Source of the DNA: Candidatus Poribacteria bacterium
Lineage (GTDB): Bacteria; Poribacteria; WGA-4E; WGA-3G
NCBI GenBank assembly: GCA_965237835.1
Contig: OZ250160.1
Span: forward strand, 2,530,146 to 2,594,145
DNA: 64,000 nucleotides
Direction of reading: 5' to 3'
Shown one piece after another: positions 1-64,000 of this stretch. Positions within the stretch are counted from its first letter, which is position 1. Every line of letters starts with the position of its first letter. The notes beneath the pieces were generated by a model. It made no database searches. It had not been told where the DNA came from and worked only from the letters and a program-made list of their open reading frames with translations. The position numbers and the translations under genes are program-made.

Positions 1-341
1 TCAAGAATGTCAGCGATGCGGGTGATGCCAGCATTGTTGATAAGGATATTCACTTTTCCGAATGCATCGTGGGCGGTTTCAAGCATCTTTTCGTGTGCGT
101 CTAAGTTACTGATGTCCGCTTGGATGATAACTGCTTTTCTACCAAGTGCTTCTACTTCACGCTGCACTGCTTCGGCGGCATCGCGATTCTGGTTGTAGTT
201 GATGAGGACATTGGCACCTTGACGTGCCAATTCAATAGCGATTGCCTGTCCAATACCTCGGCTGGACCCTGTTACAATTGCGGCACTATTTTCAAACGAA
301 ACCTCTGTTGCAAAGAAACCGGGGTCTGTGTGTGTTGACAT
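1..341 (-). CDS. Short-chain dehydrogenase/reductase (FabG-like), 3' end runs off the window
   Basis: Reverse-strand translation begins MSTHTDPGFFATEVSFENSAAIVTGSSRGIGQAIAIELARQGANV..., with the SDR TGxxxGIG cofactor motif. An AGGAG RBS sits upstream of the ATG at 339-341. Confidence 0.8.
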   Translation of the reverse strand, partial: MSTHTDPGFFATEVSFENSAAIVTGSSRGIGQAIAIELARQGANVLINYNQNRDAAEAVQREVEALGRKAVIIQADISNLDAHEKMLETAHDAFGKVNILINNAGITRIADIL

Positions 342-569
342 GTTGTTTTGCTCCTTTCAATAGGTAGCAATTTATACCCAATTAACCCGATTTGTAGCGC
401 GAGGTCCCCGACGAATACCGGACGCGTATTCGGCGTTGATTTGGTGTCTCGCAACGGTGTACTATATCAAAAGACTTCTAATCAAGTTGATTTGGTATTA
501 GGTTAAAGCAAATAACTATAGGCTTTTGGAAAGGATACCATTTTTCCACATATATCGCAACATTCCTCA

Positions 570-845
570 CTCTACATGCAGGGCTATTTAGTTCTCCGAA
601 TATTTAGATTTTCAATCTAAGACTTTCCGCTGTAGGAGCGATCTCCGAATCGCGACTTTTCGGATAAAATGGACAAAATGCCTAAAACTAAATAGCCCTG
701 CTCTACATGCAGGGCTATTTAGTTCTCCGAATATTTAGATTTTCAATCTAAGACTTTCCGCTGTAGGAGCGATCTCCGAATCGCGACTTTTCGGATAAAA
801 TGGACAAAATGCCTAAAACTAAATAGCCCTGACTCTACATGAAAC
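570..845. mobile_element. Two tandem copies of a ~122-bp MITE-like element (family 1), each flanked by the direct repeat CTCTACATG
   Basis: Unit cagggctatttagtt...aactaaatagccctg with 15-bp terminal inverted repeats, repeated twice. The same element recurs at 34589-34710 and 48234-48355. Confidence 0.7.
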
Positions 846-906
846 TAACAGAAATTGTCCAAACTTTAGTATAATTAAAACACTATATTCACATAAGGAG
901 AGACAC

Positions 907-1665
907 ATGTATAAACATAATACTGTTATTACGACTCTTTGCATGCTGTTGGTATTCGGCATGTTTGTAGGTTTTAGCGATGCTCAGATTGATCCTGAGA
1001 AGATCGTTGGCATCTGGTTACTTGACGAAAACAAAGGCGATGTTGCTGAAGATGCATCGGGAAACGGGTATGATGGGACAATTACCCAATCAGATTGGGT
1101 TGATGGGGAAGTTGATGGCGCGCTTGATATTAAGAAGGGCGGTACTGTTACGATTCCGTTCGGTAAAGGAGTCGTGACTGATAAAATGAGTTTCATTTTA
1201 TGGATTCAATTTACGGATATATCGGGACAGCAAAACTACTTCTCTATACATGATCAGAGCAGCAACCGCTATGTTCCATATAAAGAGGGACCAAATGTGC
1301 TACGTAGTTGGACAAATAATTGGAATGTTAGCAGTGGTGTCACCGTTAAGGCAGGGACTTGGTATCACGTAGCGAACACCTATGACGGTAACACTGCCAA
1401 GATTTATGTCAACGGCGAAGAAAAGGTTTCACAATCGGTGGCGAAGTTTCAACTCGTAGAAGAGGATCAAACAGCATGGCTTGCCACTGACAAAGGAGCC
1501 AGTTTTCAGTCTGCTTGTATCATGGACGATGTCGGTCTCTTCAACGATGCACTCACTAAAGAAGAGATTAATAACATCATGAATAACGGCATCTACCATA
1601 CTACTTTTGCAGTGGAACCTATAAGTAAACTGCCAATACTTTGGGGGAATCTGAAGAAGCCGTAA
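907..1665 (+). CDS. Secreted LamG/concanavalin-A-like lectin domain protein
   Basis: N-terminal signal peptide. GTWYHVANTYDGNTAKIYVNGEE is the hallmark of Laminin_G_3-type domains. Confidence 0.6.
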   Translation: MYKHNTVITTLCMLLVFGMFVGFSDAQIDPEKIVGIWLLDENKGDVAEDASGNGYDGTITQSDWVDGEVDGALDIKKGGTVTIPFGKGVVTDKMSFILWIQFTDISGQQNYFSIHDQSSNRYVPYKEGPNVLRSWTNNWNVSSGVTVKAGTWYHVANTYDGNTAKIYVNGEEKVSQSVAKFQLVEEDQTAWLATDKGASFQSACIMDDVGLFNDALTKEEINNIMNNGIYHTTFAVEPISKLPILWGNLKKP

Positions 1666-2050
1666 AAATATATTGCCTGTATAAGAAATCTCAATACTTC
1701 TACTCATGTATTGATTCATATCGCGAAAAACAGATTGACATTTGCCGAAAAATCTGTTAAAATTCACTACACAAAAACAGATGATACTAAATTAACTTGA
1801 TATTCTGCTATAGTGAGTATACCGAGGCACAGAGACCTCACAATACAAATCAGGTTAATATATAACAGTACCTATCCATTTCTTTTGATTTACTGAGTTT
1901 GTAGTCCTGCAGTTAATTGTGTAAAATTTATCTTACTACTGTAGAATATTGAAACCAACTATGTGTAAAAGTGTATAAATAAATAATTATTGATTTTGCC
2001 ATAGTTAAAAATAAATTTAACCTAATAAAAATAATTTAAAGGGTAATCTG

Positions 2051-3397
2051 ATGATTAAAAATAGAAATCTCTACGTTGTATTGCTCGTTTTCGTTGTCAT
2101 TCTTAGTTCGTGTGCGTCGTCAAAGAACCAACCGATCCAACCAAACCAACCAAGCGATTTTGAAATATTAAGTTCTTTTGAAAACGCAATTGCTAATATC
2201 GTGGATCAGAGTACGCCTGCTGTTGTCAGTCTTTCCGTTAGAAAAGAAGAGCAAAAGGGTGACAAAACTATTGATAAGTCAAGTGCTGGCTCCGGTTTTA
2301 TTATTCGGAAAGATGGCTACATCTTAACCAATGAACACGTCGTGGCTGGAGCAAAAAGCATTACGGTGAGGTTGTTTGATGGTAGCACGCATGATGCAAA
2401 AGTGGTCGGAGCTGATAAAAACACTGACATTGCGGTTATAAAAATTGAACGAAAGGAAGAATTTCCAGTTCTCACTATGGCAGATTCGGAGAAAATTCGA
2501 ATAGGACAATTTGCAATTGCTATCGGTGATCCGTTACGATTTAGGTATACTGTGACAGCAGGTATTGTCGGTGGTAAAGGACGTTGTTTTCACCCGGAAT
2601 CAGAACTCTTTCAATATCATAATAATTACATCCAAACGGATGCTTGGATTAACCCAGGCAGTAGTGGTGGTCCCTTGCTGAATATCCAAGGTGAGGTAAT
2701 TGGTATCAATTCCTTAAACCCGGGAGAAGGATCAACCTTAGCTATTAATTGCGGTCTGGCTAAAACAATTGGGGAACAACTGATTACGCATGGCAGAGTT
2801 ATTCGTGGCTACATTGATGCTGATATGCAAAGTATTTCACAAGGTATTAGAATTAGAAGAGTAAAACCAGATACGTTTGCATTCCAGTGCGGTTTAAAAC
2901 GCAATGACATCATCGTTGAATTTGATGGAGAAAAGGTGCCATCACTCACTGAATTCGAAATGAACATTATGGAATGCCAGATCGGTAAACAATATGGCGT
3001 TAAGGTACTACGGCAAGAACAGGAAATCGTACTCAATGTTACTATTGATGAGATGCCACTTAAATTGGTGGGACGTTCTGTCAAAACCGAGTCTATTTCT
3101 TGGAAAACGCTTGGGTTAGCCGTACGAAAGTTGGAAGATGGCAATTATCAAAGATATGCCTACCTCACTAGTGAAGATAGCGGCATTATCGTTGAAAAGG
3201 TTAAAAAAGGTTCGCCTGGGTTCAACGCAAAAATTCCGCGTGGCGCGCTCATCGTTGGAATCAATGGTCAAGAAATCACCGACGTTAAAAATCTTGAAAC
3301 ATTTCTTCAGTCTGAACAAGATGGATCAGAAATGATTCTTGATATTAAAAGTATCAATGGCATAGAAAAAGTAACGGTCAAGTTAAAAAGCAGCTAA
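2051..3397 (+). CDS. HtrA/DegP-family serine protease with PDZ domain(s), lipoprotein-type signal
   Basis: Catalytic triad contexts ILTNEHVV (His), DIAVIKI (Asp), GSSGGPLL (Ser). Signal ends LSSCASS. C-terminal PDZ-like region. Confidence 0.85.
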   Translation: MIKNRNLYVVLLVFVVILSSCASSKNQPIQPNQPSDFEILSSFENAIANIVDQSTPAVVSLSVRKEEQKGDKTIDKSSAGSGFIIRKDGYILTNEHVVAGAKSITVRLFDGSTHDAKVVGADKNTDIAVIKIERKEEFPVLTMADSEKIRIGQFAIAIGDPLRFRYTVTAGIVGGKGRCFHPESELFQYHNNYIQTDAWINPGSSGGPLLNIQGEVIGINSLNPGEGSTLAINCGLAKTIGEQLITHGRVIRGYIDADMQSISQGIRIRRVKPDTFAFQCGLKRNDIIVEFDGEKVPSLTEFEMNIMECQIGKQYGVKVLRQEQEIVLNVTIDEMPLKLVGRSVKTESISWKTLGLAVRKLEDGNYQRYAYLTSEDSGIIVEKVKKGSPGFNAKIPRGALIVGINGQEITDVKNLETFLQSEQDGSEMILDIKSINGIEKVTVKLKSS

Positions 3398-3600
3398 CTG
3401 AAAATCAAATGTGGAGATATATTTCGCACACCTGACGTGAGTTTGAATTAGGATTCAATTGTAGGTTGGACCGCGCGGTAAAGACAACGCAACTACTGTG
3501 GATGTGATAAATTGTTGGTTTTCACTCCGTTCAACCTAACCTACAACTTTACGCAAACTTACCTTATTCTTAATGTAGGTTTTCTAAAAAGGATTATTAT

Positions 3601-4932
3601 ATGAAAAAAAAGTATAACTGTTACTGTGTTCTACTCCTTTTTGTTGTAATTTTCTCTTCGTGCGCCTTCCGAACCGAGCAACCGACTAATTTGGATATGT
3701 TAAGTGCTGTTGAAAACGCATTCGTTGATATAGCAACCAATAGTAAGCCTGCAATAGTCGGTGTTTTGGCATTAAATTCAGATAGAGGACAAAGTCGGTG
3801 GGGGTCTGGGTTCTTTTTTAAAGAAGATGGCTACATTTTAACAAATGACCATATCGTCCACGGGGGTGAACGTTTCAGGGTCAGGTTGTTAGATGGGAGC
3901 GAACTTGAGGCTAAATTGGTTGGAACGGATATTGTCACAGATGTTGGTGTTCTAAAGGTTGAGAGTGAGCAGAAGTTTCCATTTCTCCCGTTAGCCGATT
4001 CTGAGAAGGTGCGGGTAGGGCAGTTTGCTATTGCCATCGGTAATCCTTTTCGACTTGAATATACTGTAACTACTGGGGTTGTGAGCGGTACAGGACGTTC
4101 TGTTCTTGGTGGATTGCGCTTTATTCGGTACCAAAACTTCATTCAGACAGATGCGTGGATAAATACCGGTAGCAGCGGGGGGCCTCTGCTAAATATATAT
4201 GGAGAAGTGATCGGTATCAACGCCTTAATTCGGAAGATTGAAGATACACCTGATCCAGTGAAGGCGGGGGCTGGATTTGCGATCCCCAGCAACCTTGTTG
4301 ATAATATTGGTAGTCAACTGATTGCAAACGGCAAAGTTATCCGTGGTTATCTTGGTATTAGGATGGAGGAGGTAGCAAACGGCATACGCATCGAAAGAGT
4401 GGGAATAGACACACCTGCGGACCATGCAGGTTTAGAGAGGCGTGACGTTATCATTGAATACAATGGGAAGAAGGTACAAAAATCACTTGAATTCCAGATG
4501 CTCATTGCGGAATCACAGGTTGGTAAAGAATCTGTCATCAAGGTATTGCGGCATGGGCAAGAAAGAACTTTCAGTGTGACAATTGTTGAGATGCCATCGG
4601 AATTGGTAGGGATACCAATTGAAGATGAATCTGTTTCATGGAAAACACTTGGATTAGCAGTACGTAAGTTAGAAAGGTATGATTTTCAAAGATATCATTA
4701 CCTAACAGATGAAGATCGTGGTGTTATCGTTGAAAGGGTTAAGGATAACGCGCCAGGATTCAAGGCGAAAATTCCCCAAGGCGCGCTTATCGTTGCTATT
4801 AATGGGAAAGAAATCTCTGATGTTCAAACCTTTGAGGCACTGCTTCAGGCTGAACGAGATGCAGTGGAACTTATGGTCGAGATTAAGAGTAGTCACGGCA
4901 CAGAAACATTGAAAGTGCTTTTAGAGAAATAA
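3601..4932 (+). CDS. Second HtrA/DegP-family serine protease paralog (lipoprotein-type signal)
   Basis: ILTNDHIV, DVGVLKV, GSSGGPLL. Signal FSSCAF. PDZ-like C-terminus. Confidence 0.85.
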   Translation: MKKKYNCYCVLLLFVVIFSSCAFRTEQPTNLDMLSAVENAFVDIATNSKPAIVGVLALNSDRGQSRWGSGFFFKEDGYILTNDHIVHGGERFRVRLLDGSELEAKLVGTDIVTDVGVLKVESEQKFPFLPLADSEKVRVGQFAIAIGNPFRLEYTVTTGVVSGTGRSVLGGLRFIRYQNFIQTDAWINTGSSGGPLLNIYGEVIGINALIRKIEDTPDPVKAGAGFAIPSNLVDNIGSQLIANGKVIRGYLGIRMEEVANGIRIERVGIDTPADHAGLERRDVIIEYNGKKVQKSLEFQMLIAESQVGKESVIKVLRHGQERTFSVTIVEMPSELVGIPIEDESVSWKTLGLAVRKLERYDFQRYHYLTDEDRGVIVERVKDNAPGFKAKIPQGALIVAINGKEISDVQTFEALLQAERDAVELMVEIKSSHGTETLKVLLEK

Positions 4933-4997
4933 TGGCTGTATAAGTGAGTTTTCTACATAGATTATCCTCTTTTAATTGAAAGTGGATACTGACAACG

Positions 4998-6995
4998 ATG
5001 GAATCGAAACACATGACACAAACACCAAAAACTCTGACCCTTAAAGATATTTTTTGTCCGGGGGGTATCATCTCGGAACATCTTTCGGGTTATGAATATC
5101 GTGAAGAACAACTTCAGATGGCGAACGCGGTTGCTCGTGCATTCGCTGCATCTGAACATCTGATTGTTGAAGCAGGAACAGGGGTTGGCAAAAGTTTCGC
5201 ATATCTTATTCCGGCGATTTCATTTGCGATAAAGTCAGGTCAGACAGTCGTAGTCTCAACGAATACTATCAGTTTGCAGGAACAACTCGTTACCAAAGAT
5301 ATTCCATTTCTGCAACGCGTCCTCCCGCGTGATTTCAAGGCAGTTCTTGGGAAAGGGAGACGTAACTATCTCTCACGGCGACGATTGGAGAGTTTGTTAA
5401 CTTATGAACGTGGGTTATTTGACACGATGGAAGAGGTTGATCAGGTCAAAACGATTGTTGAGTGGGTGGAGATGACAGAGGATGGGAGCCGTGCGGATTT
5501 ACCGATTCAACCGAAGTCTCATATTTGGGATAAAGTGGTATCCGACCGCGATAATTGCCTTGGGCGCAAATGTCCCACCTATGATGCCTGTTTTTACTTC
5601 AGGGCGCGGCACGAGATGCACGAAGCGAACCTACTTATTGTTAACCATCACCTCCTTTTTAGTGACTTGGCGATTCGGCAGATAGACCCATCGGTAGGGA
5701 TTCTCCCTGACTACGACTACTTAGTTATTGATGAGGCACATCATCTGGAAGCCACTGCAACACATCATACCAGCCTTGAAATCAGCAACACCCGAGTCAA
5801 ATGGTTCTTAGATTCACTTCACAACGAGAGAAACGAAAGTGGGGCTGCCGCACGATTCAACTCAACAGATCTTATTGATGAAGTTGATAAAGCACGTGAA
5901 CAAGCAAACCTGTTTTTCAAGACTGTTGGAGATCATTTGGCAAACGCAGATGGATATACCACGACAGAACGAATTGATGAAAATAATATAGCCAAGGTTT
6001 TTGAGGATGGAAATATGTTGGAGACTCCTTTGTCACATATTGAAAAGACTCTTAAGGGACTACGCGAGAATGCCGAAACCGATGACGATGAGCAGGAATT
6101 GACTTCATACTACAACCAGTGCAGGCGGTTGAGAGATGAATTGGACTTAATGGTTCGGCAACCCGATCCGGATTATATCTATTGGGTAGAAACGTCCGCG
6201 TGGGGTCGAACGCCTCGCATCCTTCTAAATGCTACACCTGTAAATGTTAGTCAGATGTTACAAGAAAATCTATTTGATGCGAAAGAAAGTGTTGTGATGA
6301 CAAGTGCAACACTTTCTACGAACCATAGTTTCGAGTACTTTAAAAAACGGATTGGTATTAATGAGTGCCGGGAACTACTTGTGAACTCGCCATTTAACTT
6401 TAAAGAGCAGGTAAAAATACATATTCCGCCTTCTATGCCGGATCCAAATAGTATTGAGTTTGTCCCCGCTGCCATTCGCGAAATCAAACATTATCTCAAA
6501 ATGACACACGGTAAAGCTTTTGTCCTATTTACCAGTTACAAGATGATGGATGAGGTATATGAGGAAGTTGCCCCTTACCTCGCTGAAATAGGCATTGATG
6601 CGTTCAAACAAGGTGGCGAACTTTCACGGACAGATATGCTGCAGGCGTTTCGGGAGGATACAAATTCAGTACTGTTTGGCACTTCCAGTTTCTGGGAAGG
6701 TGTTGATGTACGCGGTGAAGCACTGAGTAATGTGGTTATTACAAAACTTCCGTTCGAAGTGCCGACACATCCAGTCATAGCGGCACGTGTCAAACAGATT
6801 AAAGATCAAGGGGGAAATGAGTTCTTGGAATTTAGTTTGCCTGAAGCCATACTACGTCTCAAACAAGGGTTCGGACGACTTATCCGCACGCAAAAAGATC
6901 AAGGTATTGTGGTAATTCTGGATTCACGTATTAGAACACGCAGTTATGGTAAACTATTTTTAAATTCTCTCCCACCTTGCGATATTGTTGCCTGA
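4998..6995 (+). CDS. dinG: ATP-dependent DNA helicase, DinG/XPD (Rad3-like) family
   Basis: Walker A EAGTGVGKS, DEAH box DEAHHLE, four-Cys FeS cluster segment NCLGRKCPTYDAC, C-terminal helicase domain. Confidence 0.75.
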   Translation: MESKHMTQTPKTLTLKDIFCPGGIISEHLSGYEYREEQLQMANAVARAFAASEHLIVEAGTGVGKSFAYLIPAISFAIKSGQTVVVSTNTISLQEQLVTKDIPFLQRVLPRDFKAVLGKGRRNYLSRRRLESLLTYERGLFDTMEEVDQVKTIVEWVEMTEDGSRADLPIQPKSHIWDKVVSDRDNCLGRKCPTYDACFYFRARHEMHEANLLIVNHHLLFSDLAIRQIDPSVGILPDYDYLVIDEAHHLEATATHHTSLEISNTRVKWFLDSLHNERNESGAAARFNSTDLIDEVDKAREQANLFFKTVGDHLANADGYTTTERIDENNIAKVFEDGNMLETPLSHIEKTLKGLRENAETDDDEQELTSYYNQCRRLRDELDLMVRQPDPDYIYWVETSAWGRTPRILLNATPVNVSQMLQENLFDAKESVVMTSATLSTNHSFEYFKKRIGINECRELLVNSPFNFKEQVKIHIPPSMPDPNSIEFVPAAIREIKHYLKMTHGKAFVLFTSYKMMDEVYEEVAPYLAEIGIDAFKQGGELSRTDMLQAFREDTNSVLFGTSSFWEGVDVRGEALSNVVITKLPFEVPTHPVIAARVKQIKDQGGNEFLEFSLPEAILRLKQGFGRLIRTQKDQGIVVILDSRIRTRSYGKLFLNSLPPCDIVA

Positions 6996-7037
6996 TTTCA
7001 GTATGCCAGTTTTGTAAATCAGTTCCATATTAAAAGA

Positions 7038-7080
7038 AAAGAGGTTCAATGTGATTATCCACACTGAACCTCTTTTCTTT
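7038..7080. terminator. Bidirectional rho-independent terminator between convergent dinG and the methyltransferase
   Basis: Hairpin aagaggttca...tgaacctctt flanked by T-runs and A-runs. Confidence 0.5.
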
Positions 7081-7339
7081 TATAGTAATACCCAATTAAC
7101 TTGATCCCACTCGGTAGGTGCGGTTTCCCAACCGTACCGGAACTTATCAAATAGACGTCCGGTAACCAGTCGCAAAAAAACACGGGGTGCTTTTCTAACC
7201 GCACCTACCGGACCTGGAGGATCCCTAAATTGACGCATAAGGTGCGGTTAGGAAACCGCACCTACCACAGTGTCCAAGTAATTAACACGCGAATTTGACG
7301 GACTCATGTTGACTCAAAGGGCGAAATGTTTATAGCCGC

Positions 7340-8290
7340 TTATAATGGCAAACGAAGTTGATCGGTATACTGTCTGATCCGTTCGTTTGCCAGTTCAATA
7401 TATTTCTCCTCAATATCATAACCAATATAGTGCCTACCAGATTTTACAGCACTCAAACAGGTCGTTCCACTCCCACAAAATGGATCCAAGACAACATCCC
7501 CTACGTAAGTATAGAGTTGAATTAAGCGATGCGGTAGCTCTTCAGGAAACGGAGCAGGATGCCCGATACGTTTCGCAGAAACAGAAGGAAATGTCCAGAC
7601 GCTTTTTGTCCACGCTAAGAAATCTTCTTTGCGAATAGAATTTTCCTTACCATTGCGTTTCCGAGAAAAGGAATCTTTAGAAAAAACGAGGATATATTCG
7701 TGAACATCTCTCAACACAGGGTTCGCCGCCGATAACCAACTTCCCCATGCCGTAGAACTCCCCGCACTTGCGGCTTTGTCCCAGATGATCTCACCACGCA
7801 TGTAGTAGCCTATATCTAACATATCTTCTATGATGTAACTATGCAACGGGATATACGGTTTTCGCCCTAAATTAGCGATATTAATACACGCCCTGCCACC
7901 AGTCACCAGTTTTTTATAGGTTTCAGCAAACACGGATCGGAGAAGTTCCCTATACCCATCCAGTGACAAATCATCGTCGTACTCCTTTTTCGCATTGTAA
8001 GGTGGTGAGGTAACCATCAGATGGATGCTTGCATCGGGGATAGTAGACATCTCCTCGCTGGAGACACAATAGAGTTGGTCAAGACTTTCAGGTGGAATAG
8101 CATTTTCTATCCAATTATCAGGTTCTGGTATCTCCTGCTCTGCGTAGAGTTTCCCTTTATAAAATTCACTGGAGTCATGGTTGATTCTTCCGGGTGTTCC
8201 GAACGCGCTTGTCTGGGTGCCCTGCTTTTGAGATTCCGAGTTTGATTTACCCATACTTTCTATGTGCCTCAATATCGATCCGGATACCAA
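7340..8290 (-). CDS. Beta-class DNA methyltransferase (N4-cytosine/N6-adenine; the SPPY motif suggests N4C)
   Basis: Motif IV VTSPPYN precedes motif I DPFCGSGTT (circularly permuted beta-class order, PF01555-like). Confidence 0.8.
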   Translation of the reverse strand: MVSGSILRHIESMGKSNSESQKQGTQTSAFGTPGRINHDSSEFYKGKLYAEQEIPEPDNWIENAIPPESLDQLYCVSSEEMSTIPDASIHLMVTSPPYNAKKEYDDDLSLDGYRELLRSVFAETYKKLVTGGRACINIANLGRKPYIPLHSYIIEDMLDIGYYMRGEIIWDKAASAGSSTAWGSWLSAANPVLRDVHEYILVFSKDSFSRKRNGKENSIRKEDFLAWTKSVWTFPSVSAKRIGHPAPFPEELPHRLIQLYTYVGDVVLDPFCGSGTTCLSAVKSGRHYIGYDIEEKYIELANERIRQYTDQLRLPL

Positions 8291-9480
8291 AAAATTACAT
8301 CACGTTTCGGAAACAACGCCCCTAAAAATGCCGAAACCTCCGCAGAAACCGAAGCATCCGAATTGACCTGATTCCACCCTATTGCCCCGAACAGCAGTTG
8401 CCAAAAATCCTCTTCGCTTATATCCAAGCTAACCGCATCCGATGCGTCATCCACGATTTGGATCGTGTCATTACCATTGTAACGCAACACTGCCTGTTGG
8501 TTGTTGACAATCGGAAATTTTACTGCGATTTGCGGGAACGATTCATCGGAAGCAGCAATTTGCGATTCCCACCCTACCACGAGACGACGCAAAAGCACAG
8601 ATAGACGGATGGCATAGAGCATCATTGCTGTATCTGTTATGAAACTAATCTCACTGTTGGACGTTGCTATGAGCCGTTGGACAAACGGATGTTGGGGTGA
8701 GAACATCCCATTGATCTCTTCAACTTGTGCTGCTTCACACCCCTGCAAAAGGTGGTAGACAAGCGCGTCCAAAACATCTAGATTATCGGATAGATGACCT
8801 ACTTCACGCACATCCGCACACTTTCCATCTATCTGATAGTTCAGATAGCCACTAATGTTCCGATCTTGATGTCCGATAACAGTTGGAAGAATGCCACGGA
8901 TGCGCGAGGGTTCCATATCCCAATAAGCACGGGTGCGAGAAACGGTTCCACTTTGTTGTCTGTTAGCAATGTCGTGTATTGATGCCACAGCATCTAAATC
9001 CGTTTCTGAGTTGAAATCTCTAATCTGCCAGTCTGACGGTTTTTCAACTGTCATAACCGAGTTAAACTTTGCTGTGAAGCCGTGTAGCGGAAATGCTGTC
9101 CACCCGAATTTGTGGTAAAATTCCTCCGGAATGATGGTAAACAACACACCGAGGTCACATCCTGTTGTTTTTAGATACCCGATTGCCTGTTGCATGAGTG
9201 CAGATGCATAACCCACCCCACGATATTTGGAATGTGTGCAGACACCACCGATACCACCCATCGTTACGAGGGACGCACCAATCCTTATCCTGCGTTCCCA
9301 CACACGTAACGTCGAAACAACCCGATCATTCACAACAACCACACGGGTTTGTGAGAGTCTGTAACTACTATCACCTCGGACATATTGCCAATAGCGTTCA
9401 TGTTGGTTCGGATTGAACGCCATGCAGTTGAGTTCAACAACTTGTTCTAATTCTGATTCCTGAGCTGCTCTAATTTCCAT
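8269..9480 (-). CDS. GNAT family N-acetyltransferase, Eis-like (GNAT plus C-terminal SCP2-like region)
   Basis: GNAT acetyl-CoA site RGVGYASALMQQAI. About 400 aa, the usual length of Eis-type proteins. Confidence 0.55.
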   Translation of the reverse strand: MEIRAAQESELEQVVELNCMAFNPNQHERYWQYVRGDSSYRLSQTRVVVVNDRVVSTLRVWERRIRIGASLVTMGGIGGVCTHSKYRGVGYASALMQQAIGYLKTTGCDLGVLFTIIPEEFYHKFGWTAFPLHGFTAKFNSVMTVEKPSDWQIRDFNSETDLDAVASIHDIANRQQSGTVSRTRAYWDMEPSRIRGILPTVIGHQDRNISGYLNYQIDGKCADVREVGHLSDNLDVLDALVYHLLQGCEAAQVEEINGMFSPQHPFVQRLIATSNSEISFITDTAMMLYAIRLSVLLRRLVVGWESQIAASDESFPQIAVKFPIVNNQQAVLRYNGNDTIQIVDDASDAVSLDISEEDFWQLLFGAIGWNQVNSDASVSAEVSAFLGALFPKRDVIFWYPDRY

Positions 9481-9499
9481 TTATGTGTCCTAACAAAAG

Positions 9500-10636
9500 T
9501 TACTGCATAGTGAAGATAACGCCTAAAGCTTCATTTGGAGTTTGAATTAATTTTTCGCATGCGTCTGCGGCTTGATCAATTGGCACAATATCTGTAATCA
9601 ACGGCTGCACCTTAATCTTACCGTCCGATATCAATCGTAACGCCAGTTCTAAGTTGCGTTGTGTTGGCCACGGCACAAACACCGGCGGATAATCTGCTCC
9701 GTGTTCATAATCCTCATCGTGGTATCCCGGTCCGGTTCTCGCCGCGCTGATAACATCCACATTCCCAAGTCCCGCCGCAAAACCGTGCGTAATACTTGCC
9801 CCGCCAACAATAACAATCCGTCCCATTTTGTGCGTGTCCGGTGCTGTTTTCAACATTGCGCAGATCTGTTGAAAAGCACTCGTAGCATCCCCACCAAAGG
9901 CGATAATCCCGCAATCCATCCCATATCCTCTGGTGAATTCCTTCGCAATCGGAATCGGGTCTGTTTCAGAGACGTTTATTGCCAAATCAATGCCCGCGTT
10001 TTCAGCAATTCCTATCCGCAAAGGCAGCTGATCTAAACCGATCACATACGCACCAGCAGTTTTGGCAACTTGACTCGCAAATTGTCCGAGGACACCTAAT
10101 CCTGCAATGACAACATTTTCGCCGATACGGATACGTCCGCGTTGCACAGCGTGCAATGCTGTCGCCGCAAGGTGAATGCATGCCGCTTCTTCAGCCTTGA
10201 CATTATCAGGAATCTTAGCGCATAAGTTATGCGGCACACAAGCATACGTAGCGTGCAGAGCATAACCACCGCCCATACCTGCAACCCTATCGCCAATCTC
10301 AAACTCGTCGCAATCTCCTTCTTTACCGATGACAACGCCGGCATTAGTATATCCGAACGAATGCTTCTGTGTTTCGGAACCTGGATTTTCGCGTCTTCGC
10401 TTTATACCACCAAGTTCTGTGCCGGGACTAACCATTGAAGCGTGAACTTCAATCAGTAACTGTCCGTGTTTCGGTGCAGGTGTTTCCTGCTCCTCTGTCA
10501 AGATGCGACCCGCATCATTTCTCATCACAACTTTTCTTGTTTTACTCATAAATGCTTCCTCAGATTCGTCATACAAACTCAATTTTCCTTTTATATTAGG
10601 ATTTACGCAATATCCATTTTTAGAGACGAGACTCAA
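9500..10636 (-). CDS. Zinc-type alcohol dehydrogenase-like / MDR superfamily oxidoreductase
   Basis: GroES-like N-domain followed by a Rossmann motif AGLGVLGQFASQVAKTAGAYVIG. Confidence 0.7.
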   Translation of the reverse strand: MSLVSKNGYCVNPNIKGKLSLYDESEEAFMSKTRKVVMRNDAGRILTEEQETPAPKHGQLLIEVHASMVSPGTELGGIKRRRENPGSETQKHSFGYTNAGVVIGKEGDCDEFEIGDRVAGMGGGYALHATYACVPHNLCAKIPDNVKAEEAACIHLAATALHAVQRGRIRIGENVVIAGLGVLGQFASQVAKTAGAYVIGLDQLPLRIGIAENAGIDLAINVSETDPIPIAKEFTRGYGMDCGIIAFGGDATSAFQQICAMLKTAPDTHKMGRIVIVGGASITHGFAAGLGNVDVISAARTGPGYHDEDYEHGADYPPVFVPWPTQRNLELALRLISDGKIKVQPLITDIVPIDQAADACEKLIQTPNEALGVIFTMQ

Positions 10637-10910
10637 TATTTTTCATACTATGCACCCTTTCCGACCTAATACTGTGTCTCTATATTGTGAAAGGTGCCAT
10701 ATACCACTGTTTGGTCAATTCATGTCGGACTTTTGCGTAAATCCTATTATATAAGGAGTTTCAACTCTGGCTGTATTTTATTCTATTTTCCATTTGTTGT
10801 CAAATCTACTATGGATATTCAGTATCGTTAGGGATATGTGTATTGGTTAAATTATCCATGTATATCGCCGTATAAATCAATATTATCAAAAAAATATACG
10901 ATTACATGTC

Positions 10911-10929
10911 GGAATTGTCCCCAAATCTA
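10911..10929 (+). promoter_or_regulatory. Conserved upstream motif cGGAATTGTCCC-N-AAATCTA (candidate ECF-type promoter or operator)
   Basis: The same motif occurs at 14799-14819, 19611-19629 and 24121-24140, each directly upstream of a cassette gene (sigma or TPR-X). Confidence 0.35.
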
Positions 10930-10940
10930 CGTCATTATCA

Positions 10941-11712
10941 ATGAAGACAGTTAAAAATTTTTCTTGGAAGAGGGAAATCGAGGATGGTGCGCTGCATCGT
11001 CGGTTTTTGGAAACAGGCAGCGAAGCAGCACTGCGTTTGCTTATGCAGAAGTACTATAAGCCAATTTGTAGTCACGTTTTCGCGATCTTGAAAGATCATC
11101 AAGATGCAGATGAAATCACAAATGAAACCTTCCTCAAAGCCTTCAATAAGAGGGAAACGATCAAGTATCCTGATAAACTCGTGAGTTGGTTATATAAGAC
11201 CGCGAAAAATGCGGCGATTGAGCGATTAAGAGCCAGACAACGAGATGTTCACCAGATGCTCGATTTAGTCTCTCTTGATAATTTGGATGCTGAAAGAGAA
11301 GCTGCAGCCGCATCAATATTTGCGGCACAGCAGATTGAGACTGATCAATACTTGTTGACAAGTCTGCTGCGACTTCATAACGGAAAAGGATCGTGAGGTT
11401 GTAGAATACTTATTAGATGACCTAAAGCCGAAGCAGATTGCTGAAGTGATAGACTCCACACCGGAAGCAGTTCAGAAAAGATGGGAACGGATACTCAAGT
11501 GGTTAAGCCCGATTGCTCACCGATTAGACGAACTGCTTAATAACCTTCCGCCTCAAGAACGGAAAATAATGGAACGGTATTTAGATAATCAACCTCTTGA
11601 AGAGATTAGTGAAAAATTAGGTATCTCCCCGACTAATGTTAAAGCATGCGTGAAACGTGTGATGAAGCAGTGGAAGAAAACCACAAGGCAAACGCCACGA
11701 AACGGAGGATAA
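10941..11712 (+). pseudogene. ECF (sigma-70 family) sigma factor, split by an apparent +1 frameshift near 11375-11380
   Basis: Region 2 (ETFLKAF, KLVSWLYKTAKNAAIERLRARQR) lies in frame 0 and ends at 11396. A region-4 HTH (EISEKLGISPTNVKACVKRV) continues in another frame to 11712. Deleting one A in the A-run restores LRLHNGKDREVVEYLLDDL. Confidence 0.6.
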
Positions 11713-11713
11713 T

Positions 11714-12472
11714 ATGCTTCGCGACATCTGGACAAATAAATGGTTTATCGGTGGCTTTGGTTTTCTGATTGTTTTCGCGGTGCTGTGTTACTTCTGGTAC
11801 CAACACGATATTGCGTCATTCCAACAACAGTTATCGGCTACCGGTGATATTGTCTTTCAAGGGGATCTATCTCAAAAGGCACAAAAAACCGTTCAAACAG
11901 ACGTGCCGCTGATAGAATCTCTTGAATCTGTAGAAAATAGGTCTGAATCTGTTAGGGATACGTCGGTTCCCACAGAGAAGACAACAGAAAAAACCGACAC
12001 GTTTGAGATAAACACAAATTTAACTGCGGATGCTCCTATCTCTCCCTTTGGATTTGGTGCGTATCCTGAAGTTCCCGCTGATTATCCGTTTCAGGAACAA
12101 CTTTGGGATAATGCCACGCCAGAGCATGAGTTGTTAGTCCGAGTCGAAGTTAAGTTATGGAAACAAGGCACACAAACTAAAGGCTCTATGTTTGATCCTA
12201 ATAATGGTCTCATTTATCCATCTATTCCTGGTGTCCTTTACGTGCAATGGCGTTACATTGAAGAAGGAGACCCAGATTTAGTAGGGCAACGGTATGCCGG
12301 TAGAGTAAGCGGTGACGGAGATACTGCTAAAAAGTGGCAATCCTTATACCTTACTGACCGTATGTTTGAACGCACAGACGTAACGCATGACACTGAGGCA
12401 TCAGGTATAAAGATTTATGAGTACCCAGACGGGGGTATAGACCCCTACAAATTCCTCGATTTAACGAGGTAA
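11714..12472 (+). CDS. Cassette protein X1: N-terminal signal-anchor TM helix plus a conserved ~150-aa C-terminal domain of unknown function
   Basis: TM segment WFIGGFGFLIVFAVLCYFWY. The C-domain SPFGFGAYPEVPADYPFQE...YEYPDGGIDPYKFLDL is shared with 15254-16051, 19810-20568 and 24258-25397. Confidence 0.7.
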   Translation: MLRDIWTNKWFIGGFGFLIVFAVLCYFWYQHDIASFQQQLSATGDIVFQGDLSQKAQKTVQTDVPLIESLESVENRSESVRDTSVPTEKTTEKTDTFEINTNLTADAPISPFGFGAYPEVPADYPFQEQLWDNATPEHELLVRVEVKLWKQGTQTKGSMFDPNNGLIYPSIPGVLYVQWRYIEEGDPDLVGQRYAGRVSGDGDTAKKWQSLYLTDRMFERTDVTHDTEASGIKIYEYPDGGIDPYKFLDLTR

Positions 12473-12482
12473 GGAAAATAAA

Positions 12483-13256
12483 ATGAAATTGTATCGTGTT
12501 CTTTTACTAATTTTCTGTTCAGGCATCCTCTTCGTTGGTGTCGTTAGTGATATTTCAGCAGCAGGTTTTGATCGTGACGGTCCCTATGAAGCTTCTGTAG
12601 ATGCCCGTCGCTTTGGCGGAAATGAAAACAGATTACATGTCAATTTGTATGCAAGGGCTTCTAGTACTGACCGAGCGAGAAATGGTTACTTGAATATATT
12701 TCTTAAGATAACTAACGGATGGTCAGTAGATCCGGCTGTTACCCCTGTTGATAGTCACGTCTGGCTTTGGGATCACCGTGATTTTCAGTTTGAAGAAAAC
12801 GGAGGCTATGTTTATGCATATGCTTCTGGACAAGACACAGGGAGAGCCTGGTATACCGCCTACACTGACGACACTGCGGAGCCGATGCCTCCTCCTGATC
12901 CTCCACCCGCCACCAACCCCACCAACCCCACCAACCCCGAACCACAATTGGGCATATCCCCCGTAGATCCAGATGACACTCCTTATCCCGGCGAAGCACA
13001 TGAGTACAGACTTGTCACAGATGCACCTTATTACTATGTGTATTGGTATGTGAAGGCACCTTGGGAGACAAGTGAACGCGGATCATATATAGGGAGTGAC
13101 TCAGGTGACGGCACGACAACTGAAGCAACATTCAGTTACACGTTCCCGAGCGGTGCAATGCATACTGGAGATTTTCTGATAACAGCGGTCATTTACCGGT
13201 GGTCAGATATGTCTGAGTATGAGGAGACCTATACTGCGACTGTGTTGTTAGATTAA
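12483..13256 (+). CDS. Cassette protein Y1: secreted protein with a variable N-domain, a Pro-rich linker and a conserved C-terminal domain
   Basis: Signal peptide. Linker PMPPPDPPPATNPTNPTNPEPQLGISPVDPDD. The C-domain (...YYYVYWYVKAPWETSERG...YEETYTATVLLD) is shared with 16066-16836 and 20579-21358. RBS-coupled 10 bp after X1. Confidence 0.7.
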   Translation: MKLYRVLLLIFCSGILFVGVVSDISAAGFDRDGPYEASVDARRFGGNENRLHVNLYARASSTDRARNGYLNIFLKITNGWSVDPAVTPVDSHVWLWDHRDFQFEENGGYVYAYASGQDTGRAWYTAYTDDTAEPMPPPDPPPATNPTNPTNPEPQLGISPVDPDDTPYPGEAHEYRLVTDAPYYYVYWYVKAPWETSERGSYIGSDSGDGTTTEATFSYTFPSGAMHTGDFLITAVIYRWSDMSEYEETYTATVLLD

Positions 13257-13292
13257 AAATTATGTCACATTTATCAGTATGAATAACAATAG

Positions 13293-13330
13293 ACAGGTAA
13301 CTTTGCGGTTACCTGTCTTCTCTTTTTATC
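13293..13330 (+). terminator. Rho-independent terminator after Y1 (copies follow Y2 and Y3)
   Basis: acaggtaac-tttgc-ggttacctgt followed by cttctctttttat. Confidence 0.6.
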
Positions 13331-13338
13331 AGAAAAAG

Positions 13339-13367
13339 TTGACATGTAACATGTATACGCGTATATT
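13339..13367 (+). promoter_or_regulatory. Near-consensus sigma-70 promoter upstream of the WD40 gene
   Basis: TTGACA, 17-nt spacer, TATATT. Identical in the duplicated intergenic segments at 16919 and about 21437. Confidence 0.5.
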
Positions 13368-13544
13368 ATCTGAACCAGGATTTTCAGGATTATCAGATTT
13401 TCAGGATTATAGATACTTCCTCAAATGAACAAGGACTTTGTTGAGAAATATAGATTTGAAGATAATACTAGCAGAAGATAGCCATCCATCTAAAAGCATA
13501 CTAATCCTGATAATCCCATAATCCTGTCCATCCTGGTTCAGACA
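13368..13544. repeat. ~177-bp element bounded by ~40-bp imperfect inverted repeats (tctgaaccaggatt...aatcctggttcaga), MITE-like family 2, forming the 5' leader of the WD40 gene
   Basis: Left arm tctgaaccaggattttcaggattatcag, right arm ctaatcctgataatcccataatcctgtccatcctggttcaga. A complete copy lies at 34728-34852 and partial copies near 31716, 52640 and 55385. Confidence 0.5.
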
Positions 13545-13643
13545 ATCCGAGATTTAGACAGAACCTTTGACATTTAATCCAACACATAGTAGAATAAACA
13601 CAACGTTAATTGGTATTAGAACAGCACATAGGAGAACACACCC

Positions 13644-14753
13644 ATGAGAAACAGATTGTTTTCAATTTTTACAGCACTGTTTGTAGCACTCCCATTTATG
13701 ACCTGCAGTCTCCCATCAGGTTCATTGGAGGATCCGCTGCATGATCCACAGCAAGCCCCGCAGCAAGAGCATTTACCCGAAGGCGCGAAAGGGCGCATCA
13801 AGAAAGACAGGATCAATGATATAGCGTATTCACCAGACGGCACAAAGCTCGCTGTAGCAGGTGGTAGCGGTATTTGGCTCTACGATGCACAGACAGGTCA
13901 TGAACTTGTCCAATTCGCAGGACATACCGGTAAAGTCCACAACGTGGCATTTAGTCCGGATGGAAAGACTATCGTAAGTGCCGGTACCAGTTACGATCGG
14001 ACCATTCGTATATGGGATGTGAACACGGGAAGAAACCTACGAACATTCAAATATCAGGTCTTTGACGTTGCGTTTAGTCCGGATGGAAAGACGATCATAA
14101 GTGGCAGTCATGACAAAAACCTCTACTTATTGGATGCGGACACAGGTAAACTCCTACGCACCCTCTCTGGGCATACGGATTTTGTCTGGTACGTGGCGTT
14201 TAGTCCGGACGGAAAAACTATTGCAAGTCGCAGTCAAGACCAGACCATTTGTCTGTGGGATGCGGACATAGGTAAACTCCTACAAACAATCACATGGCAT
14301 TCGCATCTGCCCAAGCATCCTCTCAAGCATCCTCTCAATACCGTAATTTTTAGTCCTGATGGAAAGATGATCGCAAGTGTTGGTGATGACCAGACTATTT
14401 GGCTGTGGGATGTGAACACGGGAAAACAACTACGAACAATCGCAAGAAACACGTCTCCTCATCGTAAGAACTTGGCATTTAGTCCGGATGGAAGCATGAT
14501 TGCATGTAACAATTGGAAGGATATTGATCTGTGGGATGTGAACACGGGAAAACTCCTACGAACACTCACAGGGTATCGGGAGAATAACCCACCGCGTCGG
14601 GACCGGTTCAGCGGACATATTTTAGGATCCCCCTGGGTCTTTATGGTGGTGTTCAGTCCGGATGGAAAGACTATCGCAGGTGCCAGTGGGCATGGCGTCC
14701 ATCTGTGGGATGTGAACACGGGATACCTCCAAAAACTCATCAGTGGTTTTTGA
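13644..14753 (+). CDS. WD40 repeat beta-propeller protein with N-terminal secretion/lipoprotein-like signal (WD40-1)
   Basis: Repeated [21 protein letters not shown] WD40 units. Signal [17 protein letters not shown]. Confidence 0.85.
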   Translation: MRNRLFSIFTALFVALPFMTCSLPSGSLEDPLHDPQQAPQQEHLPEGAKGRIKKDRINDIAYSPDGTKLAVAGGSGIWLYDAQTGHELVQFAGHTGKVHNVAFSPDGKTIVSAGTSYDRTIRIWDVNTGRNLRTFKYQVFDVAFSPDGKTIISGSHDKNLYLLDADTGKLLRTLSGHTDFVWYVAFSPDGKTIASRSQDQTICLWDADIGKLLQTITWHSHLPKHPLKHPLNTVIFSPDGKMIASVGDDQTIWLWDVNTGKQLRTIARNTSPHRKNLAFSPDGSMIACNNWKDIDLWDVNTGKLLRTLTGYRENNPPRRDRFSGHILGSPWVFMVVFSPDGKTIAGASGHGVHLWDVNTGYLQKLISGF

Positions 14754-14935
14754 TACGACCGCGCTGCGGTCTGTTGTAAAATGCCAATTTTCTGTTAGCG
14801 GAATTGTCCCTTAAATCTATCTATAAGAGAAAACTCTCATAGAATAATAGCATCTGTTTGCAAGCATTCCTATCTGGTTTTGTGAATTAAATTCTAAACG
14901 TCCCTGTTAATTTCTACTTGGTAAGGAGAAAAATC

Positions 14936-16051
14936 ATGAAATTTGTCAACTTCTGTCTGTTTACTACTTTTGTTCTTACAACAGTAATGCAAATCGGATG
15001 TTTGTCCGGTGGTGCGATGGGTACTGCGGAAAAATTAAGTGAGACGAAAGACTATCGCGGTGCATTAGAAGTCTATCAAAATGTTGTAGATACCAAACCC
15101 GGTACTGCTGACGCGCGCGCAGCACAACTCGCAATAGGTGAACTCTACATTGAGCATATACATTAACCCGAACAAGGGATTGAAACTTATGAAGCGGTCA
15201 TTGCTGAAGCACCCACAAGCGATGAAGCTGCAGAGGCACACTATCGTCTCGGGATGCACGCCTATCGCCAAAAAGACTATGACGCAGCGCAAACCCAATT
15301 TGGTACTATTGTTAACCATTTTTCGCATCTGGAATTGAGTCACAACGCACAACTGATGTCGGCAAAAAGTTATGAGGATGGGCAAAAATTTGAACAAGCT
15401 GTAGAAGTTTATGATAATTTTGCGAACCGCAACCCACAGAGTAAACGCGCTGCACAAGCCCTCGCCAATAAAGCACGAATACAACGCAAATTCCTTAAAG
15501 ATGATGATGAAGCGATACGTACCCTGCAATTATTAGTCATAAAATACGGCAAAATTAAGAGCGCAGAATCATACGTTAAAGAAGCTAAAAAAGTATTAAT
15601 TGAATTCAATGTCTCTCCTTTTGGATTTGGTGCATATCCTGAAGTTCCCGCCGATTATCCATTTCAGGAGCGACTTTGGGATAATGCCACGCCAGAGAAT
15701 GAGTTGTTAATCCGAGTTCAGATTAAGTTATGGAATCAAGGAACACGAACTAAAGGTGCAGCGTTTAGTAGTAATGGTCTCGTTTATCCCACAATTTCTG
15801 GTGTCCTTTACGTAGAATGGCGTTACATTGAAGAAGGTGACCCAGATTTAGTAGGGCGACGGTATGCCGGTACAGTAAGCGGTGACGGAGAGACTGCTAA
15901 AAAGTGGCGATCTTTATACCTTACTGACCGTATGTTTGAGCGCACAGACGTAACGCATGACACTAAGGTATCAGGTATAAAGATTTATGAGTATCCAGAT
16001 GGAGGAATAGACCCCTACAAATTCCTCGATTTACCGAGGCAAGGAGAATAA
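14936..16051 (+). pseudogene. Cassette protein X2: TPR lipoprotein carrying the conserved X C-domain, interrupted by an in-frame TAA at 15164-15166
   Basis: The intact paralog at 24258-25397 reads CAA (Q) where this copy reads TAA. Lipobox MQIGC. TPR-like helices. The downstream ORF 15254-16051 carries the X C-domain. Confidence 0.6.
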
Positions 16052-16065
16052 AATGAAACTGTCCA

Positions 16066-16836
16066 GTGTTTTTTTACTTTTCATGCGTTGTCCTCTTCGT
16101 TGTTGCAGTTGGTGATATTTCAGCAGCTGTTGGACAGGACGGTCCCTATACTGCTGAAGCATACGGCTATCGCGTGGGCGGAATTAATAATGACAGATTA
16201 AATGTCAGTTTGTCTGGTAGGGCTAGTAGTACTGTGTTTGGAAGTGACGGTTATTATAAAATAGAGTTATTTAAAGAACTACCCAGCGGATGGAGTATAA
16301 TTGCTGAACAGGACGAGGTTGATACACATGGTGGTCAAATTGATGGCCACTTCTATGTAAACCTAGACTTAGATCTTCCTAGGGAAGAATACGCATGCTT
16401 TATTGACGTTGATGTTAGTGGTAGAGCGACAAATGGAAGGTACTGTTTTGCGGATGCTGATGAATATGTGGGACCGATGCCTCCACCTCCCCCTAATCCT
16501 CAACTCATCATCGACCCCGAACCACAAGTGGGCATATCCTCCGTAGATCCAGATGACACTCCTTATCCGGGGAACACATACGAGTTCAGACTTATCACAG
16601 ATGTCCATTATTATTGGGTGGACTGGTATGTGAAAGCACCCTGGGAGACAAGTGAAAGGGGAACACATATAGAAGGTCAATTAGGAGATGGCGAGACAAC
16701 TGAATCTACATTCAGTTACACGTTCCCGAGCGGTGCAATGCATACTGGAGATTTTCTGATAACAGCGGTCATTTACCGGTGGTCAGATATGTCTGAGTAT
16801 GAGGAGACCTATACTGCGACTGTGTTGTTAGATTAA
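16066..16836 (+). CDS. Cassette protein Y2 (secreted; variable N-domain, conserved C-domain); the native ATG at 16053 is out of frame through a T7 homopolymer, so the ORF opens at a GTG
   Basis: The ATG at 16053 reads into a TGA. A T7 run at 16068-16074 sits in the signal-peptide codons. The C-terminal 100 aa are almost identical to Y1 and Y3. Confidence 0.55.
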   Translation: MFFYFSCVVLFVVAVGDISAAVGQDGPYTAEAYGYRVGGINNDRLNVSLSGRASSTVFGSDGYYKIELFKELPSGWSIIAEQDEVDTHGGQIDGHFYVNLDLDLPREEYACFIDVDVSGRATNGRYCFADADEYVGPMPPPPPNPQLIIDPEPQVGISSVDPDDTPYPGNTYEFRLITDVHYYWVDWYVKAPWETSERGTHIEGQLGDGETTESTFSYTFPSGAMHTGDFLITAVIYRWSDMSEYEETYTATVLLD

Positions 16837-17223
16837 AAATTATGTCACATTTATCAGTATGAATAACAATAGACAGGTAACTTTGCGGTTACCTGTCTTC
16901 TCTTTTTATCAGAAAAAGTTGACATGTAACATGTATACGCGTATATTATCTGAACCAGGATTTTCAGGATTATCAGATTTTCAGGATTATAGATACTTCC
17001 TCAAATGAACAAGGACTTTGTTGAGAAATATAGATTTGAAGATAATACTAGCAGAAGATAGCCATCCATCTAAAAGCATACTAATCCTGATAATCCCATA
17101 ATCCTGTCCATCCTGGTTCAGACAATCCGAGATTTAGACAGAACCTTTGACATTTAATCCAACACATAGTAGAATAAACACAACGTTAATTGGTATTAGA
17201 ACAGCACATAGGAGAACACACCC

Positions 17224-18333
17224 ATGAGAAACAGATTGTTTTCAATTTTTACAGCACTGTTTGTAGCACTCCCATTTATGACCTGCAGTCTCCCATCAGG
17301 TTCATTGGAGGATCCGCTGCATGATCCACAGCAAGCCCCGCAGCAAGAGCATTTACCCGAAGGCGCGAAAGGGCGCATCAAGAAAGACAGGATCAATGAT
17401 ATAGCGTATTCACCAGACGGCACGAAGCTCGCGGTGGCAGGTGGTAGCGGTATTTGGCTCTATGATGCACAGACAGGTCATGAACTTGTCCAATTCGCAG
17501 GACATACCGGTAAAGTCCACAACGTGGCATTTAGTCCGGATGGAAAGACTATCGTAAGTGCCGGTACCAGTTACGATCGGACCATTCGTATATGGGATGT
17601 GAACACGGGAAGAAACCTACGAACATTCAAGTATCAGGTCTTTGACGTTGCGTTTAGTCCGGATGGAAAGACGATCATAAGTGGCAGTCATGACAAAAAC
17701 CTCTACTTATTGGATGCGGACACAGGTAAACTCCTACGCACCCTCTCTGGGCATACGGATTTTGTCTGGTACGTGGCGTTTAGTCCGGACGGAAAAACTA
17801 TCGCAAGTCGCAGTCAGGACAAGACCATTTGTCTGTGGGATGCGGACATAGGTAAACTCCTACAAACAATCACATGGCATTCGCATCTGCCCAAGCATCC
17901 TCACAAGCATCCTCTCAATACCGTAATTTTTAGTCCTGATGGAAAGATGATCGCAAGTGTTGGTGATGACCAGACTATTTGGCTGTGGGATGTGAACACG
18001 GGAAAACAACTACGAACAATCGCAAGAAACACGTCTCCTTATCGTAAGAACTTGGCATTTAGTCCGGATGGAAGCATGATTGCATGTAACAATTGGAAGG
18101 ATATTGATCTGTGGGATGTGAACACGGGAAAACAACTACGAACACTCACAGGGTATCGGGAGAATAACCCATCGCATCGGGACCGGTTCAGCGGACATAT
18201 TTTAGGAAACCCCAGCATCTTTACGGTGGTGTTTAGTCCGGATGGAAAGACTATCGCAGGTGCCAATAGGCGTGGCGTCCATCTGTGGGATGTGAACACG
18301 GGGTACCTCCGAAAACTCATCAGTGGTTTTTGA
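17224..18333 (+). CDS. WD40 repeat lipoprotein-like protein (WD40-2), near-identical to WD40-1
   Basis: 369 aa with only a few substitutions relative to 13644-14753. The upstream 387 bp is identical to 13257-13643. Confidence 0.85.
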
Positions 18334-18351
18334 TACGACCGCGCTGCGGTA

Positions 18352-18579
18352 TTAGGTATTTAGAACAGCACAAAAGGAGAACACACCCATGAAAAATAGC
18401 ACGAAACCAACTTTGTTGACATTTCCAACGCAAACCCTCCTCTTTGAGCCATTCCCAGATCGTTGAATCAGAAGATGAATACCCGTTTTCTCTGTAAACG
18501 CAGTTTGCAATCGTCCCAGTGTCCATACCTCAAATGGATAACCGAGACTACGCGGTTTTTGCAACGCTAAATCTATCAT
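18352..18579 (-). pseudogene. Remnant of an IS630-family transposase N-terminal HTH region
   Basis: [24 protein letters not shown]...RSGNGSKRR resembles the winged-HTH region of IS630/Tc1 transposases. Only ~75 aa remain. Confidence 0.35.
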
Positions 18580-19640
18580 ACCATATTAACTTGATTAGAA
18601 GTCTTTTGATATAGCACACGGTTGCGAGGCACGGGGACCTCGCGCTACAGATCGGGTTAATTTGGTATCAGTTGACCGCGCACCTCCGTTGAATGAATAC
18701 GCGGTTTACCGCTTTTCGGTTTATCAGCAGGTTTTCCTTTGATACCTTTTTCGTTCACGCAGCAGATATACTTGATTTGAAACCCGCTTGTTTTGCTGCT
18801 TGGGCAGCTGTCAGGGTGTTGTCATCAATCATGCTGACAATCAACCTGGCTCTCTGCACAGTCCGATAACATCTCCTCTATTTATAGCCCTCCGATCACT
18901 GTGTATTTATACCATTCTAAGTGATTATGTTGTGTTAGTTCGTAGGTTCGGTAGAGCGGTAACGAAACCATAAGTGTCAATTTAGTAGTCTTCCAACCCC
19001 GGTAGGTGCGGTTTCCTAACCGCACTATAACCGTCACCAAGTCTAACCGTAGATAAAGGGATACCACTCTCCATTGATAGAATACGAGGCTTCACTAGGT
19101 ATCTCATCACCATTAGCGAGTCCGGAAATGGGTTGGGTTAGTAAACAGACAGCTGCTAGTGCAAAAAGTATGTAGGTGCAAAAGGGGGCATGATATGAAA
19201 AAAGTTGGAAATGTTGAATGTCCACGGTTGAACGTAGGTGTGTAATTATCGGATATTTGCTATCTGGAATACGCAGGGCTGCATTTTTTGACACTGGGAA
19301 GTAATATGGGGGGGCTGGTTGTTTTGAAAAAGTCGTTGCGAGGCGTTTTTGACAGGAATTCGTTATATCGTAATGTTGGTCTGTTCAGATGTGCGATACG
19401 CGCATATGTGCAGCAGTCGCACACGTGCGCAGCACTCGGTGTTCATCTTGCCATATTATTAAAAGGTGTCAGGGATATCGTGCCCTAATATTTTATCCAT
19501 CTTTCAACGAACATTCTAACAGTATCGTTAGGGATATGTGTATTGGTTAAATTATCCATGTATATCGCCGTATAAATCAATATTATCAAAAAAATATACG
19601 ATTACATGTCGGAATTGTCCCCAAATCTACGTCATTATCA

Positions 19641-19808
19641 ATGAAGACAGTTAAAAATTTTTATAGGGAACGGTATTTAGACAATCAACCTCTCAAAGAG
19701 ATTAGTGAAAAATTGGGTATTTCTCTGACTAATGTTGAAGTATGCGTGAAACGTGTGATAAAGCAGTGGAAGAAATCCACAAGGCAAACGCCACGAAACG
19801 GAGGATAA
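19641..19808 (+). pseudogene. In-frame internal-deletion remnant of the ECF sigma gene (55-aa ORF retaining only the region-4 HTH)
   Basis: The first 7 codons (MKTVKNF) are fused to YRERYLDNQPLKEISEKLGISLTNVEVCVKRV. The upstream 140 bp is identical to 10800-10940. Confidence 0.5.
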
Positions 19809-19809
19809 T

Positions 19810-20568
19810 ATGCTTCGCGACATTTGGACAAATAAATGGTTTATCGGTGGCTTCGGTTTTCTGATTGTTTTCTCGGTGCTGTGTTACTTCTGGTACCAAC
19901 ACGATATAGCGTCATTCCAACAACAGTTATCGGCTACCGGTGATATTGTCTTTCAAGGGGATCTATCTCAAAAGGCACAAAAAACCGTTCAAACAGACGT
20001 GCCGCTGATAGAATCTCTTGAATCTGTAGAAAATAGGTCTGAATCTGTTAGGGATACGTCGGTTCCCACAGAGAAGACAACAGAAAAAACCGACACGTTT
20101 GAGATAAACACAAAATTAACTGCGGATGCTCCTACTTCTCCCTTTGGATTTGGTGCATATCCTGAAGTTCCCGCTGATTATCCGTTTCAGGAACGACTTT
20201 GGGATAACGCCACGCCAGAGCATGAGTTGTTAGTCCGAGTCGAAGTTAAGTTATGGAAACAAGGCACACAAACTAAAGGCTCTATGTTTGATACTAATAA
20301 TGGTCTCATTTATCCGACTATTCCTGGTGTCCTTTACGTGAAATGGCGTTACATTGAAGAAGGAGACCCAGATTTAGTAGGGCGAAGGTATGCCGGTAGA
20401 GTAAGCGGTGACGGAGATACTGCTAAAAAGTGGCAATCCTTATACCTTACTGACCGTATGTTTGAACGCACAGACGTAACGCATGACACTGAGGCATCAG
20501 GTATAAAGATTTATGAGTACCCAGACGGGGGTATAGACCCCTACAAATTCCTCGATTTAACGAGGTAA
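19810..20568 (+). CDS. Cassette protein X3 (TM anchor plus conserved X C-domain), near-identical to X1
   Basis: 252 aa with a handful of substitutions relative to 11714-12472. Confidence 0.7.
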   Translation: MLRDIWTNKWFIGGFGFLIVFSVLCYFWYQHDIASFQQQLSATGDIVFQGDLSQKAQKTVQTDVPLIESLESVENRSESVRDTSVPTEKTTEKTDTFEINTKLTADAPTSPFGFGAYPEVPADYPFQERLWDNATPEHELLVRVEVKLWKQGTQTKGSMFDTNNGLIYPTIPGVLYVKWRYIEEGDPDLVGRRYAGRVSGDGDTAKKWQSLYLTDRMFERTDVTHDTEASGIKIYEYPDGGIDPYKFLDLTR

Positions 20569-20578
20569 GGAAAATAAA

Positions 20579-21358
20579 ATGAAATTGTATCGTGTTCTTT
20601 TACTTTTTTTCTTTTCATGCGCTATCCTCTTCGTTGGTGCAGTTAGTGATATTTCAGCAGATGCTCAAGTTAACGGTCCCTATACTGCTGAAGCATACGT
20701 TTATCGTGTTAACACAGCTAATGTCATATTGACCGCTAAAGCTAGTAGTACGCCGCGGGCAAAAAACGGTAAGTATAAATTAGTTGCAAATAAAGATTCA
20801 GATTTAAACAGACAGGTCGAAACTTGGGATCCACTTGAAGAACAAACCCACCTGGATACACATGGTGCTCCAATTGATGGTGAATTCTCCGAAGAGCTAA
20901 AAAGAAATTATCCTTCGACAGAATACGGATACCAGGCTAAATCACTTGTTGATGGACAATTGACAGATGGAGCTTTTCGTGCTGCTTTTGCTGAAGATAA
21001 AGTGGGCGAGATACCTATTCTTGAACCCACCCCCGTCCCTCAACCACAATTGGGCATATCCCCCGTAGATCCAGATGACACTCCTTATCCCGGCGAAGCA
21101 CATGAGTACAGACTTGTCACAGAGGCACCTTATTACTATGTGAATTGGTATGTGAAGGCACCTTGGGAGACAAGTGAACGCGGATCATATATAGGGAGTG
21201 ACTCAGGTGACGGCACGACAACTGAATCTACATTCAGTTACACGTTCCCGAGCGGTGCAATGCATACTGGAGATTTTCTGATAACAGCGGTCATTTACCG
21301 GTGGTCAGATATGTCTGAGTATGAGGAGACTTATACTGCGACTGTGTCATTAGATTAA
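20579..21358 (+). CDS. Cassette protein Y3 (secreted; divergent N-domain, conserved C-domain)
   Basis: Signal peptide. N-domain only distantly similar to Y1 and Y2 (DGPYTAEAY.YRV...ASST). C-terminal ~105 aa conserved. Confidence 0.7.
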   Translation: MKLYRVLLLFFFSCAILFVGAVSDISADAQVNGPYTAEAYVYRVNTANVILTAKASSTPRAKNGKYKLVANKDSDLNRQVETWDPLEEQTHLDTHGAPIDGEFSEELKRNYPSTEYGYQAKSLVDGQLTDGAFRAAFAEDKVGEIPILEPTPVPQPQLGISPVDPDDTPYPGEAHEYRLVTEAPYYYVNWYVKAPWETSERGSYIGSDSGDGTTTESTFSYTFPSGAMHTGDFLITAVIYRWSDMSEYEETYTATVSLD

Positions 21359-21768
21359 AATTACGTCGCATTTATCATTGTGAATAACAACAGACAGGTA
21401 TCCTTGAGGTTACCTGTCTTCTCTTTTTATCAGAAAAAGTTGACATGTAACATGTATACGCGTATATTATCTGAACCAGGATTCTCAAGATTACCAGATT
21501 TTCAGGATTATAGATACTTCCTCAAATGAACAAGGACTTTGTCGAGAAATATAGATTTGAAGATAATACTAACTAGCAGAAGATAGCCATCCATCTAAAA
21601 GCATACTAATCCTGTCCATCCTGGTTCAGACAATCCGAGATTCAGACAGAACCTTTGACATTTAATCCAACATATAGTAGAATAAACGCAACATTAAAAT
21701 GATTTATATTTAGCCCGCGTCTTTCTATCCAGATAGGTATTTAGCACAGCACACAGGAGAACACACCC

Positions 21769-22917
21769 ATGAGAAACAAATTGTTTTCAATTTTGACAGC
21801 ACTGTTTGTAGCACTCCCATTTATGACCTGCAGTCTTCCGCCAGGTTCACTGGAGGAACCGCTACATGATCCACAGCAGGAACCGCAGCAGAAACCGCAG
21901 CAAGAGCATTTACCCAATGGCGTGAAAGTGCCCCCCGGGAGAGTATGGGTTATGGATGTAAAATTTTCACCCGATGGCACATGTCTCGCGGTGGCGGGTG
22001 GCATCGGCATTTTGCTTTACGATACACAGACTTATGACAAACCGGACCTACTTAAAGGGCATACGGGTTATATATGGTGCATAGCGTTTCGTCCGGATGG
22101 AAAGGTGCTCGCAAGTGCAGGTCAGGACCGGACTGTCCGTTTGTGGGATGTGAACACGAGACAACAAATCAGAACATTTGGAATAAACTTGTATCCTACG
22201 TCAAACATAACATTTAGTCCGGATGGCAAGACACTCGCAAGCGCAACTGGAGGTAATAATACGAAGGATGTTATGAACGTCTATCTATGGGATGCAGACA
22301 CAGGTAAACGCCTACGCACACTCTCTGGGCATACGAATATAGTCAACGATGTGTCGTTTCGTCCGGATGGAAATATGCTCGCAAGTGCGTGTGACGACCA
22401 AACCGTCCGTCTGTGGGATGTGGAGACGGGACAACATATCAGAACACTATCTGGGCATACGAAGATGGTCGAGAGCGTTGCATTTAGTCCGGATGGAAAT
22501 ATGCTCGTAAGTGGAGGTGGGTATCATAATGCTGTCGCTCTGTGGAATGCGAACACGGGACAACAAATCAGAGCACTCACTATCAATGCACACTTGGAAC
22601 AACAAATCAATGTCCACATGGAAAAATATAGCAGACACATAGGCGCAAAAGGGGGGAGCAAGATTAGTGGAGAAGATGTGGCGTTCAGTCCGGATGGAAA
22701 CACTATCGCAAGTACCGGTCCTTCTTCCATCCATCTGTGGGATATGGGCTCGGGACAACACCACAGAATACTCCACAACGGAAAGTATCCTGATATAGCA
22801 ACAGATGTAGCGTTCAGTCCGGATGGAAACACTATCGCGTGTGTAGGTTGGTATGAAGCACATGTGTGGGATGTGGAGACGGGAAAACTCATCCGAATAC
22901 TCATGGGCAAACATTGA
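21769..22917 (+). CDS. WD40 repeat lipoprotein-like protein (WD40-3, divergent paralog)
   Basis: Same signal and leader as the other WD40 genes. WD40 units FSPDG....LWDV. Confidence 0.85.
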   Translation: MRNKLFSILTALFVALPFMTCSLPPGSLEEPLHDPQQEPQQKPQQEHLPNGVKVPPGRVWVMDVKFSPDGTCLAVAGGIGILLYDTQTYDKPDLLKGHTGYIWCIAFRPDGKVLASAGQDRTVRLWDVNTRQQIRTFGINLYPTSNITFSPDGKTLASATGGNNTKDVMNVYLWDADTGKRLRTLSGHTNIVNDVSFRPDGNMLASACDDQTVRLWDVETGQHIRTLSGHTKMVESVAFSPDGNMLVSGGGYHNAVALWNANTGQQIRALTINAHLEQQINVHMEKYSRHIGAKGGSKISGEDVAFSPDGNTIASTGPSSIHLWDMGSGQHHRILHNGKYPDIATDVAFSPDGNTIACVGWYEAHVWDVETGKLIRILMGKH

Positions 22918-22971
22918 TACTACCGTTCTGTGGTATTAGGTATTTAGAACAGCACACAGGAGAACACACCC

Positions 22972-24075
22972 ATGAGAAACAGATTGTTTTCAATTTTCAC
23001 AGCACTGTTTATAAAACTAACATTTCTGAGCTGCAGTCTCCCACCCGGTTCATTGGAGGATCCGCTGCATGATCCACAGCAAGCCCCGCAGCAAGAGCAT
23101 TTACCCGAAGGCGCGAAAGGGCGCATCAAGAAAGACAGGATCCATGATATAGCGTATTCACCAGATGGCACGAAGCTAGCGGTGGCAGGTGGTAGCGGTA
23201 TTTGGCTCTACGATGCACAGACAGGTCATGAACTTGTCCAATTCGCAGGACATACCTATACAGTCCACAACGTGGCATTTCGTCCAGACGGAAAGACTAT
23301 CGTAAGTGCCGCTATCGGTTACGATCAGACCATTCGTATATGGGATGTGAACACGGGAAGAAACCTACGAACATTCAGGTATGTGGCCTTTGACGTCGCG
23401 TTTAGCCCGGATGGAAAGATGATCGTAAGTGGCGGTCATGACAAAAACCTCTATTTACTGGATGCGGACACAGGTAAACTCGTACGCACCCTCTCTGGGC
23501 ATACGGATTTTGTCTGGAGCGTGGCGTTTAGTCCGGATGGAAAAACTATCGCAAGTCGCAGTCAGGACAAGACCATTCGTCTGTGGGATGCGAACACAGG
23601 AAAACTCCTGCGAACACTCACAATGGATACGCATCTGCCCAAGTATTTTCTCAATATCGTAATTTTTAGTCCTGATGGAAAAGTGATCGCAAGTGTTGGT
23701 AATGACCGGACCATTTGTCTGTGGGATGCTAACACGGGAAAACGCCTACGAACAATCGCAAGAAATACGACTCCTTTTCATAAAAACTTGGCATTTAGTC
23801 CGGATGGAAGCATGATCGCATGCAACAATTGGCTCGATATTGACCTATGGGATGTGAACAACGGAAAACTCCTACGAACACTCACAGGGTATAGGGAGAA
23901 TAACCCATCGCGTCGGGAGTGGAGGAGAGGACATATTGGACTTATAGGACCCCCCGGAATCTTTACGGTGGTGTTCAGTCCGGATGGAAAGACTATCGCA
24001 GGTGCCAGTGTGCATGGCGTCCATCTGTGGGATGTGAACACGGGGTACCTCCGAAAACTCATCAGTGGTTTTTGA
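22972..24075 (+). CDS. WD40 repeat lipoprotein-like protein (WD40-4)
   Basis: Closest to WD40-1 and WD40-2. The downstream 165 bp is identical to 14754-14917. Confidence 0.85.
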   Translation: MRNRLFSIFTALFIKLTFLSCSLPPGSLEDPLHDPQQAPQQEHLPEGAKGRIKKDRIHDIAYSPDGTKLAVAGGSGIWLYDAQTGHELVQFAGHTYTVHNVAFRPDGKTIVSAAIGYDQTIRIWDVNTGRNLRTFRYVAFDVAFSPDGKMIVSGGHDKNLYLLDADTGKLVRTLSGHTDFVWSVAFSPDGKTIASRSQDKTIRLWDANTGKLLRTLTMDTHLPKYFLNIVIFSPDGKVIASVGNDRTICLWDANTGKRLRTIARNTTPFHKNLAFSPDGSMIACNNWLDIDLWDVNNGKLLRTLTGYRENNPSRREWRRGHIGLIGPPGIFTVVFSPDGKTIAGASVHGVHLWDVNTGYLRKLISGF

Positions 24076-24257
24076 TACGACCGCGCTGCGGTCTGTTGTA
24101 AAATGCCAATTTTCTGTTAGCGGAATTGTCCCTTAAATCTATCTATAAGAGAAAACTCTCATAGAATAATAGCATCTGTTTGCAAGCATTCCTATCTGGT
24201 TTTGTGAATTAAATTCTAAACGTCCCTGTTAATTTCTACTTGGTAAGGAGAAAAATC

Positions 24258-25397
24258 ATGAAATTTGTCAACTTCTGTCTGTTTACTACTTTTGTTCTTA
24301 TAACAGTAATGCAAATCGGATGTTTGTCCGGTGGTGCGATGGGTACTGCGGAAAAATTAAGTGAGACGAAAGACTATCGCGGTGCATTAGAAGTCTATCA
24401 AAATGTTGTAGATACCAAACCCGGTACTGCTGACGCGCGCGCAGCACAACTCGCAATAGGTGAACTCTACATTGAGCATATACATCAACCCGAACAAGGG
24501 ATTGAAACTTATGAAGCGGTCATTGCTGAAGCACCCACAAGCGATGAAGCTGCAGAGGCACACTATCGTCTCGGGATGCACGCCTATCGCCAAAAAGACT
24601 ATGACGCAGCGCAAACCCAATTTGGTACTATTGTTAACCAATTTTCGCATCTGGAATTGAGTCACAACGCACAACTGATGTCGGCAAAAAGTTATGAGGA
24701 CGGGCAAAAATTTGAACAAGCTGTAGAAGTTTATGATAATTTTGCGAACCGCAACCCACAGAGTAAACGCGCTGCACAAGCCCTCGCCAATAAAGCGCGA
24801 ATACAACGCAAATTCCTTAAAGATGATGATGAAGCGATACGTACCCTGCAATCATTAGTCATAAAATACGGCAAAATTAAGAGCGCAGAATCATACGTTA
24901 AAGAAGCTAAAAAAGTATTAATTGAATTCAATGTCTCTCCTTTTGGATTTGGTGCATATCCTGAAGTTCCCGCCGATTATCCATTTCAGGAGCGACTTTG
25001 GGATAATGCCACGCCAGAGCATGAGTTGTTAGTCCGAGTCGAAGTTAAGTTATGGAATCAAGGAACACGAACTAAAGGTGCAGCGTTTAGTAGTAATGGT
25101 CTCGTTTATCCCACAATTTCTGGTGTCCTTTACGTAGAATGGCGTTACATTGAAGAAGGTGACCCAGATTTAGTAGGGCAACGGTATGCGGGACGTGTAA
25201 TGGGTGACGGAGATACTGCTAAAAAGTGGCGATCTTTATACCTTACTGACCGTATGTTTGAGCGCACAGACGTAACGCATGACACTGAGGTATCAGGTAT
25301 AAAGATTTATGAGTATCCAGATGGAGGAATAGACCCCTACAAATTCCTCGATTTACCGAGGTTTGATGTTGAATTGAGAGAAGGAGGCAAAAACTAA
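24258..25397 (+). CDS. Cassette protein X4: intact TPR lipoprotein fused to the conserved X C-domain
   Basis: RBS AAGGAG 7 nt upstream of the ATG at 24258. Lipobox IGC. TPR-like repeats. C-domain SPFGFGAYPEVPADYPFQER... Confidence 0.75.
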   Translation: MKFVNFCLFTTFVLITVMQIGCLSGGAMGTAEKLSETKDYRGALEVYQNVVDTKPGTADARAAQLAIGELYIEHIHQPEQGIETYEAVIAEAPTSDEAAEAHYRLGMHAYRQKDYDAAQTQFGTIVNQFSHLELSHNAQLMSAKSYEDGQKFEQAVEVYDNFANRNPQSKRAAQALANKARIQRKFLKDDDEAIRTLQSLVIKYGKIKSAESYVKEAKKVLIEFNVSPFGFGAYPEVPADYPFQERLWDNATPEHELLVRVEVKLWNQGTRTKGAAFSSNGLVYPTISGVLYVEWRYIEEGDPDLVGQRYAGRVMGDGDTAKKWRSLYLTDRMFERTDVTHDTEVSGIKIYEYPDGGIDPYKFLDLPRFDVELREGGKN

Positions 25398-25414
25398 ACG
25401 TCTCTGAAATTACA

Positions 25415-27943
25415 CTAAATTCCATCAGGGATAACGGTATACCTAAACCAACACCGCGTCCCATCTGTTTTTAACGTGATAGCACCCAGTTGATCTGTTC
25501 GTAGTTGAACACAATTACGTTCCCGATACCGTTCTATGACATCCGCATGCGGAAATTGATACCGATTCCCTAAGCCGAGTGAAAAGATAGCATAACGCGG
25601 TTGAACAGCATCTAAAAACTGTGCACTGCTTGAGGTTCGGCTGCCATGATGCGGCACCTTCAGAATCTCTGCCCTTAAATCTTGCTGAGATGCAATTAAC
25701 CGAGTCTCACCCTTGAACTCAATATCACCAGTAAACAGAATATCCACCTCGCCATAACTAACCTTCATGACAAGCGAATCATTGTTCTTATCATCGTCTA
25801 TAAGATTAGTGGACGCAGCATCAATCGGATGTAGCAGGTTAAGCGTTGCAGTTGGCGTCAATTCAATTTTTCCTGCATAAGGAAAAGCATAAGGGATGTC
25901 TCGCGCTTCGGCAATACTACGTAATTGCTGATGGGTTTGGGAATCAAGTTTCATGTCAGGTATGCCGAGAATTCGCTTCACTCTAAAGTTTCGCAGGATG
26001 TACGCAAGTCCACCCCCGTGGTCAATGTCCGGATGTGTGAGCACCACTAAATCAAGTTCCCGAATGCTGTTCGCATCAAGATAAGGTTCAATAACCCGTT
26101 CACCTACGTCAAATTCTACCTCTTTCCGCCGCTTTTCATCGTAATATGAACGTTGGATACCGCCGTCAATTAACATTGTCCGTCTATCGGGAAATCTGAT
26201 GATAGCCGCATCCCCTTGACCAACATCAAGCGTAATCACTTCAAGCAGGCGACCCTCTTCATGAAACGCACTGTCCCACACCCAGACCGCCATCACAGAT
26301 AGTCCGATGAGACTTGCCATTTTCCACTGCTTATATACGTATCGCCAATGTGTGATGCCTAAGCAGATAGCTATGTAAATAATGATGAGACCAAACGTTG
26401 GCGGTGCTACTTTCATTATACCCCATTTCTGTCCAAATATTCCGATGAGTTCCAAAAAGATGAAGATAATCGCGTGGTTAACCATCGCAAGGAGTTTCGC
26501 GAGCGGCAGCCAGATAAACCCTACACAGACCGATGCCATGCCCACACCAACGATTAACGAAACAAGTCCAACTGCAAATGGACCGACTATTAGTCCGAGC
26601 GGATATGCCCTATAAAAATGAAAAGCGATGAGAAGTCCGGTGCCGAGCTGCGCAGCAAATGTCACGAGATAGGATAGCACCAACCATTTTAGTGCGGTAT
26701 TCTTGAGTTTGACCAATCTACTTATGTCATCAGATTCACCGGTATCCCACAGTCTCCGCAAAGGTTTCTCCATTTTTGGAACAAAATAGACAATGGAGAC
26801 AACAGCAACAAATGAGAGTTGAAAACCGGCATCCCATAGCTGCATCGGGTTAAAAATGAGTAATGCTAAAGCAGCAACAGCGAGCAAGTTGAAGATGTCT
26901 GCATCGCGATCAATGATAGTTGCAAACAGAAATAGGGTTGCCATGAGCGAAGCACGGAAGACAGAGGGGCGGAAACCGACCAAACACGCATAAATTAGAA
27001 CTGCCCCGATTGTTAGCAGACAAACCACCTTCTTGGGCATGCGAAATATTGACAAACCAAGATAACAGAACATCGCAATGAGTCCGACATGAAGACCCGA
27101 CACCGCTAGCACATGGAAAGTGCCACTGTTACGAAAGATGTCCAAAGTCTCTGATGGCACATCTCCCCGTTTCCCGAGCAGAATCCCTTTTAGCAATTGC
27201 GCATGTAACGAGTTTTCTCTTGTAGGCGGAGTTTGTAACCCCGATGTGTCTTCTGTAGGCGGGGTTTCCAATCCCGATGTGTCTTCTGTAGGCGGGGTTT
27301 GTAACCCTGAATATGCACCATCAATAATCCGTTCAGTCCGAAGGCGAAGTGCTTCTATCCACCGCAGCGGTGGAAATCCTGATTGCTTACCTAAGCGAAG
27401 CAGCCCTTGGTGATAGATTATCCCTGATACATTTTGCCGTGCAAGATAGGATCGATAGTCAAAACCGCCAGGATTTCTTTGTGCTTGAGGCTGACGCAGC
27501 ACACCCATCAGTGTTAGGTGTTTACCGTAACGTAGCGGCATCAATTCCTGGAACCTCACCAAGAACTTTGCTGACACTGTTTGCGCTGGATCAGACAGAA
27601 GCTGAATCTGCCCTACGGCATAGCATGCTTCCCACGCCTCCCCGCGTTCTGGTTGATACACGGTGTCGCCTATAAAACTAACGGGTTGGTCATAAAAATG
27701 GTGTGGAATTGTCGGGACGGTAGCGATTTCCAATCTCAGCATTCCACTCGCAAAGATGGCAATATGTAGCAACACATAACACAGATATTTTGCCCGACCC
27801 CTCGCCAAAGTGCTACCGATAAAGCATATCAACACGGACAACCATAGCCACAAGGGTGGAATTGAGGTATATCCACCCGTTAAGATGCCGAGTAGGAAAG
27901 GAATGAGGAAGTAGAACGCAGGACGCGGTTTGAGTTTTATCAT
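25415..27943 (-). CDS. comEC: DNA internalization competence protein ComEC/Rec2 (polytopic membrane domain plus C-terminal metallo-beta-lactamase domain)
   Basis: Multiple TM helices. MBL motif LTHPDIDHGGG. An internal 3x tandem peptide repeat (TPPTEDTSGL). Confidence 0.85.
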   Translation of the reverse strand: MIKLKPRPAFYFLIPFLLGILTGGYTSIPPLWLWLSVLICFIGSTLARGRAKYLCYVLLHIAIFASGMLRLEIATVPTIPHHFYDQPVSFIGDTVYQPERGEAWEACYAVGQIQLLSDPAQTVSAKFLVRFQELMPLRYGKHLTLMGVLRQPQAQRNPGGFDYRSYLARQNVSGIIYHQGLLRLGKQSGFPPLRWIEALRLRTERIIDGAYSGLQTPPTEDTSGLETPPTEDTSGLQTPPTRENSLHAQLLKGILLGKRGDVPSETLDIFRNSGTFHVLAVSGLHVGLIAMFCYLGLSIFRMPKKVVCLLTIGAVLIYACLVGFRPSVFRASLMATLFLFATIIDRDADIFNLLAVAALALLIFNPMQLWDAGFQLSFVAVVSIVYFVPKMEKPLRRLWDTGESDDISRLVKLKNTALKWLVLSYLVTFAAQLGTGLLIAFHFYRAYPLGLIVGPFAVGLVSLIVGVGMASVCVGFIWLPLAKLLAMVNHAIIFIFLELIGIFGQKWGIMKVAPPTFGLIIIYIAICLGITHWRYVYKQWKMASLIGLSVMAVWVWDSAFHEEGRLLEVITLDVGQGDAAIIRFPDRRTMLIDGGIQRSYYDEKRRKEVEFDVGERVIEPYLDANSIRELDLVVLTHPDIDHGGGLAYILRNFRVKRILGIPDMKLDSQTHQQLRSIAEARDIPYAFPYAGKIELTPTATLNLLHPIDAASTNLIDDDKNNDSLVMKVSYGEVDILFTGDIEFKGETRLIASQQDLRAEILKVPHHGSRTSSSAQFLDAVQPRYAIFSLGLGNRYQFPHADVIERYRERNCVQLRTDQLGAITLKTDGTRCWFRYTVIPDGI

Positions 27944-27944
27944 G

Positions 27945-28925
27945 CTATGTGAATTGGATAACTTTACCGGTTTCGGAGGACTGGTATGCTGCGGCGATGA
28001 TTTCGTTTGCCCTTAAGCCGTCGTTGCCGCTTGCAAGCGGTGCAATACCTGTCGTTACGCATTCTGCGAAATGCTCAAATTGATTTTGATAAAGGTCTTC
28101 AAATTGAGATGTGATGACCTGTTTTTCACCATCAAAGTATGTATGGATTTTCCATCCATCGTCGTTCAAAACGGATACGGAGCCTTCTGTGCCGTAAAGT
28201 TCAAGTACAATGTCGCACTGCGCAACGGAGAAACTAAGGTCTGTGAACCCTTGTGCGCCACTCTCAAACCGCATCAGAATACCGCTGGTCTCCTCAACTT
28301 CGTAGTTGTAGATTGGGCTATCACAAAATCCTACGACTTCCGTGACCTCGCCGATGAGGTAGCGCAGCATATCAATACTATGCGGTCCCAAGTCCATCAG
28401 ACACCCACCTCCGCTTATCTCAGGTTGTGCGCGCCATTCGTCGGCTTTTAAAAGGTATTTCTTCAAGAAAGGCATCCTGCCGTGAACAATCTGTCCAAGA
28501 CGATTTTCGCTAACCCATGTTTTGATCTGTTGAAAGCAGGAGTGGAATCGGAAAAGGAAGCATACCTGTAGATGCACGTCGTTTGCATCGCATGCAGTGA
28601 TCATCCGTTCACATTCCTGTGGCGTGAGTGCCATCGGTTTGTCACAGAGGACGTGTAATCCACGTTCTGCGGCGGCGATGACTTGTTCGCAGTGGAGATT
28701 GACAGGTGTTGCGACATAGATTGCGTCAAGTTCAGAATCGTTGAGCAGGTCATCAACACTGCTATATCCTACTGTAACGTTATGTTCTGTTGCGAGATTT
28801 TTGGCGCGTTCGGCATCACGTGAGAAAAGGGCATGCAGTTCTGCACCTGTTGCTTTCTGGATGGCGGGCATTGCTCGGCGTTGCGCGACGCTTCCTGCAC
28901 CGAGGACGCCCCATTTTAATGTCAT
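27945..28925 (-). CDS. Gfo/Idh/MocA family NAD(P)-dependent oxidoreductase
   Basis: N-terminal Rossmann segment WGVLGAGSVAQRRAMPAI. The stop lies 2 bp from the comEC start (operon). Confidence 0.8.
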   Translation of the reverse strand: MTLKWGVLGAGSVAQRRAMPAIQKATGAELHALFSRDAERAKNLATEHNVTVGYSSVDDLLNDSELDAIYVATPVNLHCEQVIAAAERGLHVLCDKPMALTPQECERMITACDANDVHLQVCFLFRFHSCFQQIKTWVSENRLGQIVHGRMPFLKKYLLKADEWRAQPEISGGGCLMDLGPHSIDMLRYLIGEVTEVVGFCDSPIYNYEVEETSGILMRFESGAQGFTDLSFSVAQCDIVLELYGTEGSVSVLNDDGWKIHTYFDGEKQVITSQFEDLYQNQFEHFAECVTTGIAPLASGNDGLRANEIIAAAYQSSETGKVIQFT

Positions 28926-29025
28926 TTATTTGTTCTCCGTGGTTGTTTTATTATCGGGTTACAAAAGGAATGTCCGAGGCGTAATGAATTGCGCGACTAC
29001 GAACAATCCTGTCCTACAAGATATG

Positions 29026-29808
29026 TCAACTGAACAATAATAGATGTATACCGGTTGCGAATAGGACGATTAGGACGATTCTGGAAAAGTTTCGTTCTGA
29101 GAAGTGATCGTTCAAATATACGCCGACCTGCACGCCGAGTCCGACAAATGGGAGGAGGACTAAAGCCTCAACAATAAGTTCAACCGAAAACATACCAAGT
29201 TGGAAATACGCTGGAATCTTAACCAGATTGATAAAAAAGTAAAGTAATGTCGTTGTCGCAACGAATGTGCGATTGCCTAATCTTTGCGGTAGAAGAAACA
29301 TGACGATGACCGGTCCTGCCATGTGTGCAAGCGTTGAAAATATACCTGCAAGCGTGCCTAACAGCACGCCATGCCACGTTTTGAAATGGACAACCGATTC
29401 TTCATCCGTATCATCCGGATTTAGTGCCTGTTTGAGTTTGGAACGTAAAAATTCTAATACGGCAAATAGGCAGGCGATTCCTCCGATTACCTTCTTTAGA
29501 TGAATATCTGATATGTCTTTTAAGATGAAACTTGCAAGTGCGATACCAACGATGGCACCGGGAATCAGCTGCCAGATGCTTTTGCGATGCCACTGTTTCC
29601 AATAATGCCCCAGTGAGATAACATCTGTTGAGAAGAGTAAAGGGAGCATGAGCGCGACAACGTTTCGGACAGGACGAAACTGGGCAAATAGCGGGATGAC
29701 TATCATACCGATGCCTCCGCCGAAACCGGCTTTGCTTACACCTGTGAGCCATGTCCCAAAACATAAGATCAGTATTTCGTAGATAAGGTTTCTCCTGTCA
29801 GGGGTCAA
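29026..29808 (-). CDS. TauE/SafE (DUF81) family membrane transporter
   Basis: ~8 TM helices with duplicated glycine-rich motifs (AGFGGGIG, AGIFSTLAHMAGPV). Confidence 0.7.
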   Translation of the reverse strand: MTPDRRNLIYEILILCFGTWLTGVSKAGFGGGIGMIVIPLFAQFRPVRNVVALMLPLLFSTDVISLGHYWKQWHRKSIWQLIPGAIVGIALASFILKDISDIHLKKVIGGIACLFAVLEFLRSKLKQALNPDDTDEESVVHFKTWHGVLLGTLAGIFSTLAHMAGPVIVMFLLPQRLGNRTFVATTTLLYFFINLVKIPAYFQLGMFSVELIVEALVLLPFVGLGVQVGVYLNDHFSERNFSRIVLIVLFATGIHLLLFS

Positions 29809-30039
29809 TGGTTATTTTATGATAGCGGATTTTTCCAGTTTTGTCAAGATGGAATTGATTGCAGAGTGTGTAAAGTTTTTGTCACAGATGTTCAATGGAC
29901 CAAGAAAACTTCACTTTTTCTATTGTAGAGCGGAATCAACGCAACGTGCGCGTTTAGCACGCTGCGCGGTCTCTGTGTCCCGACAGGCTTCTTGTCTGAA
30001 CTAGTGCTTTGTCCACCTAATTTTTGTGGTCTGTAGTCT

Positions 30040-30850
30040 GTAGGTCGGGTAGAGCGTCCGCGAAACCCATAAGCGTCAATTTAAGAAAAGTCTGCGTTTT
30101 TATAAACACCTCTCAATAAGCATGAGGACTGAGATTGTCTTATATTTAGTCCCGTAGGGACGAAATGTTTATAGTACCTCGTCCTGCAAACCCATCTCTT
30201 CAGCTCCGTAGGAGCGAAATGTGTATAACGTCTTATTATAAACATATTGCCCCGCTGGGGAAATCAAAGAGCATTTTTCATATTTGAAATATCACTAAAT
30301 TGACGCCTATGGGTAGAGCGTCCGCGAAACCCGACAAGATTATTGTATCAGCACATGCCGGGTTTCGCTCTGCTCTACCCATAGGCGTCAATTTAAGAAA
30401 AGTCTGCGTTTTTATAAACACCTCTCAATAAGCATGAGGACTGAGATTGTCTTATATTTAGTCCCGTAGGGACGAAATGTTTATAGTACCTCGTCCTGCA
30501 AACCCATCTCTTCAGCTCCGTAGGAGCGATATGTGTATAACGTCTTATATAAACATATCGCCCCGTTGGGGAAATCAAAGAGCATTTTTCATATTTGAAA
30601 TATCACTAAATTGACACCTATGGGTTTCGCTCTGCTCTACCCATTAACGTCAATTTAGGCGTTTTTTGAGAATGAGACATGCTCTTTAATCCCGTAGGGA
30701 CGCAATGTTTATAGCAACGGAGGCACCCCCCCAATTCTTTAGCCCCGACGAATGCCATACGCGCATTCGGCGTTGATTTGGTAAGGGCGGAATGTTTATA
30801 ACGTGTTATTTCACATCTCACAATTAAAAAGTTGACATCTGCCCTTAGAT
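30040..30850. repeat. Mosaic REP/BIME-like repeat cluster: two ~300-bp units of hairpin modules delimited by taaattgacgcctatg...palindrome REPs
   Basis: The unit aagaaaagtctgcg...cccgtagggacgaaatgtttatag...ccgtaggagcgaaatgtgtataac...ccccgctgggg occurs twice. Related clusters lie at 36895-37510 and 49400-50120. Confidence 0.6.
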
Positions 30851-30860
30851 GTGATATACT
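30826..30860 (+). promoter_or_regulatory. Sigma-70-type promoter upstream of rpsU
   Basis: TTGACA, 17 nt, TATACT. Confidence 0.5.
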
Positions 30861-30896
30861 AACATTGTTATTTTTACCTATAGGAGGTTTGTAGAT

Positions 30897-31121
30897 ATGG
30901 TTCAAGTTGAAGTCACAGTCGATTCAGGTGAAACATTTGATAGGGCACTCGCTCGCTTCAAAAAGATGTGTGGTAAGGCGGGTGTTGTCACTGAAATTAA
31001 AAAACGGAGTTTCTACGAAAAGCCGAGCGAAAAACGGCGCCGAATCGAACTGAAACGTCAGCGGAAAGTAAAACCGCGGACGACAGAGTATCGCCCACGC
31101 TACGATAACAGTAGTAGATAG
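30897..31121 (+). CDS. rpsU: 30S ribosomal protein S21
   Basis: 74 aa, highly basic, with the S21 signature ALARFKKMCGKAGV...KRSFYEKPSEKRRR. Confidence 0.9.
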   Translation: MVQVEVTVDSGETFDRALARFKKMCGKAGVVTEIKKRSFYEKPSEKRRRIELKRQRKVKPRTTEYRPRYDNSSR

Positions 31122-31142
31122 GCGGTTCAGGAGGTAGTGTGT

Positions 31143-31670
31143 ATGTCCGTTCGGGATGTTGAGATGACTAATGGGAATTATAAAGGACTTTTAATTCAAT
31201 ATTGCCAAGAACGCGGATTGAGTCAGCCACTATTCACGGAAACACAACACGGCAGACCGGACTCACCCGCTTGGAAGGTTACAGTACATTATGGAGACAG
31301 GGTCCACGAGATGACAGAACCGATACCGGGTGCGAAAAAAGATGCTCACCAATTCGCCGCAAAACAGGTACTTGATTCAATTGGCGATAATCGTGAACGT
31401 TTGTTAGCAGGCGAGGACAATGCAACAGACGCTATTATAACCGAACCTATTGAGACAGCGGAACTTAATGAACCTCTTGAGGTGGCGTTACCGCTTGTTA
31501 CAAGTGCATTGGCAATTGCAAATGAACGACTCGGAACATCGCAGCCATCGCGTTATCGAGGTATTTCTGATGCCGAATTCTCTCGAAAGTTATCGCAGTT
31601 GACGATGCGGATTGTCAGAGATTTGGCGAAGGCAGCGGATGAAGCGAATATAAAGTTTCCGCAGACATAA
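31143..31670 (+). CDS. Hypothetical protein with N-terminal dsRNA-binding-domain-like fold
   Basis: The pattern NYKGLLIQYCQERGLSQPLF...AWKVTVHYGD...GAKKDAHQFAAKQVL matches the dsRBD alpha-beta-beta-beta-alpha consensus. GGAGG RBS 9 nt upstream. Confidence 0.45.
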   Translation: MSVRDVEMTNGNYKGLLIQYCQERGLSQPLFTETQHGRPDSPAWKVTVHYGDRVHEMTEPIPGAKKDAHQFAAKQVLDSIGDNRERLLAGEDNATDAIITEPIETAELNEPLEVALPLVTSALAIANERLGTSQPSRYRGISDAEFSRKLSQLTMRIVRDLAKAADEANIKFPQT

Positions 31671-31683
31671 GCAAGATGATGGC

Positions 31684-31712
31684 GGGGTCAGGATTCTGAC
31701 CCCGTTTTTTTA
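31684..31712 (+). terminator. Rho-independent terminator of the rpsU operon
   Basis: ggggtcagg-attc-tgaccccg followed by ttttttt. Confidence 0.65.
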
Positions 31713-31811
31713 TTGCAGTCAAGGATCTGAACCAGGATTATTTCCATCTATTGTCCTTGAATGTCCGAGGCGCAATAAATTGCGCGACTACAAACGAAGA
31801 TTTAAAATTAT

Positions 31812-32495
31812 ATGGTTGAACGGATTAAACATCGACTACGGCAAAACCGATTTTTGGCACCATTGATGGGGTGTCCTTATCCCGCACCGCGCTGGAATCG
31901 AGCTGTTAAACGTGTGATCCGAGAACTGGGACCTGACGCGCAGATTTTGGACCTGGGATCTGGAACGCATCGCCGTGCACCGAATGTGATTAATCTTGAG
32001 ATTGAAGCGACTCCGATGGTGGATGTTGTGGCGGATGGGCATTGTCTGCCGTTTGCGGATAACGTGTTTGATGCGGTTATCTCTGAGGCGGTGCTGGAGC
32101 ATGTCCGAGAACCACAGCATATTGTAGCGGAGATGTTTCGTGTGCTAAAGCCGGGTGGATATGTGTGCGCAGCGGTGCCGTTCTTGCAGGGGTATCATGC
32201 ATCTCCTCACGATTATCAAAGATGGACAGCGACAGGGTTCGTGACGTTGTTTTCTCAGTTTCGTGAGATTGAAAGCGGTGCATGTGCGGGTCCGACTGCG
32301 GCATTGCATTGGATTTTTCGGGAGTATGTCGGGCTTATATGTTCTTTTGGGAGTTTGTTGGTTGCGAAGGCTGTATCGCTTCTTGTTGGCTGGTTGACAT
32401 TTCCGTTAGTGTTGTTGGATATGTTGTTGATGTTGCATCCGCATTCGCATATTTTAGCGTCTGCGGTGTATTTCGTTGGTCAGAAAGAGACGTAA
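31812..32495 (+). CDS. Class I SAM-dependent methyltransferase (Methyltransf_11-like)
   Basis: Motif I ILDLGSGTH, motif II/III region DNVFDAVISEAVLEH...VLKPGG. Confidence 0.75.
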   Translation: MVERIKHRLRQNRFLAPLMGCPYPAPRWNRAVKRVIRELGPDAQILDLGSGTHRRAPNVINLEIEATPMVDVVADGHCLPFADNVFDAVISEAVLEHVREPQHIVAEMFRVLKPGGYVCAAVPFLQGYHASPHDYQRWTATGFVTLFSQFREIESGACAGPTAALHWIFREYVGLICSFGSLLVAKAVSLLVGWLTFPLVLLDMLLMLHPHSHILASAVYFVGQKET

Positions 32496-32499
32496 TATC

Positions 32500-32630
32500 C
32501 TTTTATTGTAGGGGTGGGCCCCGTGCCCGCCCGTCTCCCGAAATCTGTAGGGGCGGGACCGCGTGCCCGCCCATCTCCCGAAATCTGTAGGGGCGGGACC
32601 CCGTGCCCGCCCGTTTTTGTATAATTCACA
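32500..32630. repeat. Array of three ~40-bp REP elements (GTAG plus the palindrome gggcggg...cccgccc) flanking the RAYT gene
   Basis: The unit tctGTAGgggcgggaccccgtgcccgcccgtctcccgaaa is repeated three times. Confidence 0.7.
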
Positions 32631-32634
32631 ACGT

Positions 32635-33201
32635 TTATTCTGAATGTTCCAGTTCCCATTTGCGAACATTGTTGTAGATATACTCCCGCACAGATCGCAA
32701 AGCACCATCATTTCGGATAACATGGTCATGAAACGAAATTTCCCACAATTTCTTGCTAAACCGTTGCCAACCATTTTGCTTAACACCTTGGATGTATTGG
32801 TTTGTTGTTAAGGATTTGAACCGTTCCATTAGTGTGATTAAAGAAATTGATTCTTTTGAATCTGAAGGTTGCTTTGAAGTAGACAAATCTCCTCTTTCTA
32901 TCCTATTGTATTTTGGTTTGATGATAAGAATGCCATGGAAGTGGTCGGGCATGACTTGGAAAATATCTAATTCAATCTGCGGTGAATATAGCGGCAATTC
33001 TTGCCAAGTTGTTTTTACCATGTGACCGGCATCCGTTAATACAATTTTGCCGTTTTGCAGGTGTGCAAATAGACAAAAGCGGTTCTTTGTTGTGAGTGTT
33101 ACGAAATACCATCCGGGTTGGGAATAGTCATATCCAGGGAGGCGAAGGCTTTCGGATTTGGGGTAATACATCTTTTCTTTATTTCGGATGTAGCGGGGCA
33201 C
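32635..33201 (-). CDS. REP-associated tyrosine transposase (RAYT; IS200/IS605-like Y1 HUH enzyme)
   Basis: HUH motif PDHFHGIL. C-terminal Tyr motif REYIYNN. 188 aa. GTAG-palindrome REPs on both sides. Confidence 0.7.
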   Translation of the reverse strand: MPRYIRNKEKMYYPKSESLRLPGYDYSQPGWYFVTLTTKNRFCLFAHLQNGKIVLTDAGHMVKTTWQELPLYSPQIELDIFQVMPDHFHGILIIKPKYNRIERGDLSTSKQPSDSKESISLITLMERFKSLTTNQYIQGVKQNGWQRFSKKLWEISFHDHVIRNDGALRSVREYIYNNVRKWELEHSE

Positions 33202-33258
33202 GGGGTCCCCGCGCTACGTTTCTGCGGGGCACGGGGTCCCCGCGCTACAGTTATTCCA
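33190..33258. repeat. Two REP copies (reverse orientation) on the other flank of the RAYT gene
   Basis: gcggggcacggggtccccgcgctac twice. The reverse complement is GTAGcgcggggaccccgtgccccgc. Confidence 0.65.
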
Positions 33259-33259
33259 A

Positions 33260-34504
33260 TTATTCCACCGGTTGATATTTAGCTGCATCCACAAAATAGA
33301 GGAAGCCAATGCACATTTCATCTGTGGTTTTGTCTCCCCAACCGACGGGGACAGGTGGGTCGTGCGGGTTGGCTGGGTTCTTGACAGAATTGTCAAAGTG
33401 CGCAACAAGTGAAATACGCGTGCCAGCAGGAAGGAAGATCGGTTTACGATAATGATAGATGTCTTGCCAGTTGAAATCCCAATCCTGTATCCAGATAATA
33501 TCAATCGGATCGCCTGTCGGCGGTTTCGCAATGATCCGCATATCGCGTCCGAGCAGATGCATGTGTGGCATCGTGGCTAACAGATAACTATCCTTTTTGA
33601 CTTGACGCGATGCTTTCACAGGATACTTCGCCTCTCCGGCGGGGATTACGAATTTGTCGTTGATCGCCATACCGATCTCTAAAGGCGTTGTCTCCGGCGT
33701 TTTGGAGAAGTAAAGCCCAACTCGTGATTGGTCGCGTTCCGTGTGCCCAGTGCGGTAGTAATGCACCTGTAGCACGATGTCAGCACCTTTCGGTAACAGA
33801 TACCCGACACCTTTCGGTAGAACGGAAGGTCTGAGACCGGGTGCCCATCCGCCAAGTGTTCCCGCTGAATCAATGCCTGGACCGGTACCTTGTGTGACAT
33901 ACCCGGGTTTCGGGTCTTTCGCAGCAAGTTTACGGGCTTCTTCCTTCGTATCTAAATAGACAATGACGTGATGCACTGTCCTGCGGTTGCCCGGTTGAAC
34001 ATCAACGGCTTGGACATATATGTCTGTGTCAAAGTTGGTGGGAATGATAAAGTGCCGATATTCGTCTTCACCTTCCGGTTCAATTTCGTATTCCACTGGC
34101 ATTTCAAAGATATGATCAGGTTCACCGAGTGCCCACCCATCGTGGAATTTGGGGTTCGGTGGTGTTTTTGAGAGATCGCCTGCTGGTTTCCCTGCTTCTG
34201 CCCATTTGGTGATCATCTCAATCTCTTTGTCGGTGAGTCTACGTTCGTTTTTGAATTCACCATGTCCGACTGTTGGTTTCCAAGGCGGCATCAGGCGCGC
34301 TTTGGTGTATTCAGCAATTTCGGTCGCCCATGCTTTGGCGTCTCTATAGTCAGTGAGTGCAAAGGGTGCGACTTCACCTTGACGATGGCAGGATTGACAC
34401 TGTTTCTGTAGAATCGGTGCGATGTGTTCGCTGTAGGTGACTTCTGCCCGTAGGCAGGGTGCAAGTAGTGTAAACGTGATAAGTATGATTAAGAACTTTC
34501 TCAT
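33260..34504 (-). CDS. Secreted PSCyt1 (planctomycete-type cytochrome c) domain protein fused to a DBH/PHM-like copper monooxygenase-like domain
   Basis: Signal peptide. Haem motif CQSCH within HIAPILQKQCQSCHRQGEVAPFALTDY. Candidate Cu ligands HHVIVY, H~65 aa later, HMH and a downstream Met, spaced as in copper type II monooxygenases. Confidence 0.55.
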   Translation of the reverse strand: MRKFLIILITFTLLAPCLRAEVTYSEHIAPILQKQCQSCHRQGEVAPFALTDYRDAKAWATEIAEYTKARLMPPWKPTVGHGEFKNERRLTDKEIEMITKWAEAGKPAGDLSKTPPNPKFHDGWALGEPDHIFEMPVEYEIEPEGEDEYRHFIIPTNFDTDIYVQAVDVQPGNRRTVHHVIVYLDTKEEARKLAAKDPKPGYVTQGTGPGIDSAGTLGGWAPGLRPSVLPKGVGYLLPKGADIVLQVHYYRTGHTERDQSRVGLYFSKTPETTPLEIGMAINDKFVIPAGEAKYPVKASRQVKKDSYLLATMPHMHLLGRDMRIIAKPPTGDPIDIIWIQDWDFNWQDIYHYRKPIFLPAGTRISLVAHFDNSVKNPANPHDPPVPVGWGDKTTDEMCIGFLYFVDAAKYQPVE

Positions 34505-34588
34505 CGGTTCTGGATTGTCCTCCGGTTTTGTAGTTTGTTTATATTATAGTTTATTTGGTGGTGGATGTCAATCAAATTGACTATCTGT

Positions 34589-34710
34589 CAGGGTTATTTA
34601 GTTTTAGGCTTTTTGTCCATTTTATCCGAAAAGTCGCGATTCGGAGATCGCTCGGACAGCGGAAAGTCTTAAATTGAAAACCTAAATATTCGGAGAACTA
34701 AATAGCCCTG
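34589..34710. mobile_element. MITE-like element family 1 (single copy) with 8-bp target-site duplication CTATCTGT
   Basis: TIRs cagggttatttagtt / aactaaatagccctg. Flanking direct repeat ctatctgt. Confidence 0.65.
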
Positions 34711-34727
34711 ACTATCTGTAGCTTGCT

Positions 34728-34852
34728 CCGGTAATTTGTCTGAACCAGGATTCACAGGATTTTCGGATTTTCAAGGTTAGGAGTTGCGGATACAACCTAC
34801 GATGAGACGATGGGCGCGGCGTTCCTTAATCCTGAAAATCCTGGTTCAGACA
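34728..34852. repeat. MITE-like element family 2 (complete copy; IRs tctgaaccaggatt / aatcctggttcaga)
   Basis: Inverted repeats at both ends. Same family as the WD40 leader element. Confidence 0.5.
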
Positions 34853-34854
34853 AA

Positions 34855-35130
34855 AAAGCGGTGCGGTTAGGAAACCGCACCTTATGCGTCAATTTAGTGA
34901 TTTTTCGAATATAAAAAAGGCTCTTCAGTCCCGTAGGGACGATATGTTTATAGTACACCGTATAGACACGTCTCTTTAGCTCCGTAGGAGCGACATATCC
35001 CGATTCCTAATCCGATGCTAAAACATACCACCCTTACGGGCCTCAAGAGATTGACCGCCTCGTTTTCTATAAACATTGCGTCCCTACTCTCATACACGGA
35101 AAACCACTAAATTGACGCCTATGGGATCCG
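34855..35130. repeat. REP / hairpin-module cluster
   Basis: gcggttaggaaaccgcaccttatgcgtcaattta followed by several ccgtagggacgatatgtttatag-type modules. Confidence 0.5.
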
Positions 35131-35217
35131 AGTGAGGTAACCCGCCCCGCTTTAGACTTCGGCAGTCGGCTTGATGAATACCCCAAACTCGGCACCGACG
35201 GTGCCAGCACGTGGGAT

Positions 35218-35493
35218 ATGACGCGCAGAGATTTTTTAGCCGAAGCAGAAAAATACGAGGCGATCCTCACATCGCAACGGGAGGCAGGTATAGATAGAAG
35301 CCCCGATGATGTTTTCGGTAACAAATACCGAACCTTTGAATCTATACCTGATTTTATTATTTACGCTGCGTGGGAAAGTATTACAAACAATTACGACGCC
35401 CCCGCGCCCTCGCGATCCCGTATGCTGAAAGATATAGAAAAAGAAACCGACGAATCGGGGTGTTTACTTGATGACCCTGATACCTATTGGTGA
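35218..35493 (+). CDS. Hypothetical protein (may extend upstream)
   Basis: ORF only, with no recognisable domain. Confidence 0.3.
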   Translation: MTRRDFLAEAEKYEAILTSQREAGIDRSPDDVFGNKYRTFESIPDFIIYAAWESITNNYDAPAPSRSRMLKDIEKETDESGCLLDDPDTYW

Positions 35494-35523
35494 GAGACAG
35501 CAGGTACGACATTTGAAGAACAA

Positions 35524-35793
35524 GTGGAACGCGCGCAAAAAACTTTGAGTGAAAACTGGGGGAGTTTATCGCACAAGGATAAGGCAGGGACACAGGATTT
35601 TTTGCATCATTTTCAGGACAATCCGCGCGCGCTCAATCATATTGCTCAGCTCGCGGAACAGCATAAAATTGACTCCGCGCACGCGCTCAAAACGCTCTAC
35701 GAACTGAATAAAGATGCCTATACCGCACTGCAGAAAGTTGAACAGCAGGAAGACCAACCTATAGAACAAAAAGAAGATGATAAAGCGGATTGA
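35524..35793 (+). CDS. Hypothetical protein (acidic C-terminus)
   Basis: ORF only. Confidence 0.3.
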   Translation: MERAQKTLSENWGSLSHKDKAGTQDFLHHFQDNPRALNHIAQLAEQHKIDSAHALKTLYELNKDAYTALQKVEQQEDQPIEQKEDDKAD

Positions 35794-35816
35794 GAGCTGC
35801 GCGGCAGGTGCGGAAA

Positions 35817-36893
35817 TTAAGGTGTTTTAAGTTTTCCCCAGGTTACTGTCTGTTTACTTACGCCTGGGGAAACTGAGAAAAAATTTTCTGATGTCCAGAC
35901 TGGCACATGATCGCTTGAAAGACCTTCTGTCTCTTTGAGAGGTTTTCCAACACCACCTTTGGCGTCTACGAGATAAATGGTACTGTCACTAAAAATGAGT
36001 CTGAATCCATTAGCGGGGTTTGGCCACGCATCAACCTCCACAACTGAATAGGCAATCCAGTTCCCATCAGGAGACCATGCAGGATTACCAGCTCGAAATC
36101 CATTGTCCATGTCAGTTAATTTGTGGAGATTTTTTCCATCAACATCAACTGTAAAAATGTTCACACCTTCTACGCCAAAATTTCCAGCAGCAAAGGCGAT
36201 CTGCTTTCCATCTGGCGACCACGCACAACCACCCCACAGCGGTAGATCTTCTGTCACCTGTCTCAACTCCCCACCCACAGCGTTCATGACATAGATAGAA
36301 TGATTTTCTTCTCGATCGGAATCAAAAGCGATCAGCTGACTATCTGGGGACCAGGCAGGGCTCACACTGTGTCCTTGGTCAGTCAATCTTATTAAGTTGG
36401 AACCGTCCGCATCCATTCTGTAAATATCTTGGGTTCCTTCCCGATCAGAGACAAAGACAATCCATTTTCCATCGGGTGACCAAGCTGGCCATAAATCTCT
36501 CTCGGGGTGCTGTGTCAACCGGATAGACTTTTTGTTTCTAATATCCATTTTAAAAATGTCAAGATTTGCGTTTTCGTTAGATGTATAAGCAAAAAGATAA
36601 CCGTTCGGGGAACATGTGAGCGCACTTTTTCTCATTGCATCCGTTGCAAGACGTTGGAGAACTGTCCCTCTCGTATCTATAAGAAAAATGTCATAATGCC
36701 CATCCTCATTAGAAAGAAAAGAGATAACAGATTTTTCAGCCGCGTGTCCGTCCTTAACCAATTGATTGCTACCGATGAATAACACAGTTCCTAACAACAG
36801 AAGATAAACTAATATTTGTTTCATATAGACAGGTTCTCCTAATTTGAATGCACGTCTCCATAGTATACCACAACAGAAAGTTGAAATATACAA
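35817..36893 (-). CDS. TolB-like periplasmic beta-propeller protein (PD40 repeats) with N-terminal signal/TM
   Basis: Repeated AWSPDGKWIVFVSDREG..DIYRMD PD40-type blades. Confidence 0.75.
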   Translation of the reverse strand: MYISTFCCGILWRRAFKLGEPVYMKQILVYLLLLGTVLFIGSNQLVKDGHAAEKSVISFLSNEDGHYDIFLIDTRGTVLQRLATDAMRKSALTCSPNGYLFAYTSNENANLDIFKMDIRNKKSIRLTQHPERDLWPAWSPDGKWIVFVSDREGTQDIYRMDADGSNLIRLTDQGHSVSPAWSPDSQLIAFDSDREENHSIYVMNAVGGELRQVTEDLPLWGGCAWSPDGKQIAFAAGNFGVEGVNIFTVDVDGKNLHKLTDMDNGFRAGNPAWSPDGNWIAYSVVEVDAWPNPANGFRLIFSDSTIYLVDAKGGVGKPLKETEGLSSDHVPVWTSENFFSVSPGVSKQTVTWGKLKTP

Positions 36894-36894
36894 A

Positions 36895-37510
36895 TATGAA
36901 AAATGCTCTTTGATTTCCCCAGCGGGGCGATATGTTTATAGAAAAAGTGCTACCCCTAACTCTTTGGTTTCCCCAGCGGGGCAATATGTTTATAATAAGA
37001 CGTTATATACATTTCGCGGAGCTGAAGAGATGGGTTTGCAGGACAAGGTACTATAAACATATCGTCCCTACGGGACTAAATATAAGACAATCTCAGTCCT
37101 CATGCTTATTGAGAGGTGTTTATAAAAACGCATATTTTTCTTAAATTGACGCCTATGGTGCGGTTAGGAAACCGCACCATAGGCGTCAATTTAAGGAAAC
37201 GTCTATGTTTTTATGAACCCTTATCAATAGGCATGGTTATTGATATTGTCGGACATTTAGTCCCGTAGGGACGATATGTTTATAGTACACCGTCCAGACA
37301 CGTCTCTTTAGCTCCGTCCGAGCGACATATCCCGATTGGTAACCCATTGCTATAAACATTCCGCCCCTACGGGGCTGAAGAGATTGGGGTTACCACGTTT
37401 TCTATAAACATATCGTCCCTACGGGACTGAAGAGCATTTCTCATATTTGAAAAACTACTAAATTGACGCCTATGGTGCGGTTAGGAAACCGCACCTACCG
37501 GACCTGGGGA
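36895..37510. repeat. Mosaic REP/BIME-like cluster (reverse-orientation copy of the 30.0-30.8 kb unit plus extra modules)
   Basis: The perfect palindrome taaattgacgcctatggtgcggttaggaaaccgcaccataggcgtcaattta lies near 37141. Multiple hairpin+ATGTTTATA modules. Confidence 0.6.
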
Positions 37511-37561
37511 AAATCGGCTTTACCGAATTAAATACTTAAACTCATCAGCGCGGTGCGTATG

Positions 37562-38392
37562 TCAATCGAACAGATACTCAAGAAGTTGTTCACCCTCTCG
37601 GAAATCAGGAATGATAATGTCTGCCCCAACGCGAACGAGTCGCTCCCGTTTATCTGCGTTCATATTATAGATATTGTCTTCAACAGAGGCAACACCCACC
37701 GCAATCGCACCCACCGCTTTAGCATTTTCAATTTCCACATATCCATCACCAATAATAAGAAGCTCGCTGCCGCTCAATTTGAAATCAGTAAGGATCTTCT
37801 GGATCACCATCGCTTTGGAAAACTTCTTATATTCTCGTAATGCGCCCAAAATACCACCGTTAAAATATGCTGCAACGCCGAGAAGTTCCGCTTCATTCTT
37901 GACAAATTCAACGTCTGTCCCACTTGCAAGATAACATTTCATACCTGCTTTGTGTAGACTTTGTAAAAATTCAAGTGCCATCGGAACACGCAACGATTCT
38001 GCAGATAACTCCCCTGACGCAAGGTCTGCAATTCGTTGTTCAACAATTGGGAGTAACCTCTGATTGTATGCATCCTTGTATGCAAGCGGCTCCTTTGGTT
38101 TCCCGCCTCGCTTTTCGATCTCTTCACTTAGTTGAATCATCTGATAGATCGTTTGTTTACCTGTTAATCTATCCACAAATTCAACGACGATCGATTCCAA
38201 TTCCTCGCGTGTTTCTGTGGTATCGGTTTCGGTCTGGAGGAATTCAACCATCATCGGGACCATCACATTTTGCCATCCGTTTCGAATCAGGGATATAGTC
38301 CCATCAAAATCGAAAACAACATGGCGAATGTTACCTGTTTGTCCTTTGCGGTGAATTTCAATTGAGGTTCCGTCTAAAAAATCAAACTGCAT
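37562..38392 (-). CDS. HAD superfamily hydrolase
   Basis: Motif I VVFDFDGTIS; motif III/IV IIGDGYVEIENA. Confidence 0.75.
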   Translation of the reverse strand: MQFDFLDGTSIEIHRKGQTGNIRHVVFDFDGTISLIRNGWQNVMVPMMVEFLQTETDTTETREELESIVVEFVDRLTGKQTIYQMIQLSEEIEKRGGKPKEPLAYKDAYNQRLLPIVEQRIADLASGELSAESLRVPMALEFLQSLHKAGMKCYLASGTDVEFVKNEAELLGVAAYFNGGILGALREYKKFSKAMVIQKILTDFKLSGSELLIIGDGYVEIENAKAVGAIAVGVASVEDNIYNMNADKRERLVRVGADIIIPDFREGEQLLEYLFD

Positions 38393-38513
38393 AGGTTTCC
38401 TTATTTTTATTAAGATGTTGATTTCTCGCTGCTTTTCTGATAATATACTTTTCTGATAATATAAAGGGATGTAGATAATTAAGCAACGAAAAAGTTACCT
38501 CACTGGAAATAGT

Positions 38514-39389
38514 ATGGATGAAAAAGAGATTCTAAAAAAGATTCGACGTATTGAGATATTTTCTAATCGGTTGGTAAATACTATTTTTGCTGGTGAATAT
38601 GAAAGTGTTTTCAAAGGACAAGGCATTACCTTTGATGAGGTGCGAGAATATCAACCTGGTGATGAGATTCGGACGATTGATTGGAATGTCACAGCACGCA
38701 TGGGACACGCTTATGTCAAGAAGTATGTTGAGGAACGCGAGTTGGTGATGATGTTGATTGTGGACATGAGTGCCTCAACAACCTTTGGTAGCATTGCCGA
38801 AACAAAAGCAGATGTAGCTGCTGAAATTGCTGCACTGCTTGCTTTTTCCGCCATCAAAAACAATGACAAAGTAGGACTCATTTGCTTTACTGATTCAGTT
38901 GAACACTATGTAGCACCTGGCAAAGGAAAAAGGCATGTCCTACGAGTAGTTCGCGATATTCTACGTTTTAAACCAAAGAGGTTAGGAACTAATATTGCCG
39001 ATGCTCTAACATTTGCAGATCGGGTTCTCAAACCACATAGCGTTGTGTTCCTAATTTCGGATTTTATGGGAACGGATTATCAAAAGCAGCTACGCGTTAC
39101 GAGTAAGCGACATTCGCTAATTGCTATCACACTGCAAGATCGTAGGGAAGTGGAAATGCCAAACGTGGGGTTTATAGCATTACAGGATTCTGAGACCGAG
39201 GAACAATTCGTATTTGATACGCGGTCTGCACAAGCACGGGAATTATATGCAGAAATCAATAGAAATAATGCTGCGGAACGTCAGCAGACACTTAGAGCAA
39301 ATCAGGTCGATTTTATTGATATTCAAACAGATAAGTCTTATGTCATACCACTCGTCCGTTTTTTTCGCCAACGTGCTGCGCGTGGATAA
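38514..39389 (+). CDS. DUF58 domain protein (vWA-like)
   Basis: Characteristic DUF58 block EYQPGDEIRTIDWNVTARMGHAYVKKYVEERE...LIVDMSASTTFGS. Confidence 0.75.
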   Translation: MDEKEILKKIRRIEIFSNRLVNTIFAGEYESVFKGQGITFDEVREYQPGDEIRTIDWNVTARMGHAYVKKYVEERELVMMLIVDMSASTTFGSIAETKADVAAEIAALLAFSAIKNNDKVGLICFTDSVEHYVAPGKGKRHVLRVVRDILRFKPKRLGTNIADALTFADRVLKPHSVVFLISDFMGTDYQKQLRVTSKRHSLIAITLQDRREVEMPNVGFIALQDSETEEQFVFDTRSAQARELYAEINRNNAAERQQTLRANQVDFIDIQTDKSYVIPLVRFFRQRAARG

Positions 39390-40181
39390 GTGCAATCATA
39401 CCAAAGAATTATGACCAAACTTGAAGTATTGAATTTATCTCATACATTCGTCCAAAATAACGTACGTCTGCCAGTGTTAAACAATTTACACTTTTCAGTT
39501 GGTACAGGGCAGTTTATTGCCTTGCTTGGTCCCTCCGGCTGTGGCAAAAGCACGTTGTTCAATATCATCTCTGGGCTGCTGAGACTACAAGACGGGGCAA
39601 TTTATTTGAATGGGAACCCTATTCTGGGTCGTACAGGTGTGTTCGGATATATGCAACAAAAAGATCTTCTTTTACAGTGGCGAACAGTATTAAATAACGT
39701 TCTCATCGGACCAGAAATTCAGAAAGAACCCCTTGAGCCCGCCAGGAAGGAAGCACTAAAATTATTAACCCAGCTTGGATTGCAAGGGTTTGCCAATAGT
39801 TATCCGATGCAACTTTCAGGAGGTATGCGTCAACGTGTTGCATTGGTCCGGACACTCCTTTTCCGAAAAGATATTCTGCTTTTAGATGAACCGTTTGGCG
39901 CACTGGATGCAATGACCCGTAGTGTGATGCAATCCATTTTTTTAGATATTTGGAATAAAGGTGGTCAAACTATCCTATTGATAACCCACGATATAGAAGA
40001 AGCACTCCTGCTCGCGGATAAGATATATGTTTTAACTTCAAGACCCGCATCTATAAAAGCAGAGATTGATGTCTCATTGCCGCGTCCCCGATGCATAACT
40101 GATACGGAGTTAATCAGTTTGAAAAGCGATTTGTTTGAGACGTTAATGGTAGAAATGCAACAAGTATTTCATCCCGATTAA
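39390..40181 (+). CDS. ABC transporter ATP-binding protein (NitT/TauT-like)
   Basis: Walker A GPSGCGKST, signature LSGGMRQRVAL, Walker B LLLDEPFGALD. Confidence 0.85.
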   Translation: MQSYQRIMTKLEVLNLSHTFVQNNVRLPVLNNLHFSVGTGQFIALLGPSGCGKSTLFNIISGLLRLQDGAIYLNGNPILGRTGVFGYMQQKDLLLQWRTVLNNVLIGPEIQKEPLEPARKEALKLLTQLGLQGFANSYPMQLSGGMRQRVALVRTLLFRKDILLLDEPFGALDAMTRSVMQSIFLDIWNKGGQTILLITHDIEEALLLADKIYVLTSRPASIKAEIDVSLPRPRCITDTELISLKSDLFETLMVEMQQVFHPD

Positions 40182-40256
40182 GGCAGGATATATTATTGGT
40201 TGCTTATGCAGTAACATATTAATCCTATGATTTTCTGTTTTGAAGGAGATATTTTT

Positions 40257-41354
40257 TTGAAAAAGAAGTTTAATTTCTTAGCAATTATTCTAATATTTTT
40301 ATTTACAATCTCTATGATAGGGTGTGGAGAAGGTAACACGGTTGAAATTGAATCTGTGGATCCACCTGATGGCAGTACTATACCTACTGAGGCAACGATT
40401 ACGATTAGTTTTAGTAAAATTCCACAGAGCCTTACGGTTTCGGAAGGAAAAGCAACTACATCTGATAGGATTGTAACTATAGTCGGACCTTTCACATTAG
40501 GGAAACTTGAAATAGAAGTTACTTGGGAAGATGGAAATCACACACTTACTTTCACCGTAGAAAACCGAGTAGCGGAATCTACTGTCCTCGCAGATATGGC
40601 ACTAATTCCTCAAGGAGAATTTCAGTTAGGCAGCATCAGCGGAGAAGCAGGGACTGTTGAACAACCTGGACATACGGTATTCCTTGATGCATTCTATATT
40701 GACAAATATGAAGTGACGAATATAGAATATAAAAAATTCGTTGATGCTAACCCAAATTGGCAAAAAGATAATATTGACAGCAAATTTCATGATGGCAATT
40801 ACCTTGTGAATTGGTCTGAAAATACCTATCCAAGTGAAAAAGCAGACCACCCTGTTATTTATGTGAGTTGGTATGCTGCATCGGCGTATGCTACTTGGGT
40901 AGGGAAACGTCTACCGACTGAGGCAGAATGGGAAAAAGCGGCCCGTGGCGGTGTTGAAGGGCAAAAGTATCCATGGGGAAATGCTATAGATAATAGCAAT
41001 GCAAACTACAGTCTCAATATTGGACTTGGTGGAAATACAACTCCAGTAGGTGATTATCCTGCTAACGGGTATGAATTATATGATATAGTTGGGAATGTTT
41101 TGGAATGGTGTCTTGATAAATATGACAAAGATTATTATACTGATCCTCCCCAAAGCAATCCGATTGTGGGTGCCGATAGTGTTAGTGAAATTGCAGATAG
41201 TTTTATGGATATTACAGATTCACGCGCAATACGGGGTGGTTCCTGGGGTGAAAGTGGTCAACCACGCGTGTGGATTACTTACCGCCGCGGGAACGAACCT
41301 GCACGTACAAGTCGTCTTATAGGATTTCGTTGTGCGAAATCAGTAACACCTTAA
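40257..41354 (+). CDS. Formylglycine-generating enzyme (FGE/SUMF1) family lipoprotein with N-terminal Ig-like region
   Basis: FGE-sulfatase blocks VTNIEYKKFVDANP, VSWYAASAYATWVGKRLPTEAEWEKAARGG, RGGSW. Likely TTG start at 40257 after AAGGAG. Lipobox MIGC. Confidence 0.8.
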   Translation: MKKKFNFLAIILIFLFTISMIGCGEGNTVEIESVDPPDGSTIPTEATITISFSKIPQSLTVSEGKATTSDRIVTIVGPFTLGKLEIEVTWEDGNHTLTFTVENRVAESTVLADMALIPQGEFQLGSISGEAGTVEQPGHTVFLDAFYIDKYEVTNIEYKKFVDANPNWQKDNIDSKFHDGNYLVNWSENTYPSEKADHPVIYVSWYAASAYATWVGKRLPTEAEWEKAARGGVEGQKYPWGNAIDNSNANYSLNIGLGGNTTPVGDYPANGYELYDIVGNVLEWCLDKYDKDYYTDPPQSNPIVGADSVSEIADSFMDITDSRAIRGGSWGESGQPRVWITYRRGNEPARTSRLIGFRCAKSVTP

Positions 41355-41576
41355 ACCTTTGCATAAGTATTCCTAATTTCCTTGAGATTGATAGTAGAAT
41401 CTGAAAATATACGGATGTCTATATGTGGGATCACAAAGGACGCAATTAGTGATGTCTCAATAATTATAAATAGTTTGGGAAATATTGCTGGATAGGTTTC
41501 AAAACGACTAAGTTAGATTAATTTGCTAATGCTCAAAATGAATCTGAATAAATTTCTAATCAGAAAGGATTAAGTT

Positions 41577-42557
41577 ATGACAAAATGTGCACTTATCAGT
41601 GGTAGAGGAATGGGTATGATGCATGGTGGTAACTTCCACAATCATCCGGATGCGGAGGTTGTTGCTGTTTGTGAAATGGATCCCAGTGTCCTTGAGAAAG
41701 CCAAGGAACACTTTGGTGTTCCAGGATATTTATCTATTGAAGAGTTGTTAGCCAACTGTGATGCTGAACTCGTTCTCCTGATTGTCAACGAAACACGCCG
41801 TATCCCACCGTTACGTGAGTTAATTGAAGGCAGTCGTAATGTATTTACAGAAAAACCGCTTTGCGGGTTAGAAGGACAAGCTCGCGTTCGAGAAGAGGAT
41901 CTCAAGATTGCTGCACCTGCGATTGCAGAGTGGCGAGACTCTGATCTAAAATTCGGCATTGACTTCAATTATCGGTTTATGCACCATTTCAAAAAACTCC
42001 ATGACGATGTGGCAGAAGGTGGGTTAGGCGAGATCCGCATGGTTCATGCCCGCGCGCACTTCAACTGCTGGTCGCATATCATTGACTTGATTCTTTGGAC
42101 GGTGGGAAGACCAGAGTGGGTGAGTGTTGTTGGCGATCCGAATGCGTCTGGCGGTTGGGCACGCTTAATCCATATTGGTTGGGAAAACGGAGTAATCGGT
42201 ACACTGAGCGGAACAAATCTGTGGGGTTATGACGACCATCCGCTCCGAATCAAGGTTCTTGGTGACAAGTCCTATGCTGAAGCACGGGGTTTAGACGGTC
42301 ATTACTTGCGTCGTAAGGCGAATAACTCTGAAGTTGAAGAACGTTGGGAAAACGAACAAGGTAATCCTGAGATGCCGCAATCTTTCAAAAGAATGGCTGA
42401 TGGTGTGATTAAAGCGATGCAGGCGAATCAACCATTTCCTGCAGATGGAAATGCTGCATGGAATGAACTTCTGTTTGAAGCTGCAGTTCACCGATCTGCA
42501 TTGCAGGATAATGCGCGTGTTTTTCTGGCAGATGTTGAAGCAGACGCATTTGCTTAA
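41577..42557 (+). CDS. Gfo/Idh/MocA-like oxidoreductase
   Basis: N-terminal Rossmann fold ALISGRGMGMMHGGNF...AEVVAVCE, about 330 aa. Confidence 0.65.
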   Translation: MTKCALISGRGMGMMHGGNFHNHPDAEVVAVCEMDPSVLEKAKEHFGVPGYLSIEELLANCDAELVLLIVNETRRIPPLRELIEGSRNVFTEKPLCGLEGQARVREEDLKIAAPAIAEWRDSDLKFGIDFNYRFMHHFKKLHDDVAEGGLGEIRMVHARAHFNCWSHIIDLILWTVGRPEWVSVVGDPNASGGWARLIHIGWENGVIGTLSGTNLWGYDDHPLRIKVLGDKSYAEARGLDGHYLRRKANNSEVEERWENEQGNPEMPQSFKRMADGVIKAMQANQPFPADGNAAWNELLFEAAVHRSALQDNARVFLADVEADAFA

Positions 42558-43168
42558 ACAGATTATTGGTACGTCAAATCACACGCTAAACGCTATAATT
42601 GCATTTGGCGTGTGATTTGACGGCTTGAAACCACTCTTACCCACCCTAAAATCACTCTAAGTTCTCACCTCTAAAGGAGCGACCTCCCAGTCGCTACTTT
42701 CTCATTAAAATTCTAAAAATTGCAACTATGGTCCGTATAAAAATAAGTAGAAACTTATTTACTTGACCTGTACGCGCGCAGATTCACAGTGCATCGTTCA
42801 TTGCAAAGTCTGTAATAGATTCTGCAAATTTACTTGTGTGATGAAGAGGCATTAAGTGTGTCACTGCTTGTGGTTCTAAACCAAACTTTATTGAAAAATT
42901 ATATTTTCATGTGTTGCTAAAGTAAACCCTTTTAATATTGTTATCGTTTCCTAGTCCAGAATCATGATTCTTTCGAGTTATTGCTTTCTGCAGAAAAGCA
43001 ATACGAGTTGTGGCAAGTTAGCAAAATAATTTTCAAATAGTCTGTAGACAGGTTCTGAAGTTCGTCTATTCACACATTAGATAAGAAAGAACATAGAACC
43101 TCCTTAAATAAACACAAAAGTCAACAGGCTGATAACTACTAAATATACACAACCTAAGGGAGTTTATC

Positions 43169-45256
43169 ATGGAAAAGCAAATTTTGAACCAAAAAATCGA
43201 CATGTTCATTTTCTGGATAGTATTACTCATAATTGGTATACAAAATATAGGTTATGCGGAACTGGAGTTCACAGAAGGTGATACAACCACTCGCGAAATA
43301 GAAGAAAATACGCCTGCCAGCACAAACATTGGAGCATCATTGAGATATACTGCAGAGGGAGTCAATAGCTGCTCCCGTGTGATACTTCGTGGTCCGGATG
43401 CAAGGGCATTCGACGTTGACCGTGTCTTTCGCGGCATACAGTTGAAAACCAAATCCGCATTGGACTATGAGACCAAGGACTCCTATGAAGTGAAGGTCAT
43501 CATCTCAGCTTCAGTTGGAGGCAGCAGGGACGCAATCACCGTGACTATTACGGTGACGGATGTCAACGAAGCACCGATGTTTGCTGAGGCGAGTGATGGC
43601 GGGAACCGTATTTACCGCTCAATCCCAGAAAATACAGCGGTAGGCACAAACATCGGAGATCCAGTGTCGGCGATCGATCCTGATGGCTCCGAAGTCGCCT
43701 TGACATACAGCCTGAGTGGCATGAACGCGGATATGTTTGGGATTGACAGTACTACGGGACAGTTGAAAACCTCCGCCCCACTCAACTATGAGGCTTTCGC
43801 CAACGAGCCGCGTGCCTATCTCGTAAGTGTCCGTGTCTTTGATGGTACGATGGATGCTGAAATGGAGGTCAGCATTGCTGTTGAACCTGTAAACGAATTC
43901 GCACCCATGTTTATAGAAGGAGACGCGGCGACCCGCGAGATACACGAAAAAGAAGAGGGAGGCGCGAATATTGGGGTGCCTGTCTCAGCGACAGATATGG
44001 ACATCGGTGAGACTTTAGAATACAGCCTCACCGATGCCGATCTGGATGTATTTGAGATTGATAGTGGTACGGGTCAGTTGAGAACTAAGGCTGCACTGGA
44101 TTATCAAACCAAGCCAGTCCATACGGTGAAAGTAGTGGTCTCGGATGGTACTCGGATCGACAGCATTTTGGTTACTATTAATGTTTTGACTGATGTTGTG
44201 GAAGTGCCAGATCCAGTCTTGGCGAGGATGATTCGTAGAAAACTCGGCTTGCGGGCAGGTGCCGATATCACAAAGAAGGCGATGTTAGAATTAACGACAC
44301 TGAATGCCAACAGAGGCAGGCCAGAGATAAATATTATCACTGGATTGGAACACGCGACGAACCTGACGACGTTACTTCTCGATTACAATAGCATCAACGA
44401 CCTCACGCCACTTACCGGTCTGACGAACCTGATAACGCTACGTATTGATGGTAATCGTGTCGATAGAATTATGCCGCTTGCGGGTTTGACGAATCTGACG
44501 ACGCTACATCTCGCGGACAATCGGATAGGTTATCTTGAACCGCTTGTGGGTCTGACGAATCTCACAGATTTACGCCTCGAATTCAATCGAATAGACGATA
44601 TCACATCACTTGATGGTTTAACCAACCTAAAGACGTTACATCTGGCGCAGAATACCCGACTTACGGATGTCAGTCCCCTCGCAGGGTTAGTTAGTCTTGA
44701 AACTTTAACACTCGCAGGATGTCCGATTGAGGATTTTACGCCGCTTGCTGATCTCACGGCAGATATTGATGTTCTAGGAGGATCTGCTCCGGCGGCGAAC
44801 CGAAACGGAATCAATGTTCTTCTGGATCCGGTAGTGCTTAAGAAATTAGATAGAAAAGCACTTCAGGGACTGCTGCAAAGGTTGCATACTGTAAGCAACG
44901 GGTCTCTGAAGTACCGTGAAATGATTGCTTTGATTGGAAAAATTTTGAAATCAAAACGTCCAAACAAAACAACGCTGCTTGCTAACTATCCGAACCCGTT
45001 CAACCCGGAGACGTGGATACCGTATCATCTCGCACACGGCAGTGATGTGCGGATCGATATTTTTGATACGCACGGCACCGTCATCCGGCATTTAGAGTTG
45101 GGACATCAATCGGCAGGCTATTATACCAATAGGAACGATGCAGCATACTGGGATGGTCTCAATGATTCCGGTGAACATGTTACGACTGGGATATATTTCT
45201 ATCAGCTGCAAGCAGACAATGTGTCCCCAATGCGCAAAATGGTTATCCTCAAATAG
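43169..45256 (+). CDS. Secreted cadherin-repeat and leucine-rich-repeat protein with a T9SS-type (Por) C-terminal sorting domain
   Basis: Cadherin motifs VTDVNEAPMF and VEPVNEFAPMF. LRR run LTNLTTLHLADNRIGYLEPLVGLTNLTDLRLEFNRI. C-terminus NYPNPFNPETWIPYHL...IDIFDTHG...WDGLNDSGEHVTTGIYFYQL matches the TIGR04183-like consensus. Confidence 0.75.
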   Translation: MEKQILNQKIDMFIFWIVLLIIGIQNIGYAELEFTEGDTTTREIEENTPASTNIGASLRYTAEGVNSCSRVILRGPDARAFDVDRVFRGIQLKTKSALDYETKDSYEVKVIISASVGGSRDAITVTITVTDVNEAPMFAEASDGGNRIYRSIPENTAVGTNIGDPVSAIDPDGSEVALTYSLSGMNADMFGIDSTTGQLKTSAPLNYEAFANEPRAYLVSVRVFDGTMDAEMEVSIAVEPVNEFAPMFIEGDAATREIHEKEEGGANIGVPVSATDMDIGETLEYSLTDADLDVFEIDSGTGQLRTKAALDYQTKPVHTVKVVVSDGTRIDSILVTINVLTDVVEVPDPVLARMIRRKLGLRAGADITKKAMLELTTLNANRGRPEINIITGLEHATNLTTLLLDYNSINDLTPLTGLTNLITLRIDGNRVDRIMPLAGLTNLTTLHLADNRIGYLEPLVGLTNLTDLRLEFNRIDDITSLDGLTNLKTLHLAQNTRLTDVSPLAGLVSLETLTLAGCPIEDFTPLADLTADIDVLGGSAPAANRNGINVLLDPVVLKKLDRKALQGLLQRLHTVSNGSLKYREMIALIGKILKSKRPNKTTLLANYPNPFNPETWIPYHLAHGSDVRIDIFDTHGTVIRHLELGHQSAGYYTNRNDAAYWDGLNDSGEHVTTGIYFYQLQADNVSPMRKMVILK

Positions 45257-45459
45257 TATCAAATGACCATTTTCCTATGGGCGCGGTTTCATGAAGATTA
45301 AGAATTTAAGTTGGGTTCAAGCTCGAATTACCTAATTTATTTTTTAATCTTCATCCAACCGTGCCCATTTTTCTAAGTAAACTTTCCATTTTTTCTTCAT
45401 AATTGAATACTTTAGAAGTTGACACGGTATTATACCAAATTAACGGGATTTGTCCTATT

Positions 45460-45760
45460 TTCCGGATGGTAAGTGCGGTTTCCGAACCGCACCTTATGCG
45501 TCAATTTAGTGGTCCCCAACCCGGCAGGAGCGGTTTCTAACCGAACCTTTTTGTATCAACATCTCAAATAACGCAAAGGACGAGAATATCAGTGTTCGTA
45601 GTCGCGCAATTCACGCGCCTCTTTTCTTTGAATGTAAGAGGCGCGTGAATTGCGCGACTACAAACGAGTTCTTTCCTTAAATTGACGCTTATGGTGCGGT
45701 TTCCTAGCCGCACTGATAGATTGGAATCAAGTTAATTTGGTATTAGTTTCCCTTTAGTTT
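45460..45760. repeat. Cluster of three REP families (A: GTAG-gtgcggtt..aaccgcac; C: GTAG-tcgcgcaattc..attgcgc; E-type tail)
   Basis: ggtaagtgcggtttccgaaccgcacc, cgtagtcgcgcaattcacgcgcc...ggcgcgtgaattgcgcgactac, ggtgcggtttcctagccgcac. Confidence 0.55.
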
Positions 45761-46216
45761 CTATTTCTGTTCAATGGTTCTCTCTTGTAAGGACGACTTC
45801 CTAAATAAAATGCGCGAAATCTTAAACAAAATTACCCCGTGAAGTTGGTAAAATTCTTTTACATTTCCTGCAAATGGTAGTAAAATAGGGTGAATTTATA
45901 CGCTACAAGGATCTCCAGGAATCTAACTATGGATGTTGAACTACCGAAAGAGAAATATGATCAATTAATCAATGACGGTTACTGTGTCGTTGAACATGTC
46001 TTAAAGGAAGCTATGCTCTCACAACTTAGATCAGTAACCGACGAATTGCTTGACGCACAGACAGATGATGAACGCGATGCACACCGTTCGTCTGGTAGCA
46101 TGATTAGTGTGTATAAACATTCTTTTTTTGCTGAACTGGTAGTTTATCCTGAAGCATTACGGACCCTTGATGCTTTGGGATTTTTGAGACCAAAATGGTC
46201 GTCAGGATATGTCATC

Positions 46217-47669
46217 GGGTGTGTAAAGTTTTTGGCATGAACATCACGCAGCTTTTGTATTTGGATACCAATATCTGTCCCAGGCATCATTCTTCAACAA
46301 ACACCGCCAAGAAAGCACAGCATTGATCCCCGGTTTCTCCCATCTCATAGAAGCTTGTTTGCATCTTTGTCCGACAACATGTTTACATGCACTCTCAATC
46401 ACACCACTTCCAATCTGATACCCCTTTTCCCGAAACTTTTTATACCGCATACGATCAGAATGTTTTTCAAAATACTTCGCTTCTCTTTCTAAGGTTTCAC
46501 ATACTTCCAGGTTTTGAGCAGCTAAGTTTCGGATGCGTGCGACTACTTCTGTGATGTTGCCAGCGTCCAGCAGGGGTTCCACCTCTTTTATCCATTTTCC
46601 GGTAGTTTCTGTTTCAGTCTCTCCGAAGGCGTGTTTGGCAACATTGAACAGATGAGATTTGGCGTGCATATAATCCACAATCTCAACAGCGTTTGGGAAG
46701 TATTTATCAGCTAAGTTCCAAATCCACGCCGCACCATCTCCGATAAAGACAATCTCCTGGTTTGTTATAGTTTCTTTATAGATACCAATGTTCGTTGCTA
46801 ACGCAAACAACTCCTTACCAAAGTGTTCCGCATCAGAACGACTGGCAATATACCGGATGCTTGATGTTCTGGCACTCGGTGTCGCATCAGAACCGTGTTG
46901 TGGATAGTCTTTGTAAATACAGCCAACTTTCACCTCATGCCACCCATCAGGTGAGTTCGTGTGGCACCCATCACAACTCACATACCACCGCTGATTGTCT
47001 TCAAGCGTTTGTGTTTCCACCTGTTCTGGCACACACAACGCTTCTGACCATTCACCCACTTTTTGATGCAGTGTCGTGTGGCTGACTTCTATCCCCTGAC
47101 GCGACAACTCCTCAGAGGCTTCTCTAAAGTCAAGACGCGCGGCCAAGCGACACATCGCTTCTGCCACACGACGCGTGTATTGTCCACGCAACTTTTGCTT
47201 AGCATCCCACGGCACATAGGTATGTCCAAGAGCACAACGATACACCCAACGCTCAACACTAATAACGCCACAAAGCGTCGTGAAATGTCGCTCTCTCAGA
47301 CGCAACGGACGACATGCTCGGCGACACTCAGGACATTCAATAGGTTCACGGACTTTCTCACCAGCCTCTTTAGAGATGCACATCTCTAAAAGCCTTTGTT
47401 CCCACGAACGAACCGCTTCAGATACAAGAACCTCCGCATCTTCTAACGATACACACCCCTCTGAGGTGATGTCTCTCACAAGATCGTTCACTTCTTCTAC
47501 AAACTTGTTCGCTTCTTCTCTAAACTCATTGATTTCACAACTTTTTAATGATATACTAAACATTGGTATCCTCCTTGATAAATGGAAGTTTTAGGAAGGA
47601 TACCATTTTTATGAATATATCGCAAGTTCTCCACTCAAATCACATTCATGCCAAAAACTTTACACACCC
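46217..47669 (-). mobile_element. Intact IS element (ISKra4-like) with 25-bp perfect terminal inverted repeats and a 9-bp target-site duplication TATGTCATC
   Basis: The left end gggtgtgtaaagtttttggcatgaa equals the reverse complement of the right end ttcatgccaaaaactttacacaccc. tatgtcatc is duplicated at both junctions. Confidence 0.75.
46244..47563 (-). CDS. Transposase (ISKra4-like family, DDE type)
   Basis: 439-aa ORF filling the IS, with N-terminal Zn-finger-like CPECRRAC...C..C and a DDE-like core (IVFIGDGAAWIWN...DYMHAKSHL). Confidence 0.6.
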   Translation of the reverse strand: MFSISLKSCEINEFREEANKFVEEVNDLVRDITSEGCVSLEDAEVLVSEAVRSWEQRLLEMCISKEAGEKVREPIECPECRRACRPLRLRERHFTTLCGVISVERWVYRCALGHTYVPWDAKQKLRGQYTRRVAEAMCRLAARLDFREASEELSRQGIEVSHTTLHQKVGEWSEALCVPEQVETQTLEDNQRWYVSCDGCHTNSPDGWHEVKVGCIYKDYPQHGSDATPSARTSSIRYIASRSDAEHFGKELFALATNIGIYKETITNQEIVFIGDGAAWIWNLADKYFPNAVEIVDYMHAKSHLFNVAKHAFGETETETTGKWIKEVEPLLDAGNITEVVARIRNLAAQNLEVCETLEREAKYFEKHSDRMRYKKFREKGYQIGSGVIESACKHVVGQRCKQASMRWEKPGINAVLSWRCLLKNDAWDRYWYPNTKAA

Positions 47670-48233
47670 TATGTCATCAGCAAACCCGCTCAGAGTCCAC
47701 CCCTCTTTTGGCATCAGGATTGGTGGGGTTGGAACGACCCGTGCAGCTACACAGCATTACCCCAGCAGCTATTTTTGATGTATTATCTGGTTGACACAAC
47801 ACCATATAACGGATGCCTTCGCGTAATAAAAGGTTCGCACCTTAAGCGGCATCCACTCCATGATATATTGCCAAACGCACATGGTGCGGAACTGCAGCGT
47901 GTGGAAAATCCGAACCATCCCGTATTTCAGCATTTCCCTGATGAGGTAGACATAATCGTAAATGCTGGTGACCTCGTTATCGGTGATTCTCGCCTGTTGC
48001 ATGCCTCACACGGCAATCAATCTGATGAACACCGCACAGTCATAACGCTTTGGTATCACCCGTTTTTCGCGCTATTACCGGCAGGGATGCAAGCACATAT
48101 AGGTAGGCTTAGACAGAGTCTCGCTTGGACAGATGCAGATTGGGAACGGATTGCTGAACTTGTCCCAGTTTTTGAAGGAGATGCTGAACCTATGAAATGG
48201 AATCGAGCACCTGGACCTGAACTGACATAACAA

Positions 48234-48355
48234 CAGGGCTATTTAGTTCTCCGAATATTTAGATTTTCAATCTAAGACTTTCCGCTGTAGGAGCGATCTC
48301 CGAATCGCGACTTTTCGTCTAAAATGGACAAAAAGTCTAAAACTAAATAACCCTG
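48234..48355. mobile_element. MITE-like element family 1 (single copy) with 8-bp TSD CATAACAA
   Basis: TIRs cagggctatttagtt / aactaaataaccctg, flanked by cataacaa on both sides. Confidence 0.65.
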
Positions 48356-48457
48356 CATAACAAGATTTAATTTGAAAGAGATTATATCTCATGATATACT
48401 CTACAGCAAAAAAGTTTTCGGTTTATAGTCGTGACGCCTAAAGAATAGGAGTTTGCC

Positions 48458-49216
48458 ATGCCACAGCCCCCGATTTTTCATACTTATACTTTCGGTGATC
48501 AAGAACGCGAAGAATTAGATCGTGATGGTCATTATGCCCTCCCAGGACTATTGACAGATGATGCTCAGGAACGATTGACAGAATCGTTGGCTCGGATTGA
48601 ATCACTTATACCTGGTTGTAAACAAGGATATGAACCGAACCGATTTTCTGCTGAGTATGATAGTTATCTTGAAAGTCTTATCCCTCATCCCCAAATGCTT
48701 AAACTCGCGCGTGAAGTACTCGGTGAAGATATTCGATACGACCACTGCGTTAGCCTCAATCGCCGGGGTGGCAATGGTGGCATCGGATGGCACAGCCACG
48801 GATACTCAGAAGATGATCCGCGCTACGGTTTTGTCCGCATCTTCTTCTATGTCAACGGATTTGAGGCAAATGATGGTGGTTTGAAGGCAGTCCCTGGAAG
48901 CCATCTGTACCGAGATCCAAAAATTCATGGTGCGACTGATGAGTTGTTGCAAAAAGGATGGTTAGCAGGAAAAACCCATCATGACACGGGTGAACCGTTG
49001 GAAATTGAGGCTTTATCGGTACCACCAGGAACGGTCGTATTGATGTGGACGCATGCGGCACATGCAGTAACACCAAGAAAACAGGATAGCGATACCAGAT
49101 GGACAGTCGTATACGCCTATCGTAAACCCGGTAAAGATGCTGGTGCGCGGTGGATCACTCCAGAATTTGAACGCAAACCTATCCCCGGTGCAGAAGGACT
49201 TATGTCTCTATATTAA
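48458..49216 (+). CDS. Second PhyH-family Fe(II)/2OG dioxygenase (intact)
   Basis: GWHSHGYSEDD, LKAVPGSHL, HAAHAVTPRKQDSDTRWTVVYAY. Confidence 0.7.
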   Translation: MPQPPIFHTYTFGDQEREELDRDGHYALPGLLTDDAQERLTESLARIESLIPGCKQGYEPNRFSAEYDSYLESLIPHPQMLKLAREVLGEDIRYDHCVSLNRRGGNGGIGWHSHGYSEDDPRYGFVRIFFYVNGFEANDGGLKAVPGSHLYRDPKIHGATDELLQKGWLAGKTHHDTGEPLEIEALSVPPGTVVLMWTHAAHAVTPRKQDSDTRWTVVYAYRKPGKDAGARWITPEFERKPIPGAEGLMSLY

Positions 49217-49399
49217 CGTGAGTTCGGTGTCCGAAATAACGTGAGTTTTGGTATAGATCAATACCTTCGCCGCCGACGCCGGACGCGGACGACCCCGCAT
49301 CTATGGTGATCGTTTCAACCCACGACAGATTGACGCAAAATACTGTGTTTCTACCGACATGATCGGGAATCTGAAAACCGAAGTATATCAAATGAAACT

Positions 49400-50120
49400 A
49401 CGTCACAAAGCGGTAGGTGCGGTTTCCTACACCGCACCTTATGCGTCAATTTAAGAAAAAGTCTGCGTTTGGACAAACACCTCTCAATAAGCATGAGGAC
49501 TGAGACTGTCTTATATTTAGTCCCGTAGGGACGATATGTTTATAGTACCTCGTCCCGCAAACCCATCTCTTCAGTTCCATCCGAGCGAAATGTGTATAAT
49601 GTCTTATATATAAACATTCCGCCCCTACGGGGAAACCAAAGAATTGGGGGTGCTTCCGTTGCTATAAACATTGCGTCCCTACGGGACTAAAGAGGGTTTC
49701 TCGGACACGGAAAATCACTAAATTGACGCTAATGGTGTGGTTTCCTAACCGCACCATTAGCGTCAATTTAAGGAAATAAACCTATATTTTGGATATCTTA
49801 GCCCCAGCGGGGCGGAATGTGTATAGACCACGATCCATACCAAACTCAAGCCCCAGCAGGGCGAAAGGTGTATATGGGCACATGTTGTCAGACATCTGTC
49901 ACCCCGAATCAACGCCAAATGCGCGTATGGCATTTGTCGGGGTTCAAGAGACTGTTGGACACCGTTTTCTATATACCTGTCGCACCGCTGGTGCTAAGAT
50001 GTGATTTACCAAAGCCTCGGGGGAGGCGAAAGATGTATCAGACGCACTAAATTGACGCCCATGGTGCGGTTTCCTAACCGCACCGATAGATTGGAATCCC
50101 GTTAATTTAGTATTAAACCT
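49400..50120. repeat. Mosaic REP/BIME-like cluster with hairpin+GAA(A/T)NNTGTNTA modules
   Basis: A copy of the 300-bp unit (49440-49700), followed by ccccagcggggcggaatgtgtataga, ccccagcagggcgaaaggtgtatatg, caccgctggtgctaagatgtgattta and cctcgggggaggcgaaagatgtatcag. Confidence 0.6.
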
Positions 50121-50346
50121 TAAAGCACGCTACCAGGGGGCGAAGTATTTACACGAAACATTAAAAATACTTCCGCAAAAACCTGATCCTATTGTTATTG
50201 AACAAATCGCTCAACATCTGGGGTCAATCGGTGCTATTCATCAAACGCAACCTGAACTAAACCCCAGATAATTGGCGAAGGTATTGATACTAATGTTGTT
50301 TCATTTAATGCAGTTTTGATTGGAAAAATGGACATTTAGTCCACTA

Positions 50347-51450
50347 TCAATTGTCTGCATCATTCCATTGCGCATGTCGCTGTAGTGTTCGGATATCAAT
50401 CTCTAACGAATCTGCTGCCTTACGGAGCGATGTATATCTTTGGATACGCATCTGCGCAACTTCTCGTAGAATTTGATTTTGGTTCATGTTATTTATATTG
50501 ATAGGTTCTGCTTCGACTTCAGTTCCATTACCATGCGAATTTCTTATGCTATACCACGGCTGGGAAACCTCAGTGGAGAATTCATGCATTATTATATGTT
50601 GCGTCTCCGGATGGAGTGCCTCCCAAATCGCATGTTGAGTCTGCGGTGGGAGTGTTTTCCATGTTGTGATTAGCGTTTGTAAATACTCAGGATAAATATT
50701 TGGGAAATCTTTCGGTTCAAGCCGGTTGCTTGTGGAAAGAGCGATAGCAGTTTGAATAGTACTTCTAAGCTGCCGTATATTACCGGGCCACGCCGCTTGT
50801 TCAAGCCGAGTGAGTGCCTCAGCACTAATCCCTTTAACCTCTTTACCATGATTGAGACTGAATTCACGAATAAAAGAATCTACCAAAGGTGGAATATCCT
50901 CTGTCCTTTGCCTTAGTGGTGGAAGGTGGAGTGTCATGCCTTTAAGACGATAGTAAAGGTCTTCTCTAAATTTGTTTTTTGCAACGACCTTTTCTATATT
51001 TCTGTTTGTTGCAGTGAGAATATGCATATCTACTGTCAAAACCTGATTTCCACCAAGTCTCGTGAATGTAGTTGTATCCAAGACACGGAGAAGCATCTTC
51101 TGTGCGTCAAAAGACATTTCAGGTACCTCATCTAAAAAGAGGATTCCACCGTTTGCCTGTTCAAATGCACCTTGCCGCTGGCGTATTGCGCTGGTAAACG
51201 CCCCTGCTTCATGACCAAAGAGTTCACTTTGCAAAAGTTCAGCGGAAAATCTGCCACAGTTGATGGCTACAAAAGGTTGATCCCGACGCGGACCATTTTC
51301 ATGGATATATCTTGCAATTCCTTCCTTACCAACTCCTGTTTCACCAGTAATTAAAAACGGAATATTAGATTTTACAACCTGTTTTATTGTTTTGTAAATG
51401 ACCTGCATTTGCCCTGATGGCAATTCGATGAATGCTGGTTGTATGTTCAT
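50347..51450 (-). CDS. Sigma-54-dependent transcriptional activator (AAA+ EBP core plus C-terminal Fis-type HTH; no N-terminal sensor/receiver domain)
   Basis: Walker A GETGVGKE, GAFTSA (GAFTGA variant), ESELFGHE; HTH near LRKAADSLEIDIRTLQRH. Confidence 0.8.
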   Translation of the reverse strand: MNIQPAFIELPSGQMQVIYKTIKQVVKSNIPFLITGETGVGKEGIARYIHENGPRRDQPFVAINCGRFSAELLQSELFGHEAGAFTSAIRQRQGAFEQANGGILFLDEVPEMSFDAQKMLLRVLDTTTFTRLGGNQVLTVDMHILTATNRNIEKVVAKNKFREDLYYRLKGMTLHLPPLRQRTEDIPPLVDSFIREFSLNHGKEVKGISAEALTRLEQAAWPGNIRQLRSTIQTAIALSTSNRLEPKDFPNIYPEYLQTLITTWKTLPPQTQHAIWEALHPETQHIIMHEFSTEVSQPWYSIRNSHGNGTEVEAEPININNMNQNQILREVAQMRIQRYTSLRKAADSLEIDIRTLQRHAQWNDADN

Positions 51451-52269
51451 AATGTGCTCCTTAAGTATATTGTTAGTCTGGACGGAGTATATTAAGTTTG
51501 AGCAATTATATACCTAAAAGCAGATAGCGGTGTGGTGCGTCATTACCACGCGCAAATCATTCTTTGCCTTGTAGGAAATATAATACAGCACATTGTTTTT
51601 TTACATAAACGTTTGATTCGGAATTTTGGTTGACTTTAAAATTTAATTCCTTACGACACACATGTTTTCTATTTCAAATCACAAATGTAGAGGTTGAGAA
51701 TTCAACACGCAAAAATTGCATGTAACATACTATTTTTGCGTCATAATCTATAATTTTCGCGGTTCATCATACAACTTTTGCGTACCGGCAATGAGATGGA
51801 ACATTAAAGAACTTACACTTTTTAATGAAAATAATTTAATTTTAAAATATTATAGCGGTAATTTTCGATTTGATGAATCCAATGTTTACCTATGTTTAAG
51901 ACGTATAGAAGTTAGAAAACATAATTTCAACCCAATGGTTCTGACACAAAAAATGGTTCATAATAAAGTAATGGCACGAAACTTGCTTTATTATTTAGGT
52001 TTTATACCAAATTAACGCAATTTGTAGCGCGAGGTCCCCGTGCCTCGCAATGCTAACCGCTATTAGAAAACTTCTAATCAAGTTAATTTGGTATTAGTAA
52101 GTATTGTAGTCTATGTGACATTCAAAATGAACTTATTATATTAAATTTTACATAAGATATTAGGCATACACCGTGTGCCTTAACGGTGTAAGTACGCCTG
52201 TCCCTCTCCCCTTTGGGCGTGCTTACAAAAATCGCGATTTGGATAGGCGCGCTAACCAAATCGCGATTT

Positions 52270-52312
52270 ATGGAGGTAGCGATCTTCGGGTCGCTACCTT
52301 CTTTTTTGTATT
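52270..52312 (+). terminator. Rho-independent terminator-like hairpin
   Basis: ggtagcgatc-ttcg-ggtcgctacc followed by ttcttttttgta. Confidence 0.45.
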
Positions 52313-52329
52313 TTTTATACGTTCAATCT

Positions 52330-52620
52330 TGAAGGTATGAAACACCTGTGGTGCGATTAGAAACCACACCATTAGCGTCAATTTAGCGGTCCTCCAGGGC
52401 CGGTAGGTGCGGTTTCCTAACTGCTCCTTTTGTATCAACATCTCAAATAACGCAAAGGACGAGAATATCAGCGTTCGTAGTCGCGCAATTCATTGCGCCT
52501 CTTTTCTTTAAACGAGTTCTTTCCTTAAATTGACGCCTGTGGTGCGATTAGAAACCACACCTACCGGTCCTGGAGGATCAGTGATAAATTGATACCTATG
52601 CGTCAATCAGAAAAGATACC
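52330..52620. repeat. REP cluster (families A and C) in the long intergenic region
   Basis: ggtgcgattagaaaccacaccattagcgtcaattta, ggtaggtgcggtttcctaactgc, cgtagtcgcgcaattcattgcgcc, ggtgcgattagaaaccacacctacc. Confidence 0.5.
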
Positions 52621-52766
52621 CAACACTACAAAAAAATATTAGATGAGAACAACTCTGAAAATCCTATAATCCTGTGAATCCTGGTTCAGAAAAGATGAAT
52701 TTATTGAGAAATATGCCTCTTTAATGATATAATCTATGTTGCTACCATTACAATGGAGGGTATACA

Positions 52767-55196
52767 ATGTTATTTCAGAAACAGAGAATGATAGGGATGT
52801 GTCTGGCACTGCTGATGTTAGTCGCCCTTAGTGTAAACATAACCGATGCACAGCAGTCGGGTGCCAATGTAAATCTTAGGAAATCTGAGTTAAGTGATGC
52901 GGTCAGGGCATATAACGAACTTTCGGCTGCAGCAGCGCGTGCTTTTATGATACACCTCACCGACCCAACCAATACCGAAGCGTTAGAGAAATCGGTTACG
53001 TTGTCAAACAACTTTATCGCTGAATATCCGACATTAGACCGCGTGCATGCTGTCAACTACTACCTCGGCAGAGCATTGGTGCAATTAGGGGATGTTGAAA
53101 CGGGCATCGCTACCCTCGAAAAACTGATAGAGGATACCCAGTCTGATCGTCCCGCTACGACGCGGTATGTAGATGAAATCGGGGATAGGTTTATATGGAA
53201 TCCCTTTGAACATGGTTTGCTGGAGTTAGGATTGGCTTATGATAAGAACAAACAGCACGATAAGGCAGATGCCGTCTATAATAGGCTGATAACACACCCA
53301 AAGTTTGGAGGCTGGCATCAGGCACGGATTGCAAGGCAAATACTTATAACGGATACTGCTTCGCGAACAGGTCAAACCCCCATGACTCACAATGCGTGGA
53401 TATATAAACCAGCACTCAATTTTCGGATGCAATATGGGGAAAATAGACGGCAAGTACGCACATTGAAGGAATACGAGGGACAGGTCGTGTTGCTCTATTA
53501 TGGCGCACCCGACACACCAATTCTCAAACAAGTTCACGATAAATATAAAGACCAAAAGTTTCAGATTATTTCCGTGAACGCAGACGTATCCGAACTGCCT
53601 ATTGCTAAACCTATAGTGGAAAAAGGTGACGCATGGATTCACTATCACGACACACACGGCAAAGTCGCCAATATGTATGAGATACGCGCCCTTCCCGCTG
53701 TCTTTCTGTTGGATAGCGAAGGTTCTATCCGAAAGACGCACCTTGACGCGGCATCTCTTGAAAATGCAGTTGATGAACTGGTGAAGGAAAACCTTGCTAA
53801 ATACGCTGATCCGAGAACGCAAGCGGTTATCGCAAAGGCGGTTGAGGCACACGGCGGACTTGAGAAACTAAAGGCTGTGGAAAATATGGTAATGGATGCA
53901 AGCATTTTTGAACACCATCCGGATGGTTCTGTAGACGAAGAAGCACGCGGAAAAGTCTACCTTTACCGTGATAAATTCTATATGGAATTCATTGCTGATA
54001 AGGGTGAACGGCTCATCAGTATCTTTGATGGTACTACAATTTACAGGAAAAAACCAGATGGAACTTATGAACGTATGCCTGATGAGGTTGCCAAATCTCT
54101 AACTGCTTTCCATAACGATTGGCTTTTCAGTATGCCGATTTGGCTCTTGCCAGTCCTCGCTGAAAACGAGATCCCTATTCAGTATGTCGCGACAGGGCAT
54201 GCGAAAGGTGCGCCTGCTGTTGTGCTAAGTGTTCAGCAACCTTCTGGGAGACCGCTCAAAATCTACATCAGTTCTGAAACACACTATATTGTGCAGCTTG
54301 CGTTTCATGATGGACGCGTAAACAGAGTTACGTCTTTCGAGCAGTATAAGGATGTAGATGGCATCAAAATGTCGCATTCTTGGACTGAGAAACACCAGTC
54401 GCATACTGAAACATTTCTCAGCAATGTCATCATCAACGCAGATATTGACCCGAAACTTTTTGATCCGAATTCTGGCGAAAAGAATTGGGCGAATGTACCC
54501 AAAGTGAACCCCGACAACCTTGCAGAAAACGCTGAGCCAAAAGCCGATGATATTATCGCAGCGATGGTCGCGGCGCACGGTGGGATTAGGAAATTACGTG
54601 CGGTTGAAAACATGGTGCAAGATTATACCCTCTTTGTGGCGCGTCCTGATGGCATTTTGGAAAATTATGGCGGCGGGAAAGCATATCTTTATCCCAAAAA
54701 ATATCGCTCAGATTTCTTTACTGTCAACGGTGAAAAGTCTTCGATGTTTACGGATGGCAAAACGATATACTACAAGGAAGGCGACATATTTGCAAAATTG
54801 CCTGAAGATCAAGTTAAAGCGCAGATGAAGAGCGATAAAGATATGGCGTTCCGTGAACCGATTTGGTTGTTGAAAATGCTGGCTGAATACAATTTATCTA
54901 CGGAATATGTGGGTGTTGAGGATGTGGATGGTGGCACTGCTTCAGTGATGCGTCTTGCACAACCTTCTGAGATACCTATCAAACTCTATATCAGCGATAA
55001 AACGCACTATCTCGTGAAGATTGTGGTTGAAGAGGAAGAGCAGACGGTGAAACTTTATAGGCAGTTCAAGGATGTTGATGGTATCATGCTTCCGCATCAA
55101 TCTATTACAAGAAGGGCAGGTTTGCATCATGAAACGCATTTCAGTAACGTCATCCTCAACGCAGAAATTGACCCTGCCCTCTTTGAACCGAAATAG
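52767..55196 (+). CDS. Secreted multidomain protein: TPR-like N-region, redox-inactive thioredoxin-like (TlpA-like) domain, and two tandem LolA/RseB-like (outer-membrane lipoprotein-sorting-like) domains
   Basis: Signal peptide. The thioredoxin-like block VVLLYYGAPDTPILKQ...VFLLDSEGSI lacks CxxC. Two ~200-aa repeats begin AVENMV.D...PDG. Confidence 0.5.
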   Translation: MLFQKQRMIGMCLALLMLVALSVNITDAQQSGANVNLRKSELSDAVRAYNELSAAAARAFMIHLTDPTNTEALEKSVTLSNNFIAEYPTLDRVHAVNYYLGRALVQLGDVETGIATLEKLIEDTQSDRPATTRYVDEIGDRFIWNPFEHGLLELGLAYDKNKQHDKADAVYNRLITHPKFGGWHQARIARQILITDTASRTGQTPMTHNAWIYKPALNFRMQYGENRRQVRTLKEYEGQVVLLYYGAPDTPILKQVHDKYKDQKFQIISVNADVSELPIAKPIVEKGDAWIHYHDTHGKVANMYEIRALPAVFLLDSEGSIRKTHLDAASLENAVDELVKENLAKYADPRTQAVIAKAVEAHGGLEKLKAVENMVMDASIFEHHPDGSVDEEARGKVYLYRDKFYMEFIADKGERLISIFDGTTIYRKKPDGTYERMPDEVAKSLTAFHNDWLFSMPIWLLPVLAENEIPIQYVATGHAKGAPAVVLSVQQPSGRPLKIYISSETHYIVQLAFHDGRVNRVTSFEQYKDVDGIKMSHSWTEKHQSHTETFLSNVIINADIDPKLFDPNSGEKNWANVPKVNPDNLAENAEPKADDIIAAMVAAHGGIRKLRAVENMVQDYTLFVARPDGILENYGGGKAYLYPKKYRSDFFTVNGEKSSMFTDGKTIYYKEGDIFAKLPEDQVKAQMKSDKDMAFREPIWLLKMLAEYNLSTEYVGVEDVDGGTASVMRLAQPSEIPIKLYISDKTHYLVKIVVEEEEQTVKLYRQFKDVDGIMLPHQSITRRAGLHHETHFSNVILNAEIDPALFEPK

Positions 55197-55199
55197 AAT

Positions 55200-55320
55200 T
55201 TGTTCTCTGTCGCGCGAGGTCCCCGTGCCTCGATCTTTGTCTGAAACGCCACACCAACCATGTCGGGGCACGGGGTCCCCGACCTACAATAAAAACAATG
55301 GTAGGTGCTGGTCCCCGTGA
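55200..55320. repeat. REP elements (RAYT-type GTAG plus GC palindromes)
   Basis: gtcgcgcgaggtccccgtgcctcga, gtcggggcacggggtccccgacctac, gtaggtgctggtccccgtga. Confidence 0.5.
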
Positions 55321-55424
55321 TTGTCTTTAGCACCAGCAGTGCGAAAGGTATATAGAATTTGAGAAAACCCTTGATATAACAGTTCCTAATCCTGAAAATC
55401 CTTGTTCAGACAAACCCGAATTTT

Positions 55425-55455
55425 CCCCTTGCAATCACACCCCGATTCGCATATA
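55425..55455 (+). promoter_or_regulatory. Sigma-70-type promoter for the Type IIG gene
   Basis: TTGCAA, 17 nt, TATAAT. Preceded by the family-2 element tail cctaatcctgaaaatccttgttcagacaaa. Confidence 0.45.
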
Positions 55456-55456
55456 A

Positions 55457-58400
55457 TTGCCGTTGCATCAATATCAACAGTCACAAGGGGACACCATGCC
55501 ATCTCTCAACATCAAACCCACACACAAACCGATCAAGACATACTACATGGAACTGGAAAAATATGAACAACTCGGCGCAGAAAACGAGGGCAGCGTCAGA
55601 GCAGCATTCCAAAACCTACTACAGCACTACTGCGGACAATCCAACCTCACGCTCCTTTGCGAAAAAACGATCCACACCACAGATAACAGGCGGATAATCC
55701 CTGATGGCGAAATCGTTGACGTATACAAATTACCGCACGGCTATTGGGAAGCAAAAGATACACAGGACGACCTACATAGCGAAGCAGACAAGAAGTTCAC
55801 CGTAGGCTACCCCTCCAAAAACATCGTGTTTCAATCACCGACACACGCGCTCCTCTATCAGAACGGGCAGCTACGACTTGACACAGACATCACCGACCCG
55901 AAAAACCTTGTCCAAGTGCTGCAAACCTTCTTAGCATATCAAGAGGAGAACATCACAGCGTGGCATCAGGCTGTCGCAGAATTCAGAGAGATTGTCCCAC
56001 AACTCGGTGAAAAACTGGCGACGTTGATCCAAACCGAACGTCAGAACAATCCACATTTTCAGGAGGCGTTCTCCAATTTCCATCAGCAGTGCCAAACCTC
56101 TATTAACCCGAATCTATCTATCGCTGCAGTTGAGGAGATGCTCATCCAGCACCTGCTAACCGAACGGATATTCGCTACCATTTTTGATAACCGCGACTTC
56201 ACCCGCAGAAATATCATCGCACGCGAGATTGAAAATGTTATTGATGTGCTTACTGAACGCACCCTGAACCGATCCGAATTTCTCCGTCACTTGAACCCGT
56301 TTTACGTAGCAATAGAGAAAACTGCCCGCACGATTACCGATTTCTCACAGAAACAGGGATTTCTGAATGCGGTTTATGAGCAGTTTTTTCAAGGCTTCTC
56401 TGTCAAGGTCGCAGATACGCACGGTATCGTCTACACACCGCAACCGATTGTGGATTTCATGGTGAAAAGCGTTGAACACATTGGACAGACAATGTTCGGT
56501 CGTTCCCTGTCCGATAGCGGTGTGCATATCATTGACCCATTTGTCGGCACTGGCAACTTCATTGTCCGCATCATGCAGGAACTTGACCCGATCGCACTGG
56601 AACGGAAATACACCGCCGACCCGCCAGAACTGCAGTGCAATGAGGTGATGCTCCTACCATACTACATCGCCAGTCTGAACATAGAACATCAGTTTTTCAC
56701 GGCGACGAACCGGTACGCCGCATTTGAAGGTATCTGCCTTGTGGATACTTTTGAAATGGCAGAGGATCGGCAGATGTCGCTATTTGTGCCTGCAAACACG
56801 GCACGCGTTGAGAAACAGAAGCAGACACCGATGTTTGTGGTTATCGGCAATCCGCCCTACAATATGGGACAGGTGAATGAGAACGACAACAACAAAAATC
56901 GCAAATATGAGACGATGGACAAGCGGATTGCGGATACTTATGTGAAAGATTCTAAAGCGACGCTCAGAAATAAACTCTACGATCCTTATGTCAAGGCGAT
57001 TCGGTGGGGCTTGGACAGGATTGGTGAGGAAGGGGTTGTCGCCTTTGTTACGAACAATAGTTTTCTTGATGGCATTGCGTTTGATGGCATGCGGAAACAC
57101 CTTGCAGAGGATTGCGATGCTATCTACATTCTGGATTTAGGCGGAAATGCGCGGAAGGGATTGAAGGTCTCCGATGCCAATGTATTCGGTATTCGGGTTG
57201 GGGTGAGCATCAATCTATTTGTCAAGAAAAAGGATGATTCATCTGAGACACCGCACCTCTTTTACTATCGCACCGATGACTTGTGGAACAAAAAACAGAA
57301 GTTTGATTTTCTCAATGAACGTCAACACATAGGCGGTATTGAATGGCGACCTATTCTACCGGATGCACGGCAAACATGGCTCACCGAAGGTCTGCACGCC
57401 GAGTTTGACACTTTTATTTCAATGGGAGACAAGGAAACGAAAAGATCTACAAGTGAGGTCGATTCAATTTTTCGTCTTTACTCTTTGGGAGTTGCTACAA
57501 ACAGAGATGTTTTGGTTTATTCTTTTGATCTTGGCTTGTTACAAGAACGCGTTGACACATTTATTGAAATATACAATACAACCGCTGATAGGAAGAGGAG
57601 GCACAGTCCGAAGGATCCCGTTGAAAGTTTCATTGATACGAATGATCCTTGCATCAAATGGACTCGTCAAGTTAAAGCATCGCTGAAAAGACTTGAGCCA
57701 AGCAGCTACGAAGAGACACACTTTCGTTCTGCTTTGTATCGTCCGTTCTGTCAGAAACATCTCTACTTTGATAATTTTTGGAATGAGGAACGTTATCAAC
57801 AACATCGAATTTTTCCTACATCAGAGGTAGAAATTGAAAATCAGGTAATTTGTGTTGGAGGGTACGGTAGAAAAGAATTTGCTGTTTTGATGAGCAATTC
57901 TATTCCTGACTTGAATCTATATTCTGATCCGCACCAATGCTTCCCGTTCTACACCTACGACGAAGATGGCACAAATCGCCGCGAAAACATCACCGATTGG
58001 GCATTGGCGCAGTTCCGCATGCACTACAAAGACGACTCCATCAGCAAGTGGGACATCTTCCACTATAACTACGGCATCCTGCATCATCCGGACTATCGCA
58101 ATAAGTATCAGGCGAACCTCAAGCGCGACCTGCCGCATATCCCGTTTGCCCAAGATTTTTGGGGATTTGCCAACGCTGGCGCGCGCTTAGCAGACATACA
58201 CGTCAACTACGAATCCCAACCCGAATATGACAAACTCAAGTTCGTGCAGAACCCAAACGTCCCGCTCAATTGGCGCGTTGAGAAGATGAAACTTGCCAAA
58301 GATAAAACCTCGCTTGTCTACAATGATTTTTTGACGCTTGATGGTATTCCAGCAAAGACGTTTGACTATCGGCTTGGCACCCGTTCTGCGTTGGAATGGA

Positions 58401-58561
58401 TTATCAATCAGTATTGTGTCAAAACGGACAAGCGGAGTGGCATCGTCAACGACCCGAATCGTGCCGATGATCCGCAATATATTGTGCGGTTGATTGGGCA
58501 GGTGATTTCGGTGAGCTTGGAGACGGTGGATATTGTTGAGAATTTGCCTGCGTTACAGTAG
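55457..58561 (+). CDS. Type IIG/IIL restriction-modification enzyme (MmeI-like: N-terminal PD-(D/E)xK nuclease fused to gamma-class N6-adenine methyltransferase and a TRD)
   Basis: N-terminal IPDGEIVD...WEAKD (the D...ExK of the MmeI family). MTase motif I DPFVGTGNF, motif IV VIGNPPYN. 1034 aa. Confidence 0.7.
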   Translation: MPLHQYQQSQGDTMPSLNIKPTHKPIKTYYMELEKYEQLGAENEGSVRAAFQNLLQHYCGQSNLTLLCEKTIHTTDNRRIIPDGEIVDVYKLPHGYWEAKDTQDDLHSEADKKFTVGYPSKNIVFQSPTHALLYQNGQLRLDTDITDPKNLVQVLQTFLAYQEENITAWHQAVAEFREIVPQLGEKLATLIQTERQNNPHFQEAFSNFHQQCQTSINPNLSIAAVEEMLIQHLLTERIFATIFDNRDFTRRNIIAREIENVIDVLTERTLNRSEFLRHLNPFYVAIEKTARTITDFSQKQGFLNAVYEQFFQGFSVKVADTHGIVYTPQPIVDFMVKSVEHIGQTMFGRSLSDSGVHIIDPFVGTGNFIVRIMQELDPIALERKYTADPPELQCNEVMLLPYYIASLNIEHQFFTATNRYAAFEGICLVDTFEMAEDRQMSLFVPANTARVEKQKQTPMFVVIGNPPYNMGQVNENDNNKNRKYETMDKRIADTYVKDSKATLRNKLYDPYVKAIRWGLDRIGEEGVVAFVTNNSFLDGIAFDGMRKHLAEDCDAIYILDLGGNARKGLKVSDANVFGIRVGVSINLFVKKKDDSSETPHLFYYRTDDLWNKKQKFDFLNERQHIGGIEWRPILPDARQTWLTEGLHAEFDTFISMGDKETKRSTSEVDSIFRLYSLGVATNRDVLVYSFDLGLLQERVDTFIEIYNTTADRKRRHSPKDPVESFIDTNDPCIKWTRQVKASLKRLEPSSYEETHFRSALYRPFCQKHLYFDNFWNEERYQQHRIFPTSEVEIENQVICVGGYGRKEFAVLMSNSIPDLNLYSDPHQCFPFYTYDEDGTNRRENITDWALAQFRMHYKDDSISKWDIFHYNYGILHHPDYRNKYQANLKRDLPHIPFAQDFWGFANAGARLADIHVNYESQPEYDKLKFVQNPNVPLNWRVEKMKLAKDKTSLVYNDFLTLDGIPAKTFDYRLGTRSALEWIINQYCVKTDKRSGIVNDPNRADDPQYIVRLIGQVISVSLETVDIVENLPALQ

Positions 58562-58594
58562 TAGGCACACTCCGTGTGCCATAAACCATATTCC

Positions 58595-58623
58595 TTGATA
58601 TTTTCTTCGGAATGTGCTATTAT
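58595..58623 (+). promoter_or_regulatory. Sigma-70-type promoter for the SIR2-NTPase operon
   Basis: TTGATA, 17 nt, TATTAT. Confidence 0.45.
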
Positions 58624-58694
58624 TTAAACAATCAATTGCCACGAATCTCCAGAGGATTTTCGCTGAGGACTTTTGTCATCATATCACTTTATAA

Positions 58695-59750
58695 ATGAAT
58701 AATCAAAAAATAATTTTACCCGAAGTTTTTACACCACAAGAACGAAACGAAAACACTGAGCGAAAGCGTGAATTGGTTGAGTTTGTTGCTTCTGGAGAAG
58801 CCGTACTTATAGTTGGCGCAGGAAGTAGTGTGCGTGTCTGCTACGTGACTTGGGATGGTCTTATGGTGAATTTGGAGAATTTAGCCAATGAATGTGGTGA
58901 AGGTCTTACTCAAAGATTTAAGAATGACCCATTAGCATACGCAGAAGACATCAAATTGCACATTAAAAATGAAACAAGCAATCTAAACAGATATCACGCT
59001 TTGCTTCAGAACCTATTTTGTCCAAAAGATCCACCGTGTAATGATTTTCATAAAAAACTTGTTGCACTACCCTTTAGAGGAATCTTGACAACCAATTACG
59101 ATACTGTGCTTGAAGCAGCATTAGGTGAGATAGAACCGAGATTTGCCTATGATAACTCATTCATCATTAACGAAAATTCCGCTGGACGAGTTCATGAATT
59201 TTTGATGGCAATGAATAATGATAAAAGAATGACTCGGCGTATTGCACACTTGCACGGAAAATTTGATCCAGTGGATAGTATAATTTTGAGTATTGAAGAC
59301 TACAAAAATGCTTATGGTTTGAATCTCACTGACAGAGACAATCGACAAGCAGATGAATCTAAACTTCGTTTCAGACTACTTTGGTCGGTTTTAGCAACCC
59401 GTAGGGTCGTATTTATCGGTTTCAGCATGAATGATCCCTATTTCAACAAGATGTTAGAAACTGTCAGTGCTGACTTGTGGAGATGGAATAAATCCATTCA
59501 CTTCGCAATTATGAGTATTGCCTCTGGTAGTGCCGAGAATTCAAAAGTTAAAGCTGAAACGCTTAAGAGTGAATATGGCGTTGGCACTGTGTTTTACGAA
59601 GATTCTGACGACACGCATCAAGGTTTGGATCGTATACTTGATGAAATTGATGAAGCGTGCAAAGTTAAGAATCAACCGACAACTGATGAAGTAGATTGGT
59701 CAGAACAAATAAATCGACGAATGGAAGGGGGAATCGGGGATGAAGATTAA
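58695..59750 (+). CDS. SIR2-like (SIR2_2/DSR/ThsA-type) domain protein, putative NAD+-depleting defense effector
   Basis: Defense-SIR2 motifs LIVGAGSS (GAGxS), TTNYD, HLHG, and a late VVFIGFSMNDPYF block. Confidence 0.7.
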   Translation: MNNQKIILPEVFTPQERNENTERKRELVEFVASGEAVLIVGAGSSVRVCYVTWDGLMVNLENLANECGEGLTQRFKNDPLAYAEDIKLHIKNETSNLNRYHALLQNLFCPKDPPCNDFHKKLVALPFRGILTTNYDTVLEAALGEIEPRFAYDNSFIINENSAGRVHEFLMAMNNDKRMTRRIAHLHGKFDPVDSIILSIEDYKNAYGLNLTDRDNRQADESKLRFRLLWSVLATRRVVFIGFSMNDPYFNKMLETVSADLWRWNKSIHFAIMSIASGSAENSKVKAETLKSEYGVGTVFYEDSDDTHQGLDRILDEIDEACKVKNQPTTDEVDWSEQINRRMEGGIGDED

Positions 59751-62700
59751 TCGCAAGAAACTGTTGAACGACTTGCAGGACTTTGCATCACGAGGGGATG
59801 GAGTCATTATCGGTAGTCCGGGGATCGGAAAAACATACGTGCTGAAAGAACTTCGTCAAAGTCTAAAGTCTGCCGGAATACCACATCTCCTTTTACGGAT
59901 CGACCAACTTGGAGATGGCACGGACAAAACTTTACGAGAAGAGTTATCTTACAAAGGCGATCTAATTGAAAAATTGAAATCTATACCTGTTTCAGGCAAG
60001 AACGCAATTTTACTGTTTGATGCCTTTGATGCTGCACGGGATGAACAAACACGCAAACGCTTTTTAATCCTGATTCGACGTACAATCCGAGAACTCGTGA
60101 AGTGGAACGTAGTCGTTACAGTGAGAACCTATGACGCAAAGAAATCACAAGAACTCTTAGACATGTTTGGTAGTCCTGATGAATCGGTCCCACTCAATTA
60201 CCAGACCAAAGAAACCTTATGTCGACATTTCATAATACCACCTCTTGTTGAAGACGAAATCTTACACGTATTGGATCAGATTGGGTGTCCAAAAGACGTC
60301 TACTATGGAGGTTCGCAAGAGTTTAAGCATATTTTATCAATACCGTTCAACCTTTTGCTATTAGAAAAGATTATTAAATACTCACCAAATGAAGATATTA
60401 AATCCATTAGTCAAATTCGTTCAGAAGTTCAGTTGTTTGATCGGTTTTGGCAACAACGAGTTGATAATGAAACAAGTAAACGTGTTCTGCGAATAATCTC
60501 AAGTCAAATGGTTAAGGAACGTTCGTTGACCGTGAAAGTGGATGACATTCATGACGAAGTGGACCTTGACAACCCAGTGAGGAAATCCGCTTGGGATAAG
60601 CTCCAGAGTGATGAAATTTTGGCAATGGTTTCTTCAACAGGCCAAAGAATTGCATTCTCTCACAACATTCTCTTTGACTATGCAGTAAGCGTTTTACAGA
60701 TAGATGACAAACCACGACATTTTGAGAGATTTATTACCGAAGATCCCTCGCGCCCACTTTTTCTCAGACCAAGTCTTACCTATTTTTTTACACGCCTTTG
60801 GTATTATGAAGACTCAAAATATTTCTGGCGTGCATTCTGGCACATTTTATCAAGTAATCAATCTATCCATTTGCGTCTTGTCGCGCGCTTGATTCCGACA
60901 AGCGTTATTGCAAATGAAGCACGAAATATTGAACAACTGAATCAACTTATACAAAGACTTCAGAATAGTGAACCTTATGCAGACGAAGCAACAACAAGAC
61001 TTTTTCAGGCACTACAGTCCCTACAAATTAAACGAGAAAATCCCTGGATTGATTTCTGTGATCAAGCATCAGAATACTTGCACACCGACTTTGCTTGGGA
61101 TTTGGCAAACCTCACATCAGATATTCTTGAGGACACAAAAGATACAAATGTCGAAAATGCTTGTGGACGTGTAGGACGACGGTTACTTGAATGGGTTTGG
61201 CAAGAGAGAGAAACGAATGAAAGTGATTGGTATAACCGCTTTGGGGGACGTTGGGCAGTACCGCTTGTTGCAAAAACATATCATACAAATGTTGAAGAAT
61301 CTCGCGCACTTCTTGAAAAAGTTCTCCAATTAACACAAGAAGATAATTTCCCAATAGGATTTCTGACATGGTTGACTGACAATGTTGACAATATTTGTAT
61401 GCATGACCCAGAATTTGCAATCTTAATATATCGTACTGTTTTTTCACACCAATTTACCAGTGAAGGAGAGACACAACGCGGTACCCCTATTTTACCTATA
61501 ATTACCTATCGGAGCCAAGATTTTGGTATGTGTCAATATCGTCTGGTAAAGCATTTCCCTAAATTTCTACAAAAAAAACCTATATATGCAACACAAGCAG
61601 CAATCCAAAGTTTGAACTGTTTTATTGCTAAAGAACATGTTTTCCAGTTTTCCAGAAAAGATATGACAATTGATAAATTAATAGAACCGTTCGATTTTCA
61701 TGGGAAGACTGCATATTTTGTGAAAGACGATAGTTATATCTGGGATGCACAAATATCTTCTGATGAACCAATTGAAATGGCGAATACGCTGTTTGACTTT
61801 ATGACAAAATTGGCAAAGTCTGAAGAACAATATAACCTTCTCGATTCAATTCTTGATGTATTTGTAGATCAAGTGTATGTCGCATTTTTCTGGAAACGCC
61901 TATTGAAAATAGCGTCTCAGTTTCCAAAAGTTTTCGCACCGCGTTTGTTTGAGTTATGCATAGCAAAACCGATACTAATACATCTTGAAGTTTCTTATGA
62001 ACTCGGTCTATTTATAGAAAATGCTGCCTATGAATTTTCATCTGAACAACTACATCAGATTGAAGAAAGCATATTAGCACTCCCCAATGAATTGAAGAAC
62101 CAGGAAAATCACAACTATCTTAAAATGCATAGAGACAGTCTCCTTGCACAAATTCCTATGGAATTACTTTCTACAGATGAAGCTAAGTCAATAAGAGAAA
62201 AAATGGAACGTGAAAACAATGTTCCAGAAAATCGACCATTAGCGAGTTTTCATACTGGATGGGAATCTGTAACTGAAGAGAAACTGTTAAAAGAAAAAGG
62301 TATTGATCCTAATAAGCCTGAAAATCAAGTGTTACTTAGCTTATCCAAACCTCTTGTACAATTCAGTTCTGAATGGAGGAATAGTTCCCTGTCTAATGAA
62401 GCTGCAAAATTGGTTTTTCCTCAACTACAAGAAGCCTATGCAGCTAAAAGTAATACACAAGCGAAAAAAGAGGTAATAAACTCACTCTTCCATAAAATAG
62501 CTGAATGTGCGGCAATTCTTGGTAGAATCGCTGATAAGCTTGACAATGAAGCGTTTGTATTTTGCCGTAAAGTGCTACTTGAAGCTGCAAATCATGAAGA
62601 ACCAATACCAGATCCTGAAAACGATGAAAAATTCGATTTTCCAGGTTATTCATCACAACCACGACATTATGCTGCTGAAGGACTACTAAGAATAGTGTTC

Positions 62701-63801
62701 TATAAACCCGACTTGGAGATATTATCTGTAATTGAAAAGTTAGCTGATGATCCAGTTCCATCTGTTAGAATGTTGGTAGCTATGTATTTATCAAAAGTTC
62801 ATGTCAAAGAACCTGATAGATTCTGGCATATCATTAATAATAGAGCAGACCAGGAAGGAAATCTCATCGTTCAAGAATGTCTTTATTCAGCATTAAGGTA
62901 TGTAATAAGACCAACAAAAGAGAATGATGAAAAAACAGCAAGCGTTATGGCTAAAATTCTTGAGAAAACTCCTTTACCACAACAAAAAATGGGTACAATT
63001 GACCCGTTTAGTTTTCTTATAGTTGGCTTAGCAATAGTACGACAAAATCAATGGGCGTTAACCACAATTAATGAAGAATTCTTGAAAGATCCTATCAGAT
63101 TTGCCAATCTCCTCACCCGTTTTGTAACACAGGTTATAAAAGGCTATATAGATCCAAAACATACCCAAGAAAAAGATTTCGAAAGTAATTTAGTACGCGC
63201 AATTACCTTACTCAAAAGTATAGTCACTGTGACTATTTCTGCGATTAATGAATTAGGTTCTACTTTAAAGGAACAGAGAACAGAAAAAGTTGAGGAAAAA
63301 TTGCGAAACACTTACTCAGTCATTGACCAGATCATTACAAGTCTTTACTTTTCTTTTTCATATATAAAAAATAGTGATACCGAATCTACTGAAAAAAATG
63401 AAAATAATAATGCACTCTCTCTAATATTTAATGAAGTCTATCCATTAATGCAACAGATAGTAGATTTCGCACAAGATAAAGAAAACGGACTAATGTTTGC
63501 CCCGACAGCACATTATTTCATACAACTATTAACATGTTTTCTCAAATGTAATCCAAGAATAGTTATAAGTTTAGCCGAAGGTGTCGCGAGTTCAAGTGAA
63601 AGATTCGGTTATACGTTTGATTCAATTGCAGTTAAAGACATAGTTGATTTAGTCGAAATAGTCCTTGCAGACTATCGACATGTAGTGCGGGAAAACGAGG
63701 AAAGCTTGGAACATCTACTGAATTTATTAGATCTGTTCGCTAAAACAGGTCAGTCTGATGCACTTAATCTTGTTTGGAGACTTGATGAGGTATTTCGGTA
63801 G
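59740..63801 (+). CDS. Large (1353 aa) P-loop NTPase with extended alpha-helical C-terminal region (STAND-like candidate sensor), translationally coupled to the SIR2 gene
   Basis: Walker A GSPGIGKT at residues 26-33, Walker B-like AILLFDAFDAARD, then VVVTVRTYD. About 1150 aa of predicted helical repeats. The start overlaps the SIR2 stop by 11 nt. Confidence 0.6.
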   Translation: MKINRKKLLNDLQDFASRGDGVIIGSPGIGKTYVLKELRQSLKSAGIPHLLLRIDQLGDGTDKTLREELSYKGDLIEKLKSIPVSGKNAILLFDAFDAARDEQTRKRFLILIRRTIRELVKWNVVVTVRTYDAKKSQELLDMFGSPDESVPLNYQTKETLCRHFIIPPLVEDEILHVLDQIGCPKDVYYGGSQEFKHILSIPFNLLLLEKIIKYSPNEDIKSISQIRSEVQLFDRFWQQRVDNETSKRVLRIISSQMVKERSLTVKVDDIHDEVDLDNPVRKSAWDKLQSDEILAMVSSTGQRIAFSHNILFDYAVSVLQIDDKPRHFERFITEDPSRPLFLRPSLTYFFTRLWYYEDSKYFWRAFWHILSSNQSIHLRLVARLIPTSVIANEARNIEQLNQLIQRLQNSEPYADEATTRLFQALQSLQIKRENPWIDFCDQASEYLHTDFAWDLANLTSDILEDTKDTNVENACGRVGRRLLEWVWQERETNESDWYNRFGGRWAVPLVAKTYHTNVEESRALLEKVLQLTQEDNFPIGFLTWLTDNVDNICMHDPEFAILIYRTVFSHQFTSEGETQRGTPILPIITYRSQDFGMCQYRLVKHFPKFLQKKPIYATQAAIQSLNCFIAKEHVFQFSRKDMTIDKLIEPFDFHGKTAYFVKDDSYIWDAQISSDEPIEMANTLFDFMTKLAKSEEQYNLLDSILDVFVDQVYVAFFWKRLLKIASQFPKVFAPRLFELCIAKPILIHLEVSYELGLFIENAAYEFSSEQLHQIEESILALPNELKNQENHNYLKMHRDSLLAQIPMELLSTDEAKSIREKMERENNVPENRPLASFHTGWESVTEEKLLKEKGIDPNKPENQVLLSLSKPLVQFSSEWRNSSLSNEAAKLVFPQLQEAYAAKSNTQAKKEVINSLFHKIAECAAILGRIADKLDNEAFVFCRKVLLEAANHEEPIPDPENDEKFDFPGYSSQPRHYAAEGLLRIVFYKPDLEILSVIEKLADDPVPSVRMLVAMYLSKVHVKEPDRFWHIINNRADQEGNLIVQECLYSALRYVIRPTKENDEKTASVMAKILEKTPLPQQKMGTIDPFSFLIVGLAIVRQNQWALTTINEEFLKDPIRFANLLTRFVTQVIKGYIDPKHTQEKDFESNLVRAITLLKSIVTVTISAINELGSTLKEQRTEKVEEKLRNTYSVIDQIITSLYFSFSYIKNSDTESTEKNENNNALSLIFNEVYPLMQQIVDFAQDKENGLMFAPTAHYFIQLLTCFLKCNPRIVISLAEGVASSSERFGYTFDSIAVKDIVDLVEIVLADYRHVVRENEESLEHLLNLLDLFAKTGQSDALNLVWRLDEVFR

Positions 63802-63838
63802 ATTTCTCATAAATATCTGCATTCTGAGGATCAATCAA

Positions 63839-63973
63839 ATGACTGCAGCAGTTATCATCACAGGTTCAATTCTTGGTGTAATAGGCATCGGTTTTTCTAT
63901 TTGGTCCATAATAAACACCAGAAAACGGTATTATGAGGAATATATGAGGAGAAAACGCCGTGCAGACGATTAA
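63839..63973 (+). CDS. Small single-TM protein (possible third component of the SIR2-NTPase operon)
   Basis: MTAAVIITGSILGVIGIGFSIWSIINTRKRYYEEYMRRKRRADD: one hydrophobic helix plus a basic tail. Overlaps the end of the NTPase gene. Confidence 0.3.
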   Translation: MTAAVIITGSILGVIGIGFSIWSIINTRKRYYEEYMRRKRRADD

Positions 63974-64000
63974 AAGTGTTATCTTCTAGCAATCCTATAA

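Follow-up and report, generated by a model that had tools for sequence, protein, structure and literature searches.

What kind of repeat occurs four times in a 64-kb stretch of a Candidatus Poribacteria genome (the whole stretch analyzed, hereafter the window), which enzyme moves it, and how did two of its copies come to lie side by side? The window is located at about 1.57–1.64 Mb of a 5.93-Mb contig (ENA ERZ26167216), a 47.6x circular assembly that is the only one available for the strain, the ENA and NCBI deposits being the same contig. A first-pass annotation had described the repeat as an active-looking 122-bp MITE family with 15-bp inverted ends (TIRs) and short target-site duplications (TSDs). 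All of the coordinates given for that family were confirmed, and four copies were found (Table 1); we refer to this 122-bp element as MITE-A.

A 122-bp element polymorphic between related strains

The 15-bp TIR, CAGGGCTATTTAGTT, is perfect in copies 1 and 2; in copies 3 and 4, which are 95.1% and 95.9% identical to copy 1, respectively, one of the two arms has a single mismatch. Searching the window with the TIR gave eight element-end matches at no more than one mismatch, and at no more than three mismatches there were 10 matches against 1.46 expected, a number reached in 0 of 100 shuffles. The copies align right up to the TIR tips and no further; outside the TSDs, their flanks are unrelated. 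MITE-A is noncoding, with no listed ORF of at least 100 aa overlapping any of the four copies, and it folds into a long hairpin (z = -5.1 to -5.4). It is not a known RNA, since an Rfam scan of the whole window returned no family at gathering score. A promoter and terminator consensus scan of positions 400–1000 gave no plus-strand match within the MITE that exceeded the level expected from shuffles, and one weak terminator-like match across the junction of the tandem pair. The TAA stop codon of the ORF at 47775–48230 falls inside the left TSD of copy 4.

Table 1. Positions of MITE-A, its flanking repeats and hairpin cores in the window, and of full-length insertion sequences (IS) from the same genome
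Feature	Position	Strand	Remarks
MITE-A copy 1	579–700	+	122 bp; TIRs at 579–593 and 686–700
MITE-A copy 2	710–831	+	100% identical to copy 1
MITE-A copy 3	34589–34710	- (consensus orientation)	84 bp upstream of the ATG of gene 33260–34504 (-)
MITE-A copy 4	48234–48355	+	Between two PhyH-family genes
Tandem pair, left target, A+CTCTACATG	569–578		Empty allele in L134 is a single ACTCTACATG
Tandem pair, 9-bp spacer CTCTACATG	701–709		Read as TSD of the second insertion
Tandem pair, right 10-bp TSD ACTCTACATG	832–841		65 bp upstream of the ATG of LamG-domain gene 907–1665
Copy 3 TSD ACTATCTGT (9 bp)	34580–34588 (left), 34711–34719 (right)
Copy 4 TSD CATAACAA (8 bp)	48226–48233 (left), 48356–48363 (right)
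REP-type core CTGTAGGAGCGATCTCCGAATCGCGAC, copy 1	630–656	+	GTAG, 5–6-bp stem-loop, GAC
REP-type core, other copies	761–787, 48285–48311, 34633–34659	+, +, -	34633–34659 is a GTCC variant
Same-genome IS L116	2862–4153 of L116		1292 bp; TIR exact match to MITE-A; without TSD
Same-genome IS L120	1362–2653 of L120		1292 bp; TIR with 1 mismatch; 9-bp TSD CAATGCAAC

Exact-protein look-ups of three window genes matched the source contig only, and orthologous sites were reached through members of 90%-identity clusters. Copy 3 has an exact empty site in OZ244616.1 (L127), the tandem pair has one in L134, and copy 4 has exact empty sites in L141, L143, L144, L145, and L148. When the MITE and one TSD copy are removed, the window aligns across every junction with 96.7–98.4% identity to the related strains. 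These exact empty sites, at least one for each of the three window insertions, demonstrate mobility, and MITE-A copies have moved since closely related strains split. The comparison of insertion polymorphism between strains proposed in the first-pass annotation thus gave a positive answer at all three window loci, and the assignment as a MITE stands, the element being 122 bp long, noncoding, and bounded by TIRs and TSDs, with empty sites for each insertion. Nor is it a fragment of a larger repeat, the alignment ending at the TIR tips and the empty sites being exact. The term active-looking is justified in an evolutionary sense, given polymorphism between lineages ∼2–3% diverged and intact, identical IS copies; present-day activity lies beyond the reach of sequence.

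The TSDs in the window measure 9 bp at copy 3, 8 bp at copy 4, and 9 or 10 bp at the tandem pair. A scan of GTDB species genomes for the TIR yielded at least 114 stretches, mostly from Poribacteria MAGs (at least 78 by record title), and every inverted TIR pair among the matches listed was in Poribacteria. Across Poribacteria MAGs, at least 32 distinct TIR-bounded elements of 122–1292 bp have perfect TSDs, showing that the flanking direct repeats are reproducible; their length is 9 bp in 23 of the 32 elements, 10 bp in 7, and 8 bp in 2. Size variants with the same ends range from 122 to 919 bp. Patterns specific to MITE-A had no match in the JGI metagenomes scanned. The 23 nine-bp target sites, as read and symmetrised, yielded no consensus motif, with a maximum of 0.36 bit per position over 25 positions tested (single-position null: 95% = 0.26 bit, 99.8% = 0.52 bit). 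A resemblance of the flanks to the inner TIR, suspected by eye, was discarded because the position matrix gave no support.

A probable ISAs1-family partner and a REP-type core

The window itself contains an ISKra4-like IS (46209–47677; 33-bp TIR ATGTCATCGGGTGTGTAAAG...; transposase NF033572 at 239 bits), and its TIR and that of MITE-A are unrelated, as first noted. The accompanying suggestion that the mobilizing transposase is encoded elsewhere was borne out by a search for an autonomous IS with the same TIRs and 8–9-bp TSDs: at least two full-length, 1292-bp ISAs1-family IS with the MITE-A TIR are present on the same 5.93-Mb contig at ∼3.88 and ∼4.13 Mb, 2.3–2.5 Mb from the window, one of them with a TSD (Table 1). 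Their transposases, P0041 (L116) and P0131 (L120), match NCBIfam NF033564 over the whole model at 247–248 bits (cut-off 70), and the transposase of the proposed partner is a DDE-type protein of 375 aa encoded by an intact ORF. A transposase identical to P0131 is found at eight places in related assemblies, six of which show a 9- or 10-bp TSD. The full-length IS copies L116 and L117 have no TSD, and neither does L014, a 1316-bp element that has the same TIR and encodes an ISAs1 transposase of 387 aa (NF033564 at 205 bits; Pfam DDE_Tnp_1_assoc and DDE_Tnp_1). L014 was rejected as the direct parent of MITE-A, with which it shares no more than the TIR and ∼26 bp of one end; the 1292-bp IS is the closer partner, being from the same genome and having one copy with the exact TIR. 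Compared with ISAs1-family transposases from plasmid records, the Poribacteria enzyme reaches no more than 38% identity, which makes the autonomous IS an undescribed, divergent member of the family.

Beyond the TIR, MITE-A shows ∼40 bp of diverged similarity to the IS on the IRL side and, on the IRR side, similarity broken by a 9-bp insertion. The homology is clearer for the 193-bp MITE-B, which is identical to the IS ends over 24–27 bp and about 85% identical thereafter. Since its ends beyond the TIR have clearly diverged from the present IS, MITE-A, unlike MITE-B, is not a recent deletion derivative. We consider it very probable that the four repeats are a MITE derived from an ISAs1-family IS of the same genome, MITE-A presumably retaining, at either end, diverged homology to the IS over ∼40 bp. 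The DDE transposase would recognize the common 15-bp TIRs, which start CAGGG, and make a staggered cut at insertion, usually of 9 bp (range 8–10), with repair giving rise to the flanking direct repeats; the transposase of the 1292-bp ISAs1-family IS would thereby mobilize MITE-A in trans.

At the center of MITE-A lies a hairpin that conforms to the REP definition that we used (PMC3733652). The internal GTAG and hairpin reported in the first reading are indeed REP-type sequence in copies 1, 2, and 4, but copy 3, like many proliferated copies, has GTCC in place of GTAG. In the core stem, 87.5% of cells are paired and four of six pairs have double changes, with 0 of 500 shuffles as good; compensatory changes have preserved the hairpin in different Poribacteria species. 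The same core, CTGTAGGAGCGATCTCCGAATCGCGAC, occurs elsewhere in Poribacteria loci, either free or as inverted pairs, and the window contains a RAYT-like ORF (32635–33201; NF047646 at 51 bits, short of the cut-off of 80), both of which would fit a REP/REPIN-type repeat whose transposase is a RAYT (Y1/HUH), for example that one, and whose inverted ends are incidental. That account is almost certainly wrong: MITE-A has 8–10-bp TSDs and ends identical to those of an ISAs1 IS, whereas REPINs have neither; each element contains one REP rather than an inverted pair; the GTAG tag is lost in the copies named above; and, in the 64-kb window, the RAYT-like ORF is flanked by a different REP type, GTAGGGGCGGGACCCCGTGCCCGCCC. 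A link between this RAYT, which has its own flanking REPs, and MITE-A was rejected. In the ISAs1-derived MITE, the single hairpin may be a passenger or an accessory.

Two abutting copies at one site

The 131-bp unit of the tandem pair is 100% identical in its two occurrences. The three copies of CTCTACATG that bound the elements are not equivalent, because the outer repeat is 10 bp (ACTCTACATG, read as A+CTCTACATG in the left flank) and the middle one 9 bp. Abutting head-to-tail pairs were found at five independent sites, comprising the window and four others, all with spacers of 7–10 bp; no spacers of 0–6 or 11–30 bp were found among them. Two of these pairs are of nonidentical elements: an IS with a MITE-B-like element (L122), and a truncated MITE-B with MITE-A' (L139). 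We regard the tandem pair as probably the outcome of two successive insertions, the first of which would have duplicated the 10-bp ACTCTACATG; an identical copy would then have inserted abutting the first and duplicated the 9-bp CTCTACATG. Repeated insertion into a regenerated target, as originally proposed for this pair, is therefore the better-fitting model, in view of the 9-bp middle and 10-bp outer repeats and the nonidentical abutting pairs elsewhere.

Local duplication of the MITE together with its TSD, through slippage during replication or through unequal crossover and with no second transposition, would explain why the 131 bp are 100% identical when independent copies differ by 4–5%, and a segmental tandem duplication of MITE-A does exist in OZ244616.1 (L031; 179-bp unit, shared right flank). 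Crossover between 10-bp ACTCTACATG repeats, however, predicts a 132-bp unit and a 10-bp middle repeat, while an original TSD of 9 bp predicts no extra A at position 832, such that the 9/10 pattern needs an additional 1-bp event. TSD-length spacers also join nonidentical elements, and duplication is impossible in the L122 and L139 pairs because the joined elements differ. We judge duplication rather unlikely for the window pair. The identity of the two copies could also reflect turnover at a fixed site, in which a resident such as MITE-B drew in an abutting MITE-A and was then replaced, by gap repair from MITE-A or by direct-repeat deletion, leaving two identical MITE-A copies that inherited the older 10-bp TSD.

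Consistent with such turnover, three related loci (L129, L131, and L138) carry the 193-bp MITE-B at the same site with exactly the same 10-bp TSD, ACTCTACATG; the copy 4 site in L139, L142, and L147 is occupied by an inverted MITE-A' with an abutting truncated MITE-B; and there is no target consensus to account for independent hits on the same nucleotides. The scheme nevertheless needs several unobserved steps, and its intermediate, MITE-A followed by MITE-B, was not found at the tandem site in the strains compared; we hold it to be distinctly unlikely. That only one copy is real, the second having arisen from collapse or expansion of the repeat during long-read assembly, is more doubtful still. 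There is a single assembly of the strain, and short tandem repeats are sometimes miscounted, but the contig comes from a 47.6x circular assembly, the 9/10-bp asymmetry is unlike a simple repeat-count error, and similar abutting pairs are present in independent assemblies. Two successive insertions remain our preferred explanation.

Relation to known systems and consequences

ISAs1 elements have 14–22-bp inverted repeats starting CAGGG and 10-bp direct repeats (PMC11946415), as exemplified by ISArsp11 (1306 bp; inverted repeat CAGGGCTGATGC...; 10-bp direct repeat) (PMC6305408), and an ISAs1-family element of Frankia has been reported to insert repeatedly at one locus (PMC11946415). The MITE-A TIR, which starts CAGGG and at 15 bp falls within 14–22 bp, the TSDs of 8–10 bp, and the partner IS, with ∼1.3 kb, one ORF, and DDE_Tnp_1_assoc and DDE_Tnp_1 domains, resemble this family, which includes ISAs1 of Aeromonas salmonicida, ISArsp11, and H-repeat/YbfD-YdcC-type transposases. 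They differ in that the window elements are noncoding 122-bp derivatives and in that the modal TSD in Poribacteria is 9 bp, compared with the 10 bp cited (PMC11946415, PMC6305408). Like the classical MITEs (Correia/NEMIS, RUP, Nezha, MITEAba12, and MaeMITEs), MITE-A is small and noncoding, has IS-like TIRs, TSDs, and multiple size variants, is intergenic just upstream or downstream of genes, folds into a long hairpin, and is probably mobilized in trans by a cognate IS transposase. Unlike them, its parent family is ISAs1, its host belongs to an uncultivated sponge-symbiont phylum, and its core consists of a REP-type hairpin, not of sequence from the IS interior. No described ISAs1-derived MITE was found in a limited literature search, in which absence is not proof. 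With REP/REPIN and RAYT systems MITE-A shares the 27-bp core, in which a GTAG tag is followed by a stem-loop whose stem is maintained through compensatory changes; it departs from them in its DDE-type TIRs and TSDs, its one REP instead of an inverted pair, and a GTAG that is dispensable in many copies.

Elements of the IS30, IS21, and IS3/IS911 types show IR targeting, in which insertion occurs at, or beside, the ends of the element itself. The copies of the MITE-A family similarly abut a resident end, head to tail and one TSD length apart, at the five independent sites, whereas end-adjacent insertion in the Poribacteria family is read from genome comparisons only. Transposition in the ISAs1 family has, to our knowledge, been little studied, and we know of no documented case of insertion against own ends for ISAs1. 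A broader proposal, which we put forward tentatively and think unlikely to hold in full, is that the Poribacteria ISAs1-type transposase preferentially inserts against ends of its own family, producing both tandem arrays and fixed-site turnover, and that MITE-A is a hybrid with a functionally required REP hairpin serving its spread or its tolerance by the host, for instance as a terminator.

MITE-A is an ordinary kind of mobile DNA with two curiosities, namely insertion sites that are used again and a REP core. It offers a documented case, from a sponge-symbiont phylum that is uncultivated, in which a MITE, an autonomous IS partner of the ISAs1 family, and exact empty sites are found together. 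For the genomics of Poribacteria, MITE-A marks strain-level polymorphism and breaks short-read assemblies; five Poribacteria contigs end exactly at a TSD. The element lies 65–102 bp upstream of three genes, whose expression it could change. Different family members have used identical sites, and this, together with the TSD-spaced abutting pairs, suggests a targeting rule for ISAs1 transposases.

The MITE-A family and its autonomous partner

The four 122-bp repeats in the window (MITE-A; Table) are a MITE of the ISAs1 family that has an autonomous partner in the same genome and is polymorphic among close relatives. The first-pass annotation had read them as an active-looking MITE family whose transposase is probably encoded elsewhere; its coordinates all agree with the sequence, and its interpretation is borne out by the target-site duplications (TSDs), the same-genome IS and the empty sites. 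Identity to copy 1 is 100% for copy 2, 95.9% for copy 4 and 95.1% for copy 3, and likeness between copies ends exactly at the tips of the 15-bp terminal inverted repeat (TIR), CAGGGCTATTTAGTT, for which the window has 10 matches at up to three mismatches, where 1.46 would be expected (0 of 100 shuffles reach 10). The flanking repeats are reproducible in other copies: across all loci compared, perfect TSDs flank 32 distinct TIR-bounded elements, 122-1292 bp long, and measure 9 bp (23/32), 10 bp (7/32) or 8 bp (2/32). An Rfam scan of the whole window returned no match.

Positions of features, in window coordinates unless an L-numbered Poribacteria contig stretch is named
Feature	Position	Strand	Detail
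MITE-A copy 1	579-700	+	122 bp
MITE-A copy 2	710-831	+	122 bp
MITE-A copy 3	34589-34710		consensus orientation on minus strand
MITE-A copy 4	48234-48355	+	122 bp
Tandem-pair repeats	570-578; 701-709; 832-841		CTCTACATG; CTCTACATG; ACTCTACATG
Copy 3 TSD	34580-34588 / 34711-34719		ACTATCTGT
Copy 4 TSD	48226-48233 / 48356-48363		CATAACAA
MITE-B	L129 1233-1425; L131 924-1425; L138 927-1425		further nested insertion in L131 and L138
ISAs1-family IS	L116 2862-4153		1292 bp
IS palindrome	L116 2928-2961; L014 5981-6014		15-bp stem
IS605 OrfB/TnpB-like genes	L116 4765-5244; L117 1-23; L118 1-86		Cas12f-like TNB domain
RAYT-like gene	32635-33201	-	Y1 transposase
GTAG REPs of the RAYT-like gene	32508-32610; 33190-33250
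Inverted pair of the hairpin core	L089 5265-5330
REP tandem array	L039 7672-7990		47-bp units
Second MITE-like family	30069-30310; 30381-30621; 34882-35122; 37179-37473; 45494-45692; 49439-49733; 49756-50062; 52371-52540
ISKra4-family IS	46209-47677		1469 bp
ISKra4-family transposase	46244-47563	-	NF033572, 239 bits
PhyH ORF	47775-48230		151 aa
Repeated gene cassette	11500-25400

The TIR (CAGGGYTATTTAGTT) was scanned against one genome per GTDB species (596 Gb), which gave at least 114 stretches. Among the matches listed, 78 came from Candidatus Poribacteria MAGs, counted by record titles, and the other 36 were single matches in unrelated taxa, by our estimate no more than chance would give for 15 bp in a search space of this size; every inverted TIR pair among the matches listed was in Poribacteria. 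The closest complete relative, OZ244616.1, carries 122-bp copies with 86-96% identity to copy 1.

One stretch, L014 (OY282386.1), holds between the same TIRs a 1316-bp element with a 387-aa ORF, an ISAs1-family transposase (NCBIfam NF033564, 205 bits, cut-off 70; Pfam DDE_Tnp_1_assoc and DDE_Tnp_1). A protein search with it led to a transposase, P0041, whose gene is on the same contig as the window, which is also ENA ERZ26167216 ctg495931_47.62x_c (5,928,137 bp; window at ~1.573-1.637 Mb). A candidate for the mobilizing IS that the annotation had expected elsewhere is on the same contig: both TIRs of the 1292-bp IS in L116 equal the MITE TIR with no mismatch, and a second copy on that contig (L120, ~4.13 Mb) is 96.7% identical, with the 9-bp TSD CAATGCAAC. 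Their transposases score 247-248 bits and match the ISAs1 model over its full length. Genes for one identical protein, P0131, lie at eight places in related assemblies, L120 and L121 being one insertion site in two samples, with 9-bp TSDs GGTAGGCGC, CAATGCAAC, CCGTAACCC and AAGGCGACC, a 10-bp TSD CATTTGACAT, 9 bp plus an extra CCCTG, and at one place no TSD.

Published ISAs1-family elements have inverted repeats of 14-22 bp beginning CAGGG and 10-bp direct repeats (PMC11946415), as in ISArsp11 (1306 bp, IR CAGGGCTGATGCAAAGTCG, DR 10 bp; PMC6305408), and the Poribacteria IS and MITE-A fit this description. Against ISAs1-family transposases on plasmid records, the transposase of the Poribacteria IS reaches no more than 38% identity, which makes this IS an undescribed and divergent member of the family. 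In most other short TIR-bounded elements the IS-type sub-termini are retained at both ends (TTTTCGGTTTT and TTTTAAGAATT), which makes these elements plain deletion derivatives. MITE-A is more diverged past the 15-bp TIR, with ~40 bp of recognizable similarity to the IS on the IRL side, interrupted on the IRR side.

The autonomous IS carries a conserved palindrome with a perfect or near-perfect stem, placed after IRL and before the start codon of the transposase gene; the MITE lacks it. The palindrome has compensatory differences between the two IS lineages (GCAGATGTCGCGTGA... / GCAGATATAGCGTGA...) and may be a regulatory hairpin. IS605 OrfB/TnpB-like genes lie near several of the IS copies.

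Empty sites, re-used sites and abutting insertions

Comparison of strains brought out the insertion polymorphism, with empty sites for copy 3 (OZ244616.1: ...GCAAACT ACAGATAGT CAATTTAATTGACATCC..., the 9-mer once and no element), the tandem pair (L134: ...CATTCCTC ACTCTACATG AAACTAAC...) and copy 4 (L141, L143, L144, L145 and L148: ...GAACTGA CATAACAA GATTTAATTTG...). Removing the MITE and one TSD copy from the window sequence gives alignments over the empty-site junctions at 96.7-98.4% identity. Five short-read contigs stop exactly at ACTCTACATG, as expected of an assembler meeting a repeat.

All three MITE-A sites are intergenic, alike in orientation relative to the downstream gene, and the MITE lies upstream, its nearest end 75 bp (LamG-domain gene), 84 bp (copper-monooxygenase-like) and 102 bp (PhyH-family) from the start codon. 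No promoter-like site was found inside MITE-A. Copy 4 has inserted at the stop codon that ends an upstream PhyH remnant, the stop being regenerated by the TSD; contigs with the empty copy 4 site have this gene intact (279 aa). An ISKra4-family IS with 33-bp TIRs appears to have truncated it to the 151-aa ORF.

The target of the tandem pair, as read from the empty allele, was ACTCTACATG. A first MITE-A insertion would have produced its 10-bp TSD and a second would have duplicated the adjoining CTCTACATG, and this two-step model gives the observed A[CTCTACATG]M[CTCTACATG]M[ACTCTACATG] (M, MITE-A; first A at 569) with no further change. The annotated 9-mer boundary is present at all three places, but the right outer repeat is the 10-bp ACTCTACATG. 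Double insertion is the reading we moderately favor, with duplication, e.g., by unequal crossover, and gap-repair turnover remaining as rivals. Duplication is possible in principle, a 179-bp-unit segmental duplication of a MITE-A copy being present in L031, but unequal crossover of 10-bp repeats would yield a 132-bp unit, whereas the observed unit, 100% identical, is 131 bp, and had the original TSD been 9 bp, the A at 832 would be missing.

Elements form abutting head-to-tail pairs at five independent sites (the window, L011, L050, L122 and L139/L142/L147), with spacers of 9, 9, 10, 8 and 7 bp and none of 0-6 or 11-30 bp; given placement within 30 bp, we calculate ~(4/31)^5 = 4e-5 for all five falling at 7-10 bp. 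The pairs in L122 (full IS beside a MITE-B-like element) and L139 (truncated MITE-B beside an inverted MITE-A', a subfamily member) unite unlike elements and cannot be duplications.

Insertion sites are also re-used. MITE-B, a 193-bp element with the same TIR, occupies the tandem site with the same 10-bp TSD in L129, L131 and L138, and at the copy 4 site L139, L142 and L147 have an oppositely oriented member of a MITE-A subfamily, adjoined by a truncated MITE-B. No target consensus emerged from 23 nine-bp sites. The transposase may be attracted by resident ends, with element turnover, or else the sites may be structural hot spots; repeated insertion at one locus has been reported for a Frankia ISAs1-family element (PMC11946415). 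MITE-B itself has IS-like sub-termini, and its core is a REPIN built from a different type of REP (GTCGGGTAGAGCGGTAGCGAAACCCGAC ... GTCGGGTTTCGCAAACTCTACCCGAC).

The hairpin core and neighboring repeats

The annotated internal GTAG plus hairpin, CTGTAGGAGCGATCTCCGAATCGCGAC, is present in the MITE copies, although copy 3 lacks the GTAG. Within the window the core occurs only inside MITE copies; in other Poribacteria loci it is free, in inverted pairs (L089, L028, L082) or in tandem arrays (L039, each unit with REP GTAGGAACGGCTTCC[C/T]AGCCGTGAC). It has the GTAG-tagged architecture of REP elements (PMC3733652), with stem variants including GCGAT/ATCGC, GGGAA/TTCCC, GCGACC/GGTCGC, GGGATT/AATCCC and ACGGCT/AGCCGT. 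In a small, hand-collected set of 12 MITE-A-like elements from different genomes, 87.5% of cells in the 6-bp stem are paired, both-sided changes affect 4/6 pairs, and the covariation score is matched by 0/500 shuffles, slid controls being far lower. This pattern indicates that the hairpin is maintained in the MITE-A lineage.

Identification of the whole of MITE-A as a REPIN was rejected: GTAG is replaced by GTCC or GTCG in 7/16 aligned copies, copy 3 among them, and the REP type around the window's RAYT-like gene (NF047646, 51 bits, cut-off 80; Pfam Y1_Tnp, 22.9 bits, cut-off 23) differs from the MITE core. That gene has GTAG REPs of its own: TGTAGGGGCGGGACCCCGTGCCCGCCC stands three times in tandem to one side of it, and the opposite side has two inverted copies. 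Judged from these sequences, the lineage does not seem to need RAYT recognition in order to spread.

A second, commoner MITE-like family (TIR ATAGGCGTCAATTTA; 20 ends versus 0.17 expected; elements of ~170-307 bp) has the REP-like hairpin GGTGCGGTTAGGAAACCGCACC on both sides of each element, and one copy lies inside MITE-B's REPIN in both L131 and L138, with a 22-bp duplication, as if the family targeted and duplicated REP hairpins. The window also holds three to four copies of a gene cassette, 85-100% identical in nucleotide sequence, with two ~250-aa ORFs (no Pfam match) and a ~370-aa WD40 beta-propeller protein.

A limited literature search found no described ISAs1-derived MITE and, among titles and abstracts, no description of MITEs in Poribacteria. 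Three features deserve specialist attention: the end-abutting insertions, the re-use of sites and the covarying REP core.

Follow-up and report, generated by a model that had tools for sequence, protein, structure and literature searches.

We analyzed a 64-kb stretch of DNA (the window) on a circular 5,928,137-bp contig (coverage 47.6×) of a sponge-symbiont-type bacterium, Candidatus Poribacteria. Between 10.8 and 25.4 kb, the window contains an array of three to four partly decayed tandem cassette copies. Their genes, all on the + strand, recur in the order X-Y, WD40, TPR-X, with sigma preceding X where present (Table 1). Gene calls confirmed the repeated X-Y-WD40 order reported in the preliminary description of this DNA.

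Table 1. Genes and other features of the array (positions in the window)
Feature	Position	Strand	Evidence or comparison
ECF-type bipartite promoter TGTCGGA-N16-CGTC, 5' of sigma copy 1	10908–10934	+	
ECF sigma copy 1, frameshifted	10941–11712 (ORFs 10941–11396 and 11446–11712)	+	Pfam and orthologue comparison
X1, bitopic membrane protein, C-domain without family or fold match	11714–12472	+	
Y1, secreted, two beta-sandwich domains	12483–13256	+	
Terminator-like hairpin after Y1, 12-bp stem, then T-run	13291–13318	+	Repeated at 16871–16898
MITE-like palindromic element, 45-nt inverted arms	13365–13546		Copies in cassettes 2 and 3
WD40-1, beta-propeller with signal peptide and lipobox-like Cys	13644–14753	+	Pfam WD40, E=2e-49
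TPR-X2, putative TPR lipoprotein fused to X C-domain, pseudogene	14918–16051	+	
Y2, N-domain divergent	16066–16836	+	
WD40-2	17224–18333	+	96% identity with WD40-1
Degenerate spacer (~1.2 kb), IS630-like transposase fragments on the - strand	18334–19519		ORF translations only
Second ECF-type promoter copy and internally deleted sigma remnant (55-aa ORF 19641–19808)	19608–19808	+	
X3	19810–20568	+	96.8% identity with X1
Y3	20579–21358	+	Versus Y1: N-domain 31%, C-domain 96% identity
WD40-3, divergent paralogue	21769–22917	+	~54% identity with other WD40s
WD40-4	22972–24075	+	~84% identity with WD40-1 and WD40-2
TPR-X4, intact putative TPR lipoprotein fused to X C-domain	24240–25397	+	Pfam TPR_6, E=1.9e-17

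Identity and decay of the cassette copies

Two pairs of segments previously described as equal were indeed identical: 13257–13643 and 16837–17223 match at 387 of 387 bases, and 14754–14917 and 24076–24239 at 164 of 164. For a third pair, 10800–10960 and 19500–19660, we found only 89% identity, because identity begins at 10820; 10820–10967 and 19520–19667 match at 146 of 148 bases. The near-identity of X1 and X3 (96.8% at the protein level) and of WD40-1 and WD40-2 (96.2%) was also borne out. The window has four copies of the sequence coding for the X C-domain (families D1 and D11), with a period of ~3.58 kb; they share 85 to 91% nucleotide and 84.5 to 96.5% protein identity. Furthermore, one tract of 100% identity is sharply delimited on both sides, near 13100 and near 14700. 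As suggested earlier, the cassettes are true paralogues; they are not copies of one collapsed unit, since the Y N-domains are only 31 to 43% identical and WD40-3 only 54%.

Four lesions had been overlooked. Sigma copy 1 contains one extra base near 11376 relative to the intact orthologues in loci L003, L001 and L008. Sigma copy 3 carries an internal deletion. In TPR-X2, which is 98% identical to X4, a nonsense codon (CAA to TAA at 15164–15166) was detected relative to both X4 and L003. In Y2, the canonical ATG (16053) is out of frame, so that the normal start is lost; the homopolymer near the Y2 start is only a T7. Judged by its sequence, cassette 2 is largely pseudogenized. The statement that the array is headed by an ECF sigma gene is true of the orthologues but not, functionally, of the window, in which neither sigma copy is intact.

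The proposed terminator and sigma-70 promoter between Y and WD40 were found: each spacer has a terminator-like hairpin and 11/12 sigma-70-like promoters, and those at 13339 and 13567 border the MITE-like element. What had been described as a long inverted-repeat leader is a copy of this dispersed element, whose terminal repeats recur at 31727, 34740/34838 and 52678. A Pfam search of the 18334–19519 spacer gave no match.

Domain architecture of the proteins

All products have an N-terminal signal or anchor, in agreement with the preliminary description; signal peptides and lipoboxes were called by eye (no predictor), together with conservation in orthologues. X1 starts with a conserved anchor, from which a disordered linker leads to a C-domain of ~148 aa. 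In the predicted structure of X, the hydrophobic membrane span falls in a helix at residues 9 to 44, the linker is disordered, and the C-domain is a confidently predicted alpha/beta domain. Conservation of X peaks in its first 32 residues (mean identity 54% versus 47% in the C-domain). In a PDB fold search with the whole chain, membrane-span helix included, the C-domain was unmatched.

For Y, two Ig/FN3/MG-like beta-sandwiches are predicted, a hypervariable N-domain and a conserved C-domain. Thus, the earlier view that only WD40 and TPR domains are recognizable holds insofar as X and Y were unmatched in Pfam, NCBIfam and PADLOC, but not for the fold of Y. Identities in the window are 31 to 43% for the Y N-domains (37 to 43% for that of Y2 compared with Y1 and Y3) and 81 to 96% for the C-domains; across the family, they are 30% and 65%, respectively. 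Moreover, the two domains reassort: P0122 combines a Y1-like N-domain (86%) with a Y2-like C-domain (95%).

The WD40-1 N-terminus includes ...ALPFMTC|S, and a signal peptide is present in all orthologues. TPR-X4 contains YbgF/BamD-like TPR_6 repeats (TIGR02795, 77 bits versus a cut-off of 90), and the TPR-X motif Q[IF]GC is invariant among orthologues.

The ECF sigma factor and the ECF-type promoter upstream of it

For sigma copy 1, the first ORF matched Pfam Sigma70_r2 and the second ORF Sigma70_r4_2; the sigma is of the ECF type, with two sigma-4-like HTH segments. The promoter TGTCGGA-N16-CGT is conserved, as ATGTCGGAAT...ACGT, 5' of the sigma gene in seven separate orthologous loci (L001, L003, L005 to L008, and L011); it was also found at one site in L012, in addition to the two copies in the window. 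The L012 copy, at 20113, lies ~10 kb downstream of the X gene of that locus and upstream of a sigma-start-like ATGAAGGCA; a sigma ORF was not identified there. The ECF41 signature TGTCACA-n16-CGTC has the same format as this promoter (PMC3426412). While conservation of the promoter can be read directly from the sequences, its recognition by the sigma is predicted.

The motif GGAATTGTCCC occurs at 10911, 14800, 19611 and 24122, and with at most one mismatch, five matches were found versus 1.35 expected. It had been taken to indicate dedicated regulation across the cassettes. This was not upheld, because the ECF-type promoter is conserved only upstream of sigma or its remnant; in no genome examined was it found 5' of WD40 or TPR-X. 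Where GGAATTGTCCC precedes a TPR-X gene, neither the TGTC nor the CGT element is present, and the other genomes compared have no GGAATTGTCCC upstream of TPR-X. Since no ECF-type promoter precedes them, WD40 and TPR-X are assigned to the module only by conserved synteny.

A paralogous sigma locus, L083, encodes a sigma, a membrane protein with an X-type N-anchor, a secreted protein with two Y C-domains and a PD40-like protein; by its gene content, it repeats the logic of the sigma cassette using divergent parts. Of four distant sigma paralogue loci, three have neither X nor Y. All source-given names in this sigma group are Poribacteria, a phylum not mentioned in the ECF re-classification (PMC7826278).

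Conservation in Poribacteria

Locus L003, which shares ~94 to 97% nucleotide identity and the ADH and ComEC flanks with the window, holds one cassette (sigma-X-Y-WD40-TPR-X); therefore, the array is a lineage-specific amplification. Across Poribacteria species, the order X-Y-WD40, with optional sigma at the start, one to three WD40 genes and optional TPR-X at the end, recurs around the closest X relatives (L001 to L032). It is broken in no single one of these loci, many of which are partial or end at a contig edge. The preliminary description counted on X, Y and WD40 genes occurring together elsewhere, and it holds in this respect, since many other genomes of Poribacteria contain X, Y, WD40 and ECF sigma together.

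Of 27 Y ORFs, 25 directly follow an X gene, most often at a distance of 10 to 11 nt (10 nt from the X1 stop to the Y1 start). Distant Y loci that were fetched independently have X directly upstream in 3 of 3 cases, with sigma and WD40 not nearby. This gene order indicates that X-Y is the conserved core of the cassette. X does not require Y, because 91 of 116 X genes lack a neighboring Y, and most X genes have no sigma nearby. Copy number differs across genomes: WD40 and TPR-X are repeated in L025, three WD40 genes are present in L005, L009 and L030, and nine X genes in L037. X is multicopy per genome, with at least seven loci in OX638351.1, for example. We conclude that the module is found so far only in Poribacteria and that its tandem amplification is genuine and lineage specific, with parts decaying.

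Proposed explanation and alternatives

Our preferred explanation, to which we assign a probability of roughly one half, is that the array is a module, amplified in this lineage, whose extracytoplasmic proteins are controlled by an autoregulated ECF sigma. The ancestral unit, single copy in the closest relative, would comprise sigma-X-Y, one to three WD40 genes and TPR-X. The sigma, with its extra C-terminal HTH-like extension, would drive its own sigma-X-Y operon from TGTCGGA-N16-CGT, as in ECF groups that bear extensions and lack anti-sigma factors, such as ECF41, in which the neighbors are targets and not regulators. Among modes of ECF regulation, C-terminal extensions rank second in frequency, usually with the anti-sigma factor absent (PMC7826278). 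Since both sigma copies in this genome are disrupted, the proposed autoregulation would be inoperative here unless another sigma substitutes. Translational coupling would ensure that X and Y are made together. X would reside in the inner membrane, with its C-domain held in the periplasm by a ~60-residue disordered tether; the conserved C-domain of Y may dock on it, and the hypervariable N-domain may set ligand specificity. The WD40 propellers and the TPR-X lipoprotein would be separately transcribed scaffold partners, TPR-X carrying its own copy of the X C-domain on a second anchor. Unequal recombination between the ~430-nt repeats that encode the X C-domain in both X and TPR-X could have enlarged the array, and gene conversion may later have homogenized all but the Y N-domains.

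A possible, though clearly less probable, explanation is a variable surface or host-interaction locus, in which WD40, TPR and the Y head are exposed or released and serve sponge host or phage recognition or evasion. Amplification, domain shuffling and pseudogenes would then reflect diversifying or frequency-dependent, contingency-like selection. Consistent with this, WD40 and TPR belong to the eukaryote-like domains that are most abundant in Poribacteria, with a proposed role in host interaction (PMC3909097), the Y N-domain is hypervariable and reassorts with the C-domain between strains, copy number varies, and the array contains pseudogenes. The contingency idea of the preliminary description thus fits the Y N-domain, but no slippery repeat, invertible promoter or other switch was found, including at the T7 of Y2. 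Furthermore, only Sec-type signals point to export or surface exposure, and the X anchor, the tether and the sigma linkage favor a periplasmic over a secreted system. A surface locus is compatible with, and not exclusive of, the sigma-controlled module.

It is rather unlikely that X is a cognate anti-sigma factor or transmembrane transducer, using its periplasmic C-domain to sense Y, WD40 or a ligand and its anchor to relay the signal to the sigma. X indeed occupies the classic anti-sigma position, directly 3' of sigma with 1 nt from stop to start; its N terminus is its most conserved part, and the same anchor is joined elsewhere to different C-domains, in one case in a protein adjoining a paralogous sigma. 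However, the segment before the membrane helix, only ~9 residues long, is far too small to form a class I or class II anti-sigma domain, and Pfam and NCBIfam searches gave no anti-sigma family match. The scarcity of sigma near X genes and the sigma extension, which usually means that no anti-sigma factor is present (PMC7826278), argue in the same direction.

Still less probable is a Tol-Pal/CpoB-like or BAM-accessory-like module with X as the TolA/TonB-like, WD40 as the TolB/BamB-like and TPR-X as the CpoB/BamD-like component. The topology of X is TolA/TonB-like (short N terminus, membrane helix, long flexible linker, globular C-domain), the TPR part matches YbgF/CpoB (TIGR02795, E=1.4e-21) and BamD/YfiO (Pfam YfiO, 26.8 bits versus a cut-off of 25), and one source labels a homologue "TolA-binding protein." Only Pfam YfiO just passes its cut-off, however; the NCBIfam scores are too low (TIGR02795, as above; TIGR03302, 49 versus 81 bits), and WD40 reaches 44 to 51 bits versus a TolB cut-off of 343. 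In addition, no TolQ/R, ExbB/D, Pal or BamA gene was called in the loci examined in detail, and the many X copies per genome do not fit.

A false joining of one cassette or of several strain variants is very improbable: although the genome is metagenome assembled, some tracts are 100% identical over ~700 bp and X1 and X3 differ by about the between-species distance to L003, the copies are structurally distinct (TPR-X joined to Y2, deleted sigma, the divergence of WD40-3 and the Y N-domains) and set apart by the 1.2-kb IS-remnant spacer, the contig is circular with 47.6× coverage, and multiplied parts occur in other genomes too. The format of the contig name is presumably that of a HiFi metaMDBG assembly, and HiFi reads are longer than repeats of 1.5 to 3.6 kb.

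Comparison with known systems

Like Y, secreted cargo with the T9SS sorting domain (CTD, TIGR04183) has a conserved beta-sandwich of ~100 aa at the C terminus, preceded by modules that vary; Y matched neither TIGR04183 nor any other NCBIfam family. The Y C-domain behaves as a repeatable domain rather than a terminal signal, since it occurs twice, once internally, in the 518-aa protein of L083. The eukaryote-like repeat proteins of sponge symbionts (WD40, TPR, ankyrin) belong to the same phylum and domain classes and often carry signal peptides or membrane helices, with host interaction proposed (Kamke et al. 2014, PMC3909097). Here, in contrast, WD40 and TPR are part of a conserved cassette with a dedicated sigma and two unclassified families, and its conserved heart is the X-Y core, not the repeat proteins.

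With Tol-Pal and BAM (TolA, TolB, CpoB/YbgF, BamB, BamD), the cassette shares the TolA-like topology of X, propeller and TPR_6-type proteins with signal- or lipoprotein-like N termini, and weak YbgF and BamD profile matches on the TPR part. It differs in lacking TolQR, Pal and BamA, in the X C-domain without a fold match, and in X and Y being multicopy and variable. In RpoE-RseA, SigW-RsiW and FecI-FecR, as here, a sigma gene with an autoregulatory-style promoter is followed by a translationally coupled single-pass membrane protein with an extracytoplasmic C-domain; X differs in its short cytoplasmic part without an anti-sigma domain and in mostly not lying beside a sigma.

Finally, ECF41-type sigmas (Wecke et al. 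2012, PMC3426412; Casas-Pastor et al. 2021, PMC7826278) carry a SnoaL-like domain where the extension here is a second sigma-4-like HTH of ~60 to 70 aa, and their neighbor is a COE oxidoreductase instead of X and Y. In both, a sigma-2 plus sigma-4 core is fused to a C-terminal extension, the neighborhood lacks a recognizable anti-sigma domain, and a promoter with a TGTC-type -35, a 16-bp spacer and a CGTC-type -10, whose recognition here is predicted from sequence, precedes an operon of the sigma and its conserved neighbors.

Gene content and decay of the array

The region holds amplified copies of a module of putatively extracytoplasmic proteins, so far seen in Poribacteria only, and parts of the set are decaying. 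ORF listing together with repeat finding bore out the gene anatomy of the preliminary description, with X a membrane-anchored protein with a ~150-aa C-domain, TPR-X a TPR protein fused to that domain, and Y a secreted two-domain protein. Two of the repeats it had listed were identical (13257-13643 and 16837-17223, 387/387 bases; 14754-14917 and 24076-24239, 164/164 bases), and the third matched at 146/148 bases (10820-10967 versus 19520-19667). No extra X, Y, WD40 or sigma copies were found elsewhere within the 64-kb window.

Features of the array, the dispersed element and related proteins at homologous loci (L numbers) of other Poribacteria genomes
Feature	Location	Strand	Source
Sigma copy 1, two ORFs	10941-11396 and 11446-11712	+	ORF listing
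X1	11714-12472	+	ORF listing
Y1	12483-13256	+	ORF listing
WD40-1	13644-14753	+	ORF listing
TPR-X2, interrupted	14918-16051	+	ORF listing
Y2	16066-16836	+	ORF listing
WD40-2	17224-18333	+	ORF listing
Degenerate DNA, ~1.2 kb	after WD40-2, before sigma remnant		
Sigma remnant (copy 3), 55 codons	19641-19808	+	ORF listing
X3	19810-20568	+	ORF listing
Y3	20579-21358	+	ORF listing
WD40-3	21769-22917	+	ORF listing
WD40-4	22972-24075	+	ORF listing
TPR-X4	24240-25397	+	ORF listing
ComEC gene	beyond TPR-X4	opposite to array	
MITE-like element	13365-13546		
MITE-like element	16945-17126		
MITE-like element	21466-21634		
MITE-like element	31727		
MITE-like element	34740-34849 (terminal sequences at 34740/34838)		
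MITE-like element	52678		
Giant ECF sigma fusion	L029 5602-8499	-	
Giant ECF sigma fusion	L040 4431-7607		
Giant ECF sigma fusion	L051 11600-14497		
Giant ECF sigma fusion	L059 6360-9620		
Giant ECF sigma fusion	L044 17017-19728	-	
X-type anchor on other protein	L033 1898-2920	-	
X-type anchor on other protein	L033 4227-5273		
X-type anchor on other protein	L048 6390-7166		
X-type anchor on other protein	L048 11669-12622		
X-type anchor on other protein	L055 13891-14511		

X1, Y1, X3, Y3, WD40-1 to WD40-4 and TPR-X4 are intact. An intact sigma frame is absent from the window: copy 1 carries one additional base near 11376 relative to three intact orthologues, which splits sigma-2 from sigma-4, and an internal deletion at 19662 has reduced copy 3 to 55 aa, leaving the promoter, the seven codons at the start and the last 48 codons. 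In TPR-X2, a CAA codon of TPR-X4 and of the closest relative, locus L003, is replaced by TAA (15164-15166). The Y2 ATG at 16053, which aligns with the Y1 and Y3 starts, leads to a stop after 20 codons; the body of Y2 lies in a different frame and begins at a GTG without a charged n-region. A T7 tract before this body was the sole homopolymer noted near a start codon, and the repeat, promoter and Rfam scans, all aimed at other features, returned no simple-sequence tract or invertible switch. The spacer between WD40-2 and cassette 3 (18334-19519) contains several GC-rich hairpins and frameshifted IS630-like transposase fragments on the minus strand, the latter assigned at motif level; a Pfam scan of the 18.3-19.5-kb spacer gave no match.

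The "inverted-repeat leader" of the preliminary description proved not to be a dedicated leader but a MITE-like insertion copied along with the cassette. Its 45-nt inverted arms (13365-13409 and 13502-13546) are part of a dispersed palindromic element, which has terminal inverted repeats TCTGAACCAGGATT... / ...AATCCTGGTTCAGA and internal GGATTAT-type repeats. Rfam analysis of 10-26 kb yielded sub-threshold matches only, and thus the intergenic inverted repeat is not a known RNA. Strong sigma-70-like promoter matches were seen on either side of the cassette copies of the element.

Amplification relative to a one-cassette genome

Locus L003 (OZ244616.1) shares ~94-97% nucleotide identity and the flanking alcohol-dehydrogenase and ComEC genes with the window, and has a single cassette in the order sigma-X-Y-WD40-TPR-X. 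Since one cassette is present there between the same flanks, the array in the window is a lineage-specific amplification. An assembly artefact is improbable, since the differences between the copies are structural and not in sequence alone: Y2 is joined to TPR-X2, one sigma copy has an internal deletion, the additional WD40-3 is just ~54% identical, and the Y N-domains are mutually 31-43% identical only. Furthermore, a database protein with exactly the sequence of Y3 comes from a circular contig of 5,928,137 bp with 47.6x coverage, and the genes called there agree with the window. The one-cassette relative and the three-to-four-cassette genome together form a record of family expansion, probably by unequal exchange at a shared domain and by gene conversion, and of decay into pseudogenes.

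Variation and recombination

X1 and X3 are 96.8% identical. Within the window, the X C-domains share 84-97% and the Y C-domains 81-96% identity, against the low values for the Y N-domains. The same pattern was seen across the Y family (mean identity 30% for the N-domain and 65% for the C-domain), while in X the most conserved part is the N-terminal anchor (54%). For each Y N-type, separate close relatives exist in other metagenomes. The N- and C-types reassort: in the Y homologue P0122, the N-domain is Y1-like (86%) and the C-domain Y2-like (95%).

At an offset of 3580 bp, identity climbs from the background level, reaches 100% around 13100-13200 and drops near 14700. Such a sharp-edged tract bears the signature of gene conversion or of a very recent duplication. 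The X C-domain coding sequence, common to X and TPR-X, is present in four copies of ~90% identity; these repeats are the evident substrate for an unequal exchange that would have placed a Y gene after TPR-X2.

Conservation of the X-Y pair

In a survey of one genome per GTDB species, we found 350 X-encoding stretches. The 76 loci listed of these come from MAGs labelled Poribacteria, save that one MAG with three of the loci bears the label "uncultured bacterium". When 1.84 billion representatives were searched with a profile (E<=0.001), the X family amounted to at least 725 clusters at 50% identity, and the names given by the source for X, Y and sigma homologues were all Candidatus Poribacteria. 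The linkage of X, Y, WD40 and sigma genes posited in the preliminary description recurs in the closest X relatives (L001-L032), which keep the order [sigma]-X-Y-WD40(1-3)-[TPR-X]; many of these loci show a partial order only or stop at a contig edge.

Directly upstream of 25 of the 27 Y ORFs lies an X gene, with a modal gap of 10-11 nt, but only 25 of the 116 X ORFs are accompanied by Y. An X family member was also found upstream of Y at three independently fetched distant loci, with no sigma or WD40 gene nearby. Because Y almost never occurs without X, while the converse is false, the X-Y pair is the conserved core, which sigma, WD40 and TPR-X accompany in one orthologous subgroup. X is also a strongly expanded family, with five genes each at L048 and L049 and an array of nine X paralogues and two Y genes at L037 (1773-12888), in one Poribacteria genome.

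Properties of the encoded proteins

X and Y had no family in the Pfam, NCBIfam or PADLOC scans, and sequence-profile searches of their alignments against the PDB gave nothing significant. Modelled with AlphaFold2 from an alignment of 75 sequences, X comprises a helix that includes a hydrophobic membrane span (residues 9-44), a disordered linker (residues 40-103, pLDDT <50) and a confident alpha/beta C-domain (residues 105-252, block pLDDT 85-96) for which the PDB offered no fold match; a helix face of X with E139, R143 and K147 is conserved. The earlier statement that nothing besides WD40 and TPR has a recognisable domain stands for the X C-domain but not for Y, which has a proline-rich linker and whose predicted domains are of the ordinary Ig-like class. 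The X C-domain is also present in TPR-X, where a lipobox-like Cys marks the preceding signal sequence. Its place of action must hence be extracytoplasmic, from which we infer an N-in, C-out topology for X.

The N-terminal anchor of X (X1 residues 1-36, 11714-11821) follows the pattern M[LIF]R[DE]I.TNKW.IGG.GFLIVF..CY.WYQHD. This anchor is a self-contained conserved module, since further Poribacteria proteins, with at least two to three other, unrelated C-domains, begin with it too (36-column HMM, E ~1e-21 to 1e-23), and Pfam gave no match in any of these proteins. The anchor may be a sorting or interaction signal, so far seen in Poribacteria only.

The WD40 proteins are ordinary propellers: PF00400 matched WD40-1, WD40-3 and WD40-4 (E=2e-49 to 3e-45, 4-5 scored repeats), and WD40-2, which was outside the Pfam scan, is 96% identical to WD40-1. 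TPR_6-type repeats are present in the N-terminal part of TPR-X, and an invariant Q[IF]GC after a hydrophobic stretch in its orthologues makes a lipoprotein plausible. For WD40 this is uncertain: the N-termini read FMTC or FLSC in the window, but many orthologues lack the Cys and resemble signal peptidase I substrates. PADLOC, with no match for X or Y and generic repeat matches only for WD40 and TPR-X, did not place the cassette in anti-phage defence.

The sigma factor and its promoter

The two ORFs of sigma copy 1 matched Sigma70_r2 and Sigma70_r4_2, and the gene has sigma-2 and sigma-4 without sigma-1.1 or sigma-3, as expected of an ECF factor (sigma-70 group IV). TIGR02937 (sigma70-ECF) scored 43.8 and 43.3 bits (cut-off 42.9), and residues 11-178 of the intact orthologue at L001 matched Sigma70_ECF. 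The protein has about 245-260 aa and consists of a full ECF core with a second sigma-4-like HTH at the C-terminus. Of the two consecutive HTHs after sigma-2 (window 11359-11712; L001 9261-9998; L003 9220-9999), one is weak, the first (20.6 bits), and one clear, the second (35.3 bits). Homologues (120 listed of 156) are mostly ~220-270 aa long, plus some shorter fragments.

Upstream of sigma, ATGTCGGAAT...ACGT is kept in seven distinct orthologous loci (L001, L003, L005-L008 and L011), in which X identity is only about 57-75%. The same motif occurs twice in the window (10908 and 19608) and once more in L012, ~10 kb downstream of its X, where no sigma ORF was identified. It reads as TGTCGGA-N16-CGT[C], a candidate autoregulatory bipartite promoter of the sigma operon. 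The recurring motif GGAATTGTCCC, previously taken to point to dedicated regulation of the cassette genes, is indeed the core of this promoter motif; as a regulon marker it did not hold up, being conserved upstream of sigma only. Its copies before the TPR-X genes (14800 and 24122) lack both TGTC and the CGT element, and in other genomes, where the WD40-to-TPR-X spacers are short, no motif was found upstream of TPR-X. The sole ECF-type promoter backed by conservation would thus drive sigma-X-Y. For the WD40 genes, separate strong matches to a sigma-70-like promoter (11/12) lie past a terminator hairpin downstream of Y.

A conserved ATGAAG[AG]CA directly follows the -10 element. In the window (10941), L003 and L008 it is the sigma start codon, and the mRNA would be nearly leaderless; in L001 (9194-9261), L005 and L007 it lies inside a 30-40-nt 5' UTR, before a Shine-Dalgarno sequence and a later start codon.

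A general sigma-X link past the orthologous group was dropped: X and Y follow at one of four distant sigma paralogue loci (L083), and sigma genes near distant X paralogues (9/50) were not clearly above chance in a sigma-rich genome. L083 (6001-11985) appears to hold another, divergent form of the module. There, a paralogous two-HTH sigma gene (47% identical) is followed by four genes. The first encodes a membrane protein of 321 aa that joins an X-type anchor to a different C-domain, and the second a secreted protein of 518 aa in which the Y C-domain occurs twice. The third product, of 360 aa, ends in ...AFGLW and may be an outer-membrane barrel; the fourth is PD40-like. Poribacteria also encode giant ECF sigma fusions (900-1090 aa) with BNR/Sortilin-type or WD40 propeller repeats in the C-terminal part; several adjoin distant X paralogues, possibly by mere chance.

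A model for the module

We propose that the extension-type ECF sigma factor recognizes the bipartite promoter and autoregulates sigma-X-Y, and that X and Y are thereby co-produced. X would tether its C-domain in the periplasm, where the conserved C-domain of Y would be its likely binding partner, and the variable N-domain of Y would determine specificity. WD40 proteins and TPR-X would serve as syntenic scaffold partners.

A host- or phage-facing variable surface locus is compatible with this model, given the variability of the Y N-domains, and the two do not exclude each other. A second possibility is that X, encoded directly after sigma, is a non-canonical anti-sigma factor. The anti-sigma domain before a membrane helix comprises ~60-90 aa in class I and ~30-45 aa in class II; with only ~9 cytoplasmic residues before its helix, X fails this defining feature, and it matched neither RskA nor zf-HC2 nor any other anti-sigma family.

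We put at roughly one in five the probability that X-Y is the core of a previously undescribed extracytoplasmic (envelope) system, so far seen in Poribacteria only, with about the same chance for a new envelope recognition system. In such a system, the X C-domain would be a periplasmic docking domain, displayed both on the conserved X-type anchor of the inner membrane and on a TPR protein whose signal is lipoprotein-like. This domain would capture Y as a secreted adaptor, whose hypervariable Ig-like head gives exchangeable specificity. The system would be wired to a new ECF sigma subgroup, in which a duplicated sigma-4-like domain replaces the anti-sigma factor, and the X-type anchor, which recurs on several unrelated C-domains, would represent a new module for sorting or signalling, so far seen in this phylum only.

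Poribacteria are dominant, uncultivated sponge symbionts, and what their many secreted repeat proteins do is a matter of guesswork. The locus puts "eukaryote-like" WD40 and TPR genes in a conserved sigma-linked cassette with two large unclassified families, X and Y. Concrete points of entry for tests are the pairing of a defined promoter with its sigma gene, the X-Y pair with its predicted stoichiometry, and the hypervariable domain, which marks where selection acts. Should the module serve envelope recognition, it would have a bearing on the recognition of symbionts by hosts or phages.

Comparison with known systems

Literature searches that combined Poribacteria with WD40 or ECF/sigma gave general statements on eukaryote-like repeats only and nothing relevant for ECF/sigma. 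We found no paper on the X C-domain, the X-type anchor or the X-Y pairing, all unmatched in the family libraries searched.

In a Tol-Pal- or BAM-like scaffold, WD40 would be a TolB/BamB-like propeller and TPR-X a CpoB/BamD-like lipoprotein, but the scores argue against it. TPR-X reached 77.3 bits on TIGR02795 (YbgF/CpoB; cut-off 90.1) and the window WD40 proteins 44-51 bits on TIGR02800 (TolB; cut-off 343). TolQ, TolR and Pal were absent from the called gene tables of L001, L002 and L079, the other loci having been screened for X, Y, WD40 and sigma only, and the X C-domain had no TonB_C or TolA-III fold or profile match. For BamD, Pfam YfiO just passes on TPR-X (26.8 bits, cut-off 25), whereas TIGR03302 does not (49.2 bits, cut-off 81.4), and no BamA partner gene appears near the cassette in those gene tables. 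Y is also unlike T9SS cargo: Y1-Y3 had no match to TIGR04183 (Por_Secre_tail) or any other NCBIfam model at E<=0.1, and the Y C-domain can be internal or duplicated, unlike the T9SS sorting domain at the extreme C-terminus.

In format, the promoter motif agrees with the signature of ECF41, TGTCACA-n16-CGTC (PMC3426412). However, ECF41 factors have a SnoaL-like C-terminal extension (~100 aa) and a COE-family neighbour gene, whereas the extension here matches Sigma70_r4_2/HTH families and the neighbours are X and Y, both without a family. Among the modes of ECF regulation, C-terminal extensions rank second in frequency, and an anti-sigma factor is usually absent where they occur (PMC7826278). 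None of the described systems matches the cassette; its classifiable parts (ECF sigma, WD40, TPR and Ig-like domains) are ordinary, and the region as a whole is an ECF-sigma-linked set of extracytoplasmic genes.

Follow-up and report, generated by a model that had tools for sequence, protein, structure and literature searches.

Four copies of a short motif are spread over a set of repeated gene cassettes in this stretch of Candidatus Poribacteria DNA (the window, 64 kb in full), raising the question of whether they mark a regulon and which protein might read them. Exactly four matches to GGAATTGTCCC are present in the window, all on the + strand and starting at 10911, 14800, 19611 and 24122, with AAATCTA located 1–2 nt 3' of each, so that the four positions upstream of cassette genes proposed in an earlier note are all confirmed by the sequence. 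By arithmetic from 4^11, about 0.03 exact matches would be expected by chance in 64 kb with both strands counted, while allowing up to two mismatches gave 31 matches in the window versus 17 ± 4 in shuffles. Two of the copies (type A) end 11 nt 5' of a sigma ATG (10941 and 19641), and the other two (type B) end 116 nt 5' of a TPR-X ATG (14936 and 24258). The WD40 genes had been assigned a sigma-70-type promoter instead of the motif, and such a promoter was indeed found. The features concerned are listed below.

13567–13595, + strand: sigma-70-type promoter of a WD40 gene, TTGACA-N17-TAGAAT, outside the motif system; further copies form repeat family D16
10941–11712, + strand: ECF-type sigma gene, copy 1, with Sigma70_r2 in 10941–11396 and Sigma70_r4_2 in 11446–11712
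19641–19808, + strand: sigma remnant, copy 2, of which an in-frame deletion has left 55 codons; the junction (family D15) brings 19667 next to the equivalent of 11571
19608–19649, + strand: type A copy 2, putative promoter and start region (type A proper 19608–19632), carried by segmental duplication
10724–10746, + strand: A', a third and degenerate copy, GTCGGACTTttgcgtAAATcc, lacking CGT and sharing its intergenic region with type A copy 1

Segmental duplication and independent sites

The motif regions result from recent segmental duplication, with 10820–10967 and 19520–19667 being 99% identical (repeat family D17) and 14620–14919 and 23942–24241 being 97% identical (repeat family D10). Because the copies in the window are segmental duplicates, the four matches represent two independent contexts, and both sigma-side copies are one promoter duplicated together with its gene. 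When what looks like a regulon is made of repeats within tandemly duplicated cassettes, the repeats need to be reduced to independent events first. The proposal that the motif lies upstream of the sigma gene in two copies holds for the first copy, but the second precedes the 55-codon remnant, which consists of 7 N-terminal residues and part of the C-terminal helix-turn-helix (HTH). Copy 1 is itself frameshifted by one extra base near 11377, as seen when it is aligned with its intact counterparts in L016 and L024. A homopolymer sequencing error was rejected as the cause, given that the extra base is outside any homopolymer run; an assembly error could still account for it. Because both sigma copies are defective, the circuit would probably be off in the window, unless the sites are read by a paralogue from this sigma family.

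Contexts A and B share 11 + 7 bases, and their local alignment score of 38 was reached by none of 500 shuffles (21.4 ± 3.9). Beyond this core no significant A/B homology was detected, flank alignments scoring at shuffle level. The alignment of A with A' scored 32, which was reached by 9 of 500 shuffles, while the likeness between A' and B was not significant (38 of 500 shuffles reached its score). A' is more decayed in L016.

Layout and conservation of type A

Type A is conserved in sequence and in geometry, and it is unique within its locus. It recurs upstream of 13 Candidatus Poribacteria sigma homologues (49–100% identical) with diverging flanks, and in all 13 loci the site immediately precedes the sigma gene or operon and shares its strand. 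One of these loci, L025, was the single useful product of a metagenome scan with the sigma alignment. The parts of copy 1 in the window are as follows.

10902–10907, + strand: T-rich stretch just 5' of the −35-like block, TTACAT (consensus TTtTaT), moderately conserved over 12 aligned sites
10908–10916, + strand: −35-like block, GTCGGAATT
10917–10922, + strand: spacer, gTCCcc
10923–10932, + strand: 3' part, AAAT-c-TACGT, comprising the conserved AAAT and the −10-like CGT
10941–10949, + strand: ATRAAGGCA-type start region, ATGAAGACA, with the sigma ATG, where transcription is also predicted to begin

The consensus over the 13 sites is TTtTaT-GTCGGAATT-nTCCnn-AAAT-yTACGT-N8-ATRAAGGCA, with GTCGGAATT-N6-AAAT-N1-TACGT as the common core (N0 in L027, where AAAT and TACGT are closer by one base). 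GTCGGAATT is unchanged in 10 of 12 distinct aligned sites, with one substitution each in L016 and L030, and the L024 site is the same as that of the window. The orthologue alignment thus leaves GTCGGAATT, AAAT and (TA)CGT as the conserved motif elements, and the boundaries originally drawn for the motif, which included 'TGTCCC', have to be revised because this part is mostly variable spacer (gtcccc, cttcct, atcctc, atcccc, ctcccc, ctccaa, ctccat and catgcc among the orthologues) in which only TCC tends to persist. AAAT is invariant in the sigma-upstream sites and CGT is found in 12 of 13, with CGC in L025. The distance from CGT to ATRAAGGCA is 8 nt in 11 sites and 9 nt in L031, being 8 nt even in L027 despite the indel, and the ATRAAGGCA region is kept even where it begins with ATA or TTA and provides no start codon. 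Information content is 1.49 bits per column within the block versus 0.71 upstream of it.

In leave-one-out matrix searches, type A was the sole strong match in each of 12 sigma-bearing Poribacteria loci (19–43 bits), with the second-best match in sigma loci at 9 bits or less, except for type B in L016. The best matrix score in loci without a sigma gene was 6.5 bits or less, and type A of the window scored 41 bits under a matrix built from other genomes. L016, the closest relative with an intact sigma, carries two substitutions in its site (GGAGTT and AAATTTA), and constraint on type A is therefore not absolute. An exact-motif scan of 185,579 species genomes produced 20 matches versus roughly 35 estimated by chance. 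Three of the 20 are in Candidatus Poribacteria, and two of these precede sigma orthologues with flanks unrelated to those of the window.

The partial site upstream of TPR-X

Type B is located at the head of the TPR-X-Y' unit, and a hairpin at 14757–14771 precedes its first copy.

14797–14819, + strand: type B copy 1, partial site upstream of TPR-X, AGCGGAATTgtcccttAAATCTA
24119–24141, + strand: type B copy 2, duplicate of copy 1
14936–16051, + strand: TPR-X lipoprotein gene copy 1, interrupted by an in-frame TAA (15164–15166)
24258–25397, + strand: TPR-X lipoprotein gene copy 2, intact, 379 aa

The spacer of type B is one base longer than that of type A, and CGT is missing. Under a matrix built from other genomes only, type B was the top non-A match among 127,940 window positions (18.3 bits, followed by 10.7 bits). 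Its occurrence is limited to the window and L016: the orthologous locus in L036, 83% identical, has a degenerate version, and the four TPR-X orthologues of greater divergence (L032–L035) have no copy upstream. With a TPR-X site of this kind, the description of the motif as a regulon signature is not supported. No further sites beyond A and B were found in 289 kb of Poribacteria DNA, and a wider regulon is not supported by the sequences compared. In L021, the region upstream of the TPR-X orthologue has been destroyed by a small mobile-element insertion.

Type B may be a lineage-specific partial version of type A placed before TPR-X, which keeps the GGAATTnTCC core and AAAT and has lost, or never had, the 5'-edge GT and CGT. 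As to its activity, we infer that it would confer at most weak sigma dependence, or would be a relic. Only slightly short of an even chance is the alternative that type B is functionless, its likeness to A being a by-product of copying (micro-conversion or an old promoter-region duplication), with TPR-X transcribed from the TAGAAT downstream. A TAGAAT/TATAAT −10-like box about 30 nt downstream of type B is conserved between the window and L036, and the flanks are better conserved than the motif between these two loci (16/16 identities in the upstream flank and 36/38 in the downstream flank versus 7/11 in the type B core). Copying is also consistent with type B sharing the spacer base G of A without CGT, with its absence from the four other TPR-X orthologues, with the decayed A', showing that such copies arise and decay, and with the cassette array itself, which arose by recombination between X-domain sequences 85–90% identical (repeat families D1 and D12). 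However, four of the five substitutions between type B and L036 hit consensus-conserved positions (GGAA, AAT, TCC and the C/T after AAAT), and the score of type B is about 10 bits above any background site. Furthermore, type B retains its own 'tt', so a single conversion tract is no explanation.

Type A as a candidate autoregulatory promoter

The sigma gene is followed by two genes for extracytoplasmic products.

11714–13256, + strand: gene X (252 aa, N-terminal membrane anchor) and gene Y (257 aa, signal peptide)

X begins right after the sigma stop codon, 10 nt separate X and Y, and a terminator-like hairpin is found downstream of Y at 13291–13318. Sigma, X and Y are probably one operon driven by type A. 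Comparison of the loci makes it fairly probable that type A is the promoter of this operon and is read by its own ECF-type sigma, giving positive autoregulation. That the sigma gene would be autoregulated via its motif copy had been suggested before, and an autoregulatory sigma promoter is well supported by the presence of one sole strong site per sigma locus at a fixed distance to the start region.

GGAA in the −35 and CGT in the −10 element are typical ECF features, and known ECF consensus sequences include TGAAAC-N16-CGTA for sigma-W, GGAAC-N16-CGTT for EcfG and GGAAT-N18-GTT for SigR. Type A is similar to autoregulated ECF (group 4) promoters in its position directly upstream of the sigma operon, in its two-part structure of a GGAA-containing −35 and a CGT −10, in its conservation among orthologues while flanks drift, and in a spacer that would be 15–16 nt in the GTCGGAA/TGTCGGA register. 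By contrast with the sigma-W, EcfG and SigR promoters, its −35 block is 9 nt in length and begins with GTC, TCC and AAAT are additionally conserved in the spacer, and the predicted start would coincide with the start codon. Counting the T-rich stretch, GTCGGAATT, TCC, AAAT and CGT, the alignment indicates that type A goes beyond a two-box ECF promoter in its number of conserved elements, and neither AAAT nor TCC within the presumed spacer is required by a plain two-box promoter.

Spacing depends on the register chosen. When the GGAA core is aligned with canonical GGAAC, as in sigma-W, EcfG and SigR promoters, the spacer of type A becomes 3–4 nt too short. ECF promoter spacers have been treated as ranging from 15 to 18 nt (PMC7776599), a range that accommodates GTCGGAA-N15-CGTCA and does not accommodate GGAATTG-N12-CGTCA. 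With GTCGGAA taken as the −35, which gives 15 nt to CGTCA, the short spacing noted earlier would disappear, and with it the specific reason for preferring an operator. ECF sigmas usually autoregulate (PMC7826278).

In the order suggested by the alignment, the promoter would consist of the T-rich stretch, a −35 GTCGGAA(TT), a 15-nt spacer with TCC and AAAT, and a −10 CGT(C/G)A. From this geometry we infer both the protein that reads type A and a transcription start about 7 nt past the −10, at the conserved ATRAAGGCA. In the window clade this start would be the sigma ATG itself, predicting a leaderless mRNA. The ATG lies 8 nt past CGT in the window, L016, L023, L024, L025 and L036, with no Shine-Dalgarno sequence upstream of it, and is the only in-frame start that preserves the conserved N-terminus. 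The arrangement would resemble that of leaderless mRNAs starting at AUG, whereas other clades of the same sigma family would use the same position to open a leader of 45–70 nt carrying a Shine-Dalgarno sequence.

It is unlikely that the block is instead the operator of a separate DNA-binding regulator, placed over or just downstream of another promoter. Such a regulator could explain why AAAT and TCC are conserved within the 'spacer' and why GGAATTnTCC forms a loose inverted repeat; by eye, L027, L029 and L030 also carry TTGTCA followed 15–17 nt on by TAATTT/TTATTT just upstream, boxes that would place the block at about +1 to +30. However, the block is asymmetric, with GTC and CGT as its opposite ends, its fixed distance to the conserved start region suits a promoter, and the gene tables contain no regulator gene conserved across the loci. 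In the window clade, some 100 nt separate TTGTCA from the block, and its opposite strand reads as the TTGACA-N17-TAAAAT promoter of the divergent gene, while the sigma-70 scan places no + strand promoter at the motif. Two sigma-70 candidates were discarded: the motif itself, with no + strand match at 10900–10940 or 14790–14830 in the promoter scan, and the conserved upstream TTGTTGTCAAATC, which in the window is better explained as the minus-strand TTGACA box of the divergent gene. An RNA role for the block, as part of the sigma mRNA leader, is highly improbable and was rejected: Rfam gave no match at the sites, folding is no better than in shuffled sequences (z-scores +2.2, +0.4, +0.5 and −0.7), and the window-clade block lies 8 nt 5' of the sole start codon that could be used. 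In favour of such a role, conservation reaches into the ATRAAGGCA region and, by eye, L015 and L019 have a 14-codon upstream reading frame overlapping the sigma start.

As the candidate promoter of the sigma-X-Y operon, type A is a regulatory site of a common type, found in a phylum that has not been studied, Poribacteria having neither cultured members nor transcription data, and a literature search on Poribacteria ECF sigmas returned nothing relevant. With it comes a promoter consensus that can be put to the test, belonging to a widespread, uncharacterised Poribacteria family of ECF-type sigmas tied to a small extracytoplasmic cassette of X and Y, plus the TPR-X lipoprotein in one lineage. 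Most noteworthy are the unusual sigma architecture, with its second HTH, and the possible leaderless start; the remainder is expected ECF sigma behaviour.

Judged by its domains, the sigma protein is a true ECF, with sigma2 and sigma4 present and regions 1.1 and 3 absent, as in ECF (group 4) sigmas. Sigma70_r2 was matched with an E-value of 3e-12. The middle HTH aligns with the whole of Sigma70_r4_2 at 21 bits, which falls short of the 25.7 cut-off, and full-length SigW, SigH and SigE align to positions 11–181 of the sigma profile with E-values down to 1e-19. Across Poribacteria, the family has two sigma4/LuxR-type HTH domains after sigma2, the order being sigma2, a long helix, sigma4 and a final HTH fold of about 70 residues, and this extra C-terminal HTH matches Sigma70_r4_2 with an E-value of 5e-8. 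A C-terminal extension is shared with ECF41/42 types and with the dCas12f-associated sigma-E, whose C-terminal domain is HTH-like and which is also the best fold match (PDB 9n9q chain C, E-value 3.8e-7, full-length alignment). The Poribacteria extension differs in being LuxR-like and in scoring as Sigma70_r4_2. The idea of a Cas12f-type partner for the extra domain was dropped, since the gene tables of the 13 loci contain no Cas12f-like gene. In its main text, the ECF classification paper names SnoaL-like, TPR, Cys-rich, DUF1835 and transmembrane extensions and no HTH. There is a rather slim chance that the C-terminal HTH contacts a third DNA element (AAAT in the spacer or the T-rich stretch upstream), which would amount to three-point promoter recognition, a mode not described for ECF sigmas, or that it docks a partner protein in the manner of the dCas12f-associated sigma-E. 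The extra HTH is among the most conserved stretches of the sigma protein.

Two sites, each copied with its gene

The exact 11-mer GGAATTGTCCC occurs four times in the 64-kb window, always on the + strand (10911, 14800, 19611 and 24122), with AAATCTA one or two bases 3' of it in all four copies. Given that 10.8-25.4 kb of the window consists throughout of recent segmental duplications, with 99% identity between 10820-10967 and 19520-19667 and 97% between 14620-14919 and 23942-24241, the four matches represent two independent sites, each copied with its own gene. The occurrences that the earlier note had proposed as an ECF regulon signature thus all exist as placed, but their independence was over-counted.

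Features of the cassette array
10908-10932 and 19608-19632, + strand: type A site, catGTCGGAATTgtccccAAATcTACGTcattatcaATG, ending 11 nt 5' of the sigma ATG
14797-14819 and 24119-24141, + strand: type B site, ttAGCGGAATTgtcccttAAATCTAtcta, 116 nt 5' of the ATG of the TPR lipoprotein gene (TPR-X) and after the hairpin 3' of the WD40 gene
10941-11712, + strand: sigma copy 1, with Sigma70_r2 in 10941-11396 and Sigma70_r4_2 in 11446-11712
19641-19808, + strand: sigma copy 2 remnant, an in-frame deletion with 55 codons left
Downstream of sigma copy 1: gene X, 252 aa, N-terminal membrane anchor
Downstream of sigma copy 1: gene Y, 257 aa, signal peptide
13291-13318: terminator-like hairpin 3' of X and Y
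12039-12495, 15612-16065, 20135-20591 and 24934-25387: C-terminal stretches common to X and TPR-X

Comparison of the flanks of the type A and type B contexts revealed no significant similarity beyond the common core, and the likeness of the cores is far above chance (reached by 0 of 500 shuffles). The ribosome-binding site of TPR-X is AAGGAG. The WD40 gene after the terminator-like hairpin carries its own TTGACA-N17-TAGAAT promoter, in agreement with the sigma-70-type promoter assigned to the WD40 genes before.

The site upstream of the sigma gene

Thirteen sigma-upstream regions, whose sigmas are 49-100% identical, gave the type A consensus TTtTaT GTCGGAATT nTcCcc AAAT yTACGT N8 ATgAaGgcA, with 1.49 bits per column in the block versus 0.71 over the 40 nt before it. 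The motif boundaries proposed earlier were slightly off: 'TGTCCC' (gtcccc, cttcct, atcctc, atcccc, ctcccc, ctccaa, ctccat or catgcc across orthologues) is mostly variable spacer, and a conserved 5'-edge GTC and 3'-edge CGT had been overlooked. Leave-one-out matrix scoring ranked the site upstream of sigma first in 12/12 fetched sigma loci (18.8-43.4 bits), while runner-up matches stayed at or below 8.8 bits, except for type B in the close relative L016 (OZ244616.1), and the maximum in four loci lacking the sigma gene was 6.5 bits. The promoter boxes are the same in L031, whose family member is 49% identical and sits in another genomic context, and the exact type A motif lies upstream of sigma orthologues in L015 and L019 with unrelated flanks.

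Published ECF motif searches (PMC7776599) looked for a −35 of 7 bp and a −10 of 5 bp with 15-18 bp between them. The GTCGGAA-N15-CGTCA and TGTCGGA-N16 registers lie within this range and GGAATTG-N12 lies outside, so that the earlier objection of a spacing too short for a canonical ECF promoter holds in the last register only. The distance from CGT to ATRAAGGCA is a constant 8 nt (9 in L031), also in L027 despite an indel in AAAT/TACGT. Since autoregulation is usual among ECFs (PMC7826278), this fixed distance and the spacing in the first two registers argue for type A as the autoregulatory promoter of sigma-X-Y, a reading well supported by comparison across sigma loci, in which sigma itself is the presumed binding protein and transcription is predicted to start at ATRAAGGCA. 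It also agrees with the autoregulation suggested earlier for the copy upstream of the sigma gene.

In the window clade (the window, L016, L023, L024, L025 and L036) the ATG of ATRAAGGCA is in frame with sigma and lacks a Shine-Dalgarno sequence; it is the sole start preserving the conserved sigma N-terminus, and transcription starting there would yield a leaderless mRNA. In L015, L019, L021, L027, L029, L030 and L031 sigma starts 45-70 nt further downstream, behind a Shine-Dalgarno sequence. At the corresponding triplet four of these loci have ATA or TTA, L015 and L019 have an ATG that is out of frame, and L031 has ATG. In L015 (~2790-2840, − strand) and L019 (~1430-1480, − strand) an upstream reading frame of 14 codons begins at the conserved ATG after the promoter (MKARIIFLSERENG and MQARVIFFSERENG) and ends on a stop that overlaps the start codon of sigma (ATGGATGA).

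Neither an RNA family nor excess folding was found at the type A/B block, and a sigma-70-type promoter scan gave no match on it. Upstream of the sigma promoter, a conserved TTTGTTGTCAAATC (window 10775-10803, − strand; also L025, L027, L029 and L030) reads TTGACA-N17-TAAAAT on the minus strand for a divergent ADH_zinc_N gene in the window; L029 and L030 have a different divergent gene and a poor minus-strand −10. In L016 (~4830-5010, − strand reading) the stretch between the divergent promoter and type A holds an inserted mobile element that is small, non-coding and bounded by terminal inverted repeats (CAGGGTTATTTAGTTTT), and the same element disrupts the TPR-X 5' end in L021 (~10177-10545). 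A degenerate extra copy of type A, A', lies ~185 nt upstream of the genuine site (10724-10746, GTCGGACTTttgcgtAAATcc, without CGT), and is further decayed in L016.

An exact-pattern scan of one genome per species (185,579 species) gave 20 matches, about the chance expectation, 3 of them in Candidatus Poribacteria (L015, L016 and L019). The motif is therefore not frequent genome-wide, and it was high frequency with no positional bias that the earlier note had named as refuting it; each genome has a single exact copy, in every case at this locus. In the 289 kb of Poribacteria DNA scanned, nothing resembles the consensus but the sigma sites, type B and A', and a wider regulon is not supported. 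The best reading of the motif is an autoregulated ECF promoter, an ordinary type of element found here in an unstudied family.

The site upstream of TPR-X

With a matrix trained on other genomes' sites only, type B scored 18.3 bits, the top non-A match among 127,940 window positions (next 10.7; type A 41.4). Compared with type A, it has AG rather than GT at the 5' edge, one more spacer base and no CGT. In L036, where TPR-X is 83% identical and gene order is as in the window, the orthologous region can be aligned and its flanks are almost the same (upstream AATTTTCTGTTAGC; downstream CTCATAG(A/T)ATAATAG(C/T)ATCTGTTTGCAAGCATTCC, which holds a −10-like TAGAAT/TATAAT), and the sequence at the type B position is AGAAGTATACCttAAATATA. 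No type B site was found upstream of TPR-X orthologues at 55-74% identity, two of which start 33-47 nt after the preceding WD40 gene. Altered in L036 and absent from these orthologues, type B is thus restricted to the window/L016 lineage. A purely accidental likeness between A and B is argued against by the substitutions separating type B from the L036 sequence, because 4/5 fall where the type A consensus is conserved; this pattern fits either gain of a functional site in the window/L016 lineage or its loss in L036. Type B is best read as a predicted, lineage-specific, weaker second site.

The sigma protein and the state of the array

The family comprises at least 156 homologues of 240-266 aa, and all matches with a named source are Poribacteria. 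The protein (window 10941-11712; L016 3961-4740, − strand) consists of sigma2, a long helix, sigma4 and an extra C-terminal HTH. Full-length SigW, SigH and SigE cover profile positions 11-181 in alignment, which identifies the middle HTH as the canonical sigma4. It is followed, over the final ~70 residues, by another HTH of the sigma4/LuxR type (Pfam r4_2 E 5e-8; NarL- and SigF-like alignments), predicted with pLDDT >90 and among the most conserved parts of the family. Among the C-terminal extension types named in the ECF classification paper's main text there is no HTH. The best fold match, dCas12f-associated sigma-E (9n9q_C), likewise has an HTH-like C-terminal domain, which in that protein docks a protein partner; a Cas12f-like gene is absent from all sigma loci examined. 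One might speculate that the extra HTH is tied to the extra conserved promoter elements.

L016 holds a single undamaged cassette (intact 259-aa sigma, X, Y, WD40, type B, TPR-X). Neither sigma copy in the window is intact: the frame of copy 1 is split by one extra base near 11377, outside any homopolymer run, and in the copy 2 remnant 7 N-terminal residues run straight into the greater part of the C-terminal HTH, with the type A site ahead of it undamaged. Without a paralogue to read them, the motif sites of the window are therefore probably inactive. TPR-X copy 1 carries an in-frame TAA at 15164-15166 (CAA in copy 2), and the duplicated array seems to be gathering pseudogenes, unless the sigma insertion and this TAA are assembly errors. 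Sub-threshold Rfam matches to Chlorobi-RRM (13257-13329 and 16837-16909; 27 bits, gathering score 45) overlap the terminator-like hairpin that follows Y and are probably not meaningful. The C-terminal ~150 residues common to TPR-X and X share 85-90% DNA identity, and unequal recombination between these stretches explains the repeated X-Y-WD40 units.

Follow-up and report, generated by a model that had tools for sequence, protein, structure and literature searches.

Two disrupted copies of an ECF-type sigma factor gene keep their promoters at the heads of duplicated cassettes in Candidatus Poribacteria

Neither of two copies of an ECF-type sigma factor gene in the 64-kb stretch of DNA analysed here (the window) has an intact reading frame: copy 1 is frameshifted and copy 2 lacks codons 9-209. 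Both lesions are best read as ordinary gene decay after duplication. The chromosomal array in which the two loci lie is tandemly duplicated and varies between strains, and each locus heads a sigma-led cassette in it. As an overall account we consider it fairly probable that redundant sigma copies decay once their cassettes have been duplicated while the sigma-dependent promoters persist, the peptide encoded by copy 2 being a by-product.

A sigma factor family with a second C-terminal HTH domain

Taking one base out of copy 1 yields a 256-aa protein that is a normal member of its family, which bears out the first-pass annotation of copy 1 as a frameshifted ECF-type sigma gene. The repaired protein matches PF04542 (Sigma70_r2; 44.6 bits, cut-off 24, E=1.3e-11, residues 34-101), PF08281 (Sigma70_r4_2; 61.9 bits, cut-off 25.7, E=4.4e-17) and TIGR02937 (104.9 bits, cut-off 42.9, residues 30-188), and sigma1.1 and sigma3 domains are absent from it (Pfam, E <= 0.1). 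No group-specific NCBIfam model scored above its cut-off, the best being TIGR02985 with 84.7 bits against 126.4 and the others lower. Its 167 homologs are mostly full length, at 240-266 aa, and all 74 genome loci of the family come from Ca. Poribacteria. The source genome of the window is that of a sponge-symbiont Candidatus Poribacteria.

The family profile matches structures of SigW, SigH, SigE and AlgU. Since sigma2 and sigma4a align to whole canonical ECF sigmas (in SigW, 5wuq, to residues 12-182 of 187), the sigma4b domain that follows them is an extension. It is homologous to sigma4a (hhalign probability 97.4%, E=1e-11), has NarL-C as its closest solved single domain, and is conserved better than any other part of the family, with a model at pLDDT 93-96. 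The family is an ECF-type sigma factor with sigma2, a canonical sigma4 and a second conserved sigma4/LuxR-like HTH, and is confined here to Poribacteria. With E-values this extreme, the homology and the copy relations of both loci are not due to chance.

Copy 1 carries a single inserted base

The features of copy 1 are as follows.

10941-11396, + strand: 5' reading frame of 151 aa with sigma2 and linker, ending at a premature TGA
11040-11243, + strand: sigma2, residues 34-101 (Pfam)
about 11358-11520, + strand: sigma4a, the canonical sigma4
11377, + strand: single inserted A that causes the frameshift (alignment to L002; absent from L002, L081 and L082)
11378-11712, + strand: 3' part in frame +1, stop at 11710-11712
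about 11521-11670, + strand: sigma4b, the second sigma4/LuxR-like HTH
11704-11709, + strand: GGAGGA, the ribosome-binding site of X1, inside the 3' end of copy 1

The ORF at 10941-11396 lies in frame 0, and the remainder is open from 11359 in frame +1. Alignment to the intact homolog in L002 placed the extra base uniquely at A 11377: the window reads CTTCATAACGG (CTTC[A]TAACGG, added base in brackets) where L002, L081 and L082 have CTTCTAACGG. The frameshift had initially been assigned to an A-run, but A 11377 sits between C and T, outside any homopolymer, and the AAAA at 11384-11387 is equally long in intact homologs. A comparison with orthologs had been proposed at the same time. L007, syntenic with copy 1 (methylase-GNAT-ADH-sigma-X1-X3-WD40), is intact in a single frame at about 94% nucleotide identity, and L002, L081 and L082 are likewise intact at 11377. 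Copy 1 would have arisen by a recent one-base insertion at this position. It would be a null allele, because its 151-aa product contains sigma2 only and no in-frame start is available for any fragment containing sigma4a; the first start codon of the +1 frame after 11359 is GTG 11446, within the sigma4a HTH. The 151-aa product matches database protein P0053 exactly, and P0053 is called on this genome's contig only.

An inactive sigma or an error were the two options given by the first-pass annotation; the pair still stands, and a real mutation is favoured. It is unlikely, if deserving of attention, that the organism has an intact sigma and that the frameshift came from sequencing, from assembly or from the calling of a minor variant in a metagenome assembly. 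An error would agree with the record of the frameshift alleles (ORFs of 151 and 88 aa) for this one contig only, with the absence of any further stop or indel downstream of 11377 on comparison with homologs, with the intact state of close relatives at the copy 1 site, and with a repetitive setting in which 96% identical paralogs can confound the consensus. It agrees poorly with an extra A outside a homopolymer and with a circular 5.93-Mb contig whose name gives 47.62x coverage and, by its style, suggests a high-accuracy long-read assembly. Other long ORFs in the window are unbroken, up to 1353 aa. An array paralog at 14918-16051 carries a nonsense substitution (TAA at 15164-15166, CAA in the copy at 24240-25397), a kind of lesion seldom produced as an artefact by such assemblies, which shows that real decay has taken place in the same array. 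Lastly, frameshifted or internally deleted family members are common in independent assemblies (L003, L004, L016, L026, L027, L059 and L069).

Identical promoters head the duplicated cassettes

Around and downstream of both sigma heads the window contains these features.

10820-10940, + strand: head module upstream of copy 1 with an ECF-type promoter, 100% identical to 19520-19640
10909-10915, + strand: TCGGAAT of the copy 1 promoter
10930-10933, + strand: CGTC of the copy 1 promoter
11714-12472, + strand: X1 downstream of copy 1, with an N-terminal membrane anchor
12483-13256, + strand: X3 downstream of copy 1, with a signal-peptide-like N-terminus
12934-25397, + strand: tandem segmental duplications, with X3, WD40 lipoprotein and TPR-X1c units around both sigma heads (self-BLAST, tblastn)
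19520-19640, + strand: head module upstream of copy 2, with the same promoter
19609-19615, + strand: TCGGAAT of the copy 2 promoter
19630-19633, + strand: CGTC of the copy 2 promoter
19810-20568, + strand: X1 downstream of copy 2, 96.8% identical to the first X1 copy (tblastn)
20579-21358, + strand: X3 downstream of copy 2 (tblastn)

Self-comparison of the window showed that 10820-10962 and 19520-19662 are 100% identical over 143 nt, while 11571-12561 and 19667-20660 are 96.5% identical. The promoters of the two heads are thus fully conserved and the coding DNA downstream is less so; judged by its sequence, the promoter is retained under constraint. In copy 1 a 14-nt spacer separates its two elements and the ATG follows 8 nt past CGTC, and no sigma70-like promoter was found on the + strand of this head module. 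Exactly two occurrences of the 27-nt promoter block were counted in the window, where 0 are expected. Across the family, TCGGAAT-N14-CGT[C/G] stands upstream of 50 of 57 genes but in only 3 of 1140 control windows, the pattern scored in the 57 loci being TCGGAAT-N14-[CGT]GT[GC]. Conservation of the motif, on which autoregulation is read here, makes it most likely that the sigma transcribes its own operon from this promoter, directly before the start codon.

In X1 about 9 cytoplasmic residues precede the membrane helix, X3 begins like a signal peptide, and neither has a Pfam or NCBIfam match at E <= 0.1, in agreement with the first-pass view that both lack a cytoplasmic anti-sigma domain. Inspected by eye at 50 loci, the genes downstream of the family encode small proteins of various kinds, and most of these have a hydrophobic segment at the N-terminus. 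A cognate anti-sigma with a cytoplasmic domain is typical, though not universal, beside an ECF sigma; the sequences here fit the absence of a class-I anti-sigma beside this one.

Copy 2 is a deletion allele common to several strains

Copy 2 is defined by the following features.

10965-11568, + strand: copy-1 segment missing from copy 2, comprising sigma2, linker, sigma4a and the first helix of sigma4b
19641-19808, + strand: 55-aa stub ORF
19662-19667, + strand: junction codons Tyr-Arg of the stub

In copy-1 coordinates the deletion measures 604 nt, that is, codons 9-209 plus the inserted A, so the in-frame internal deletion of region 2 described earlier is confirmed. In the stub ORF, codons 1-7 (MKTVKNF) are followed by the junction YR, 46 C-terminal codons and the original stop; the ORF also encloses the ribosome-binding site for the gene that follows. 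It was also thought to keep the region-4 HTH; what remains is rather the extra sigma4b without its first helix, two-thirds of the domain, covering Sigma70_r4_2 profile positions 22-50 of 54 (positions 1-21 are gone). Promoter and start codon are kept, the former 100% identical. The exact 55-aa protein is recorded on this genome only.

The deletion predates this strain: its endpoints recur in four other assemblies, L082 (with orthologous flanks), L002, L083 and L084, and the L084 stub is itself frameshifted by a 4-nt insertion and carries a G>A change in the -35 element. The stub is therefore a real allele common to several strains, neither an artefact nor a new event. Its ORF is open in four of the five copies; the junction codons are Ser-Met in three of the four other stubs, and junction haplotypes do not track the flanks. 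Independent promoter-retaining truncations with other junctions occur in L071, L072 and L024. Copy 2 would go back to an older deletion of codons 9-209 that was carried between cassette heads by homologous recombination.

Between the stubs of the window and L082 there are about 7 non-synonymous and 2 synonymous changes, in flanks about 99% identical, but dN/dS cannot separate constraint from decay here because the full-length genes of close homologs likewise differ mostly non-synonymously. The peptide is probably a by-product, and we infer that it has no function. It is improbable that the stub is a functional small regulator, a free sigma4b-type HTH competing for a DNA site or partner with the full sigma and thereby controlling the cassettes in a dominant-negative or feedback manner. 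A codon-precise deletion and four open copies of five would be expected of a functional peptide as well, yet a deletion has a one-in-three prior of staying in frame. The promoter and start codon in front of the stub are perfectly conserved and the family's most conserved residues (ERYLD.QP, VKRVI..WKK) are retained; AlphaFold gives the stub alone a three-helix fold, but the first helix of the domain is lost and the model reaches only pLDDT 70, compared with 93-96 when the domain is modelled in context. Orthologous stubs vary mainly non-synonymously, both junction codons included, and remnants in other lineages have different junctions, often lack a start codon and sometimes contain internal stops (L076, L077). 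Together with the frameshifted and -35-mutated L084 copy, the non-synonymous changes and the pLDDT of 70 leave the dominant-negative peptide of the first-pass annotation without support.

Stub alleles with identical endpoints stand before three cassette types (X1-X3-WD40; 237 aa plus an STT3-like protein; 87-242-87 aa). Full sigma and stub also alternate at one chromosomal site (L081 against L083 and L002) and at a second (the window and L007 against L084), and L002 equals L081 plus a block running from exactly the Met-Glu-Arg-Tyr codon to codon 8. The same pattern would follow if the heads were substrates of a dedicated cassette exchange, by site-specific recombination at codons 8/9 and 209/210, with the stub as junction scar and the inserted or excised cassettes carrying their own sigma 3' end and promoter. 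We regard this as quite improbable: no recombinase is consistently adjacent, the endpoints share no repeat beyond the 5-nt TGGAA, which cannot yield the observed junction, and other lineages have different junctions. The L081/L002 crossover is resolved only to a 35-nt interval and so fits ordinary homologous recombination, and a single ancestral deletion spread by gene conversion needs fewer assumptions.

Scarcely credible is the expression of copy 1 by programmed +1 ribosomal frameshifting at CUU-C-AUA to give ...LLRLITEKDRE...: read from the sequence, a near-consensus protein would be regained if tRNA-Leu slipped by +1 from CUU to UUC, and an independent 1-nt insertion is found 8 nt downstream in family member L003, but that insertion lies in another position and context, the remaining family lesions are scattered (L016, L026, L027, L059, L069), the A site holds no slow codon or stop, no Shine-Dalgarno-like stimulator lies upstream, the intact orthologs and almost the whole family do without a shift, and the shifted arrangement is conserved in no other genome.

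Comparison with known systems

ECF (group 4) sigmas with C-terminal extensions include ECF41, ECF42 and the SnoaL-type ECF56 (PMC8999054, PMC7826278). In the Poribacteria family, as in these, a conserved additional C-terminal domain follows the sigma2 and sigma4 core, the sigma gene apparently has no class-I anti-sigma gene beside it, and it is preceded by a conserved -35 of GGAA type and -10 of CGT type. The difference lies in the extension, which here is another sigma4/LuxR-type HTH. The ECF classification literature searched names neither 'Poribacteria' nor a tandem-sigma4 group.

The best full-length match among solved structures was the dCas12f-associated sigmaE (PDB 9n9q chain C; Foldseek E=1.3e-7), which likewise has about 260 aa, sigma2, sigma4 and a C-terminal HTH-like domain. 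The profile match extends to residue 241 of 261 of this chain, within its C-terminal domain, at only 21% identity. In that system dCas12f and a guide RNA are reported to provide target recognition (bioRxiv 10.1101/2025.06.10.658880), whereas the Poribacteria family has its own conserved -35/-10 motif. No Pfam match to the Cas12f/TnpB family was found among the window ORFs scanned, no Cas12f/TnpB-type neighbour beside the sigma in L002, L081, L082 or L083, and no Rfam match in the window; the ORFs at 33260-34504 and 46244-47563, which have no Pfam match at all, lie >20 kb away.

ECF-sigma-headed gene clusters are also duplicated in the Sus-like clusters of Bacteroidetes (Pinto et al. 2020, PMC7671368). 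There too the sigma gene is duplicated along with adjacent genes to give paralogous cassettes, but in Poribacteria the promoter is kept at many duplicated heads that lose the sigma coding sequence, and a particular deletion allele is common to different cassettes and strains. The single-base frameshift, the internal deletion and the nonsense mutation in a neighbouring paralog are what ordinary pseudogenes show after segmental duplication; unlike these, the copy 2 remnant has kept its promoter and start codon perfectly conserved and recurs with the same endpoints in five assemblies.

Consequences of the proposed sigma decay

In the proposed account, one sigma could serve all TCGGAAT-N14-CGT[C/G] promoters in trans, which would make further copies redundant and so open to decay. 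Copy 2 would keep its promoter, its start codon and a 3' end with the X1 ribosome-binding site, and would thereby stand as a sigma-less but sigma-dependent promoter head for the X1-X3-WD40 cassette. Within the 64-kb window of the 5.93-Mb chromosome, no intact sigma that might act in trans came to light. Because the nearest representative genome, OZ244616.1, has a single family locus in our scan, the strain of the window may have lost its only copy of the sigma, a member of a family that is unusual in having two DNA-binding tail domains.

A poribacterial sigma family with a second region-4 domain

Two related genes, each heading a cassette, were compared:

10941-11712, copy 1, sigma gene, frameshifted
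19641-19808, copy 2 (the stub), 55-aa ORF with an internal deletion

The 256-aa protein encoded by copy 1 once its inserted base is removed (the repaired protein) passes the ECF superfamily model, scoring 104.9 bits against TIGR02937 (cut-off 42.9) over residues 30-188, with Sigma70_r2 at residues 34-101. None of the group-specific NCBIfam models reached its cut-off. The best Sigma70_r4_2 match was to a second region-4 domain at residues 194-242 (sigma4b), following the canonical one (sigma4a). Positions 12-182 of the family profile align to the full length of solved ECF structures, SigW (5wuq) among them, so that the C-terminal 70 residues form an extension. Sigma4a and sigma4b are homologous (hhalign probability 97.4%, E=1e-11, 27% identity), and sigma4b, which by itself is closest to the NarL/LuxR C-terminal HTH, is the best-conserved part of the family (MERYLD.QP, VKRVI..WKK). 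In an AlphaFold model of the intact homolog P0001, standing in for repaired copy 1, sigma4b had a pLDDT of 93-96; with a pTM of 0.46 the packing of domains is unreliable, and we therefore make no claim on sigma4b docking.

All named homologs and 74/74 genome loci, the latter drawn from one-genome-per-species bacterial and archaeal genomes, belong to Candidatus Poribacteria, a phylum of sponge symbionts. The ECF classification papers searched mention neither Poribacteria nor a tandem-sigma4 group, and we found no poribacterial ECF sigma or tandem-sigma4 ECF group described in the literature. The best full-length match among solved structures was the recently described dCas12f-associated sigmaE (9n9q chain C), which likewise carries a C-terminal HTH-like domain. 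A dCas12f link was rejected, as no Cas12f/TnpB-like gene lies near the sigma gene in the window or in the relatives examined.

A predicted promoter motif shared across the family

The window contains the promoter block TGTCGGAATTGTCCCCAAATCTACGTC exactly twice, each time 8 nt 5' of an ATG. Of 57 full-length family genes (40-88% protein identity), 50 have the motif TCGGAAT-N13-15-[CGT]GT[GC] in the 260 nt upstream, compared to 3 of 1140 control windows, and a conserved A/T-rich element lies just 5' of the -35. No sigma70-like promoter was predicted on the + strand. Such a pattern is typical of an ECF sigma that transcribes its own gene, and we infer the same here. The two heads, that is, promoter plus sigma gene or stub, are 100% identical over 143 nt (10820-10962 and 19520-19662), and the DNA downstream is 96.5% identical.

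Family-wide, DNA-level conservation extends to an ATG directly behind the -10-like CGTC (ATGAAGRCA; 10930-10964 in the window; upstream of homolog loci L010, L011, L015 and L017). In the window's subfamily this ATG is the sigma start, an arrangement that suggests a leaderless mRNA. Other subfamilies have it at the beginning of a short upstream ORF that is out of frame and overlaps a Shine-Dalgarno-led start (GGAGGAGATGAAC). The eight codons kept in the stub correspond to this element.

Copy 1 carries a single inserted base

Copy 1 reads in frame 0 from 10941 to a premature TGA at 11394-11396, a 151-aa ORF, and the rest of the gene continues in frame +1, which is open between 11359 and a stop at 11710-11712. 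Alignment to the intact P0001 gene (L002:10001-10780; 88% amino acid identity, 28/256 codons differing) showed one extra base, an A at 11377. The first-pass annotation had the coordinates of this frameshift right and wrongly placed it in an A-run: the position of the inserted A is unambiguous and outside any homopolymer. The site is CTTC[A]TAACGG in the window, the frameshift allele being CTTCATAACGG, and CTTCTAACGG in L002, L081 and L082. An in-frame 9-nt difference at 11323/11324 is a repeat copy-number change, separate from the frameshift. The sigma2-sigma4 linker (11315-11335; also L002, L081 and L082) contains short in-frame tandem repeats, with 9-nt GGCACAGCA and 12-nt GCAGATTGAGAC units encoding AQQ and IETQ, whose copy number varies among close homologs.

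The true syntenic ortholog of copy 1, in L007 (chromosome OZ244616.1; ~94% nucleotide identity; gene order methylase-GNAT-ADH-sigma-X1-X3-WD40), is intact in a single frame. Because copy 1 has no additional stops or indels 3' of the insertion, its lesion is either recent or an error, and a recent null mutation is most likely. Less probably the frameshift is an artefact, since only one assembly carries it: the 151-aa and 88-aa products are on record for this genome's contig alone, the ORF at 10941-11396 being identical to database protein P0053, called only on ERZ26167216:ctg495931_47.62x_c (5,928,137 bp), and scans of JGI metagenomes for the frameshift or intact site and the stub junction gave no matches. 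The earliest +1-frame start codon is a GTG at 11446 within the sigma4a HTH, leaving no useful C-terminal fragment. A split sigma made of two polypeptides was rejected because its sigma4a-containing half would have no start codon, and programmed +1 frameshifting because it shows neither conservation nor stimulatory signals.

Copy 2 is a deletion allele shared among strains

Copy 2 lacks the equivalent of 10965-11568 in copy 1, corresponding to repaired codons 9-209 (603 nt plus the inserted A), and encodes MKTVKNF-YR-ERYLDNQPL...NGG-stop. It was previously described as an in-frame internal deletion that keeps the region-4 HTH; the deletion stands, and the retained HTH proves to be part of the extra sigma4-like domain, not canonical region 4, with only Sigma70_r4_2 profile positions 22-50 of 54 from the second domain remaining. 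The observations of the first-pass annotation are thus confirmed with two corrections, and its interpretation is supported in part. X1, the next gene, still has its GGAGGA ribosome-binding site and closely spaced ATG. Identical deletion endpoints recur in four other assemblies, so this genome is not the only one to carry the deletion.

Stubs with the same deletion endpoints in other assemblies
L082:16475; flanks orthologous to those in the window, ~99% identical; 55 aa; junction Ser-Met
L002:14523; 48 aa; heads a different cassette
L083:10001 (P0121); 58 aa; junction Tyr-Arg, as in the window
L084:1640 (P0130); 4-nt insertion in the ORF; 12-nt insertion and G>A change in the -35

The two junction haplotypes, TCTATG and TATAGG, do not track with the flanking DNA. 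The radical-SAM/STT3-like site carries a full sigma in L081, a full sigma and a stub in L002, and a stub only in L083; the ADH site carries a full sigma in the window and in L007, and a stub in L084. The common endpoints and this alternation at the same sites show that the stub is a real allele, older than this strain, which has moved among cassette heads through recombination. The crossover between L081 and L002 could be narrowed to ~35 nt at best, too coarse to require a site-specific mechanism over homologous recombination. The stub peptide modelled alone forms three helices with only moderate confidence (pLDDT 70).

Sigma genes head a duplicated cassette array

The window from 10.8 to 25.4 kb is a tandemly duplicated array:

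Unit 1, sigma - X1 - X3 - WD40 lipoprotein
Unit 2, TPR-X1c (TPR protein) - X3 - WD40
Between unit 2 and the stub unit, IS remnant
Stub unit, stub - X1 - X3 - WD40 - WD40 - TPR-X1c

The units of X3, WD40 lipoprotein and TPR-X1c arose by tandem segmental duplications, nested within one another, that span 12934-25397 at 80-97% identity, and the C-terminal ~145 aa of X1 reappear as the C-terminus of the TPR proteins. The IS remnant (18352-18579, - strand) lies upstream of the stub; its ortholog in L082 adjoins a DDE_3/HTH_32 transposase. Two insertions distinguish the window from L082: one of 92 nt (18574-18665), related to 52004-52094 in inverted orientation, and one of 441 nt (19123-19563), whose end falls precisely on the left boundary (-78) of the conserved head module.

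X1 starts with MLRDIWTNK followed by a hydrophobic helix, and X3 with a signal-peptide-like sequence. Neither matched any Pfam or NCBIfam model, and the earlier claim that these genes occupy the anti-sigma position but lack a cytoplasmic anti-sigma domain holds as far as tested. Across 50 loci the first downstream gene encodes a varied small protein, mostly with an N-terminal hydrophobic segment as judged by eye from the first 50 residues. A missing anti-sigma neighbor is typical for ECF sigmas regulated via a C-terminal extension (PMC8999054), a group that this family may resemble in likewise having none.

Decay is general in the family

Among the 74 genome loci, ~50 are intact, five (L016, L026, L027, L059 and L069) are frameshifted and ~16 are 5'-truncated remnants, two of which (L076 and L077) also have an internal stop. 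L003 (2969-3000) has an independent 1-nt insertion, the T in GA[T]AAAGG, 8 nt downstream of the window's, and L004 (4380-4520) an out-of-frame internal deletion that takes out both region-4 domains, starting immediately behind EKDL. Both disruptions lie within about 25 nt of the window frameshift site, a closeness that may be a coincidence of which fragments are long enough for detection. The promoter motif also persists directly upstream of three further remnants with other junctions (L071, L072 and L024). A second pseudogene in the window's array is the TPR-X1c paralog at 14918-16051, in which a nonsense TAA (15164-15166) stands in place of the CAA of the intact 385-aa copy (24240-25397).

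Other features of the window

55457-63801, defence-type cluster: Type ISP restriction-modification enzyme (1034 aa), SIR2-like protein (351 aa), NACHT-domain protein (1353 aa)
43169-45256, 695-aa protein with cadherin, leucine-rich-repeat and FlgD-Ig domains, typical of eukaryote-like surface proteins of sponge symbionts
570-841, 34589-34710 (- strand) and 48234-48356, short dispersed repeats, first family
30065-30625, 36932-37495 and 49416-49755, short dispersed repeats, second family

The homolog loci also adjoin restriction-modification, SMODS/DncV-like, KwaA-domain and SLFN/AlbA_2 genes, and these defence-type neighbors place the sigma arrays in variable genome regions. The two repeat families (~122-140 nt and 200-330 nt, 80-99% identity, either orientation) have no Rfam match and resemble miniature mobile elements. 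Scanning the window against Rfam and for tRNAs gave no hits.

Interpretation

Both lesions are explained most economically by decay of redundant copies after cassette duplication and exchange. Cassettes headed by the sigma would be duplicated and exchanged, a single sigma would serve all heads in trans, and surplus copies would be lost by frameshift or deletion, while the promoter and the 3' end with the next gene's ribosome-binding site would be retained. Copy 2 would then act as a promoter head without a sigma gene, and its 55-aa ORF would be a by-product. In support of this view, an in-frame outcome has a one-in-three prior, 1/5 stub copies is already broken, and the orthologous stubs of the window and L082 are separated by about 7 non-synonymous changes against 2 synonymous ones, counts that have no power since non-synonymous changes dominate full-length genes and stubs alike.

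We consider it unlikely that Poribacteria instead carry dedicated surface-protein variation, with sigma-driven interchangeable cassettes, heads acting as swap homology or site and the mini-head (the stub) a maintained functional state. If so, a phylum-restricted two-sigma4 ECF-type sigma would drive arrays of secreted, membrane-anchored and WD40/TPR cassettes, and the promoter with both sigma-gene ends would be portable homology or a specific site by which cassettes swap between loci and strains. The codon 9-209 mini-head would be a sigma-dependent slave promoter or a source of free sigma4b peptide, which could tune the sigma, e.g., by competing for the A/T-rich element or a partner of the extra domain.

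In themselves both lesions are ordinary, routine decay, one leaving a pseudogene and the other a gene remnant; of more use may be what they exposed. The family is uncharacterised, ECF-type and restricted to Poribacteria here, with a conserved second sigma4/LuxR-like domain, no recognised anti-sigma neighbor and a clear predicted promoter. Its cassettes, which combine N-terminal membrane-anchor or signal-like proteins with WD40 and TPR proteins, differ among closely related symbiont strains; for eukaryote-like repeat proteins of Poribacteria, a role in mediating sponge-microbe interaction has been proposed (PMC3909097). That sigma-dependent promoters outlive sigma genes after cassette duplication predicts that one intact copy suffices per strain. 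Only one family locus turned up in the nearest representative genome, and this strain may therefore have lost its sole sigma copy; if it has no intact copy, the whole regulon should be silent.
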